A DNA stretch of 64,000 bases from the human T2T-CHM13v2.0 reference genome, Homo sapiens: the NCBI RefSeq assembly GCF_009914755.1, contig NC_060928.1, one strand, 5' to 3'. Each line of letters opens with the position of its first letter. Within the stretch, counting starts at the first letter, position 1. The position numbers and the translations under genes are program-made. The notes below the pieces were generated by a model. The model saw only the letters and a list, made by a program, of their open reading frames with translations. It was not told the origin of the DNA and made no database searches. Below are positions 1 to 64,000 of this stretch, in pieces.

Positions 1-1583
1 GACTGAGATTGTTTTAATGAGAAAGAGTTTAATGGTGTTATGTTGAAGATTGGCGTTAGTGATTCAATATATATTTCTCTTCCCAGAAAATATTGAGGTT
101 CTATATGGATTAGGTATTACTGACAGTCCAGTTTATAAAACAACTAGTTTACAGATTATTCTTCACCCCACGTTTTTATCATGTAAGCCTGGAAATTGGT
201 TATCAGTATATAATAAGTCAACCAAGCATTCTCTTGAAAGTGCCAACTCGTTTTGACGGGTAATTCACCTTGAAAGTACCAAAGTAGCTTGAACAACATT
301 TTTATATTTTTGATGAATTCTTATGAAATTGTTTTGACACATGATTTCATCCGGTGAAAAGGATGATATATATGGCAGAAAATCTGTCATTTGGCTTCCA
401 GATTTAATTAGCCTTATTGAAATCCTCAGTTGACGTTTAAGTCAGCATTTTATGTTTTTCTAATTTTTTTTCTTTTGTTTTTGTTATCTTCCTAGATAGA
501 TGAGGGTGGTTTGGGTATGTATTTTTACTTTGGTTGTTTGAACATGAGTATTGTTCCTTGTTAAGATTTGTAGAGCTTATGAATTCCTATGTGACTGTCA
601 GTGACAGCTTGCTCACTCTTCTCCAAGCAGTTTCAGTGATTATGAATGTTGTTTTTGTGAGTTTTATTTTTAATCTACTAGAAATTTGTCAAGTTTTGAA
701 ACATTGATATTTATACAAGTGCCTGTAATGCCATGTATTTTATGTTGTTACATATATTGTTGCCTTCAGATAGAGCTGAACTCTTATTTGATTTACAGTT
801 TGTATTGAAGCAAGGTACAATTTATAGTTATTGTTTTCTTAAAAGTCTTATTTAAAATGAATTCAGTTTCTTTGTATCAATGGAAGATTGCTATCAAATG
901 TAATTTAAGAATGGAGTGTATGGGGTGAGAGAGAATATTTGCCATAGGTGAATATAGAAACAGAGCAAACTGTGATGTGTTTTTTCAGATCTATGAGTGA
1001 AGCAATTGTGGACACTGTTGTAAGGTTGTGTGCTGCATAACTTTATGAGGTGCTGATTACACCCATAGTCATTGTAGGTTGATTTATTAAAATAATTGAC
1101 AGGCAGAGGGTAGTAAGAAGAAGGAGTTTTTCCTACATAATATTTTCAAAGGCATCATTTGCAACAGCTGTGGGGCTAGACAGCAGTAGATGAAGATTAT
1201 CTTATGAGGTTGCAGATTTAGAAATGGTTTTCTAATGTACCTTTGCTTTATGCTATTGTACCTAATAGATAGGAAAACATTGACAATTTTCATTGCCCCT
1301 AATTACCCTAAATCAGTATATTTAAAAAATTGTAATAGAAATTGTGGAATTTAAAATTTTGTCTAAAATTACCCCATTCTATGAATGATGAAGCTTATTT
1401 CCTAATAAAGTCACAATATGATAATGAACCAACATATTATTTTTTGCCTGCTGACTTCCAGAAGGCTAGGAATTTATTAAAGATAGGTTCAGGCTGTATT
1501 TCTAAATGTGTATCTAGCTCTTTAGATTATTTGTTAAAGAAGGAGATAGTTTACCTAGGTTTTATGTTAACTCATTGAGTTAG

Positions 1584-2269
<686 letters not shown>

Positions 2270-3930
2270 TGTGCTAGATATTTAAGACATGAACCATTGT
2301 TATACAGAGAAACTCTTTTTATGTTGGTCACAGTCTTAAAAAATCACTGCTATTGAAATGTTTAGTCTGATTTTCTTAATAAAATCAATTTTATCATAGA
2401 AGTCTCAAAGGAAGGGCCTTTTAATAGAAATAGTCATGTGTACCATATTTAATCATAAACAACATCTTTATTGCTCTGATAGTTTAAAACTTTTTATATC
2501 TTTTATATAGAGCATTTGGAGAGGAATCTCTTCACTTTCTTTTATGTGGTGACCAGGTAGGGACTGTAAGGTTGAAGGGAAATTAATCCCAGGGTAGCTA
2601 TTAGTCTAGGAATTTCCAAGATGCCAATAGGAGGATGGTAATTAAGGCTGGAAACCGGAGAGATTAGGACAAAGACTATACAGAGAGTGGAGGCTTCTCA
2701 TGCATGGACTCTAGGGTCTGAAATACCAGGTTATTTGGGCATCAGACTTAGTAGGCAAAATAATCTATACTACAAGTGTGTTAAGAAATTTTATCTGTCA
2801 CTGAAAATGTACTGGCAGTGGGAACTGCTGTACTGTGAAGTGCCATCAAAATTGAGGTTTGCTTCAAGGGCCCTTTCCATGCTTATCTATGGATTATCCT
2901 GCTCATTTTAAAACATTAATTGAAACATGCATTGACCACACTCCTACTGTGTGGTCTCTACACTGAGTCCTGGAATATTCAAAGGAAGCAAGATGATCTA
3001 CCCCTGCCATCATGTAACTTAGTATCTGCTTGGGGCGATGAGGCGGTTGCATAGGAAATAGAAAAAATTCCCTGAGTGTCATTGAACAAGTAAGTTGTAC
3101 GGTGTAAATTGACATGGCAAAGACCATACAGAATGCAAAATCATTTCAAAGATGGGTATTTTAATGTATGTGGAAGGTCATCAGGGGTGGCTTTTAAGGG
3201 GGTATTTTCTGAGTTGGGTTTATAGTTTAGATTGTTGGAAAGTGGTCAGAAAGAAAATGTGGACATGATAAAGAACATGAGTGATGGCACAGAGATAGGA
3301 TTCAGCGAGGACAATTCAAACATAACCAACAGCTTGAGTGAGGGTAAAAGGATGAGATCAATTTATCTAGAATGCAAGTGTAGTTTAGGGAGTGAAATAG
3401 TTACAGAAGCATTGGTAATAGTGGCATTGATGAGAGCTCTACTTTACAAAGCTGTATAACTTGGTTGGAAAGCTGGGACTGTTGGTAAATTAGGTCTCAG
3501 GTAACACTGGCAGAAGGTTGAAAGAAATGTGCATATCATGTATTTGCACCACGTTGACTGTGTCCATTTACAATTAGTGCTTCTCCTTCATTGATACCAA
3601 CTGTATCCATAATTTAAAAATTAAAATTGTGCTGTGGTACTCTTAATAATCACATTTTAAATTACAGCTGGCAGTTATAATGAGAATAAGTGGAGAAACA
3701 GGACATTTAACTAATCAGTTTGGAGAGGCTGAAATACTATTCTCATTATGATTCTCGTGACAAACAATGAGCTACTTGAGTTTAAAAATCGCAGGCCTAC
3801 TTTCTGCTTGCCGGTGCTGCGTGATAAGTTAAGTGATTGCTCTGAGAGCTTGCAAGGTTTTTTTTAGTAGTGAAAGGAGGTAAAACAATGGATGAGTGGT
3901 TCTATGTGGCAGAGACTGAAGACAAATTTA

Positions 3931-4740
3931 CTTGTTTGTTTTCAAGTGGGATTATTTATTTTAATTTTGATTTTGATTTTAGATTTAGGGGGTACACGTG
4001 CAGGTTTGTTACTAGGGTATATTGCTTGATGCTGAGATTTGGGTTTGATTGAACCCATCACCCAGATAGTGAGCAAAGTATACAATAGGTAGCTTTTCAA
4101 TTCTTGCCCGCTTCCTTCCTCCTCACTCTTGTAGTCCCCAGTGTTTGTTGTTGCCATGTTTATGTCCATGAGTACCTAACGTTTAGCTCCCACTTATAAG
4201 TGAGAACATGTGATACTTGGTTTTCGGTTTCTGTGTTGCGGCCTCCAGCTCCATCCATGTTGCTGCATAGGACATGATTCCATTCTTTTTTAAGGCTAGT
4301 AGCATTCCATGGTGTATATGTACCACATTGGCTTTATCCAGTCCACCACAGATGGGCACCTGGGTTGATTCCATGTCTTTGCTATGGTGAATAGTGCTGA
4401 GATGAATGTGCAAGTGCAGTTTTCTTTTTGGTAGAATGATTTCTTTTCCTTTGGTTATATACCCAGTAATGGGATGGCTGGGTCAAATGGCAGTTCTATT
4501 TTTATTTCTTTGAGAAATGTCCAACCTGTTCTCCACAATGTCTGAACTAATTTACATTCCCACCAATAGTGTATAAGCGTTTGCTTTTCTCCACAGCCTG
4601 GCCAGCATCTGTTGTTTTTTGACGTTTTAATATAGCCATTCTGACTGGTGTGAGATGGTATCTCACTGTGGCTTTGATTTGCATTTCTCATAATTATTGA
4701 TGTTGAGCATTTTTTCGTATGTTTATTGGCCACTTGTATG
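3931..4740 (-). mobile_element. 5'-truncated L1 3' end (L1PB/late L1PA-like) with 14-bp TSD
   Basis: L1 3'UTR and ORF2 C-terminal remnant (IELPFDPAIPLLGI). TSD tgaagacaaattta at 3917-3930 and 4741-4754. Confidence 0.9.
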
Positions 4741-5228
4741 TGAAGACAAATTTAAGTGTTTCTTATTTCATGTAAAGAGCTATATAGGATTAGAAAATCG
4801 TATTCTTGAAAGAGTACACATTTGTTATAAGTCATACAATGACTTACTGGAGATGCCTTAAGGAGTATGGCATTTTAAAAATAACTCACTAGTGAATTAT
4901 GTTACAGAAGGGTAACTTTATTGGACATTAAACATATCCAAAAGGCATAAAGATAAGTGAGGGATGGAGTTCTGGAAGTTGTGTATTCACGTAAGATTTA
5001 CTTTCAGGTATTGGCAAAAATCACAGCTGGAGTGCAGATTAAGCATGGTAGGAGGGTGGTGATTGGAGAAGGAATGGAGGGGAAAAAGGAAAAACTACAA
5101 ATCATGTTAAAACTGTCCTCATTGAGTTTTACAAGTAATATACTGGTCTTATATACCCTTTCCTCCTACCGTGGGAAAATATCACTAACTTGTAATAGGA
5201 TTAAATGAGGCAATACGTAAGCTTTTTA

Positions 5229-5590
<362 letters not shown>

Positions 5591-6093
5591 TTAATTCATA
5601 TTTGGAATGGCCTAAAGTTAGATGATGGCAGAATTAGTAAGGGCTACTAAGTGTGTAAGAACTGCTTACCTTAGGATTTGTCTTGTGCAACTCATTATCA
5701 TGTTATTTTTGCAGAAGCAGGTGATTGGGCCCTCTAATTGGCCAGTTAATGAAAGTACTAGGTTAGGCAGGGAGCCATCTGTTTTAACCTAAAAATGTTC
5801 AGTTTGATCTATGCATATATGTATAACTGAATCTACAACTGAGTTAAAATATACACATGTGCATAAATATATATTTGTTTGTGTGTATGTGTATCAGTTC
5901 ATCCTCTAGGACTTGACTCTGTTCCCTAAGTCTTCTGCACTTATTTACCCTGCACCTAATCCAGCAACAGGTATAAAAAACTGACATACCCGTATTAGTT
6001 TTACAAAGCATTAACCTATGAAGTAATTATTAAGTTAAGTAGATAGTTTATCAAGAATGGGCGGTATATGTATTGTTCTTTTTAAGATATTAA

Positions 6094-6436
<343 letters not shown>

Positions 6437-7499
6437 ATAACTTTATCTTTGAAGAATTGTTTACCAAAAGGATTATTAAAAGTTATGAGCAAAAATGACC
6501 AGAACTGATTTCTAAAATCAGACATTACTCCAGGTTATTAGTCATGTCTTTTCAAGAGATTCCTTACCTTAGTGCTTAGTCCGTACTAATGAGCTCTTTT
6601 ATCCTGACTTCTGTCCTAAACTGCTCACCTGCAATGTTTGATATGCGTATACTTCTATCTTATTTGTCCTACAAATATTATTGATTGCTTCTTATATGCT
6701 TGCTTAGAATGTGGTGCTGAACTAAAAGAGAGATCCTCCTCATGTGCTATCAAAGCCAAGAGATAAAAAGTGTTTTGAGAAGGTTCACTTTGTCTAGTGC
6801 TGCAGGGACATTCAATAATGAGAGACATAACCTTTGGATTTAGCAACTTGGGAGTCCTATGTGACCTAACAGGACTAGTGTTAGTGGAGTGGCAGAGCTG
6901 GTTGAGGAGACAATGGGGAAAGAAGAATTGGTGAAACAGAAAATTTCATCATATCAAAAAATTTCATTGTGAAGTAGAGCAGGGTGGTGGCTAGGACTTG
7001 TAAAGTCAAGAGGGGTTTGTTTCTTCAAAGTTAGGAGACACTAGCACGTGTTTGTGTGTTGATGGAAATGATCCAGTTGAGAGAGGTACAAAGGTGATAC
7101 AGGACAGAGGGGAGGTACTTGCAGAAGTGGATGAAATTCCCACAGTGGGGTGGGATGGGGTGGGGGAGGTGTTAGCTTTTGAGAGAGCAAAAGCACTTCA
7201 TGCTCTTTTATAAACTTAGGATGAGAGATGTAGGTCAGTTGGTAGATTTGGGAATTCCGTGATTTCCTGCTGCCAAACATAAATCCACACTCCTTGGCGA
7301 GACATACAGGACAGCTCAAAGTGCTTCCAGCTTGCGTTGCTTCCAACACGCTCTACAGTTACTGATCGCTGTGGTCTGGACATACTTTTGTCTAAGCTGT
7401 TCTGTCTGTCTGGGATATCCACCACATTGTTATCACCTTCCCCCTACTCTGTGAATTTCTTTGGGAAGTCTACCCTTGTATTCCTGTCAGGATTAATCA

Positions 7500-7612
7500 T
7501 TCCATATCCATACCAAGCTGTGAGATTTTCAAAGGTGTGGGCTCTATTATTCATCTTTGCTTCCCCAGTGCCTAGGACACAGCAGGCATTTAATAAATGT
7601 TTGCTGAATTCT
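7500..7612. mobile_element. L2 3'-end fragment
   Basis: cagtgcctaggacacagcaggcatttaataaatgtttgctgaat resembles the L2 terminus. Confidence 0.6.
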
Positions 7613-7899
7613 GTTGGGTCAGAATTATATTTTTAACTTGCCCTTTAAAAAAATCACTTTAAAAAGTTTGACAATATTATGATAACATATTCCCTTTTAG
7701 AAATAACTTTTCAGTAACCTACAATTTATTTAATGTCAGGTTGATATAGAGGAGAAAACCAGGGAAAAGAATGAGGTTGGAAGGTAATGGAAGGAGGAGT
7801 CTGGGGAAAGCGTATGAGAAATTGATATTGTTTGACCCTTGCAGGGATGTAGAAGAGGAAAAAAGGCAAATGGTGTTGGCTGGATATTGGTTTTCTTAC

Positions 7900-8416
7900 T
7901 ATGTTAGTTGTAATCAGTTTTGGTTGCAAAAACCAATTGCAACAACACAGTAGGACCCAATTTTTCTCTCACAGAAAAGGACCCTGGGAGTGGATGGTTC
8001 AGGATGGTTTGGTGGTGGCTGCAAAGGTGAAAGGTTACAGGCTTCCACCCTTCTTCTCCGCTTGTGCTAGCATGTGGCTTGCATTTTCAGGGTCAGTTCG
8101 TAGCACAGATGGCTGCCAAACCCCAGCCATCATGTCTGCATTGAAAGCTAGAAGCAGGAGGAAAGGCAATAGAGCAAAGTTACCTTTTCCATTCAAGACA
8201 GATTGCTTGAAGTGTCATTTCTATTTGTATCTCATTGTACAGAATGTGGACAGTAGTAGTCATGTGGCTACTTCAGGCCACCCAGGATCCTGGGACATGT
8301 AGTCTTTTACTCTGCAACGTGATGTGCCCTGCTAAAAATAATAATATAAAAACTATCCTTCTAAGGAGAAAGAGGAAAATGGATATTGGGGCAGGGAACC
8401 CACGGTCTCTGTTACA
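7900..8416 (-). mobile_element. Old MaLR LTR (MLT1-type), degraded
   Basis: Motifs ttttggttgcaa, tggctgcc, catgtggctac, gggacatgtagtcttt, atggatattggg, ending in ttaca. Confidence 0.55.
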
Positions 8417-10689
8417 CCTGCTGTTCAGTTTTCCCCCTCACTCTCAGAGTGCATTAATTGCCTATGCTTACATTCTACATTGGCTTAGCCACGCTCCTTT
8501 AGCTCTTATATCATCTGTAATTCCTATTTGTCCTACTGAAAGTTGACTCAAGTCCTGGTATTCCTGTGACATATATAAGGCAAAGGCTTAAAGATCTTAA
8601 GGAAGTGCTGGGAGAGAATTCCAAATAAGGCAAAGAAAATGATGAAACAAATATCAACTTGGTTCAACTAGAGTTGATGATATTGAAGGGAAACTTTAGC
8701 TACACTAGTTTTAAGTATATTCTACTTTAAATGTAAAATAAGGTAGGTCTCTAAAGAAGTAAAGTGAAATATGTAAATAGTCACAGTGGTATATATTAAA
8801 ATATTCCCCCTTCGGATATTAGTCATAATTTCTGCTTCAGTATGAAATACCTTCATCCTGGAACACTAACATGATTTTTAGCATCATTTAGAACCCTCTT
8901 TCCTCTTGTACATCATATTCCGATGTGATACCTGATGCACAGAGCAAAGCTGTTCTCTAGAGAGAGAGAGGGTTCAATTGCTGGATCAAGTTGGGAATTT
9001 GGTTGCTATAACTACAACATCGCAGATGTGCTGTACATATAAATGCAGGCTTCTGTGGCCTTTGGAACACTGGGATTGGTAGTGTCTTAACACAGTAAGT
9101 AGCCGTAAAGAGAAGGACTCATATTTTTTGTGTGTATAGTTGATGGAGTTCCACAGGTCACCTGGTGCTTCACGTGTTCAGTTAGGGCATTGTTTGTGAT
9201 CCTTGCTATAAATGAGTGTGTGATAGTTCATCCCAGAAGTCCTGTTTGCAGTGATGTTTATATTTCTCTTGAAGAAATAAATAATGCTATATTTCATAAA
9301 GATTTTAGAGTCTGATGTTTGTGTCAATGAAACACAGTATTGTTTTTCTCTGGAAAATGTTTCAGTTGGTTACCCACTGCTAAGTGCTAAGGAACTCATA
9401 ACTCTTGTCTGTGCCCCGGTTGTTTTTGGAGAAGGGATAGAGGGATGTGTGAGTTACTGTTTCACTTGTATGAATTCAGGGTGTATCTTAAAATAACATA
9501 GCAGCTAAATTTGTTTTTGTTTAAGAAAGTGTACTCTCTGTATTGGGGTCGCTAACAGAAAATAACAAGAGTAAGAATATGGTTAAAAGAAGGATTGATA
9601 TGTGAAGGAAATTATACTCTGGGAAATTGGAATGTCATTATTAAGATAAAAATGTCCAATTAATCATAGTTCAGGGACACTTTTATTATGAGTTGAATTA
9701 TATATATATATATATATTTGAAGACAAGAAAATCATATTTTGAAATGTTGAAGGTGACTTTATTCTGTATTATGTACCCACTTAATTTTTTCCATGTATT
9801 GTAAGCTGTTTGACAGTACTCGTTGAAATAATAGTGAAGGAATAGCTTAGATATTTATATTATTGCTTTTTTAAGTGTAAGAATTTAAATGTCATGTGGT
9901 TTTTAAAAGGATCTGCAGTTATTTTTTATTACCAATTAGTATTTTGAATTGTGAGTCCAAAATATTTAAAATACTGTCTTAGATGTTTCTTACTTACGGC
10001 GTTATAGGGGTTACATATTTTTGCTATTAAATAGAAAATAGAATTTCTGCTATCTAGTGTTCGTGTATTTAGAGAGCTACACGAACATTAAATCACTGTT
10101 TTCTTAGTTATACTTCTATCTACTTTATTGAGTCAGATATTTCAAGATAATCTTATCTTTTCTTGATGGCTTACCTTTTCATGTTTTACAACTAGAAATT
10201 GCTTAGAATGTAAGTGTAATTTCCTTAAGATAACTTTGCTATTAATTAAACATTTTCAGATAGTTTTAAAAATGAGGGCAATGGTTAAAATTTGTCAAAC
10301 ACATTGTTGTGTTTTATTATTATTTTATGGTTCATTAGGGTAAATTTAGAAAACAGTCATTAGGCAGACTTAATTCAGTTTTACACACAGAAAAACCTCA
10401 AGTTAAGAAATTCCATTTCATTAGGCTAAATCAGATACATTTTAGGATGAACGTGTATATACTCTAGCGTATACGTATCAGAGACATATATGTTTGCCTC
10501 TCTTCTTGCCATGATGGATATAGTCCAAGATAATAATTTAGTTATTACTCAGAATCGTGAGACCATTTCTGTTTACCTCTTTTCATCTTATCTTGAATTT
10601 TAACTTACATAATTTTGGGAACACAACTAAAGAGTTGGCTTTGAATAAGATATTCCAGATTTTATAGCCATTATCCCATTTAAGTGAAC

Positions 10690-10983
10690 TTTTTTTTTTT
10701 TTGAGACAGAGTCTCGCTCTGCCACCCAGCCTGGAGTGCAGTGGTGTGATCTTGTCTCACTGCAACCTCCACCTCTCAGGCTCAAGTGATTCTTGTGCCT
10801 CGGCCTCCTGAGTAGCTGGAATTACGGTCATGTGCCACCACTCCCGACTAATTTTTGTATTTTTTGTAAAGATGGGGTTTTGCCATGTTGGCCAGGCTGG
10901 TCTTGAACTCCTAGCCTGAAGTGGTCCGCCTGCCTTGGCCTCCCAAAGTGCTGGGATTACAGGCATGAACTACCACGCCTGAC
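10690..10983 (-). mobile_element. AluS with 17-bp TSD
   Basis: TSD cccatttaagtgaactt at 10675-10691 and 10984-11000. Confidence 0.95.
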
Positions 10984-12189
10984 CCCATTTAAGTGAACTT
11001 CTAAAATCCCTTATGTATAGGAAATTTTGTGTTTGAAAGCATCATTGTGGCTGAAACAGATTTTTTTCATTGATTATCTATGTCAGAACATAAAGTAATT
11101 TTAGTCTTTCAAATATAGTAGAGAAGAGCTGCTTGATTACCACTCAAGCCCAAGAAGCATGAATTTTAATTTTTCTAAGAACGTGCTTGTGGGACAGTAT
11201 ATAGAAAAGACTTTAGAGTCTTTGTGTTAGGCAATAAAGATGGTTTGAAGATGACATGGGGCAAGACTTTCAAAGTAATTGCCCAAGGTAGAGATTTTCA
11301 AACCAGGCAGTTATTAGATTTGCCTGGCTTAGGATGGGCAAAGTACTGAGTCCCACGCCCTAGAGATTTTGGTTTGCCACATCTGAGTTGGACCTTAGAC
11401 TCTCTTGTTTTAAAAGCATACCAGCAGGTGGTTAATCAGATTCGAACAGAGAGGCTGTAGGTGAATGACTTTAAAATCGATGTGTAACTGTTTTAAAGGT
11501 AGAGCAATAGAAGAAGAGAATCCCTGGAAGATCTGGTAAAGTTGAAACCAGAGACAGGAACCTTATCTTAATGGTCTCTGTGTGCCAAAGCTAAGGGCCT
11601 GACTAGTATTTCCATGGAAAAAGAAGTTGATGGAGCATAATTTAAAAGGGCTAATTGGTGGAATTTAGTGACTGAAGGTTCAGACAAGGGAAGAAAAAAA
11701 GTAAAAGATGGCTTCAGATCTTTGAATTTGGATGTCTACAGAGCAGTTACTTTGACAGCTATAACCAAATCTGGAGGGAATGAGGTAGGTGGGTATCAGA
11801 GTTGAAATGAAGATACTTGATTTTAGGCATGTTTAATTAATGCATTAACAAATAGGTGGGAGCTACAGGGGATATAAAGAGATAACCTGGGTCACCTGAG
11901 AAAGGTTGTAGATACAGGGTAGGGTAGGTGGAGAGTTGGGTAAATAGAAAGAATACCAGAGGAAAAGAGGAGTACTTATAGCCATGTCAGAAAGTAACAA
12001 ACAGGGACAGAATTTGAAAACTTTAAAATTTTGCTGTACCGCCCAACCCAGTGCAGAGTTGTCTCATGGTCTATTTTAGCAAGCCATACAATATGTTGTC
12101 AATCCTTATATAAAGTGGATGCCAGATTTATAAAATTACTGAATTTTGTAAATGAGGCAGTATTAATCTTTCACAAAACATTAATTTGA

Positions 12190-13520
12190 AAATGATTGAG
12201 TTGCTTTCATATTTTGGCTTCTACGAATATTCACGAATGTCTGTTTGTGTGGGTGTATGCTTTCCTTAATGTCTTGGAAAGGTACCTAGGGGTGAAATTG
12301 ATGGATAGCATGGTAAATGTATGTTTAACTGTATAAGGAACTCCCACACTGTTTTCCACAGTGGCTATAACATTTTTTATTCACACTAGCAGTTTATGAG
12401 ACTTGTTTGCCTCACATCCTTGTCAACACTTGGTGTTGTCAGTCTTTTTCATCTTAGCTCTTCTAGTAGATACGTGGCAGTATTCTTACTGTGGTTTTTA
12501 TTTTGCATTTCTCTGAAGATTAATGTTGAGAATTTTTTCATGTGTTTGTTGGCCATTTCTATATCTTGACAAAGTGTCAGTTCACCTCTTCTGCCTGTTT
12601 TAAAAAATTGGATTATTTGTCTTATTTTTGAGTTGTGTAAGCATTCTTTATGTGTTTTGGATACAATTATTTTGTTGGCTATGTTTTGCAGAAATTTCCT
12701 CCTAATCTAACATGTGCCTTAAAAAAAATAAAAACTTTGTCTTTTTGAAAGTTAAGTCTTTTAATCTTGATGAAGTCCATGTTGTCAACCTCTTTTTTTA
12801 TAATTTGTACTTTTAGTGTCCTTGTTAAGAAATCTTTCTTTAACCTGATGTCATAAAGGTTTCCTCATGTTTTTCTTCTAGAAAGGTAATAGTTTTACTT
12901 CCTCCATTTAGGTCTGACATCTATTTTGATTTAATTTTTGTGTGTGGTATGAGGTAAAGGGTTGAGGTTTACATTTCTTCCTACAGATATTCAGTTGTTC
13001 TAGAAGAGTTTATTGAAAAAAGTATCTTCAATCCATCAAATTGCCTTGGCATGTTTGTTTAAAATCAATTAATTGTAAAAATAAATTAACTATAAAATAT
13101 TTGTTTAGATCTGTCTCTGGAATCTGTCTTGTGTTCCTTTGCTTTACATGTCAGTTCTTCCACCAATACCACATTTGTGTAACTTTATAGTCACTTTTGA
13201 AGTCATGTAGCATAAATCCCTACTTTGTTCTTGATTGTTTTTATTCTGTCCTTGCCTTTTTATATAAATTTTAAACCAGGTTATCAGTGCCAAAAAAATG
13301 TTTGTTAGGATTTGGTTGGAATTGCACTGAGTCTATATATCAACTTGGGAAAGATTACTATCTTAACAATATTGAGCTTTCCAAACCGCGAACTCTTTCT
13401 CCATTTAAGTTTTCTAGAATTTCCCTTTGCAAGGTTAAGTTCCCTTTGGTAGTTTTTAGTGTACAGATCATACACATTCTTCATTGTATTTATTCCTCAG
13501 TATTTTATGTTTTGATTATA
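12190..13520 (-). mobile_element. Ancient L1M ORF2 3' fragment
   Basis: Degenerate L1 motifs (gttttccacagtggct, gtggtttttattttgcatttctctg, gtggtatgaggtaaaggg, ttggaattgcactgagtctata). Confidence 0.8.
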
Positions 13521-14199
13521 AGTAATAGGTTTTTACCACTTCAGTCTATAAGGGAGAGTCTCTGAAACAGAGGTTAAGCAATATTGCCAGTGTTAGTTAT
13601 TGGTAGCATTAGAAACAGTCTTTCACTTACAGAACAAGTATGGGCTCATGAGAAAAGTCCACATTTAATTCAGATGAATTAAATCAATTGCCATTTTATT
13701 ACTTGATATCTTTGTAAAAGATTATATATGTGTACGAGTTTATGCTTTTCCTTTCTTGCACATGTGTTCTTTTAACTTCTAAGAATTATGAATACAGTAT
13801 TTTTCAAGTGACCTGAATTTTTGTTGAGGTTCAGTCTTACAAAGAAATACTTACCATTTCAACTTCTCTTGTGGTATGTGCCAAATTTTGGGCAGGTTAG
13901 TGGCTAGGTTTTGATGCCATTAACATAGAGCTTTAAAGAATATCAGATGTTTAGTTCTGATTCTTGAAATCTTGTTTGATTCTTGAGATCAGTTCAGGTT
14001 CTTACTTGCTTAGGGCCAATCTGAATCATTCATTATATTCATCTGCCATTTTTCTCATTAATATGTTACATAGATCTGTTTGGTTATTTCTTAATGTAAT
14101 TGTTTATTTTGCTTCTTGAATGAATTTTATAAAAAATAAGGTCATTTGAAGATAAGATATTAGAGCTAAGCTTCCTTGTCTATACAACTCATACACGGC

Positions 14200-15150
14200 C
14201 AGCTTTGCACAATGAAATGGTGAACGTTTAACAAAAGTATATTGGATGGGCATGTGTCTACATGCTGAAAAGAAAAGCTGTTATGGACCATAACTTTTAT
14301 ACAAACTGATCAGCTGCCATCTGTGTACAAAGCACTGTGATCAGCAGAGACCTGTTTGTGCCACTGTGTAGACTGATAGCAGCAGATTAATTTAGCTGAG
14401 CTGTTCTCTAGCAGTTTGGTCACGAGGACATAGACACTACCAAAGTGTAGTCATCACACCACTGATCTTTGCTGGTTTAGATTGTGGCAAGAGAGAAAAA
14501 CTGCTTGCTCTCTTCACCCCAATACAGCTGAGGTAAGAGCCACCTTTTTTTTCTCTTGAAGGGAAAAATGACAGCAAAAGCAGCCTCTTTTACCTTTTCC
14601 CATGCTGTTTTGATTTAAATTTATTCTAGTATTTTCCATGGTAATCCCTCAGGCCAGGTATACAGTTCAGCATCTCTTTGGCGGAGAGCAACTAGTTTGT
14701 AGTACAGCTTGGGTAAATTTTAATAACAAAATTGTATTGCCAGCACAAAGCATTTGACCTTGAAGACTCAGAGGAGAGCAGACATTGCAGATTTCCCTAC
14801 TTGCCCTCGACTTACAAGAGAGTAGATAATGAATTAATAGAAATTGATAAAGAGTGTCTGTCAGGCAGCCGCTGAGGTCATGAGGCTGGTATGCGAAAAG
14901 AGTGCCCATACAACATGCGAAACACATAGCTGCAGCCAGGAGAGGTGGGTGGGTCATTGAAGCAGGAAATTAGCCGTCAGATGGAATGTTGGCCTCTGTA
15001 CAAGCTACGCCGCGCGCGTGGACTCACTGGGAGAAAACACGGGGAAATGGGGAGTGCTCAGTGCTGCAGAGAAAAGAGCTCCTATAGAAGGTGACAGCAC
15101 TGTTGGTGTTAGTGGTTCTTCAAAGATACTGAAGACAGTGCAGGTTAGAA
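14200..15150 (+). promoter_or_regulatory. Putative internal promoter/enhancer and 5'UTR upstream of the MGSAQCC exon
   Basis: Repeat-free, higher-complexity block with several CAGCTG E-boxes and CGCGCGCG at 15011-15018 in an otherwise CpG-poor window. Confidence 0.45.
15047..15090 (+). CDS. RAPGEF2: Candidate alternative first coding exon, MGSAQCCREKSSYR(S)
   Basis: Strong Kozak gaaATGG at 15047. 14 codons plus AG, then donor AAG|gtgaca (phase 2). This matches the single leading T of the exon at 25585 (AG+T=Ser, then FGKR...). It lies in a repeat-free block with retained CpGs. Confidence 0.6.
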
Positions 15151-17789
15151 TTTTTTTTAAAGGAATTAAAATGTTAGTAGCTTAAGTATCGAATGTTTAG
15201 TGCTTGTTAAATAGACAACAAACTACTGAGGAATGAACGGGGGAATAGCACAGCTATAAGGCCTTCGTATTGTATAATAATTTTTATCTTGTACTCTATT
15301 TTTATAAGCAGAGATGAAATGTTGAGATTCACTGTGCAGAGGAGCAAACTTCTGTTAATTTTATGTGGGGTGATGATTGTTAGAATGTTTGTAAGTGAGC
15401 CTTGAAGGAAATTTAGAGATATATAGTGTGTATTCAGTTTTCCCAATACTTCTGAAATAGAAGCCGGTTAAAGTCCATGCTTTAGAAGCAGTTCGCAATT
15501 TACACACACACATGTAAATTATATATGTACTTGGTGTATGTGTGTGTGTGATTTTTAACATAGCTGTTACTTTTTTGCTTCTTAAACTAATGAGTCAACT
15601 TATTAAGAAAAGATTACATGTATTTTATGGAAAGTCAATCCACTTTCCTTTTATACTTATATTAAAATTTATTCTTATATATGTTACTAATTTTTGAGAA
15701 TGGAATTGATGGCATCAGCAGTTACTTGTTAGCTTTTCCTCCCTAATTTAATTGCCACTCTGCTGTCTGAAGACAATGTTATGTGATTGTTTTTTTGTAA
15801 GTCCTAAACAAATCAATTGGTTTTGATTTAGGAACATCAGTCCAGTCAGTTACTTAGATTTTTTTAAGGAAGAAAATAAAATGTAGTAACTGCCTATCAT
15901 TTTCTGGAAACAGGGGTGTGAAAAAATTGATGTATTGGAGTATTATGTTTTTAATCATTTTGTAAATTAGGATTGCCCACCAGTATATCTGCTTGACTCC
16001 TGTGTATTCCCTTGCTGGGTGTAGGCTGACTTGAATAAGTTTACATTCCGATACTGAGAATTGCATTCCACTGGGTAGTTCTGACGTACAAGAAGAATGT
16101 GGAGGCCCATACAAAGGGCAAGATTAGGGACACTGATAGAAGAGGCTTCTATGCTCTGTGACTGCCTTTCGTGGAAAGCTCACACTGGCAGAAAGTGCTC
16201 TTGACCCAACTTGGGAGAGGAGAATGTGGTCACAGAAACTTCGGACAATTTGGCCTTACAACACCTGCAGCACCCTGTCTGGTGTTTCATTGCCTATGGG
16301 TATTTACGAAAACTAGGTAAGACTTCACATTCCCAAACTTTCATGCGGTGTGGGAGTCTTGAAGGAAAGTTTTGTTTTCTCTATATTATATGGAAGACTA
16401 CTTAGTAATTGTTTGTCTTCATATTTTTGGTATTACAGAGTCATACCATTTGCACCTGTAGAAATATTTAACTTAGTTTCAATTTTGCTAACAATTTTAA
16501 TTCTTAATTTTTAAATTGTTTTGTATAAAAACTTCAGCAAAAAATTTAATGAGAATGAAAGTCTGAATTGTTATACTGTTTTTAGAGCAGTTGTTCCTTA
16601 GTCATACTGAGGGAGTACTAGCATTTAGGAGTAATCTGTTTCATATGCTGCAAGTGGTCTTTTCAATAATCATTTACTGGTGGGCTTAATTTTTTTTCTT
16701 TTTTGATATGGCAGAGAACTCAAAGATTGACCAGAAGTGAACCTGCATCACTTCTAGTTGTCATCTTGTGGTTGTTTAATATCAGATTTTAAGGACATGC
16801 TGAAATTACATTGAGATTGAATTGTTGAAAGGCAAGGTGTACAGCGTATTTATACAGAACAATTTAGAAGGGTTTAAATTAGACCATAGTGATCACATTT
16901 TCATTCTGTGTAGAAGGAGAAGACTATCAGCATTCTTAAAACACATATACCATACTTCTCCCTTCCACCACCACCTTTTCCTACTTTATGGCCTCTAACT
17001 AGACACCTCTTATCAAACGCTGGTGTCTGTTTAGAAAGAACTAACAGGTTTTTAAAATATTCAGGCTAACTCTCATTGATAACTGTTAACCTACATCTTT
17101 CTTGTTTCTGAAAGACAGCTATTCATATGTGTGTGTTAATATGTATATGTTAATAGCATGTCTTATATACAAATACACATATACACACAAAGACTGAAAC
17201 TACTAGAAGACCAGAAGTAACTTTTGAAAGATATATAATTCAAAGTAGAAAAGGTAAGCTATATATCTTTAAAAATTAAGGAGTCTGAATTTTAAAATAC
17301 TTGTTTATCTTGGTAAGTGGTATTATGAGTGCCATTTCAAAGAAGCAGATGTCCTACTAGTTGAAGTTCTGGCAGTAGCTCCCTGAAGAGATTTGGTCTT
17401 TATAGGTTTGACATTCAGATCTTTGCGGGGGTAACCCTAAAGCTCTTTATGGTCATTTGTAATTTTGCTGAATTTGAATTGCCTTCTGAATTAGAAATGC
17501 TGATTTGTGTTTTTCACTCAACTAGCTAGTGAGTGAGCCTGGTCATTGAGAATTCACCTCTCAATGAAACTCACTTCTCAACTTGTCATTGGGTTATAGC
17601 TGTTTGTGTACTTGTCATCCATGGAATATAAACTACTTAAGAAGAGGGACTATATTTAGTGAGTTTTTCTGTAAACGCTGTATTGATTACTGAGTTTATA
17701 TTGGTAATATTGATTCTGTTATGTGTTCAGTGAACATTTGGAAGAGGAATAAATAGCACAATAATATATATGTCAGAAATAATATTATG

Positions 17790-18132
17790 TAGTCATGCAC
17801 TGTGTAATAATGTTTTAATCAGTAATGGACCACATATACAGTGGTCATCCCAGAAGATTATAATGTGGTATTTTTACTGTAACTTTTCTATGTTTAGATG
17901 TTTAGATACACATATACCATTGTGTTATAATTGCCTACAATATTCAGTACGGTAACATTCTTTATGGGTTTGTAGCCTAGGAGCAATAGGCTGTATCATC
18001 TAGCCTAGGTTTATAGTAGGCTATACCATCTTGGTTTGTGTAAGTATATTCTGTGATGGTCACACAACAGTAAAATCGCCAAACAACATATTTCCCAGAA
18101 CATATCTCCATTCTTAAGCAATGCATGACTGT
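17790..18132. mobile_element. Tigger3a/MER7A-type (Golem) non-autonomous DNA transposon
   Basis: Inverted ends tagtcatgc...gcatgactg, with internal gcctaggagcaataggct motif. Confidence 0.8.
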
Positions 18133-18409
18133 ATGTTAATATATATTATTACTCACACATATTATTTTGTTATGTGTTATATGTTATGTATATAATATGT
18201 TCTCACAAATACATTATATGTCAAATTTAAACAAAAGTTTCTCACATGAATCATATATCCGTGTGAGAAATAATATATGTTTTGTAGAGAGAGAAAAAAG
18301 AAAGAACCTCAAATATATGACCATGGATAAAGAAAAAATGAGATTAATGTTAGGGGAAAGAAAAATGTTCATATAATTGACTCTTCTAAACTTTGATTTA
18401 AAATAAATA

Positions 18410-18639
18410 TTAAGTTGTATCCTTAATCCAAAAATTTCAAATACAGAATGCTCCAAAACTTGAAATTTTTTGAGCACTGACATGGTGCTCAAAGGAAATG
18501 CTCATTGGAGCATTTTGGATTTCATATTTCCAGAGTAGGGATGCTCCACATATATGTGCAAATATTCCCAAATCCAAAATAATCCAAAATCAAAGCACTT
18601 CTGATGCTAAGCATTTTGGATAATGGATACTCGACCTGT
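18410..18639. mobile_element. Tigger4a/MER46A-type (Zombi) MITE
   Basis: Internal aaatgctcattggagcattttggattt palindrome and terminal ggatactcgacctg. Confidence 0.8.
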
Positions 18640-18884
18640 CTTTCAGTCATATTTGTTTACCTTCTGCCCATCTCTAACTAGGTCTTTCACCCAATGTCTA
18701 TCACTTCATTGTTAAGTTATCATATAAAAGAGATGGGTTCCCAGTTTGTCTGTCATTAAACATAACTCTTCCTTGGTTCCTAAGATTTGCTGTTTGTTAA
18801 AATAGAGATTCTACTTTTTCTTATTCAAGTCCCAGATTTTTGCCAGTAAACCCAAATATCCTGTCTATAGTTTCTTTTCTAAGC

Positions 18885-20900
18885 TTTTTTTAATTGTAGT
18901 AAAAATTATGTAAAATATGTCATTTTAACTAGTTTTAAATGTATGGTTACATTTAAGTGTGTGTTACAGTGGCATTAATTACATTCACACTGTTGTGCCA
19001 CTAGTGGCGCTACCTCTTTCTAAAGCTTTTCTGTAACTCCAGATGGAAACCCCGAAACCATTACGCTTTCCAAATTGCTTTCTCCAACTCTTGGCAACCT
19101 TGAATCGACTTTCTGTCTCTATGAATTTGCCTATTCTAGATATTTCATGTAAGTGGAATCATATGATATTTGTACTTTTGTGGCTGGTTTGTTGTCTTTA
19201 GTGGATGTTTTCAAGGTTCATCCATGTTGTAGCAGGTATCAGAACTTCATTCCTTTATATGGCTGAATAATATTCCTTTGTGTGTGTATGCCACAGCTTG
19301 TTTATCCATTCTTCCGTTGTTGGACACTTGGGTTGTTTCCATATTTTGGCTACTGTGAATAATGTTGCAGTGAACATTGGTGTACAAATATCTGTTTGAG
19401 TCCCTGCTCTCAGTTCTTTTTGGTATTTATCTAGGGCTAGAATTGCTGTGTCATATGTTAATTCTATGTTTAGATTTTTGAGAAATTGCCAAACTGTCTT
19501 CCACAGTGGCTGTATCATTTTACATGCCCACCAGCAATGCACAGGGTTCCAAGTCCTCCACATTATTTTTTTTCTTTCTTTTTGCTTTCTTGAAAAAGGG
19601 AAATAATAAAAAATTGTAGCCATCCTGGTATCTCATTTGCATGTGGCTTCAGGTGTGAAATGGTATCTTATTGTGGTTTTGATTTGCTTTTCTCTAATGA
19701 CTCAAGATGCTGAGAATCTTTTCATGTGCATATTGGCTCTTTGTGTATCTTCTCTGGAGAAATGCCTATGTAAATCCTTTGTCAAGTTTACATTGGGTTA
19801 TCTTTTTGTTGTTTAAGACTTTTTTATATATTTTGAATATTGAATCTTTATCAGATATGTGATTTACAAATACTTTCTCTTATTCTGCAGGTTGCCTTTT
19901 CAGTTAATTGATAAGGCCCTTCGATGCAGAGTTTTTAATTTTGATGAAATTTAGTTTATCTATGTTTATTCTCCTGCTCCTCATGCTTTTATTTTCCAGA
20001 GCTAAAAATCTATTGCCAACTCCAAGGTCATGAGGATTTATTCCTGTGCTTTTACTAATAGTTTACTTTTGGCTCTTACATTTAGCTTGTTGATTCATTT
20101 TGAGTTAATTTTTGTGTATCTTGTGCGGTAGGGGTCCAATTTCATTCTTTTTCATGTGAAATCCAGTAATCCCACCACCATTTGTTGAAGACTCTGTTCT
20201 TCTCTCATTGAACAGATATGGCATACTTGTCAAAAATCAACTGGTCAATCATTTGCAGCAACCTGGATGAGACTGGAGACTATTATTTTAAGTGAAGTAT
20301 CTCAGGAATGGAAAACCAAACATCGTATGTTCTCACTCATAAGTGGGAGCTAATCTGTGAGGATACAGAGGCATAATAATGACACAATGGACTTTGGGGA
20401 CTCGGGGGAAGTGTGAGAAGGGGGTGAGGGATAAAAGACTACAAATTGTGTGCAGCGTATACTGCTTGGATGATGGGGGCACCAAAATCTCACAAATCAC
20501 TAAAGAACTTATGTAACCAAGTGCCACCTATTCCCCAATAACCTATGGAAATAAAAAATTTAAAAATATATATATAAGGAAAAAAAGTCCTTTTAATTTA
20601 ACACACACAAAAAATCAATTGACCATTGATGTATGAGTTTATTCCTGGACTCCCAATTCTATCCTTTTGGCCTGAGTACCACACTATTTTGATTACTGTA
20701 GCTTTGTAGTAAGTTTTGAAATTGGGAAGCTGAGTCCTCATTGTTCTTTTTCAAGATTGTCTTGGCAAATTAGGGCCCCCTGAATTTCCATATGAATTTT
20801 AGGACCAGCTTTTTCATTTCTGTAAAAAAGACTGGTCTAATTTTGATAGAGGGTATGTTGAATCTGTAGATCACCTTATGTAGTTTATTATAAGACTTAC
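18885..20900 (-). mobile_element. L1MA/MB antisense fragment interrupted by a sense L1 3' end
   Basis: ORF2 C-terminal remnant (QPLWKTVWQFLKNLNIEL...WKQPKCP) and LVLKFIWK. The host resumes at about 20612 after the insert. Confidence 0.85.
20248..20590 (+). mobile_element. L1 (L1MA1-3/L1PB-like) 3' end nested in the older L1
   Basis: gcagcaacctggatgagactggag...aataacctatggaaataaaaaa plus A-rich tail. Confidence 0.85.
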
Positions 20901-21177
20901 TAAAAAAAAAAACTGCTGTATTTGATAGTGTTGAGTCCATTTCTGACAGTGGCACCAAGGAACAGGATGTAATCACATTTGGATCAGAATGCAGTCACAT
21001 GGTTTAGAACAATCCTTACCTACTTCTGATTTTTTGATGAAGGATCATAGGTGTACATTTAAGTTACCCAAGTTCTTCCTTAATTGTATTATTTCTAAGT
21101 TTTTTAAAAATGATTATTTTAGAAACTTAAGGGATACTGGCTTTCAGCTGGTGTAATAGGACTTAATGAAATATTAT

Positions 21178-21840
21178 TATTTTTTGAGACGGAATCTTGC
21201 TCTGTCACCCAGGCTGGAGTGTAGTGGAACGATCTCGTCTCACCGCAACCTCTGCCTTCCGGGTTCAGGTGATTATTCTGCCTCAGCCTCTCGAGTAGCT
21301 GGGACCTCAGGCACATGCCACCATGCCCGGCTAATTTTTTTTTTTTTTTTTTTTGAGACAGAGTCTCGCTCTGTTGCCCAGGCTGGAATGCAGTGGTGTG
21401 ATCTCGGCTCACTGCAAGCTCCACCTCCCAGGTTCATGCCGTTTATTGGCCAGTCTGGTCTCAAACTCCTGACCTCAGGTGATCTGCCTGCCTCTGCCTC
21501 CCAAAGTGGGGGGATTATAGGCATGAGCCACTGCTCCCAGCCTATTATTATTATTTTTGAGACTGAGTCTTGCTCTGTTACCCAGGCTGGAGTGCAGTGG
21601 TGCAATCTCGACTCACTGTGACCTCCGTCTCCTGAGTTCAAGCGATTCTCCTACCTCAGCCTCCTGAGTAGTTAGGATTACAGGTGCCTGCCATCATGCC
21701 TGGCTAACTTTTGTATTTTTAGTAGAGACAGGCTTTCACCATGTTGGCTAGGCTGGTCTCGAACTCCTAACCTCAAGTGTTCTGCCCACCTCGGCCTTCC
21801 AAAGTGCTGGAATTACAGACATGAGCCACCGTGCCCAGCC
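21178..21840 (-). mobile_element. Alu cluster: chimeric AluS/partial AluY (21178-21542) and AluS (about 21550-21840)
   Basis: Three right-arm starts but only two left-arm ends. Confidence 0.9.
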
Positions 21841-23699
21841 TATGAAAAATTATCTTAATTTATACATCTGATCTTTTGGAAAGCCCTTTGGATTCCCTGA
21901 ATTTTTTGTGAGAAACTTTTCAGTTCTGTGTTTTTCCCCTTAGAAACTCTTCCAGGGTAATACCCTTTTATAGATTTGATTTTCTATAAGGGCATGCATT
22001 GTAATTATTGTTTTTGATTCTTTCCTTGTGTGTCCATCATTTCAAAGTTTGTCTTTGTTTATAATTTTACTTGTTGTGTAAGCATCTTGCTGTGCTAATG
22101 CATTCAAAGACTTCGTTTTTATTAATAACTTTTAACTGAAAGCTGAGAACCTGTTGTTGAGTATAATGTTAAATGCTCTGTGCATTTGATCACTTTTTCA
22201 GTGTAGAGCATTTCATTGTGCACACTGGATCCTCTACGGCTTGCCTGCACTCACACTCTTTATAAAATGTCTTGTACTTTGTTCTTACTGTTCTGGTTTT
22301 CTGTTTCACTCTCTCAAAGTGTATTTGTTATTTGCAATCCTGAAGATTTTGCACCATTTTTTTCCACTAAGTAATCTAAAATATTTAAAAGGATTGTTCT
22401 TTATATTGTCTGTGAGGTACTTTATCTCCTATACATCTTTATCTGTTGCCTTTAAGTCTGTCCTTATTTTCCAGAGCTGAATTTTTTCAGTTTATTTGTG
22501 TAGAACTTCGCCAAAGATTTTTGAAAATGTAGTAAATAATCATATTTACTTGCTTTTGTTTATGTATTTACTGTTTCAAAGAATCAGAGAGCAGAAGCAA
22601 AAGTAACTTGTGGACTTAATTTCTAGCTAACATTTTTTTTTCCATTGCTTTGTCTGTTTCTTCCAACCTTATAGCTTCTGGTTTGTGAGCTAAGAGCACA
22701 TCATCTCTGTGAGAGAGCTCAGAGGCTTTGTCACTGATCAGGCCTAGCGTGTGCACTCATGACCTACTCTTTGGCTCCTTTGAGGCTGCTCTTCCTTTCT
22801 GCATTCCTGGCTGTGTTTGAAAAAATAGATTGTTGAGTAAATGAAGTAACATATTCTCCCTTGCTAATGTGTGTTCTGTGCACATTGCTTTTTCCATTCA
22901 GCTTATTCAATAAATATATCTGATGGAGAGTCTGCAGTTTCTCCTGTTCACATCTTTGTGACGGTTTATGGAACTCGAGTCTTTTTATGGTTGAAAAAGT
23001 TTCATCAGGCTGTAGTGCAACTGACTCTCTGAAAAACACTTATGGAAATGTTTTTGTGTAGCACATTTTAGGAAATGTAAACTTTTCATCCCCAAAGTAA
23101 TAGTGTGCTAGTGCAACTTGAAGTGTGACTTCCTAGCCATGAAGTTCTGTTGAACGAATGACTAATTGGTAAGAGGATTTACGCCTTAAATCCTGGAGTG
23201 GTGAAGATGGTACTAGATTTATATATAAAATAAATAACAGTTATATAGTTTATTTATGTGAACATTAACACCTTTTGCTGCTAAAATTTGTAAACAATTC
23301 TAGCATATGTTTTTGTATCAAGTATTATATGAACAGTGTATACATTACAAACATTTATGATTTTTTACTATGTTACATTTAAAAACGCATAAACATTAGA
23401 CCACTATATTTATAAACTTGTCCAGCCTGTAACCTGCCACATATTTTACTAACACATTGAGATTATTTATTTGCAGTGTATAATTATAAGCTTCATTTTA
23501 AAAAATTAAATTGCAAATAGGTAGATTCAGAAACTCAAACTTTTGTGTATATTGAAGAGTTATGGAATTTCAGTTGTATTTAACTGTAAGCTAAAAGAAA
23601 TGTGTAAAAATTCAGGTCATTTAAATTGCATGAGAAGTAACATGAAGATAGATTTATTATGTTGTTCCTGGCAAATGTTTTCACTTAAAAGTACTCTAA

Positions 23700-24100
<401 letters not shown>

Positions 24101-24507
24101 GGAAATGATTTTGGAAAAGGACTTAATTATCTTTAACAATCAGATAATTATTATTAAGGAAAAGGACTTAAGTGATGGCCTAGTCTAACCTGATAACCTG
24201 TAAACAAATAAAATTTATCATATGATGTGGTCAAGATAGTTTGCTAGAGATTGCAGATGATAGAAGGAGAATGTTGGCTTTTCTGTTTTCTTCCTCTTAC
24301 GTGACTTGGCTCCTAATACTTGAAATATGTGTATTACTATGACATAAAGACGATTATAAATAGAACAAGAATTTCCATAGGAGTCCCTCACAGTGCCTAA
24401 TTAACTTGGAAAAAAATTGTTCAATGAAATAGTTTTTTGGTAGAATTTTAAAGCATTTTTTTCTTAAAGATAAGTTTATTAAATATGATTACCAAAAATT
24501 TTAATAT

Positions 24508-24808
24508 TAGGCTCACATCTGTAATCCCAGAACTTTGGGAGGCAGAGGAGGGAAGATTGATTGTGGCCCTAAGTTCAAGACCAACCTGGGCAACATAGCT
24601 AGACTTTGTCTCTACAAAAATTAAAAAAAAAAAAAAAAAAAAAAAAAGCCAGGTATGGTGGTACGCACCTGTAGTCCCAGCTACTTGGGAGTCTGAGGCA
24701 GGAGGGTTGCTTGAGTTCAGGAGTTCAAGGCTGCAGTGAGCTGTGATTGTGCCACTGTACTGTGGCTTGGGTGACAGAGTGAGACCTTGTCTCTTAAAAA
24801 AAAAAAAA
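24508..24808 (+). mobile_element. AluJ with expanded middle poly(A)
   Basis: Diagnostic gagttcaaggctgcagtgagc and an A-run of about 25 nt at about 24623-24647. Confidence 0.9.
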
Positions 24809-25584
24809 TTAACTGGAAGGAAAGATTTTTGTGAATGAGTGAGGTGTTATATTAACAAAAAGAGCTTCACCCAAATTCTCTGTTCTTAATTCTAGTTTGC
24901 ATATCCCTATGTCAGAAACAATACATCTTCACCATTCTTAACGTGGGAATTCACCACAGATAAGGCAAAGGTGCTATGTCTGTGTTCACTCGTGCAGAGT
25001 TCTCAGGAGGAATGAGCTTTTAGTAGTACATCAACTGAAATAACTTTACCATAGAAATAAAGTCTTAAGTTGAGTATCTTTTTCTTAAAACATTTAGAAT
25101 AAGTTGATTTGAAAATTTAGGAAAATAAACACACTTTTTAGGTGAAAAAAAAGTTTAACCTAAGCAAGTTAAGTTATGAAGAGAATTACATGTACATGCA
25201 TTTTATACTTCTTTGGGACATTTCTATAGTTTGCCACTGAGACATTTCCCATCCCTACTGGAATATTCTCAAAGTTCACCTGAGGATGATTTAAAATAAC
25301 CTAACAGAAAACTCACTCATGCTAATAATTCTCCTTTACTTACATTATTAATTTGAAAATATTATGTTAGAATTTTCCAGAAAAATCTATGACTGAAACT
25401 TAAGAATTTGAATGCTTTCTTGTCATTCTGTGTAAATTATTAAAGATAATTCACTTTCTCCAATGTGTACTTTTTGTAATTGTTTTTAATTTTTATTTAT
25501 CAGGAAGTTTGGCTTATGTTCACAAATCATACTACTTAAATCTCTGAGGTTCTCCTCATTGATTTTTTTTTTCTTTCTTTCTAG

Positions 25585-25660
25585 TTTTGGCAAGCGTTCT
25601 GCAGGAAGTTTTAGGCGTGGCTGTGAATGCATTGTTTTAGAGCCTTCTGAAATGATTGTG
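25585..25660 (+). CDS. RAPGEF2: RAPGEF2 long-isoform internal exon (76 nt), FGKRSAGSFRRGCECIVLEPSEMIV, end of N-terminal cNMP-binding-like region
   Basis: Polypyrimidine tract plus ctag acceptor (AG 25583-84) and donor GTG|gtaaga. The peptide resembles the RAPGEF2/RAPGEF6 'GCxCxVLEPSEMIV' motif as recalled. It ends in phase 0, matching the next exon. Confidence 0.92.
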
Positions 25661-27073
25661 GTAAGAGTATTTCTGTGAGGACTATTTTTCCCCTAAAAAA
25701 TTGTATGAAATAAAGGCATTTTTATAAACTGCTTATAATATTAGATTTTTGTTGAATAGAAAATATTGTATATTTTCTATAACAGATATATTTATTTCAC
25801 AACTTTTTATTAATATGAATTTGAGTTCATAATCATATTTTATTATTTACAGGATTCAATTAAATGCCAAAAAAATTTAAAAAGTACAAGTAGCTAAGTG
25901 TTTGGTTTTTGTACTTTGTAATTCAATCTATAATAATGCCATTTAATTGAAATTTGGGGAGAATCTCTTGATTGCAGGATTTTAGCTCTCCAAGTGTTGA
26001 TTGGAATGAGTGACTTACTTTAAATCAATCACTAGGTTTGCTGGTGTGAGAACAATTTTGGAATCTAAACATGCCTCCATTGTGAGCAATCGTGAGGAAT
26101 AACCAAATGGAACTTGTGTTCACTGTTAATTCATTCATTAGAGTTTCTAAGATGTTTTAAATGAGGAATTATTTTTTAAACAACACTATTTTAAAAAACA
26201 CAAGAAAATCACTTGAATTTTTTCAAGTTATTAAAAGGAAATTTGGGGATTATTATGCTGGTTAAACACTCTGTTGACATCTTTTCCCTCTTTTTAATGT
26301 AATTTTGTGACAAAAATTTATAAACAGAGATTATACATAGAACATATTGTTAAAATAGATATTAGCAACATACTTTGAAGCTTAAAAACCAAACCTGTCA
26401 TACTTTTTACTTACTGTATAAGAATGATTTTAAGATAGGATAATATGTACCCTTTAAAAAATTTAGTAACAAAAATAAGATGAGGTGGAAGGGGAGTTTC
26501 CCAGCCTAGACATTCAGTTGATATTCTTACTGTCTCCATCCAGCACCCTAGCTGGGAAGGAAGATCTTGTAAAGTAAATGATGTCTAAATAAAGATGATG
26601 ATGGAAACTTTTATTCACATTTAGTAAAGTATTTAGTAAACAATTCTAGGTCTCTTTTCAGAGAAGATGTAGGGTTTTTCCCTATGATGTAGGAGAGGAA
26701 TTCTGTCAGAAATGAGAACTTCCTCATCAAAGCTAGCGAACTTTTTGTAAAATTTACTAAAATATTTGGTAAAGTTTTACAAAACGTACTCAAGTGAGAA
26801 AGTAGCATAGTAATGGTAAGGATTTAGGATTGGGAAGAATGTAGGCAGATATATAGCACTTTCCAACAGTAGATAGTCTTAGATATTTCCTTGAGATTTT
26901 GCCCTCTGTTAATGCTACTTTTAGATTTCTCTGGAGGATTTTTAGTCTTTAAAACTGAGTATTTTATACTTGCTGATACTACACAAACTACTAGGTTTGC
27001 TGGTGTGAGAACAGTTTTGTAACCTAGACATGCCTCCATTATGAGAAGTCACATGAGGAATAACCTAATGTAA

Positions 27074-27413
<340 letters not shown>

Positions 27414-27981
27414 TAAAATTTTTTTAAATGAGGAATTACTTTTAAACAACACTATTTATAAAAAAAGAAACCGAAGTCATGGAATGAAAGTAGAAGGAGA
27501 AACCCTTGCGTAACCTACCAAAGCCATTCTGTTAGCACTGTTTTTGAGTCATTCAGGATTTGGAAGTTTTTACAGATTTCCATCAGGGTTTTTTTTTTTT
27601 TTTTTTTCTTTTTTCTACGTTGCTTAAGACAGTGTGGCAGTTGCTTTCATAATGTGTGGTAATGTATCCTGTGAGATCTTTCACTAATAAATCAGTACAA
27701 AGACTGCTGAAAATATCCTTCCCTTTGAAACTACAGGAAATTCAAGAGTTACCCATATTGTCCTAAGTGGAACTGAAAATGCCTCCTCATAAAAGAAATG
27801 TTACTCAAAACCAGTTAGTTCCAGAGAAGTTCAGAGACACTTGAAGTTTGTCCAGATAGTTTTCTACAGATGTCTTTGCAAGATGATTGAATATGGGTTA
27901 TCTGTAAGTTTCTTTCTGTATCTAATATTAATAGGAAATGTTGCGTTTGGAGAAATGAAATTTTGGGGGGTTTTATTTCAG

Positions 27982-28149
27982 GTGGACTATATGGATGAAA
28001 ATGAAGAATATTTTCAGCGGCAAGCTTCCCATAGACAGTCTCGAAGGAGATTTAGAAAAATCAACCAGAAAGGTGAAAGACAAACAATTATTGACACTGT
28101 GGATCCTTATCCCATGGGCAAACCTCCTTTGCCTAGAGGCTATCACACG
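27982..28149 (+). CDS. RAPGEF2: RAPGEF2 long-isoform internal exon (168 nt), VDYMDENEEYFQRQASHRQSRRRFRKINQKGERQTIIDTVDPYPMGKPPLPRGYHT
   Basis: Acceptor tttcag| and donor ACG|gtaagt. 56 open codons, phase 0-0. Lies within supplied ORF 27841-28332. Confidence 0.93.
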
Positions 28150-30555
28150 GTAAGTTATACAAGTATAATATTTTTATTTATTTCTAGTTTTTTGTTGGGG
28201 TTTTGTGAAAAGATGTTTAAGTTTTCCATTTTTGACAAATCTTTTCAATTATATATATATACACACACATTAAGTATACTTAAATATTTATTTTTATTTG
28301 TTATATTAATAAATATAAAAATAAATATATAATATGTATATATTATTTAAACATTTATTATAGAAAGAGTAGATTTTTCTGGGAAACATGATATGATTAG
28401 TTTTTAAAAGACATTGAAATAACATGTCAACAGACTTTGCTAGCTCCTTTATTTCTTAAGTTGTTCTCTGAAGATCAGCTTTGTGATAAGCACATGTAAT
28501 TGTAATTGGAATATTTTAAGTTGTTTTACCTTAATCTAACATTTTAGCGCCCTCCTGTGCACTCCACCCTTCACTCCCAACCCAAATGACTGCTGTCATC
28601 CCTGTTTTTTATTTTAAAAGTAGATATGTAAAAATTACATTATTTTTCATAGCTTTTTATACCTTTATGAGAATATCTCTGAGATTTATTTTTTAATGCA
28701 GTGAAGGAGGAATAATTTGAAATAATGCTTTTTAAAATCTCAATGTAAAGATGCTTAGAAATATTTCTAATAGGTTCAAAGATCCTCTTAAAGGCAGGCA
28801 GACATAACCCAGTTCATTGTCATTTATTTCATAAATATTGATAAATAAACTGCTTTTTATGTTTGAGGAAACCAAGACATAGATAATGAGTGCTTTGTTC
28901 AAGATCTCAATAAAGTCACTTTAAAGCCTTTTTTTTCTTATTCCTTTGTTTTTTCAAGAGCAAAGTCGCTTAGATTCCTGGATATGTCATAATAATGTGA
29001 AAGATCATTTATGCATATAATACCATTAAATGAGTGGTTATTTTATGTATAATTAATTTAAAATAAAAATATAAAAAATAAAAATAGATAATTAACAACT
29101 ATTTTACATTCCCCAGTTGTTTTCCTTTACCTTTTTTTTCTTTCTTCCTGCAAATAAGTATAAATACAAAATGCATGGGAAAAATGTACACAGACTTAAA
29201 ATTATTTACTCAATTTTTAGTAAGTTTAAGTGATATATCTTATACCCACACTTCATATATTCTATTTCTCAGAGAGCCCTTTTTATTTAAATATTTAATG
29301 TGGTTTTGACCACTAGCAACCTGACTACTCCTCTTGCTACCCATGAAGTATTTTAGTTTAACATGGATTTCATAGTTGAATCATTTTATTGAGCTCATTT
29401 GGAAAGGACTGCTTTTTCCTCATCACAAAGACATCTTTGTCTGTTGGAGAGACTAGTATTAAAAAAACCATGAAAGGTTTTTTTGTTACCATTGTCCATA
29501 AAAAAAGGTAATGTTTTTAGGGTTGATGTAGCATTATGGAAGAAGGAAATATGTATTAAAAATAGTTATACATATTAATAGTACAACACAGATAATATTT
29601 TAGCCTAGCATAAATATTGCTAATTTTTTTCTGCTTTGGAATTGTTTTTCCAGATTAGTTTTCAGACTAAAATAGTCAGTGGGAGTATGGATTATTTAAA
29701 ATGTAGCGTTAAAGTTGGTTTGTTTGTTCTTATAGTCATATTTGTCACACTTTAGTTGGGTGGGCCATTTAATAACTGTTCTCTCCCCTCACCCCCAGCG
29801 TGATTCCCCCTTTATGGAAAGCTTCATTCAGTTTCCTTACACGGCTCCCTTTTCATTATTTGTTTTAAAATATGTATTTCTTTTATTGTTACAAGTTTTT
29901 TTTTTTTAAGTGGATTTTTAAGAGTGTCTTACCTAGCCAGCAGATACTTTTAGGGAAAATTCAATAGTAGGATGAAAAAATTGGCTTGATTACTAATGGA
30001 TCATATACTGGTTTACTAATGTGTGACATGTGGTATTAATTTTACTAAATGAGTTAAGATTGGCAACAACATGGTCATAAGGATTGCATCCTTTTTTGGG
30101 GTGTAAAAATAACATTATAATTTATTATTTATTTTACATAAATACATAATTTTAATGTAGGAAGATTGCAAAATTTTGTTTTGTGTGTATGATACCACAT
30201 AGTAAAAAGAATTAAATAGAAATTATTCTTTATTACCCCTACGTCATATTTACTTATTCTTAACAGAAATAGTTCTCTTTGAAAGAAATTGGCTAATAGT
30301 GAAGGACTGAGGGTGAAAAGTTTATTTAAAAGAATTGCATGATCAACTTCACAGGTGATTTAAAGTCATTGCAAGAGCATTTCAAGTGCATGGCTAAATA
30401 ACATGGGAAGCATTATACATATAGCTGATTCTATATGATCATTCTTAACTTAATTTTAACATTATCTTCATTTTGGCAGATGTAATATAGCATGTCTGAT
30501 AATGTTCATCTTTTCCTTTCCTCCTTTATGGCACTCATTTCATTTTGGCTCAAAG

Positions 30556-30573
30556 GAATGCACTAAATCTCAG
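30556..30573 (+). CDS. RAPGEF2: 18-nt in-frame microexon, ECTKSQ
   Basis: Pyrimidine-rich tract, then caaag|GAATGCACTAAATCTCAG|gtattg. Phase 0-0, compatible with flanking exons. Confidence 0.75.
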
Positions 30574-33500
30574 GTATTGTAATTTGTGTGTGGTCTTCTG
30601 ACACTAACCTAAGTTTACGTGTGAATTTGCACTGTTACTAATGAATTTATAATATTCATATGTTTTGCTTCGTCTTGTCCTTCTGTATTTTGCCCTAATT
30701 TACTTTGAAATTATCAGTGGTTTGGGTGGTAGAATAGGCTGCTTGATCTGTACAGACCTGGGGATGGATTGTCCATGTTGAAGAAAGAACTCAAGTGCAA
30801 GCTACTTATTTTTAAAAATGAATGGAGCACTTAAAAAAATGAATGGAACACTGTTCTTCACTAACCTGCTTTGCAAATAAAAAAATGAAGAGAGAAAGGC
30901 AGGCAGACATAAAGGATTTTTTTTCCTTTTTATGTGAAAGCTTATGGGAAATTCATTAGAAATTTACATTTTAAATACTACAGATGAAAACTTTAAAGTT
31001 CAGGAATCTCAATGGGAGAACATTTTGGGAGGCCACTGGTAAAATTTCAGTCAGATTTTTTTTTAAAAGGTTGGTCAAAAAGGAAACAAAGTTTAAAATC
31101 TCTTGTATTTTCTTATTTGCACTTTATTTTTAACAAGGTTTCTTGCTTTTATTTCATTCTACATTTTAATTGAGGTCTGTAATAATCTCCTTGCTCACTT
31201 CTTTGATGCCAGTACATGACTAAGTACTATACTAAGTACTAAAGTACATTACTAAAGTACTGTACTAAGTACTAAAATCTATGATTTTCATTATGAGTTC
31301 TTTGAAGATCTAGATTACATTTGGGGTTATCCGGGAATTTTGAGTCAAGGAAGAAAAACTGATTTATCCTTGAAAACTAATTGGTTAAGTAACTAGTAGC
31401 ATTTTATGCTTGTGTTTTATTGTTGTACAGGGAAAAGATCATGAATAATTTATTCACATTGGGGAAATCTATCATTGATATATCTTTGGCTATTAGAGTA
31501 ACTTTGCCTAAAAGTATGAATTTTATGTATAATTTTTCGAATTAAAATGAGACAGTTCCTTTATGTTCTATACAAGAGAGTACGTATTAGAATGCCACAG
31601 GTGTCATGATTGCTATATTGGTTTTTGGAAGCACTACTAATTTTTAAATGATGTGGTAAATCTAAAACATTTTTATGTAATTTTAAAATTTTAAGTTCAC
31701 TAAAATAATTTTAAAATTGTACAGAGTTTTATGTACTTCAGTGTTTTGAGCTTTTCTCTGAAAAGAGTACACTTAAAATATATATAACATGATATTTTAA
31801 AAGATAAATCAATATGTAATTGATCTTCGTCTTTTTTTAGCATAAATTACCAGTCTAATTCCAACTTAGAACTTGGAATTGAATTTAAAATGTGCACTGA
31901 GTTATGATGTATACTTTAATGTACACTTTTTAAAATTAGATGCATTGCAGTAGTTTAAAGTGGATTATAATGATTTTCTTCAGAAACATGAATACTCATA
32001 GTCCATGTACTGTGTTTTCAGGACATTTTTCAAGGCAAGTGTATGAGGTTTGCAGAGAGAATAGCATTTTAAAATGCAGTGAGAAAGGAAGATTGGAGAT
32101 GGCTTTCATTAGCATTTTCTTACATTTTGATGAGTAGAGATTGAGGCCGTATTTCAAATTGCTAAAAAATAAGATTTAGCATGAATTTTCAGTCTTAGAG
32201 TGAGTAGATTATAGAGACAGGTAATAAGGTTCCTGGCAGAGGCTGGAAGATTTGGGGTCTGTCACTAAAGAACTATCTTGGGACTTTGGATGGTAATAGT
32301 TTACCTTGTCTCCAGGTTCAGAATAGGGCAGGTGAAGAAAAGCTATGTTTATTTTACCCATAGTTTCAAGCCTTCTCTGTATTGATCAGTAATTTATTCT
32401 AGAAGTTTGTGTGGGTAGGAAAATCTGAATTCCATATTAAAAATGGAGAGGAGAGGAAGGACCATTTTAACTTTTACCTTATTGGAGTGACGTGGGAAGC
32501 TGGCACATTCCTCTTCCATCATCTTCTATTCCTCCCCTGATTTTAATGAGGAAAAAACCCAGCTCTTCCATTTTCCTAGTTTGGAAAGAGGAAAACTGTA
32601 CAGAGAAATATTAGACTAAAGATTGAAGAAAACTTGGCCAAATTGTAGAGGTTATGTGTCCCAACTGACATTTCATAATTTCCATCCTTCCTAGGCTGGT
32701 GGCAATGTTAAAATGCTCTCCATGCTTTAAAATTCTGGTTGACCCCACACCCCCACTCCTACTTACCCAAAAATATGGCTCCACTTTATACAAATCTGAA
32801 TCAGGAGACTTTGAACACAGTGTAAATAAAACATACTTATAAAGTTTCAGTCAGTACAAAAATTTTAAAATGATGAAAACTTATTGGTCGTGTAAAAGGA
32901 TATCTCCCACACATTTTATTAGTAGTCCTTTTCTACAATGTGAATATACACTGCAGAGTACTGTTTCATAAAGATACATTGAATTTTCCAGTAGATGAGG
33001 CTTAATGTTCTTAGAGATAACATGCAAAAGTAATGGAAAATACTACATAAGATTAAATTAATATAATGTAAATTGAATGCCATATAATATTAAACTTTAT
33101 GGAAATAATTTCTGTTGTAGTCAGTGATAATACAATATTTTTAAAATGTGGCAGCAATGTAATAAGATTGATTCATGTATGAGGCTTATGAAAATCAGTC
33201 CCATTTTAAAACTAAGGTTATTATTCTGTATAATAATATAAGGCAAATTCTATTTCTTACAATGGGTGTATAAGATATAACCATTCCTAGGATATACCTT
33301 AAATATCTCTGAAGTCAGTATTTCTCCTGAGATAGAGTTAAGTTGGTTTCTCCTTCAGTTAAAGACTCCTTGGTAGTTTTGGTTAGTTTCAAAAGTCATT
33401 CAGCTATTGAAACAATGAAAACATTACAGCATTTAGTTTCCGTGATTGTGCACATTTATTTGACATTTAGGCTTTCTGACTTGAGTTATGTTCTTAAATA

Positions 33501-33989
33501 AGAAGTAGGCAATATTTTTACTCATATCATGTCTTTGCTTTATCATTTATTATTTATTCAGTTTTTTACTGAGGTTTCTTTAGGTTTGACTCAGTATTTG
33601 CTACTTAAGAGGGTATGTTTTGGGTAATACATCAATAACTTGTATAGCTAGTAAATTTCCTAGAATATTTAAGGACTTCAAATTTTACCTTCAGTTTATG
33701 TGATATCACACCTGGCTATAATTTATATGATATTTAAAAATCTGTTTATGTATATATATGAGAAATTATTCAAATACAGGGGAAATTTCTTAGTTATCTT
33801 AACATTTTTTATCCTTTTAAAACTTAAATTTATCAAACATTTGTTTGCTTAATTGTACCTGAAGGCTTGTCTTCAATATTACTATCAGTGTCTCTCTGTG
33901 AATTATAATGGGATGGAGTTTCAGGAAATTTGTGTATTTTATTTCTTGTATCATAGAAAAGCTCAATATTTTCATTTATATATTTTTGG

Positions 33990-34500
33990 TCATTTAACAA
34001 ATATTCATTGAGTGCCCACCATGTTTCAGGTCTGTCCCAGGCTCTAGAGATATAAAAGTCAACAACACAGGAGAATCTGCCTCCTTTGCCCTTACAATCT
34101 CACAGGGAATACAGATAAATAAATGGTACACACCCAGGGCCCCTACAGGAGTCGGGGATGGTTTCATGAACCACCTGAATATCTTGGCTCAAAGAAAGAT
34201 ATTTTGTACAGAAAGAATCTTATTTGTTCAAAGACTTAGAGGTTGAGTGGTTATAGGGTTTTTGAAAGCCATGTTGAAAGTTGAACTTTTTCATGACTGT
34301 AAGGAACAACAAAGAGACTGAAGCAGAGGTGTGACATACTGAGATTTACATTTAAATAAACTACTCTGGCTCCAAGATGGAATAAATTTTGGGGATAGGG
34401 ATGGTAAAGTGGGACCACAAGACCTGGTTAAGTAATGGAAATGGAAGTGGTGGCTAGAACATGGCAACTGGAGTAAGAATGAAAGGTGAGGGATTTAGGT
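33990..34500. mobile_element. L2 fragment
   Basis: catttaacaaatattcattgagtgcccaccatg followed by purine-rich L2-like body. Confidence 0.55.
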
Positions 34501-34534
34501 GGTATTCAGGGAGAAGAAAGTAGAAATAATTTGT

Positions 34535-34870
<336 letters not shown>

Positions 34871-36976
34871 TTAAATAGCTCTAATTCATTAATTTCTGAT
34901 GATTTGCTTTGTGGGCAGTACTTTCTATTCCAATAGTGTTTAATGACCATATTGTATATGAATATAAATACATGACTGAGAGTTTGAGGTAGATTAGTTT
35001 GAAGCAGATTATTCTTTAATCCAGGAAAGCTAAATAGAAATGTGAAAACTGGATTAGGTAATAAAGAATGGAAAAGAGGATGAAGAGAGAGTGTTAGAGA
35101 GTGATATACATACAAATAAAACCTGCCACAAATTTTACTAAAATTTATTGTTTGGATGCCTGATGCTTTATGTTTTCATCAGAAGAGTCTTAGGAGAGTG
35201 GTGTCAAAAGTATCCTTTGCTTTTCACGCCCATTATCGGCAGGTTTACTAGTTCCTCTTTACCCTAAATTATGTTGCATTTTAACATCCTGCAGAAAGCT
35301 CCCTGTGGAAAAGTCTCTGAACAATGGGTGGATGTAACAATACTGTGCTGTGTGTGCTGCAATTTCTGGCAAAATGCAGCATGTTAAAGCTGCTATAGTG
35401 GTCTCAACCTCCTTGCTTTAGGGGGACTAACTCTCTTTCTTGCAGTTACAATCAGGTATTTACGTTGATTTAATTTATACGGATTGGGAAATTGCACTAT
35501 AGCATATGTACAGAAATTGAAATGTAAATCAAGAAATAGTTTAGAAAATAAAATGATTTCTCATGCTATTAACAGCATGCATTGTAAATTCATGCAAGGC
35601 AGTTAAGAATGGTATGCAGTGTGCTGTTTACCCAAGTTTCAGCTTCTGTTGAAGGATGTCTATTTTTATATATTACATCATCTCTGCTACAGAACTCCGG
35701 TGTCCACTGGGATTTACTGTTCTTTCATTCCATTTTGAAAGAAAGCTTGTATTGATGTCATAATTGGACCCATCTTTTGGTTGCACTTGGAAATTGAAAG
35801 TAATAAGGGTGTTGTGTAGCAAGTCATGCAATATTTCAAGCGATTTATTTGTCGAAAAGATCACTGTCACTTTGTCTTGCCTCTCCTTGTGAATACTGGT
35901 GGCTCTCTGTGCTTGTACATGTTTTAAATATACTTGGCTAAAATTTAGCTTTTAATTGCAACAGCGAAGATGCTTTTCATCTTCGACTGTTTCATTTCTT
36001 ATCATGTGATTTTTTTTTTTGTCATGAGATTTTGCAGAGCTACATGCTGATTTTAAAAAAAGTCTCTTTTTTTTTTTTTTTTTGAAAAATCTACTTTGAT
36101 ATTCAGACCTATTTCCTGCCAGTGCTGAATTGATCTTTTTTACAGTTATCTGTTGTAAGTTGTCTGTTTTCACTGTTTGAAATATCAGGTGATTGGAAAT
36201 ACTCTCTTTTGGTTTTGAATGCAGTTTTAAAACATTATTAACCTGAAATGCCTCTCTGTTAGCTGGAAGATATTGCTGACTTCTGGACAGAACTCTAGCA
36301 TTTTATGGAATATATAGATGCTAGGTTTTAAATCACTTGTGAAAGAAAATATTTTAATTATTTATATTAAGATAATTAAAAATACCTAATAATGCTATAC
36401 GTATTTATCTATATAAAATTTCCCCCTTATTTTCTCTGAAAAATTTAGTCAGTATTATCTGTACTATTTTAATAGTAAACTTTTTTTTTAAAAACTGATC
36501 AGGGAAAAACCTCCACTTCTTTTTCCCAGTAACAGCTTATTTGAGATATAATTCACATGCCATACAATTCACCTATTTAAAATACATAAGTTAATTGTTT
36601 TTCTTTTTTGGTTAAAGAAACCCAGATACCATTAATGTTACCATCTTAACATTTTTATGATACAGCTCAGTAGGGTTAAGTATATTAGTAGTAAACTGGA
36701 CTGACTGAGCATATCCATTTCACAGATGTACTGCCTAGCATCCTTTGTGGTAATTAAAATTACTCGTATTGGGAAATATCAAGGCAAAAAAGTAAAATAA
36801 AATTACACATAGGCTAAAAAATACCTTTAAAGATATTTTGGGAAAAAGTAATTGTAGAATCTATTTTTAAAACCTTACTAAATAATTTTATTATAGCAGT
36901 TTCTTATGGACTCAGTAAATGATCAGATATCCTCCCCCACCCCCTTAAATCTTCCTTTCTTTTAAGTAGAAGACAG

Positions 36977-37117
36977 AAGACAACATATATGGTGCAGTGT
37001 GTACTGCTCGGGAGATGGGTGCACCAGGATCTCACAAATCACCACTAAAGAACTTACTTATGTAACCAAATACCACCTGTACCCCAATAACTTATGGAAA
37101 AATAAAAATAATAATAA
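36977..37117 (+). mobile_element. Very short 5'-truncated L1 (L1MA-like 3' end) with TSD
   Basis: ctcacaaatcaccactaaagaacttac...aataacttatggaaaaataaa. TSD ttaagt(a/g)gaagacag at 36962-36976 and 37118-37132. Confidence 0.85.
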
Positions 37118-37444
37118 TTAAGTGGAAGACAGGTGGTGGTTGGATGCAATATGACATTTGAAATAGCTGGCCTAGGGGAGAAATGGTATGGCAGCAGAGT
37201 GGACCAAATCTGTAATATGAATTGCTGATTTGGATAAATAGTGGAGTAATTACAAAGGGAAATATTTGAGGATGAAAAAGAAAATACTCAGGCTGTCTTG
37301 ATTTTTACTCAGATGTCTATGAGAATAGCAATGGTAATCTGCCATTTGTGGTTTCAATACAATGCAGAAGACATTTGAGGGTATTAGAAAATAAAACCTC
37401 AAAATAAGTTGTGACATTTCCCTTTCACCAATTATTAGCACTCT

Positions 37445-39115
37445 TCTTTTTTTTTTTTTTTTTTTGGGACAGGGTCTCTTGCTCTGTCACCCAAGCTGGA
37501 GTGCAGTGGCGTCATCTTGGCTCACTGCAACTGAGAGGTGACAACGTGCTAGCAGCCCTCGCTTGCTCTCGGCGCCTCGGCCTCGGCATCCACTCTGGCC
37601 ATCCTGGAGGAGCCCTTCAGACCGCCACTGCGCTATGGGGGCCCCTCTCTGGGCTGGGCGTGGCCGGAGCCGGCTCCCTCTGCTTGCCGGGAGGTGTGGA
37701 GGGAGATGCGCAGGTGGGAACCTGGGCTGTGCGCCACGCTCATGGGCCAGCACGAGTTCCCAGTGGGCACAGGCTTAGCAGGCCCTGCACTCAGAGTGGC
37801 CCGCCGGTGCTGCTGGCCAGGGCAGTGAGGGGCTTAGCACCTGGGTGAGCAGCTGTGGAGGGTGCGCCGGGTTCGCCAGCACTGCCAGCTGGCCCGCCTG
37901 CCTGCCCGCCCTGCACTTGAATTCTCGCCAGGCCTCAGCCACCTCCCCATGGGGCAGGGCTCGGGACCTGCAGCCCGCCATGTCCGAGCCCCCCACCCTC
38001 CGTGGGCTCCCGTGCTGCCTGAGCCTTCCCGACGGGCGCCGTCCCTTGCTCTGCAGCGCCTGGTCCCATCGACTGCCCAAGGGCTGAGGAGTGCAGTGTG
38101 GGACTGGTGGGGAGCTCTGCCCGCGTCCCAGGCGTGGGATCCACTAGGCAAAGCCAGCTGGGCTCCTGAGTAGAGTGGGGACTTGGAGAACTTTTGTGTC
38201 TAGCTGGAGGATTGTATATGTACCAATCAGCACTCTGTGTCTAGCTCAGGGTTTGTGGATGTACCAGTCAGCACTCTGTATCCAGCTAATCTGGTAGGGA
38301 CTTGGAGAACTTTTATGTCTAGCGAGAGGATTGTAAATGCACCAATCAGCACTCTGTCTAGCTAAAGATTTGTAAACGCACCAATCAGTGCTCTGTGTCT
38401 AGCAAGTCTCGTGGGGACTTTGAGAACTTTTATGTCTAGCTAGAGGGTTGTAAATGCACCAATCAGCACTCTGTGTCTAGCTCAGGGATTATAAATGCAC
38501 CAATCAGCACCCTGTCAAAACGGGCCAATCAGCTGTCTGTAAAATGGACCAATCAGCTCTCTGTAAAATGGACCAATCAGCAGGATGTGGGTGGGGTCAG
38601 ATAAGGGAATAAACAGGCTGCCCAGTTTGCCGCCGCGATCTGCTTGGGTTCGTTTCCACAGCGTGGAATAAATTTTGCTGCGGCTCACGCTTTGGGTCTG
38701 CCACGTCTTTAAGAGCGGTAACACTCACCGCGGAGGTCTGCAGCTTCCCTCCTGAAGTCAGAGACCACGAACCCACCAGAAGGAACAAAGACACATCTGA
38801 ACATCTGAAGGAACAAACTCTGGACACACCATTTTTAAGAACTGTAACATTCACCGTGAGGGTCTGTGGTTTCATTCTTGAAGTCAGCCAGACCAAGAAC
38901 CCACCAATTCCGGAGACACAACTCCACTTTTCAGGCTTAAGAGATCCTCCCACCTCAGCCTCTTTAGTAGCTGAGACTACAGGCGTGAGCCAGCACACTC
39001 GTGTTTTTTGTAGGGACAGGGTTTCGCCATATTGCCCAGGCTGAGTTTGAACTCCTGAGCTCAAGCGATTTGCCTGCCTTGGCCTCCCAAAGTACTGGGA
39101 TTATAGGCGCCTGGC
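37445..39115 (-). mobile_element. AluJ split by the LTR12 insertion
   Basis: The Alu runs to ...ctcactgcaac (37531) and resumes after 38922. Confidence 0.85.
37532..38918 (+). mobile_element. LTR12 (ERV9/HERV9) solo LTR, LTR12C/D-like, 1387 bp
   Basis: Starts TGAGAGGTGAC and ends ccaattccggagaca. 4-bp TSD CAAC (37528-31, 38919-22). GC/CpG-rich 5' U3 and tandem ccaatcagcactctgtgtctagct repeats. Confidence 0.95.
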
Positions 39116-39545
39116 CCTGTATTTCTTTATACAAAAATTTAAACTGAACCTTTAAAAAAAATGTTTCAATCATCAGGACTTTTGGAACACTTAAGAAAGT
39201 TTTTAGAAAGGGATCATTTTGCCATTTGTTAATTTATGAAATAAGCATATCCCTAACCAACTGGGATGTAGAGAATACTTGAGCATCGTTGATATTCTTG
39301 ATGTCATTTACAGTGGGCATTTTTGAGGAATACTGACGGCTCAGTTTAAAAATTACTCTGTAGTATAAACTTTTGCCTAAATTTTAGTATTAACTTTGGT
39401 TAGACTGAAAGAGCAGCCAGCTATTCTGCAAGCGGATTAAGTTGTCAGAGGGTTCTGCTGAAGTGGGTGTAAACAGGAAATCTAAGGACAGTTGATAACT
39501 GCATTCTTTCACATCAGCTAAGAGAGGCCGATTGTTTTCTAGTTG

Positions 39546-41212
<1,667 letters not shown>

Positions 41213-41259
41213 TCTTACAGATTTGATTCACTGGTTTTTCAGATTTTATTTGCATAATA

Positions 41260-41365
41260 TAATAGAGTTCTGCAAATAAACAGAACCAGTGGAGCGTTAA
41301 GGGAAGGAGATATTCAGGAATTGGCGTATGCTATTGTGGATGCTGACAAGTCCAAAATCTGTACC
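41260..41365. mobile_element. MLT2-like LTR fragment
   Basis: aaacagaacca...aggaattggc...gctgacaagtccaaaatctg. Confidence 0.45.
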
Positions 41366-41378
41366 TAATACAGCATGA

Positions 41379-41683
<305 letters not shown>

Positions 41684-41695
41684 TGAGACTTTAAA

Positions 41696-42030
41696 TAGTC
41701 CTGTGGTGCATAATGACATTTTTGTCAGTGAACGACCACATACACAACAGTGGTCCTGTAAGATGAAGTACAGTATTTTTACTGTAGCTTTTCCGTGTTT
41801 AGGTATGTTTACATATACAAATACTATTGTATTACAGTTGTCTGCAGGATTCAGTACAGTGACATGCTGTACAGATTTGTCACCTAGGAGCAATAGGCTA
41901 TCCCAAAGAGCCTAGCTAGGTGTGTAGTAGGCAACATTATCTAGGTTTGTGCAAGTACACTCCCATGATGTTTGTACAAAGACAAAGTTGCCCAATGACG
42001 CCGTTCTCGGAATGTATTCCCCGTCATTCT
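41696..42030. mobile_element. Tigger3a/MER7A-type element (second copy)
   Basis: Same motifs as 17790-18132 (gaccacatacac...cctaggagcaataggcta). Confidence 0.78.
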
Positions 42031-42841
42031 GTCGTTATGATGTGTGGCCATTTTTAAAACTTCTTTCTTCTCAAAACTCCCCTTACCTTATTTCTAGAAT
42101 TCTTCTCTTTCTTTTGCTCTATTTTGAATATATAGTTTTTTTTTTTTTAACTGGTGCCTTTGTGCTGCCTTCAGTCTTTTTCTGTCTCCTTGTTCTTATA
42201 TTAAGACATAAGTGACCAGTTTCCCTTGTTACCACAAAGTGTGATTGGCAACTCATGACTGTGCTCTGACATTCAAAATTCTTTCGGTAATCAGCTACTA
42301 TAAAGCAAAATAATTGTCTGAGGGGATAGAGCTGCCTTTGGAAAGGCACCAGAAATGTTGTCTCAACTCCTCAAATCTGAAATGGTGGGTCTCCCTTGGT
42401 GAAAACTGAAATGGCCAGATGAATATTCTACGTGATAAGGGGTCACCATAGGTTCTTGCATTGTTTTTGGGTAGAGATTTTTTTTTAAATAGTCTCATTT
42501 TCTTCCATACTGTGTTTTTACTTTTATTGTAAATACCATGTTTTATAGTAGTTGATTGGATTATTAATATCTTGTTAATTTTGTTTTTAATCTTAAAACT
42601 TCACTGAGTTTAGTGATATATACTTTTAAATTTTTGTCGAACAGATTTTAAGTTTGCTTTATGTCTTGGAAAAAATATTTACTTCCTATAAAATATAACC
42701 CATCCAGAAAACAGGTTTTTTTATACACTTGCTCTAAGACAATCTTTTAGTAAGCATTTCATAGATGATCAGTACATTTTGTTTATGTCTAGCATGCTGT
42801 TGAACTGACCAACATGATTTCTGAAATTCATCTCTGATCTC

Positions 42842-44690
42842 TTTTTTTAGTTTAATTTTATTTAAAGTTCCAGGATACATGTGCAGGATATACAGCTTTG
42901 TTACATAGGTAAACGTGTGCCATGGTGGTTTGCCGTACCTGTCAACCCATCACCTAGGTATTAAGCCCATGTATTAGCTTTATGTATCCTGATGTTCTTC
43001 CCAGTATGGCCCCCTGCAGGCCACAGTGTCTGTTGTTCCCCTCCCTGTGTTCCCTCTTAAAAGTGAGAACATGCAGTGTTTAGTTTTCTGTTCCTTGTTA
43101 GTTTGCTGAGGATAATAGCTTCTAGCTCCATCCATGTCTCTGCAAAGGACATGATCTTGTTCCTTTTTATGGCTGCAGAGTATGCCATGGTGTATATGTA
43201 TCACGTTTTCTTTATCCAGTCTATCATTGATGGGTATTTGGGTTGATTCCATGTCTTTGCTATTGTGAGTAGTGCTGTGATGAACATATGTGTGTGAGTA
43301 TCTTTGTAATAGGATGATTTCTATTCTTTGGGTATATACCCAGTAATGGGATTGCTGGGTCAAATGCTATTTCTGCCTCTAGGTCTTTGAAGAATCGCCA
43401 CACTGTCTTCCACAATTATTGAACTAATTTATACTCCCACCAACAATGTAAGTGTTTCTTTTTCTCTGCAACCTCACAGGCATCTGTTGTTACTTGACTT
43501 TTTAATAACAGCTATTCTGATTGGTGTGAGATGGTATCTCATTGTGGTTTTGATTTGAATTTCTCTAATGATCAGTGATGTTTGAGTTTTTTTCATGTTT
43601 GTTGGCTGCATGAGTGTCTTTTGAGAAGTGTCTGTTCATGTCCTTTGCCCACTTTTTAATGGAGTTGTCTGTTTTTTTCTTGTAAATTTTTTTTGTTTCT
43701 CGTAGACTCTGGATATTAGACCTTTGTCAGGTGGATAGATTGTAAAAATTCTCTCCCATTCTGTAGGTTGTCTATTCACTCTGATGATAGTCTCTTTTGC
43801 TGTGCAGAGGCTCTTTAGTTTAATTAGATCCCATTTTGTCAATTTTTGATTTTGTTGCAATGCTTTCGGTGTTTTTGTTTTGTTTTGTTTTGTTTTTTGT
43901 GAAACCTTTGCTCATGCCTGTGTCCTGAATGGCATTGTCTAGATTTTCTTCTAGGATTGTTAATAGTTTTGGGTTTTACATTTGTATTAGTCAGTTTCAC
44001 ACTGCTGATAAAGGCATACCTGACACTGGGCAATTTACAAAAGAAAGATATTTAATTGGACTCACAGTGCCACCTGGCTGGGGAAACCTCACAATCATGG
44101 CAGAAGGCAGGGAGGAGCAAGTCACATCTTACGTGGATAGCAGCAGGCAAAGAGAGGGCTTGTGCAGAGAAATTCCCGTCTTTAAAACCATCAAATCTCA
44201 TGAGACCCATTCACTATCATGAGAACAGCACAGGAAAGACCCGCCCCATGATTTAATCGTCTCCTACCAAGTCCCTCTCACAACACTTGGGAATTACGGG
44301 AGCTGTAAAATGAGATTTGGTTGGGGATGCAGAGCCAAATCATATCAACATTTAAGTCTTTAATCTATCTTGAGTTAATTTTTGTAAAAGGTGTAAGAAA
44401 GGAGCAATTTCAGTTTTCTGCATGTGGCTAGCCAGTTCTCCCAGCACCATTTATTAAATAGGAAATGTTTTCCTCATTGCTTATGTCAGGTTTGTTGAAG
44501 ATGAGATGGTTGTAGATGTGCAGTCTTATTTCTGAGTTCTCTATTCTGTGTCATTGGTCTGTGTGTCTGTTTTTGTAACAGTACCATGCTGTTTTGGTTA
44601 CTGTAGACTTGTATAATTTGAAGTCAGGGTAGCATGATGCCTCCAGCTTTGTTCTTTTTGCTTAGTATTGTCTTGGCTATATGGGCTCTT
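42842..44690 (-). mobile_element. L1PA (older primate) 3' portion interrupted by THE1
   Basis: L1 3'UTR and ORF2 remnant [28 protein letters not shown]. Confidence 0.92.
43983..44347 (-). mobile_element. THE1 (MaLR) solo LTR, 365 bp
   Basis: tgtattagtc...ccaaatcatatca with 5-bp TSD ACATT (43978-82, 44348-52). Confidence 0.93.
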
Positions 44691-45769
44691 TCATCCCTGA
44701 TTTCTCGTTTCTTGTCCTATCCCATTTAAAGTCTTAGGGATCAGTTGTAGAATTAATGAGTGAATGCCTTCCTGTATTAATAATATGAAATGCTACTTTA
44801 TGACACACCTAGGTAATGTAATCTTCCATGAACATGAACTATCTGGCCAGTTGTTAGCAATTCTAATAATGATAACCTGATATTTACAATTAAATATTCT
44901 AGTATTATCTTTGGTTTGTAAATATCAAAATGGTAGTAACTGACAATTTCAAAGTGTAACTAAAATATGAATAGTAAAATACTCTCCATGCCTTTTTAGA
45001 GCTGCTAAAGAGAGGGAGAAATTAGGTGTGTGTTTTGTTTGTTTATTCATTTATTTATAAAAAGGAATATTGAATGCTGTTATCTTAAACTCATGTGGCT
45101 GTATTGGTAGGCTGACTTTTTTCTCAAGAAAATATTTTAGAAATTTTTGTGTCATTTAAAATATTTTCTATATTGAGATGGTCTTCTATATTTATTTATT
45201 TTTCAGGCAAGTTTATTTGGAAGCATTTCCCGTCTGGAATGTATTTGATTACAACAAAAGGGCAGGCACAATTCTATTTCTGGTAGTAAAGTCTGTTGGT
45301 TAATGCGTCCATTTATAATTACTGTCACTTTCTTTTTTTTAGAAAGACTATTAAACCATTTTGAAAACTTACATAGTTTGATATTTATTTCCAGACACTA
45401 GATTTTTTAAAAATAAAAATGTATTTGTTAAATATTAAATTTCTGAAGACTCAATAGGTCTATGAAAGCAGATAGTATCTTTATGCCATTGTGTATATCC
45501 TTTGCACAACAGATAATACAGGTCTCAGCAATACCCTGGTTGTATCATGTTGATATCTTTGGATCAAACTTGCAAAATTAGCATTATTTAGTATTTCTAG
45601 GAGTGGCATTATAGATCTTCCTGCTTTAACAGGTCTATACAAGGATATCAGCACAAAGAACTTAGTCCCAGACAACTGTACATTAATTAATGGGTTGGCC
45701 GAGGCTTGAATGCAGCTGACTTTTTAGAATATTTTAGAGAGAATAAAACTGACACTTATTGAAGGTTTA

Positions 45770-45960
45770 TGATACACCAGTCTGCTAGATGTTTACTGAT
45801 GTGTTTTGTCAATGAAACTAGCCCACAGTTCAGTATTTCCCCGTCAGTAGATAAGCATGCACTGGCCAAAGAGGTTAAGTAACATGTTCAATATTCATGG
45901 TCACTCAGGTAGTAAATGTTAGAAAGCCAAACATAGGTCTTTCCCATTCCCAATCTATGA
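45770..45960. mobile_element. MIR fragment
   Basis: Core-like agaggttaagtaacatgttcaa. Confidence 0.55.
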
Positions 45961-46756
45961 AATTACTCATTTTTAAAAATGAATTTAACATGTATTGCTT
46001 TTTATGTTATTTAAACTTAAAATGTGGCCCAAAGGAGATATATATCAAATAATTTAACCGCTTTAGAAGTATACCATTTAAGTGCCTTTTGAAGAAAGAG
46101 ACTGGGGCATAGAATGTCCAATGTCCAATATCCAGAAATGATGACTGAGCTATATTTGCAGCAGTTATGGACTTTGGTTGATGAATCAATCTTTTCGTTA
46201 GAAGTTAAGTGTTTTTCCTTTTCTGACCATGTATTTCTCATTAATAAAGCACAGCTATCTTTTTTTCTTTTTAACCTTTCTAGCTTCATTCCAATAGGAT
46301 AAGTTTTTACTAGTAAGTAGCACCATTTCATAACAAAGGGATGACCGTGTAACTAGTGTATTTTAAAAGTTAGGCCCACTAATATTATAATAAGGAAAGC
46401 CAAAATCTTGCAGAAAGATCTTTTGTAGGTATGACTGTTTAATGAACTGAAATCACTTACTTACAGTTGTCTAAAATTATTCATAGTTTTTAGAGGTGAA
46501 AAAAATACCACTCATAAAATTTCATCTTGTGTACCAGAAAATGTTGGAAGTGTTTTGGTAATATTTAAGAATATTGAAAAATATAAGTAAATCAAAGAGT
46601 TTTAAAAATACTTCTATAAAACTATCTAGTTATATATAATCTGAATAATTCAGATTATTGTTTAAAATCATCTTTAATCCATTTCTAAGTTTGGCAACTT
46701 TTAATTTTTAAGGATGTTAAGAAGAAAACTTCTATTGTCCTATTATCACTGTAGTT

Positions 46757-47058
46757 TGTTTTTATTATTATTTATTTATTTATTTTACTTTTTTGAGACA
46801 GGGTCTCACTCAGTTGCCCAGGCTAGAGTGCAGTGGTGCAGTCACGGGTCAATGCAGCCTTGACCTCCCAGGCTCAAGTGATTCACCTCACAAGTAGCTG
46901 GTATTACAGGTGTGCACCACAACGACTGGCTAATTTTTTATAGAGACGAGGTTTTGCCATGTTGCCCACACTAGTCTTGAACTCCTAAGCTCAAGCAATT
47001 CGCCTGCTTCAGCCTCCCAGAGTGCTGGGATTACATGTGTGAGCCACTGCACCCAGCC
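46757..47058 (-). mobile_element. AluJ with (TTTA)-like tail
   Basis: Alu consensus with internal deletions. Confidence 0.88.
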
Positions 47059-47529
47059 TAATTTTTTTTTTTTTTTAAAGTAAGGGACATTTTAATATTC
47101 TCCCTCGCACTGCCAAAACAGAAAGACAAAAATCTTGGAATGAAGGAGTTATTACGAGGAAATCTTATCCCCAAACAGTTTTGTTTCCGTTAATGTAGTG
47201 TTTTTTTTCCTATGATTCTATATTATATCAGCCTTTCTACTCGCATTTTCCCGCCAGCTGATGTTTGGTAACTGCCATGTTAGATAAGACCACCTTAAGA
47301 GTGTGAAAGGATTTAAGAATCTTCTGGCTGAACTACTTAATGCAGTTTAGTTCTTTTCTATAACCACTAACATTCAGCCTCTACTTTTAAGATTTTTAAA
47401 TTACAATTAGCACAGGTATTTGACACTCATCCTTTACAGAATGAGTGTCAAATTTGTATCCCAGTGCCTGGTACAAAGTAAGAACTTAGTAAATCCTAAC
47501 AGTTATTATTTATTAGAGGAAAAGGTTAA

Positions 47530-48140
<611 letters not shown>

Positions 48141-51100
48141 GAAAAAGGTTAATTATTAAGAAATTCTTGAACTTAGTAAATCCTAACAGTTATTATTTAT
48201 TATAGGAAAGGGCTAATTATTAGGAAACTATTATGGTTAGCTGTAATCTGCCTCTCCATAATTTTAGTTCATGTTTCTAGGTCTCTTAAAGCAACACAAG
48301 TGAATATTAATATTCCATTTTTATATAACTGTGTTTGAGATGTTTACAAAGATCCACCCTTTAATCCTCTTCTTCTGTATTAAATATTACCAGCTTTTTG
48401 TAGCTTTCCTAAACCAGTTACTGCTTGCTGTTGTTTGCATAGGTCCTGTAATACCCTACAGTGCAGATTACAGTAGAATTTTCTGTCTTCTTTGCTCTGG
48501 ACATCATAGGTCTGATCATGTAACCTGAGATTATATTAAGATTTTGGGGATTGTACATTGGCTCAGAGAGAGCTTTTGGCTTGCTCTGTTTTATAGATAA
48601 CCCCTTCTACCTCCCACTCACCTATGAATTGTTCCTTAAGCCTGATTCTCCCCATCCTGTTCTTGTACAAGTGACATTTTGATAATATTCATGTAGGTCT
48701 TTATATTTATTCCTGTAAAATTTAAATTTACTGGTTTTAGCCTACTCTTTTTGCCTATCAAATTATTTAAAACTCTGGATTTTGTCAGTAAAGAAATTAG
48801 GCATCTTTTATAATTACTCACCCATCCTGTGTCTGGTTCCCCATCTTAAACAGTGTGGAATTTAACAGGTTAGTTTTGAAGTTTATGTGGAATCACTTAT
48901 GCATTCATTCTTTGAACAACCACTATGTGTCAAGTACTAGGGATAAAGCACAGTCTGTTGTTGACAATATCAGATAAGTTTTGTGTGGTTCCCCTCATCT
49001 AACTTATAATTCCAGTTTGTGATGCAGTATTTCCTGTTTTTCTTAAATAAAAACAGAGGGATAATTAACAGATCATTGTGCTCATGCAACATATTAATCC
49101 CAAGGGAATATATTACAGTCAAATTAGTAATAAAGATAATATTCTTTTACATATGCCGTGTTAATGTGTGAAATATTAGTGGGGGGGCCTTGTTCTACAG
49201 CCTCGCCCCTAGAAAAAGCATGGAAATAATTCACAACCACTGTTCAAGGACTCCACCTCTGAAACCTTGAGCAGAGGTTTGTAAGTGAAGTCTGGCCTTT
49301 TTAAAAGATAGATTCTAGGGAATGAAGTAAGCTTTGTTAAATCTGCTGCTAAAGTCTGCCCGTTTTTCAAGTAAGTGCATTTTTAAAAGCCCCACATGGG
49401 AATTTCTCATGGACTTACAGGCTTCTTTGTTTTTCTGCATGTCTCCATCTCATGTCATCTTTTAATCTTTCCCTTCTAACATGCTCCATGTGAATGTTTC
49501 TTATAGATAGTTGCCACATAATTTTCGTATATTTCTTATAGATAGTTGCCACATAATTTTTCAATTACAAATCAGATGCCACATAAACAGTTTGCCGTCA
49601 GAAACTTTTTTTTTTTAACATTTCCTTGGAACGTATCTGTGGAGTAAATCATGGTGATCTTTTTGAACTCCCAGTTAGGTTTTTCTGATACTGAACATGA
49701 ACTCAACAGATTCTTTGTGTTTCTAAAGACTGTATTTAGATTCACTTAGATGTTTAGTTAGCATTTCCTATGTGTCAGCCATTGCATTGGTTTCTTTCAC
49801 ATTTTATTTCATAATTAAATTATTCTTAATAATGAACCAGAAGTGCCATTTCACTTTATGAAAGTAGAAAAATGAAATTTTAGCCCAGATTTCCTCTGTG
49901 ACTGCTTTGGGTGGGGTGTGTCAAGGACTTGTGTGAGGTATACCCAAAGATGAAATAGATGACGTGAAAATGTAAGATTGAGTTAAAATATAAAGTTTAT
50001 CAGATAATCAACTTTTCTTTTAAAAGAAAATGCACTATTAATGGGGGATGTATTGGCTTTAGGAAAAGAGAAGTAAAACTTCTGACCATATCTACCATCT
50101 TTTATTTTGCATTGGCTTAGTGCTTAATTAGTTTGATGTACTCATATAGAAAATAGCATTTTAAAATGACATTTTTGGGGGGAACAGTGAAACACTAAAA
50201 ATCCAGTTTGTAAAATTTGTTGTTTTCTCGTATCAAAGAATGACTTCTTTCTGCTATACCCACAAGTTTTCCCCAGCCTCTATGGTTTTTCCTCTGTGGT
50301 AGTGGGGAGAGGGAATATTTAACTATTAAGTGAAGTAAGTGGTATTAAGAAACTTAGAATTCTATTTTGCATTCTTCTATACTACTAACTCTATAATCTT
50401 ATACACTTTATTTTTCTATTAAAGATAAGTACATTATTCTCTTGATTCCCTTGCGTTTTGATGAAGTTTAATTAAATGTTTGTAAAGCACATTGAGATCT
50501 ATGGTTAAACACTGTATATGTTCTAAGTGTGATTAATCATTACTGAGAACAGACCATTTTTCTCAATTTCATAGTAATTAGAAAGTGAATACTTTAGGTG
50601 GAAAAAAAAAGAATATAATGATATTAAATATAGCCTGGAAAGCCTTTGCATTAAGTAGTTTCCTGAACTATATAATCTCCATTTTTTTGGAGTGTTGTTA
50701 CTGATAATTTGGAAGTCATTGGATGTTATTGACAGGGTAGAAAGTTCTTACATGGTTCTTTTTCTTAACAAGATCTAGTTAATGCTACTTGGTAATGGTT
50801 AAGGAATGGGGTAAATATAACCCAAATTAGAGTGAACTTCAAGGTAAGTGTGATTTTTTCTTATTTGTATAAAATCTATAATATGGGTTTCTCCTAAATC
50901 CTTTGTTTATATTTCTTTAGCAGTGTTTGGCGTATTATAACCTGCCATAATTGTGTTTCAACATACAAGATAGTGTGGATAACGAAATTTCTGTATTACA
51001 ATTATGAGTTTTAAGATGTGTAGGTTGTAGGCATGGAGCCAGGCTGAGAGAGAGATCATGCCAAGTCTTAGCACAGAAAAGCATCAGTGCCTAAGGATGT

Positions 51101-51344
51101 GTGATTTTACTTCATCTATAAGGTTTCCCGGTTAGGTTAGTTTCCTTCTTGAGATAAGTCACACATTTTCCAGAGAGAGGCAAGCAATTGGTAACCTACA
51201 TATATAAAGTCAGATACCATCAGCATGGGGGTAATTTGACTTAACCTTGAGAGGAGTGTTTTGGCACATGGATATGTGTTTTGTGGGACACGGGCTAGAT
51301 GGAAGGTGTAGAACTTGATTGTTTAATCCCTGAGTTGCCATTTA

Positions 51345-51815
51345 CTTTTTTTAAATTGTGATAAAATATAAGTAACATTAAAATTTACAATTTTACACAT
51401 TATTAAGTGTAAAAGGCCAGTGGGATTAAATACATTCCCATTGTTTTTGCAACCATTACCGCCATCCATCTCCAGAACTTTTTTGATCTTCCCAAGTTAA
51501 AACTCTGTGCCATCAAACAATAACTCCCCAATCCCTCCTTCCCCCAGCACCTGTCACCCTCCATTCTACTTTGTGCCTACGTGAATTTGACTATTTGACT
51601 ACTCTGGTATCTAGAGTAGAGCATTATATATTATTTGTCCTTTTGTGACTGTCTTATTTCTAGCTTGATGTTTTCAAGTTTTATCCATGGTGTAGCATGT
51701 AATAGAAATTCATTCCTTTTTAAGGCTGAATAATGCATATACCACACTTGTATGAATATCATTCATACATTTTTATCTGTCGATGAACACTTGGGTTGCT
51801 TCTACCGTTTGGCAA
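51345..51815 (-). mobile_element. L1MA/MB 3' end fragment
   Basis: ttttttaaattgtgataaaatata...catccatctccagaacttttt...cacttgggttgcttc. Confidence 0.82.
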
Positions 51816-51934
51816 CAGTTTACTTTTAAGTCGTTAGTTATATCTATTACAGAAAAATATTTGGACTTTTGACAGAAACTAGTCTAGAGGATTAAATGGG
51901 GTCTTTCTAGTGCCCTTTCCCAGTCAGTGGAAGG

Positions 51935-52900
51935 TTCACTCACTCAACAAGAACGTGAGTGCCTACAGTGCTTGGTGCGGTGAACACAGGAGTACACACA
52001 GACAGATATGGCACCAGCCATCATGGAGGTGAGAGTGTAGTGGAGGAAGCAGACAGTAACTGCTTAAATACTCTTGGGACTACATGCAAAATTACAACGG
52101 TAGTAAATGAGTGCTTCAGTGAAGGGATAAACACTAACATGAGATTTCTGAGGGTATTTCACCAGTTTGTTTTTGGGAGTGGAGGTGGCATCAGTCAGGA
52201 AAGGAAGGAAGAAGGAAAGTTTCAGGCAGAGGAAATAACATGTGCAAAGGCCCTTTTGTCTATGAAGGAGGCAAGAGCAGCCCCTGCAACTTGGGAGTGC
52301 AGAGAGTGACCATGAGCATGGTGTAAGTCTGGAAAATGTATAAATCTTGCAGATCATGATAAGAGTTTTGGTCTTTATGCCAGGAGCAGTGGGAAGCCAT
52401 GGAAGTGTTTTGTTTTCATTTGTAAAAGGAGCTTAGTGGATGAGGGCAAAATGATCAGGCTTTAGTTTTTATAAGATATCAGGAGGTGGTATGGTAAATA
52501 GGTTGGGTGGATGGAGTTAGAATCCAGACAGTTCCTTAAGGAGACTTTTGCAGTTCTCAAGGCAAAAAATAATGATTGGAGTGGGATGATAACAGCAAAG
52601 ACAAAGAGAAATCTAAATTTGAGAAAAATTAGAGAATGTAATAAACAGATGTTGTGATGGATTGATCATGGACAGAGATGTTAAGGAAACTCTTAGATGT
52701 AGAAATGGCATAACAGGATCACTATGGTTCATCATGTAAGTATTCCATGGGATGAGGAATGGTGAAAACCAAAACAGATTGTTGAGAGATTTGGTTGGGA
52801 AGTGGAGGAAGAGGAAAATACCTGGTCTGGAGAATGATTCTGTTTTTGTTTTGTTTTTGAGATAGGAGAGACCTGCACATTTAAAAGCTGGTGGGGAGGA
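51935..52900. mobile_element. L2 fragments
   Basis: ttcactcactcaacaa...gagtgcctac, catgtgcaaaggccc, agtgggaagccatggaag. Confidence 0.6.
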
Positions 52901-53799
52901 CTCCGGTTGTGGGGCAGAGGTTAAGCATATGTGGCAAAAGAAGGATAATGGGTAATGTAAGAAAAGGGGTTGGGGGGATGGGGAGAAGGATCCAAAAGAG
53001 TGATGTGGTGGGAATGGTTGCCTTTAGATATGAGGAGAAAGAAGGAAAGAGAATAGGGTGGGTACAGTCTTTGGCAGTAGTCAAGAAACACAAGTCAGCA
53101 AGCACTGACAGTTCCAAAGTCAATTATTAAAAATGCTACATTTTCTGTGTCTATTTTCTATTACATGTGCCATTGATAGATAAACCTGATTGTGAAAAGC
53201 TGACAGTGTTTCAGAATTAAAATGTCCTTATTCTTTGTCAAGTATAATGCAGTCTTTCAAATACCTACATATGTACATGAAATTAAGAGTTTATAATAGA
53301 ATAATGTATCCGCATTTTATTTCAACTCTCTACCTCTGAAGTTTGGTTTGGTTTTTTTAAAAAAAAACCTGGGTAGGTTAATTTTTTATATTATTTGCAA
53401 GGCAATATGTGCATCTGTGTGTGTGTATGTGTGTGTATGGGTGTTTGTGAAAATCACATCATCTAAATGTATACAAAGCTTGTCAAGTATGCATTTTATA
53501 AATTTTTGATAGATACTTGTTTACTATAGCACAGCAATATTTGAGGATGGGATAGAGGTCACATTGATTCCTTTATCTTCACCTTGGTGAAAAAAATCAT
53601 ATTTTAGTTCAAAGCTGTTCAAGTAAGTCCTTGCTCCGTTTTCCCACCCTGTCTTCAGTGATATTATTTGGAGTCAGCAATCAATGGATTCCATCCCTCT
53701 GAGACTTGCTTAACCTACAGCTGCTGATAGAATACAGGCAAGAGCTTGTTACTTTATCTGAATTGTCCATTGCTACCTTAATGAGTGAAATGGTTAAGT

Positions 53800-54934
53800 A
53801 GAGGAGGGGGCGAGTCTTAAGGAATGTGTGTACCATTTGAGCTGAATATTTCAGTGTGTATAGGGAGAGGGAGGGTGAGAGAGAAATCCACTTACATCAC
53901 TAGAACTGCATTGAGTGTGAGCCTTGCAGGTTAAGAGACAGACTACAGTGTCTTGCTTTCTGCAGGAAGCAGCAATGCCGTTTGTTTCCTAAGAGGAATT
54001 TTTTATTTAGAAAAGGAAGCTTTCTATCCAGGAAATGGCTTTCCTTGTGCGTTGCTATGCCAACTGCCTGCAGCCATGGTCCTCCAAAGTAAGCACAATA
54101 ATGTAATTATATTGGTGTATTGCATTCAGACTCATGATTTTTGAGATTGTGTGTGTGCATGTGCTGTGTTTCTGTTAGTGGCTCTCTTGCTAGCAGGCAT
54201 GCTTGTGTTGAGTGTGAGGGACAGACATCATTAAATTAAATGTCCATCAGTGTCATGCTGCCAAGATTAATTGTGCAAACTTGGTTAGTGGAGTGGGACA
54301 GAGATCACTGGTCACCACTCTGTCAGCATCATTAGCAGCTAGGGAGGAGTTCCCGATTCACACGCTCTGCCCTGATTTTTTTCTTTCTTTCATTTTCTTT
54401 TTTTCTCTTGGTTGGAGGGTTCTGTATGTGTGATTGCAGATGAAACAAGGGTATTAACAATGCTTGGCTGAATGCTAGAGCCTGGTTCTTATACCACCCT
54501 GACTAATATAATTCTGTGTTAAGCCTTTTTGAGGGGAGTCTGTGTGCAGTCAGCCATTTTAGCTTTTTTCTTTTTTTTTTTTTTTTCCTCTCCTTTTCTT
54601 TTGCCTCTTGTTCTTCAATCTCAGAAATGATCTTGTTCTCTTGGAAGACTGAGAGCTGTGTGAGGTTTTCTCAGTCTTGTCATAGCCTAGGATGGTTAGA
54701 GTTTCAATGTTATAAAAATGGAGACGAACACTGTTGTTCGGATTCCTTTTCTGGTCTACAAGTGTGAAGGGTTTTTAAGCTTACCAGTAGTGACACTTTA
54801 AGCTGCAGCTTGGTTTTCCCTCCTCCCTTTTTTTTTTTCCTTTTTCTTTTAATTTAATGCTGTAGAGGGTGACTTGCCATCGTGAGAGATTGGTACATGA
54901 TGTGTAAATTCAGTTCAGCATATGTTTCTTCATT
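53800..54934 (+). promoter_or_regulatory. Internal promoter/5'UTR region for the short RAPGEF2 isoforms (non-CpG-island)
   Basis: Repeat-free block surrounding two ATG-bearing first exons, with ETS-like GGAAG motifs. The TSS cannot be placed from sequence alone. Confidence 0.55.
54035..54088 (+). CDS. RAPGEF2: Alternative first coding exon, MAFLVRCYANCLQPWSSK
   Basis: Strong Kozak gaaATGG at 54035 and exactly 18 codons to donor AAA|gtaagc (phase 0, same as the MKPL exon). I recall a similar N-terminus in Rapgef2 isoforms (unverified). Confidence 0.72.
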
Positions 54935-54994
54935 ATGAAACCACTAGCAATCCCAGCTAACCATGGAGTTATGGGCCAGCAGGAGAAACACTCA
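54935..54994 (+). CDS. RAPGEF2: First coding exon of canonical short RAPGEF2 isoform, MKPLAIPANHGVMGQQEKHS
   Basis: The translation matches the recalled N-terminus of human RAPGEF2/PDZ-GEF1. 20 codons, then donor TCA|gtaagt (phase 0). Confidence 0.95.
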
Positions 54995-56507
54995 GTAAGT
55001 ATCGCAAATGCTGCTTGTGCTTTGATAGCACGTCATAGAGAACTGCTTTAAAATGGGAATTGTTGCTCTTTCTCTTCAGGGAAAACAGTTTTTGTAGAAG
55101 GTATAGTAGTCTGCTTGGAGAGGAGGGGAGGGTGCATTAAAGCTGGCTTGTTCTTCCAATGTTGTAATTTTTAAAAATTTGAAGCAAGACCAGCAATTTA
55201 TTTAAAGCAAAATCACTAATACTGAGAAATATTGGGCAGCTAATTTTTATATTTAGAAACTAAAGCTTGACAGTTCAGCTTCGACTTAGTACTTGAATAG
55301 TTTTCAAAAAAATGTTTTTGTAGTTGAATTTAATGAGAAATCATCAGAAAGGTTATTGAGAACGGGAATCTATAGTGAGGAATTCGCATGTAGGTTTGAG
55401 TGTAGGAGGGAGAGCTTTGGTTATTGATTTGGTAATAAAGCGATCAGTGGGACTCATCTGATTTCTTAACATGTATTCATCACTTATGGAAACACAGCTT
55501 TTTTTAATGCCACAAAAAATTATTGCTTCTTTATAATTGATCCCATGAGTCAGCTATGTGTTTGTCATGCTGAAATCCCATGGGCAGCTACCGAGAAAGA
55601 CTTTTCTATGCCTAACACCAAGTCAGAGCCTCCTGTTTCAGGAATGTGAGTTCTCATGGTGCTACTTTTATATCACCATGTTGGGAGTTTTCTGGCATCA
55701 CACAAATTCACATGATTGATACATACATAAATATATTCAATAGTGAAAATGCAAACGCATAAATTTAGACAGCCTGTATAGTAGTCTAAGTATTTTTGAA
55801 ATGCCTACTTCTACATCCTAGCATCTAGCAGGTTATTAAAGTATAGGAATTGTCTTTCATGTATTCTAAAGAAGATAAGATGGTAAACTTTAAAAGTGGA
55901 AATAAGTCGCTGAGGCTTTGTAAGTTTATAGATAGAAGGCCATGAATGTAGAATATTTAGATGCTGAGGTTCATGAGTACAATTTGGTTTTGTTCATTGT
56001 TAGGAACAAAATTACTAACTAAATCCAAGAGATGTTCTTAGACTAAGTGATTCTTTGCGCACTGTCTCACCTCAGGAATGAGCCATGCGAGCTGCGCTTA
56101 AGGCAGCGGCTGTGTTGGAAGCATGTTATGACGCTGCACCGAGAGCCCAGCCCGTTACCATGAGGTCCTCGTGGTACTTCACTAATTAACTCTCTTTGGA
56201 TCAGATCCAGAAAAAGACCAGCCCTAAACTTAATTTCACTAGTAGGAAAGGTTGTTGTAAAGAAGTTCCATTGTAGTTTGATTTTCTTAACGGGGCCTTT
56301 GAAATTAAACTCTTCTGTAGTCATGATTTTCCAGGTAAAAGTAAGAGTGTTAGTTCAGCTATGCTTGAGGAACCTTAGAAACAAAAATTAAACCCCAGGC
56401 TTTTTACTTACCTTTTTCATATGTCTTTTCTTAAAGTGTGTGTATGTTTGTGTGTGGGGGTGTTTAAATGAATAATAATATAAATTTAATGAACAAAGAA
56501 AATTGAT

Positions 56508-56633
56508 GGCTGGGTGTGGTGGCTCACGCCTATAATCCGAGCACTTTGAGAGGCAGAGGTGGAAGGATTGCTTAAGGCCAGAAGTTTGCTACTATGGGCA
56601 ACATAGTGAAATCCATCTCTATTTAAAAAAAGA
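56508..56633 (+). mobile_element. Alu monomer (FLAM-like) with TSD
   Basis: Left arm only plus A tail. TSD aaagaaaattg at 56495-505 and 56634-44. Confidence 0.85.
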
Positions 56634-58214
56634 AAAGAAAATTGTTAAAACCGTTCACTGCCAGGAGGAGGAAAACACATTACTACATTTATGTAAAGGC
56701 CAGTTGGGACAGATATTACCCAATAGTGCCTAAACTAGAGTCCCTGATCTTATTCTGTAAGCCTGTTTGTTTCCTGACAAGTGCCTATATTTTGCTACAA
56801 TTTAGAGTGATATTAGACTAAAGTAACACTAGTGATAAAATAACTTTGGATCAAGCAATTTATAGAAATCTGTGAGTGGTATTGCCCATGACACTTTGGT
56901 TAGAACTTGAAATACTAGAATTTGCCATCTCAAGATGTCACATGCAGCAGAGTTGGCAGCTTACAACATCAAGGTCTGGCTGTATAATTGTTGACTAGTC
57001 CTTTGGTTCTATTGAGTTTGCTGTGTAATAATCAGACCTTTAAAATTTTAATTGTATGTGAGGAGTTGAATAAGAAAATAGTTACTCAGGCTCTCAATAA
57101 GTGACTCAATATAGTTGTTGGGTAAAAATGAGTGAGAAGGCCCCTCTTTCATCCTATGAGGCTTTATAGTGTCAGAGCTAATTTCAAATGAATAGAATTT
57201 ATTAAATTCACAAATACTTCTGTTTTGCTTATTCAAAAAGTTTGTGGGCTTTTAAGTGGCTTTGCTTCTTTGACTGCAGCAGGTAGTGCAGTACTAGAAA
57301 ACAAAAACCATTAAATTTGGGGTGGGGGCATTTTTTTTAGCTATGATTAGGCACAAATAGTAAGCTCAGTTTTTCTACTTTATCAGAACCTTTCAGATCT
57401 CATGGGCTTTATTCTTTATTTGTTGTCTGTCTCATTCAGTGCATACCTCAGTTGCCGGCACATAATAGACGTACGATAAATACCATTGAATTTCTCTTTA
57501 AATTTTTGGATTAATAAAGTCTCAACTTTTTTAACTAGTAATTTTTACATATTTTATTACACCTCCCCCTATTTCCATTTTATGTGGTTGATTGATAATA
57601 CTAAGATGAATACCCATGTGTCACCAGAAATGCACCCAGCACTGGGCTGTGTTTTTATAGTCATGTGGTGCTTTTCAGTTAGTCTTCGGAGGAATCTCAT
57701 GGTTTTGTGAATATAAAAATGTAAAAATCTTGTGATTTCTTTTTAAAATAAGAGGAGGTTGCTAACATTTCAGAAATGTATTATGAGACTGCATTTTTCA
57801 AAAGACTCCTGTAGACCATTAGTTGAATAGACTGTTAATAGATGGTAGATGAAAAAAGTTTTATAGGCTCATTAAGTTAGGGAAATTGTTAGCATTAAAA
57901 GTCTCTTTACTCAATTTACCAACTGTTGTGTTTTTTTAAAGTGGAGCTCTTCTCTCCCCATCTTGCCCAGCTCAGATGCCTTTGAAAATTTCCCAATATA
58001 GGATGGATTTGAAACTTTGTAAATTAAAAAAAGTTTTAAAATAAATTGATTTGGTGCTATCAAACTGATAACATGGTTTTAAATTTTACATTTTTGTAGA
58101 AATTGATTTATGTAGTGTGCTATACTTAAATCACAGCCCAAGTCATGATTAAATAATAATAAAAATGGTAGTACACATAAGAAAGTGCCCTACTTAAATA
58201 TAGGGAATAAATTG

Positions 58215-58430
58215 CAGTAGCTGTAACTTATTGAGTAATGTATTGCATAGCAGACACTATATTACATATTATCTCAATTCTTAAGAAACAGTATTACCTT
58301 TTTACATATGAGAAAACTGAGATTAAAAAGAATTTTTTTCAGGGACATATTACTAGTAAGTGGTAGAGCCATCATTGGTACCCCAGTTTGTCTGATTTTA
58401 TAGCCATTGCCTTAACCACAGACTTGTACT
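58215..58430. mobile_element. MIR
   Basis: ttttacatatgagaaaactgag...ctagtaagtggtagagcc core. Confidence 0.7.
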
Positions 58431-60405
58431 ACCTACCCCTATGTGACCAAATTTAGTCTACTTCAGGTGTGTAGACTGCATAATTATCAGAGTTAGTATT
58501 AACTAGTGGAATACACAACTTGAAAAAGTGCTTTTTTCCTGCAGCTATCTTTTTCCTGGCATATGTGACATTCCAAGCAGCAAGAATATCATGATCAAAA
58601 TCATTTTATAAAACTTTCATTGCTTGGCTGAGTCAATAATACATCTATCCATTTTGAAATCATGTTGAGACTTGAGTTGAGATGGTCAGGAATAGTTGCC
58701 ATTTAGCCCATTTCCTTTCTTCCTTCTGCTTTTCTGTGTTTGGTCTTACCATGTACATTTCCTTTTTGCTGCTTAACTCTTTAAACATACGCTCCATGTC
58801 TCAACTTCCTCTGCCTATTCCCTTTGTAACCTCTGAGTGCCTGACCGTGGCCATTTGTGTTCTACCAGAAGTCCTGAACCTTGCCATTTTGTCTCGCCTG
58901 TTTCTGCCCCAGTGAACCCTGCATATACAGTGCAGCCTGACTTCAATCATGATCACCTCCCTTAAGTCCATACAGGCCACGATTCATTTGTTAGCCATAA
59001 GTATCATTTTCATCATACATAAGCCCCTTAACCAAGAAGGATATAATGTAACTTAACCATATTTTCTAAATTGCTATTGGTCACTTAAGGCCCTCTATAA
59101 TCTACATTCTTTCCCTTATAAACATACAAGATTGTGCTCTTTTATTTTAGGACAAGCTGGCTTGATTATAAACACTTCAGGCTCATTTTCTTTTCTCATT
59201 TCTCAGCTTGCTGTGTTCTTGGCTTGACTTTGACTTGGTCCTTATCTCTTCATATTTATCTCTATCTTAATGAATCAGGATCACTTAATATGCAGTGCTT
59301 AATTTTATTAATTCTTCTAATTGGTGCTTATAAATTTGTTTGGTCTTTGCAGTTAGATGACAGATTACATCTGGAATGAATTCCATGTGTTCAAAGGGTA
59401 TGGTTGGAATTTAAAACTGTTTATCAGCTGTTAAGAGTACAGTATAGAGAAGGATTTTCTAGGCTGGAAGAATAACATGTGAGGGCCCAAGGCAGGAAAC
59501 TATAGAAGAATATGAGGGTTTGAGGAAAAACAATGAAATCATCACTGTTAGAGTAGACTGTGTTAGAGAGAAGTAGGTCAGTACAGGTGATGGAGTGGAG
59601 GATGTTAGAATACCAGATAAATTAATGACTATTTTGAAGATGCAGCAAAGGAGTGTAACCTCTTTCTTCACCTCTCCTTCCTATCTTTCAACTGGAACAG
59701 ATTTAAGAAAACTCAATTAACAAAAAATGTGTTATATTACCATGACAGTTTGACCTTGTCTGTAAACATTGGGTAGAGTGTCTCTTTAGTATATTTTGAT
59801 TGATGGATTTTCCTTAGCAATGTAGAAAAAAAGCACCAGGACTAATTGTAGAGGCTAGGTTATGCCTCTTTTGGGTAAGACTCCACCTCTTCATTATCTG
59901 ATCTTTATTTTGTCTGTTATAACAGATATATTTCCTGAGATGAAATAAACTTATCTCTTGGCATGATTTTCCACTGTGCTTGCTAGCAGAGGGGACTGAG
60001 AGGAAGCATATCCTGTTGTTTTATTCAAGGACAAGGTCATCTTGCCTTGGATTTGGGCCAAGAAACCCTGGCAACAAATAATAGATCTTTTTACCCCCAT
60101 TAGAAGTGAAGAAATGTATTTAGAAACTTGCCAAGACATTGCATACTCTGCTTATATGTGCTTTTTGTGTCACAGGACATAGTAAAGTAAGATCTTTGCT
60201 TTTAGTCAAAATAAGTATACCTCATATCTTTGCCTTTAAATATTTTTAGTAATGATCCATTAAAAAATCTGTTGGAAAATAAAATCAATTTAGATTACTG
60301 AAAAAAAGAATGATTAACTTAAGAAAAAGCAAATGCTCAAAATGTGTCATTAGGAATTCAGTTATTCTCCTTTAACCATTTAGCCCTAGTAAGATCAGTA
60401 ATCAG

Positions 60406-60407
60406 TT

Positions 60408-60485
<78 letters not shown>
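60406..60485. repeat. (TTTC)20 microsatellite
   Basis: Direct read. Confidence 0.97.
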
Positions 60486-60486
<1 letters not shown>

Positions 60487-60579
60487 CAATTTAAATATTA
60501 TATAAAATGCATCAAAGTAAATGCTCTGTAAGTTTGGTCTCATAGGTATAAGTATTCCTTAAACATAACCTGACATTTC

Positions 60580-60872
60580 TTTCTCTTTTTTTCGAGATGG
60601 AGTCTCGCTCTGTCGCCTGGGCTGGAGTGCAGTGGCGCAGTCTTGGCTCACTGCTACCTCCATCTCCCGGGTTCAAGCAGTCTTCCCCCTCAGTCTCCCA
60701 AGTAGCTGGGATTACAGGTGCGTGCCACCACGTCCAGCTAATTTTTGTATTTTTAGTACAGGTGGGGTTTCGCCATGTTGGCCTGGCCGGTCTTGAGCTC
60801 CTGACCTCAGGTGACCTGCCTGCCTTGGCCTCCCGAAGTGCTAGGATTACAGGCTGAGCCACCACGCCCGGC
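60580..60872 (-). mobile_element. AluS
   Basis: Full Alu with flanking acatttcttt direct repeat. Confidence 0.92.
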
Positions 60873-61834
60873 CCTAACATTTCTTTAATCTGCCTCCAGA
60901 GGTTTGACCAAACTCTTAATTTATTCAGGTAATCTATTAAGAATTCCTCCAGAGTAATGCTTAAGTTTTCTTCATTTTCTTTTGTTTAACAATAAAGGTA
61001 AAATCCTTTCACAGTTACTTTAAATCCTTAATGAAGTACTTTTTAATGCTTACTTTATATCCCTGATTTTTAAAAAAGTAACATTACTGTCATGTCTGTA
61101 GTGATCTTTATAAACTTTTGAAAGCCTTTTCAATTTAGATCAAATAACTTTAATCATTATATATTTTATTTGAATATGGTTTGCTTATAAGCTTTTTTGA
61201 AAAATATTTTAAAAATAAAACGAATGTCTAAATATATCTACATAGAGATATAACCATGTGAGCATGTATAAAAATATATACGTGTGCGTGTATAAGTGTG
61301 TTTGTAATTTAAATGAAAGTTTGTAAATGTGTCCTTAAGGTCTCTATTTAAATTTCCTTGTTCTGAGATCTTTGTTCTCTCTGACCTACTTTTTCTTCAT
61401 CCTTAAGGAGTGGTCTTTATCTTTATAGACATGACACATGCTTGTGATATTTCCATATAGTATTAAGATGCCAGTGCTATTAGTATTGTCTTAGGTATTA
61501 CACAGAATGGGCTAAATGGAACAGTGTCTGATTTTTGGAACATAAATTAAGAAACTAATAGAAAAAATATATTAGGGAATGTAGATATAAATTTGCTACT
61601 TTAAAGCTACTTTAAAGACATGATATAACAGAGCACACTTTAAAAATGCAACAAATTGCATCATACAAGAAGTTCCCTTAAGCTCACCAATGGTCCCTGC
61701 CACTCACTGTCTTTCCTATTGGTGCAGAAACACCCATGTCATAAAGAATTAATCACTTGTCACTCTCTGCCATTTCTTCTTCTTAACTGAACCCCTAACA
61801 TAGGCCTTATATGTAGTTATGTTTTTCTCTGTCT

Positions 61835-61837
<3 letters not shown>

Positions 61838-61877
<40 letters not shown>
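61838..61877. repeat. (GT)20 microsatellite
   Basis: Direct read. Confidence 0.97.
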
Positions 61878-61880
<3 letters not shown>

Positions 61881-63704
61881 ATATATGAGAATCTTATAAT
61901 TGCACAGTCTGTGATACATCATATCTTTATAACTTATCAATCATCCACTGTCTATATTTCTTTTGTACTCTGAAGTCACTATATAAATATGCCCCATATG
62001 CTTCAGATCTCTTCATTCTACATCAATAGACCAAATTCTCTTTTACAACTTACACTGGATATTCATCATAAAGGCTGTTTTCAGAGACATCTTAGGCATG
62101 AGTTAGCCTTAGATTTATTAACAAAGTGACAGCCTGAAAAATTTCTTTACAATTATCAAAGTTACATTCTTCTTTAATGAACTCTAGAGAAATACATTAT
62201 TGGTTTGTAATATTGACTTGGTTTGATTATTAAATGAAACATACCCTCCTTTCCCCTTTATTGATACATCTGTATACATGTACTTATTTCATATGTATGT
62301 GTATGTGTAAATATAATTAATCCATACTTTAATTTTTAATTTTAGTATGTAGAAAAAAACTAGAATTAAGATTTGCTTACTTTATTAGTAAAAATTGAGT
62401 TTTGAGAATATACGCTCTATCTCTTGTCATAGATGTTTTATTTTCTTACTCTTCTATAATAGAGTTGAAAATACAGATTACAATGGAGTCATCTTATTAT
62501 AGGGTATTTTCAGTGGGCAAAAATTTACTAAAAGTGGCAGAAAAGAACATCACACTTTTCATGATAAAGGAAGACAATAAAACATGAATGTGAAAAAGCT
62601 GAAGAGTTGTAATTTTTTCATTCCCTCTCTTTTCTTAGGGAAAAAAAAACGGGTAACCCAGACACTTTTACTCTGTGAAGTATTTTTATTAAGTGGAAGC
62701 ACTCTTGTTTATTTTTCTCAGTAATTAAGAAATATTTGGAGTTAAATGGGAGTATTCTGCCATATAATTTTTATGGGTACTATGGAACTGAGAAGGACTA
62801 ATAAAGGTACTATAGTAATTTTAATACTTAAACCTTAGGTACTTAGTATCCCAGTATCTTTAATTGTAGTGAAAAAGGAGATTGCCTTGAGTTCCTTGTC
62901 AGTAAAGATTTAGAATGATTCTATAGTCACTGGGCCTATAGTGGCTGGGTTGGTGGGGTTTGGGGGAAGTTCAGCAAAATTGAGCAATGAGTAAATTTAT
63001 GCCCCAGGTTTCCAGTGATTGAGAATGTGAAGGATGAAATTAGCTTTTTCTTTATGACTAATTGATTTTACACTTACTTGTTTTCTTAAAAGTATACTTT
63101 TGTTCATTTTAAATGGCAACTTAAAGATATGGATGCATAGGACTTCCTATTTCCTGTTGAAATTAATATCATTTGTTGAAATAGTCAAATGTCAAAATCA
63201 TAGTATTTTAGGGATAACATTTACCTAAATATAAAAATAACTTAAAACAATTTTATATAGAAGAGGGTACACTTTGAATAGCTAAACTAATTTTCACTGC
63301 TTTGTTTTTGTTACGGTTATTTGAGCAGCAGGTTGGTCTGTGTCTTATTTGTTATAACAAATAAAATTTGAAATAGCTTAGCTAAAGAAAATATAAACAC
63401 AGGTGACAACATTTCTTCTCCCTTTGCACTGTATATAGTGAACCTTTTATCACTAAAATCTTTTAATGTGTTCATTTTAGTTGGGCATATTCCCAGATTT
63501 CTTTACCGTTCATTGTCCTTATTTCCCCTCTGAAAAAAATGAGCAACCTGATGTAAATGAGAATTAAAGCATGTCTGTTGAACATCCTCACAAAAGTTCA
63601 TTAGTAGTGATATTAAGAAGTTTTTTCAAAAAAAAAAAGGAAATATGGATAACTTTAAAATGTCTTCTAGCTGTTTCTCAGAGCAAGACTAGTTAGGGAC
63701 TATC

Positions 63705-64000
63705 TTTTTTTAATTATTATTATACTTTAAGTTGTAGTGTACATGTGCACAACGTGCAGGTTTGTTACATATGTATACATGTGTCATATTGGTGTGCTGC
63801 ACCCATTAACTCATCATTTACATTAGGTATATCTCCTAATGCTATCCCTCCCCCCTCCCCCTACCCCACTACAGGCCCGGTTGTGTGATGTTCCCTATCC
63901 TGTGTCCAAGTGTTCTCATTGTTCAATTCCCACCTATGAGTGAGAACATGCAGTGTTTGGTTTTCTGTCCTTGTGATAGTTTGCTGAGAATGATGGTTTC
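63705..64000 (-). mobile_element. L1PA 3' end (relatively young primate), continues beyond the window
   Basis: attattatactttaagtt...gtgcaggtttgttacatatgtatacatgtg...cccacctatgagtgagaacatg. Confidence 0.95.

What the first reader, a model, noticed from the sequence alone, without database searches (positions are those of the whole stretch)
15047..54994. Promoter-selected menu of four N-termini: candidate localisation switch for a Rap GEF
Seen: four frame-compatible entries into one protein. These are the upstream long isoform entering at 25585, MGSAQCC (15047), Cys-containing hydrophobic MAFLVRCYANCLQPWSSK (54035) and Cys-free MKPLAIP (54935). The last two, exon 28149 and the microexon all end in phase 0 and can share the next exon. 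Inferred: promoter choice toggles between acylated and non-acylated forms, and between keeping or losing the N-terminal domain. This resembles alternative palmitoylated N-termini in PSD-95/SAP97 alpha versus beta. This is the best candidate for an under-described system in the window.
Basis: inference. Interest (0 to 1): 0.75.

Follow-up and report, generated by a model that had tools for sequence, protein, structure and literature searches.

The report
RAPGEF2 alternative N-termini; one ancient leader
This stretch of the human RAPGEF2 gene holds its known alternative first exons, and one short, unannotated 18-residue start (MAFLVRCYANCLQPWSSK) turns out to be a real, almost invariant vertebrate leader shared with the sister gene RAPGEF6, while the proposed MGSAQCC start looks like chance.

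Summary
All three short reading frames are in the sequence with the stated phases. They differ greatly in standing.

- **Already known:** the long isoform (25585) and MKPLAIP (54935) are annotated. Alternative first exons named MAS, MIVV, MKP, MLP and MAF were described in mouse in 2017 (PMC5611689).
- **MAF exon (54035-54088) is real and ancient.** It is absent from the human RefSeq table. RAPGEF6 has a copy in the same intron position, 17 of 18 residues identical, with 7 of 8 base differences synonymous. Of 212 vertebrate PDZ-GEF gene models fetched, 52 start with it. Residues 1-14 are invariant from teleosts to primates. That is the longest invariant run in the protein.
- **MGSAQCC (15047) has no support.**
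  - The genome holds no second copy, and the protein database holds no match.
  - An in-frame ATG lies 66 bases upstream.
  - Such frame-compatible entries occur at about the chance rate (13 seen, 9.8 expected).
- **Acylation and localisation are untested.** The library searches found no paper on RAPGEF2/PDZ-GEF acylation (28, 41: listings only) and none holding the MAF or MGS peptide strings.

Promoter-selected N-termini are supported. The four-way acylation switch is not.

The parts
54035..54088 (+). Coding part of the MAF first exon: MAFLVRCYANCLQPWSSK, phase 0, donor AAA|GTAAGC. Not in the RefSeq table given for this window.
   Evidence: sequence, phase. (RAPGEF6 copy, 17/18 aa, 7 synonymous and 1 non-synonymous difference). 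(only 2 places in the genome). (52 of 212 vertebrate gene models start with it).
54007..54034 (+). Short 5' flank of the MAF start that still aligns with RAPGEF6, including the shared context AGGAAATGG. Probably 5' UTR or start context.
   Evidence: the blastn alignment begins at 54007. (further upstream only 22/60 identical, ungapped). (the AG in front is a weak acceptor: pyrimidine fraction 0.44).
54588..54994 (+). Annotated first exon of the classical isoform. Coding part 54935-54994 gives MKPLAIPANHGVMGQQEKHS, phase 0, no Cys.
   Evidence: Hub annotation.. (the paper cites this N-terminus for KIAA0313). (17 of 212 models, tetrapod RAPGEF2 only). (no RAPGEF6 counterpart).
25585..25660 (+). 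Annotated coding exon entered by the long (MAS...) isoform. Starts with the last base of a codon. Contains the in-frame ATG 25652 (MIVV start), preceded by an out-of-frame 7-codon uORF at 25627.
   Evidence: (RAPGEF6 homologue at C5:132081983-132081915). (3 of 212 models start MIVV, 84 start MASYVD).
27982..28149 (+). Annotated coding exon, 56 codons, ends in phase 0.
   Evidence: (RAPGEF6 homologue at C5:132068117-132068007, 62% identity).
30556..30573 (+). Annotated 18-nt microexon ECTKSQ, phase 0 to phase 0.
   Evidence: (present or absent among models...HTECTK[SPQ]Q|LPAD versus ...GYHT|LPAD). (no collinear RAPGEF6 counterpart).
14464..14532 (+). Annotated non-coding alternative first exon with no ATG. 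Transcripts from it would first meet the ATGs in exon 25585.
   Evidence: Hub annotation..
16164..16316 (+). Annotated alternative first exon. It carries a 30-codon uORF (16224-16316) whose stop is the last codon of the exon.
   Evidence: Hub annotation..
15047..15090 (+). The frame-compatible ORF and donor are real in the sequence but unsupported as an exon. The in-frame upstream ATG at 14981 uses the same donor.
   Evidence: (no second genomic copy at E<=10). (no RAPGEF6 parallel). (no protein in the database at E<=10).

Best explanation
The window covers the 5' half of human RAPGEF2 (PDZ-GEF1), where alternative first exons feed different N-termini into one common exon (LPADFTK..., window coordinate 91104).

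Shown:
- Four real entries exist here:
  - the long MAS isoform through 25585, 27982 and optionally 30556;
  - the MIVV start (ATG 25652), reached from the non-coding first exons 14464 and 16164;
  - the MKP exon (54935);
  - the MAF exon (54035).
- The MAF exon is missing from the human RefSeq table, but it is a genuine coding first exon. It predates the RAPGEF2/RAPGEF6 split and has been kept almost unchanged in both genes from teleosts to primates.
- MGSAQCC is most likely a chance ORF in a promoter-rich stretch.

Inferred mechanism:
- In mouse the MAF and MKP transcripts are brain-only. Start-site choice in that neuronal promoter region decides whether the protein begins with the invariant Cys-bearing 18-residue leader or with the variable Cys-free MKP leader.
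- My leading guess, at odds of about 0.35, is that the MAF leader is a short N-terminal helix acting as a targeting module. Cys7 and Cys11 would be S-acylated, holding the GEF at membranes where Rap1 and Rap2 sit.
- A non-acylated protein-docking role is about equally likely.

The confidence given is for the anatomy and the verdicts on MAF and MGS, not for acylation.
For: Anatomy:
- Frames, phases and splice sites.

Literature (PMC5611689; I read the abstract, the significance statement, all of section 18, and passages of sections 11, 12, 14, 19, 20, 24):
- Mouse transcripts X1-3-MAS and X4-MIVV occur in all tissues tested.
- Protein is detected only where the latter group is expressed.
- In human a 'single identified first exon' of that group is reported.

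MAF conservation within the human genome:
- The peptide has exactly two places in the genome, self and C5:132052088-132052035. The same holds at DNA level.
- That copy lies between the RAPGEF6 homologues of exon 27982 and of the LPAD exon, so the order is collinear.
- 46/54 nt are identical. Differences by codon position are 1, 0, 7; binomial P(>=7 of 8 synonymous) = 2e-4.
- Third-position divergence is 0.39, against 0.57 in the LPAD exon. This argues for an old split, not recent gene conversion.
- In 104 kb of RAPGEF2 against 110 kb of RAPGEF6, only 5 single-copy DNA matches exist. Four are collinear: exon 25585, MAF, LPAD and the next exon. MAF has the highest identity.

MAF conservation across species:
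- 52 of 212 fetched gene models start with the leader. Residues 1-14 and K18 are invariant in 52/52.
- Carriers include RAPGEF2 of a primate, a whale and frogs and salamanders, and RAPGEF6 of rodents, mole, pika, quail, tortoise, frogs and about 17 teleosts.
- It is the longest invariant run of the protein: 14 columns, the next longest 10.

MGS:
-, as set out under the observation check.
Against: - No human transcript evidence was available here. The human MAF exon could be silent.
- That the paper's 'Rapgef2-MAF' is this same leader rests on three letters plus the gene models of other mammals. The primer table (Extended Data Fig. 1-2) was closed.
- The invariance figure is partly by selection. 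Rows were found by similarity to the leader. However, one search shows a clean gap (51 to 40 bits) with no half-diverged leaders.
- For acylation there is no direct evidence:
  - The helical hydrophobic moment of the leader is not unusual; 11-16% of shuffles reach it.
  - The AlphaFold2 model puts residues 2-11 in a helix, but at pLDDT about 37 in a poor model (mean 46).
  - Invariance of non-Cys residues (Y8, A9, N10, Q13, P14) goes beyond what a lipid anchor needs.
- MGS cannot be excluded as a rare primate-specific start. It has a strong start context (G at -3 and +4) and sits between two annotated first exons.
Confidence: 0.72

Rival explanations
1. Four promoter-selected N-termini form an acylation menu: MGSAQCC is myristoylated and palmitoylated, MAF is palmitoylated, and MKP and the long form are not acylated. 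Promoter choice thereby sets membrane localisation.
For: The sequences and phases exist. MGSAQCC reads as fitting the recalled PROSITE-type N-myristoylation pattern, with two Cys next to it. It has G at -3 and +4 and lies between two annotated first exons. MAF has two invariant Cys.
Against: MGS has no copy in RAPGEF6 or elsewhere. None of the 212 PDZ-GEF models starts MG. No database protein matches its 54-aa frame at E<=10. The in-frame ATG at 14981 would bury the Gly unless transcription starts within 65 nt. A stronger phase-2 entry lies about 150 nt upstream (14880-14944). No acylation data exist for any form.
Confidence: 0.05
2. The MAF leader is a protein-binding or autoregulatory helix and is not lipidated. 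It would dock on a conserved partner or on the GEF's own regulatory or catalytic core. The Cys residues would be structural contacts.
For: 14 consecutive invariant residues in two paralogues over the whole span of bony vertebrates. This exceeds any stretch of the catalytic domain and is typical of a specific protein interface. The amphipathic moment is not significant.
Against: No partner is known. AlphaFold2 gave the leader pLDDT about 37, with no confident packing, in a poor model. Short palmitoylated N-termini of synaptic proteins can also be highly conserved between paralogues (recalled, not tested).
Confidence: 0.3
3. The leaders matter mainly for whether protein is made or kept (translation control, stability), not for where it goes. 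The upstream-exon transcripts are poorly translated or give unstable protein. MAF and MKP transcripts give stable protein.
For: PMC5611689 reports protein only in tissues expressing the MAF/MKP/MLP group. It proposes degradation tagging or translational block for the other group. Here, first exon 16164-16316 carries a 30-codon uORF, and the MIVV ATG is preceded by an out-of-frame ATG whose stop ends 2 nt before it.
Against: This does not explain why the MAF peptide itself is invariant at the amino-acid level while its synonymous sites drift. It can hold together with a targeting role.
Confidence: 0.2
4. The human RAPGEF2 MAF exon is an intact but no longer used relic. The isoform exists in other species and in RAPGEF6 only.
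For: It is absent from the 7 RefSeq transcripts in the hub table. The 2017 paper found a single human first exon of this group.
Against: ATG, frame, donor and all 18 residues are intact and identical to the leader in a monkey and a whale gene model. Human RefSeq here lists only 7 transcripts, while other species list up to 33 predicted isoforms.
Confidence: 0.1
5. The MAF exon is also, or instead, a 57-nt internal cassette (E-MAFLV...K) spliced between the phase-0 upstream exons and the LPAD exon.
For: Both paralogues have an AG directly before GAA-ATG, and 57 nt keeps phase 0. One frog model (P0124) carries the leader about 65 residues from its start.
Against: 52 of 53 models with the leader have it at residue 1. 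The acceptors are weak: pyrimidine fraction 0.44 in RAPGEF2, and 0.69 with a competing AG at -7 in RAPGEF6. RAPGEF6 has an in-frame TAG just before GAA.
Confidence: 0.05

Closest known systems
Mouse Rapgef2 'exon 1 / exon 1-prime' transcript families (Jiang et al. 2017, eNeuro, PMC5611689)
   Same: The same gene and the same layout. Several upstream exons give MAS, MIVV, MKP, MLP and MAF starts, all joined to the exon beginning LPAD. MKP, MLP and MAF are brain-only.
   Different: The paper reports a single such first exon in human (MKP) and gives no role to the peptide sequences. Here the human MAF exon is shown to be intact, paralogue-shared and near-invariant. No human counterpart of MLP with a usable donor was found. 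MGS is not among their starts.
Alpha versus beta N-terminal isoforms of PSD-95 and SAP97 (recalled from the literature, not checked here)
   Same: Alternative first exons give either a short Cys-bearing N-terminus or a longer domain-bearing one. The short leader is shared between paralogues, and the setting is neuronal.
   Different: Palmitoylation is demonstrated there and untested here. The Cys residues sit at positions 7 and 11 rather than near residue 3-5. A third, Cys-free short leader (MKP) also exists.
N-terminal amphipathic, Cys-palmitoylated helices of small RGS proteins (RGS4/RGS16 type; recalled)
   Same: A short N-terminal segment with two spaced Cys and basic residues, ahead of a regulator of a membrane-bound GTPase.
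   Different: The amphipathic character of the MAF leader is not statistically distinct, and there are no acylation data.
Dual-acylated MG...C N-termini of Src-family kinases and G-alpha subunits (recalled)
   Same: MGSAQCC reads like such a motif.
   Different: Nothing shows that this ATG is ever the start of a protein.

Membership tests
Coding alternative first exon of a PDZ-GEF gene (MAF exon, 54035-54088) | ATG in a good context, open frame, GT donor, and a phase that fits the common exon | tested here: met
   G at -3 and +4; 18 codons; AAA|GTAAGC; phase 0. The LPAD exon starts on a whole codon.
Coding alternative first exon of a PDZ-GEF gene (MAF exon, 54035-54088) | Purifying selection on the peptide | tested here: met
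   7 synonymous against 1 non-synonymous difference to the RAPGEF6 copy, P = 2e-4. Residues 1-14 are invariant in 52/52 models.
Coding alternative first exon of a PDZ-GEF gene (MAF exon, 54035-54088) | Sits at the N-terminus of gene products | tested here: met
   52 of 53 leader-bearing models have it at residue 1. These are mostly automatic predictions.
Coding alternative first exon of a PDZ-GEF gene (MAF exon, 54035-54088) | Transcribed and spliced to the common exon in human | not testable with these tools
   Mouse RT-PCR is reported for 'Rapgef2-MAF'. No human transcript data were available, and the exon is not in the RefSeq table.
Coding alternative first exon (MGSAQCC candidate, 15047-15090) | ATG, open frame, donor and fitting phase | tested here: met
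   44 nt, phase 2, AAG|GTGACA. However, 13 such entries occur against 9.8 expected by chance.
Coding alternative first exon (MGSAQCC candidate, 15047-15090) | Conservation or presence in any gene model | tested here: not met
   No second genomic match at E<=10. No RAPGEF6 parallel. None of 212 models starts MG. No database protein at E<=10 (weak evidence by the tool's own caveat).
N-myristoylated protein | Gly at position 2 of the translated product, in a permissive context | tested here: inconclusive
   MGSAQC fits the recalled pattern by eye. The in-frame ATG at 14981 would make the Gly internal unless transcription starts in 14982-15046.
S-palmitoylated N-terminal leader (PSD-95-alpha-like) | Cys close to the N-terminus in a hydrophobic/basic setting | tested here: met
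   C7 and C11 are flanked by F3 L4 V5 Y8 L12 with R6 and K18. Both Cys are invariant.
S-palmitoylated N-terminal leader (PSD-95-alpha-like) | Demonstrated thioester-linked acyl group and Cys-dependent membrane binding | not testable with these tools
   No paper seen among those retrieved; 29 papers, 15 listed; 20 papers, 12 listed. Both were judged by listing only; 0 papers.
Amphipathic membrane-binding helix | Helical hydrophobic moment clearly above composition-matched shuffles | tested here: not met
   muH is 0.41 (residues 2-13) and 0.34 (residues 1-18); 16% and 11% of shuffles reach these values. The AF2 helix at residues 2-11 has pLDDT of only about 37.

The most novel reading that the evidence does not exclude
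The 14-15 invariant residues MAFLVRCYANCLQP(W) are an ancient targeting module that predates the duplication and is shared by both vertebrate PDZ-GEFs. The module is made only from an internal neuronal promoter. It is S-acylated on C7 and C11 and places the Rap GEF on specific (for example synaptic) membranes. Choice between the MAF and MKP start sites, 0.5-0.9 kb apart, would then switch RAPGEF2 between an anchored and a soluble form. The human isoform has been overlooked because RefSeq does not annotate it.
Probability: 0.3. Interest if true: 0.65.

Novelty: new member of a known kind. Interest (0 to 1): 0.5.

Why it matters
RAPGEF2 and RAPGEF6 activate Rap1 and Rap2. RAPGEF2 is studied in cAMP-to-ERK signalling in neurons (PMC5611689); links to cortical development and psychiatric or epilepsy genetics I recall but did not check here.

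If the brain-specific MAF leader is a functional module, then constructs built on the MKP or long forms lack the most conserved 14 residues of the protein. Those are the forms used in the paper read here. The human annotation also omits an isoform that could carry disease variants.

The claim is directly testable with a reporter fused to 18 residues. The MGSAQCC part of the finding should not be followed up without transcript evidence.

Tried and rejected
- **Apparent conserved intronic block.** Window 41700-41960 seemed collinear with C5:132058483-132058298. It is an interspersed repeat with 1792 first-look candidates genome-wide, so I rejected it.
- **My repeat filter** dropped the MAF exon itself, probably because several frames of the same DNA counted as multiple hits. 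Searches show the exon. One search's filter returned nothing (too strict).
- **Pfam on single exons:** 0 families for 4 exon translations. They are too short, so the N-terminal domain of the long isoform was not verified here.
- **Human counterpart of the mouse MLP start:** the only MLP-starting phase-0 ORF in 30574-91103 has a donor score of 0.68 and reads like a repeat.
- **MKP and microexon counterparts in RAPGEF6:** the best local matches have E = 1.1 and E = 0.022 (the latter not collinear). The genome-wide search for MKP found only itself.
- **CpG islands:** none at either start cluster. The highest value is 0.65 observed/expected at 15000-15499 with GC 0.39.
- **Hydrophobic moment:** not significant.
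- **AlphaFold2 of a 1190-aa leader-bearing RAPGEF6-like model with 37 rows:** mean pLDDT 46, pTM 0.35. The model is too poor to say whether the leader packs on anything.
- **Odd leaders P0001 and P0003** are readings of exon 27982-28149 in another frame, so they are artefacts.
  - The 18-aa query was below the 40-aa minimum.
  - The 14-aa query was below the 15-aa minimum.

Full report
**What the window is.** By the hub's table the window is chr4:162564001-162628000 of T2T-CHM13, inside RAPGEF2. I read the five places named in the finding and computed frames, phases, start contexts and splice sites.

**The observation**

All three short frames are there.
- MGSAQCCREKSSYR runs from 15047 to a GT at 15091 (AAG|GTGACA). 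That is 44 nt, so two bases of a codon are left over. Exon 25585-25660 begins with the third base of a codon, so the join stays open through 27982-28149 and the microexon 30556-30573.
- MAFLVRCYANCLQPWSSK (54035-54088, AAA|GTAAGC) ends in phase 0.
- MKPLAIPANHGVMGQQEKHS (54935-54994, TCA|GTAAGT) ends in phase 0.
- Exon 28149 and the microexon also end in phase 0.
- The common next exon lies outside the window at coordinate 91104. It starts on a whole codon, LPADFTK....

- the annotated non-coding first exons 14464-14532 (no ATG) and 16164-16316;
- the in-frame ATG at 25652 (MIVV...);
- an in-frame ATG at 14981, 66 nt upstream of the MGS start.

**Is ORF + donor + phase more than chance? No.**
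- I used a rough donor matrix. Its frequencies are recalled and serve only for ranking. Annotated donors in the window score 4.5-10.3 on it.
- On that matrix, 13 phase-2 ATG..GT entries lie upstream of 25585 with a donor at least as good as the MGS one. Sequences simulated from the same dinucleotide make-up give 9.8 +/- 4.0.
- With a strong start context, 1 is seen against 1.06 expected.
- An MG start with Cys in residues 3-7 is seen once against 0.095 expected. It occurs in 8% of simulations.
- One of the 13 (14880-14944) lies about 150 nt upstream of MGS and has a much better donor.
- In 40 kb upstream of the homologous RAPGEF6 exon there are 20 such entries. Three of them end at what reads as the genuine upstream coding exon. 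None of the 5 MG starts has a Cys in residues 3-7.
- For phase 0, 8 entries in 30574-64000 match or beat the MAF donor.

Anatomy alone therefore does not separate real from chance entries.

**What is already in print**

Jiang et al. 2017 (PMC5611689) is the key paper. I read the abstract, the significance statement, all of section 18, and passages of sections 11, 12, 14, 19, 20 and 24. It describes two families of Rapgef2 transcripts in mouse.
- X1-3-MAS and X4-MIVV occur in all tissues tested.
- All of them join the exon that begins LPAD.
- Protein is detected only where the second family is expressed.
- For human it reports a single identified first exon of that family.
- It proposes that the other leaders block translation or tag the protein for degradation.

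That 'MAF' is the leader found here is therefore an inference from three letters plus the gene models below.

A promoter-selected menu of N-termini is thus known. What is not in that paper is any role for the peptide sequences, the human MAF exon, or MGS.

**The MAF exon is real and ancient**

- The 18-residue peptide has two places in the genome: itself and C5:132052088-132052035 on the minus strand. The second has 17 of 18 residues identical, the donor AAA|GTAAGT and the same start context AGGAAATGG.
- That place lies between the RAPGEF6 homologues of exon 27982-28149 (C5:132068117-132068007) and of the LPAD exon (C5:132041437). It is therefore in the same intron and in the same order.
- 46 of 54 bases are identical. 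The 8 differences fall 1, 0 and 7 on codon positions 1, 2 and 3. Seven are synonymous and one changes S16 to A.
- With 35 of 153 possible substitutions synonymous, P(>=7 of 8) is 2e-4.
- Third positions differ at 0.39, against 0.57 in the LPAD exon. The likeness is therefore old constraint, not recent conversion.
- Flanks are unrelated, apart from about 28 nt before the ATG.
- The 121-nt DNA has only these two places in the genome.
- I compared 104 kb of RAPGEF2 with 110 kb of RAPGEF6. Of 2538 HSPs, only 5 were single-copy. Four of those are collinear: exon 25585 (75%), MAF (81%), LPAD (78%) and the following exon (66%) (an earlier version is).

**Across species**

The large protein database turned out to hold vertebrate gene models.
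- With the LPAD exon as query, 1085 proteins matched and 120 were listed.
- With residues 1-40 of a returned monkey RAPGEF2 model (P0052), 235 matched and 120 were listed. The score steps sharply from 51 to 40 bits.
- Of the 212 proteins fetched in all, 52 begin with the leader. One frog model carries it about 65 residues in.
- Residues 1-14 and K18 are identical in 52 of 52. Position 15 is W in 45 and R in 7 (salamanders). Position 16 is S, A or V, and position 17 is S, H or P.
- RAPGEF2 carriers: a snub-nosed monkey, narwhal, two Xenopus, two further frogs (Rana, Hyperolius) and two salamanders.
- RAPGEF6 carriers: six rodent species, mole, pika, quail, a tortoise, three frogs and about 17 teleosts.
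- Xenopus tropicalis has the leader in both genes.
- I aligned 37 of the 52, leaving out near-duplicate isoforms. In that alignment the leader is the longest invariant run in the protein (14 columns, next 10). It is also the most invariant 15-residue window of 1176.
- This figure is partly by selection of rows, but one search shows no half-diverged leaders.

By contrast, the MKP leader starts 17 of the 212. These are tetrapod RAPGEF2 only, the sequence is variable, and it has no Cys. It has no RAPGEF6 counterpart.

**MGSAQCC**
- No second genomic match at E<=10.
- No similarity of 13500-17000 to 50 kb of RAPGEF6 upstream; best E is 0.04.
- None of the 212 models starts MG.
- The 54-residue open frame around it matches no protein of 96-2000 residues at E<=10. 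By the tool's own caveat this is weak evidence.
- The upstream in-frame ATG means Gly-2 would be exposed only if transcription began within 14982-15046.
- It sits between two annotated first exons and has a good start context, so I keep about 10% that it is ever used.

**How it most likely works**
- Shown: several 5' ends feed one protein, and the MAF leader is under extreme peptide-level constraint in two paralogues.
- From the paper: MAF and MKP transcripts are brain-only in mouse, and they correlate with detectable protein.
- Inferred: the MAF ATG and the annotated start of the MKP exon are about 550 nt apart, with a RefSeq enhancer element (54418-54467) between them. The choice between them may therefore be start-site choice within one neuronal promoter region. 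Neither cluster is a CpG island.
- For the leader's job I commit, at about 0.35, to an N-terminal targeting helix whose Cys7 and Cys11 are S-acylated.
  - In favour: two invariant Cys in a hydrophobic/basic N-terminus, membrane-bound substrates, and the paper's membrane-associated, dendrite-enriched staining.
  - Against: there are no acylation data. The hydrophobic moment is ordinary. The AlphaFold2 helix at residues 2-11 has pLDDT of about 37 in a poor model. The invariance of non-Cys residues points as much to a specific protein interface (rival, about 0.3).
- The translation/stability reading of the paper can hold alongside either. Here the 16164 exon has a 30-codon uORF, and the MIVV ATG follows an out-of-frame ATG.

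**Literature on acylation**
- 'Rapgef2' with 'palmitoyl' gave 29 papers, of which 15 were listed. None concerns its acylation, judging by title or abstract.
- 'PDZ-GEF' with 'palmitoylat' gave 20 papers, of which 12 were listed. In the one I opened, the words occur only in the reference list.
- no paper in the library holds the MAF or MGS peptide strings. The only hit in those two searches is the eNeuro paper, which holds the MKP word.
- searches for RAPGEF6 or RAPGEF2 first exons gave only that paper as relevant.

**Comparison and verdict**

The system is the known Rapgef2 alternative-first-exon arrangement. It even fits in paralogue sharing. The defining feature, demonstrated palmitoylation, could not be tested.

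New here:
- the human MAF exon is intact although not in RefSeq;
- the same exon sits in RAPGEF6;
- its first 14 residues are the most conserved stretch of both proteins.

I could not check whether GENCODE or human RAPGEF6 RefSeq models already list it. The four-way acylation menu is not supported.

Interest 0.5: much of the finding is known or is chance. The invariant leader is a sharp, cheaply testable lead.

Noticed in passing
G000 C5:132052088-132052035 (minus strand; locus L002 1501-1554): Human RAPGEF6 carries an intact copy of the MAF first exon (MAFLVRCYANCLQPWASK, donor AAA|GTAAGT). It lies 15.9 kb downstream of the homologue of exon 27982 and 10.6 kb upstream of its LPAD exon. The peptide is identical to the start of predicted RAPGEF6 isoforms in rodents, mole and pika.
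   Followed up: yes
window 16224-16316: The annotated alternative first exon 16164-16316 holds a 30-codon upstream ORF (MWSQKL...GIYEN) whose stop codon is the last three bases of the exon.
   Followed up: partly
window 25627-25660: In exon 25585 an out-of-frame ATG (25627, MHCFRAF-stop) precedes the in-frame MIVV ATG (25652). Its stop ends 2 nt before that ATG. This could hamper translation of the MIVV form, which fits the paper's report of transcripts without detectable protein.
   Followed up: partly
window 14880-14944 and 14981-15090: Two more phase-2, frame-compatible entries sit next to the MGS candidate. MRLVCEKSAHTTCETHSCSQE has a strong donor (GAG|GTGGGT). MECWPLYKLRRARGLTGRKHGE runs into MGSAQCC in the same frame.
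   Followed up: partly
window 41720-41960: This stretch looked like a collinear conserved block shared with the RAPGEF6 intron. It is an interspersed repeat (about 78-82% identical copies on many chromosomes; 1792 first-look candidates). It is not in the hub's list of longest masked stretches.
   Followed up: yes
window 53975-53992: A 5-codon upstream ORF (MPFVS-stop) lies in frame 60 nt before the MAF ATG. It matters only if transcription starts upstream of 53975.
   Followed up: no
outside the window: coordinates 92934-93412 (locus L009) versus C5:132089133-132088670: A single-copy-looking 65% match over 490 nt between the two genes that is not collinear. It lies after the LPAD exon in RAPGEF2 but upstream of the exon-25585 homologue in RAPGEF6. 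It is probably an old repeat.
   Followed up: no
proteins P0001 (mouse, 119 aa) and P0003 (tortoise, 194 aa): Database entries with odd leaders before LPAD are translations of exon 27982-28149 in another frame. They are likely artefacts of partial cDNAs or gene models.
   Followed up: yes
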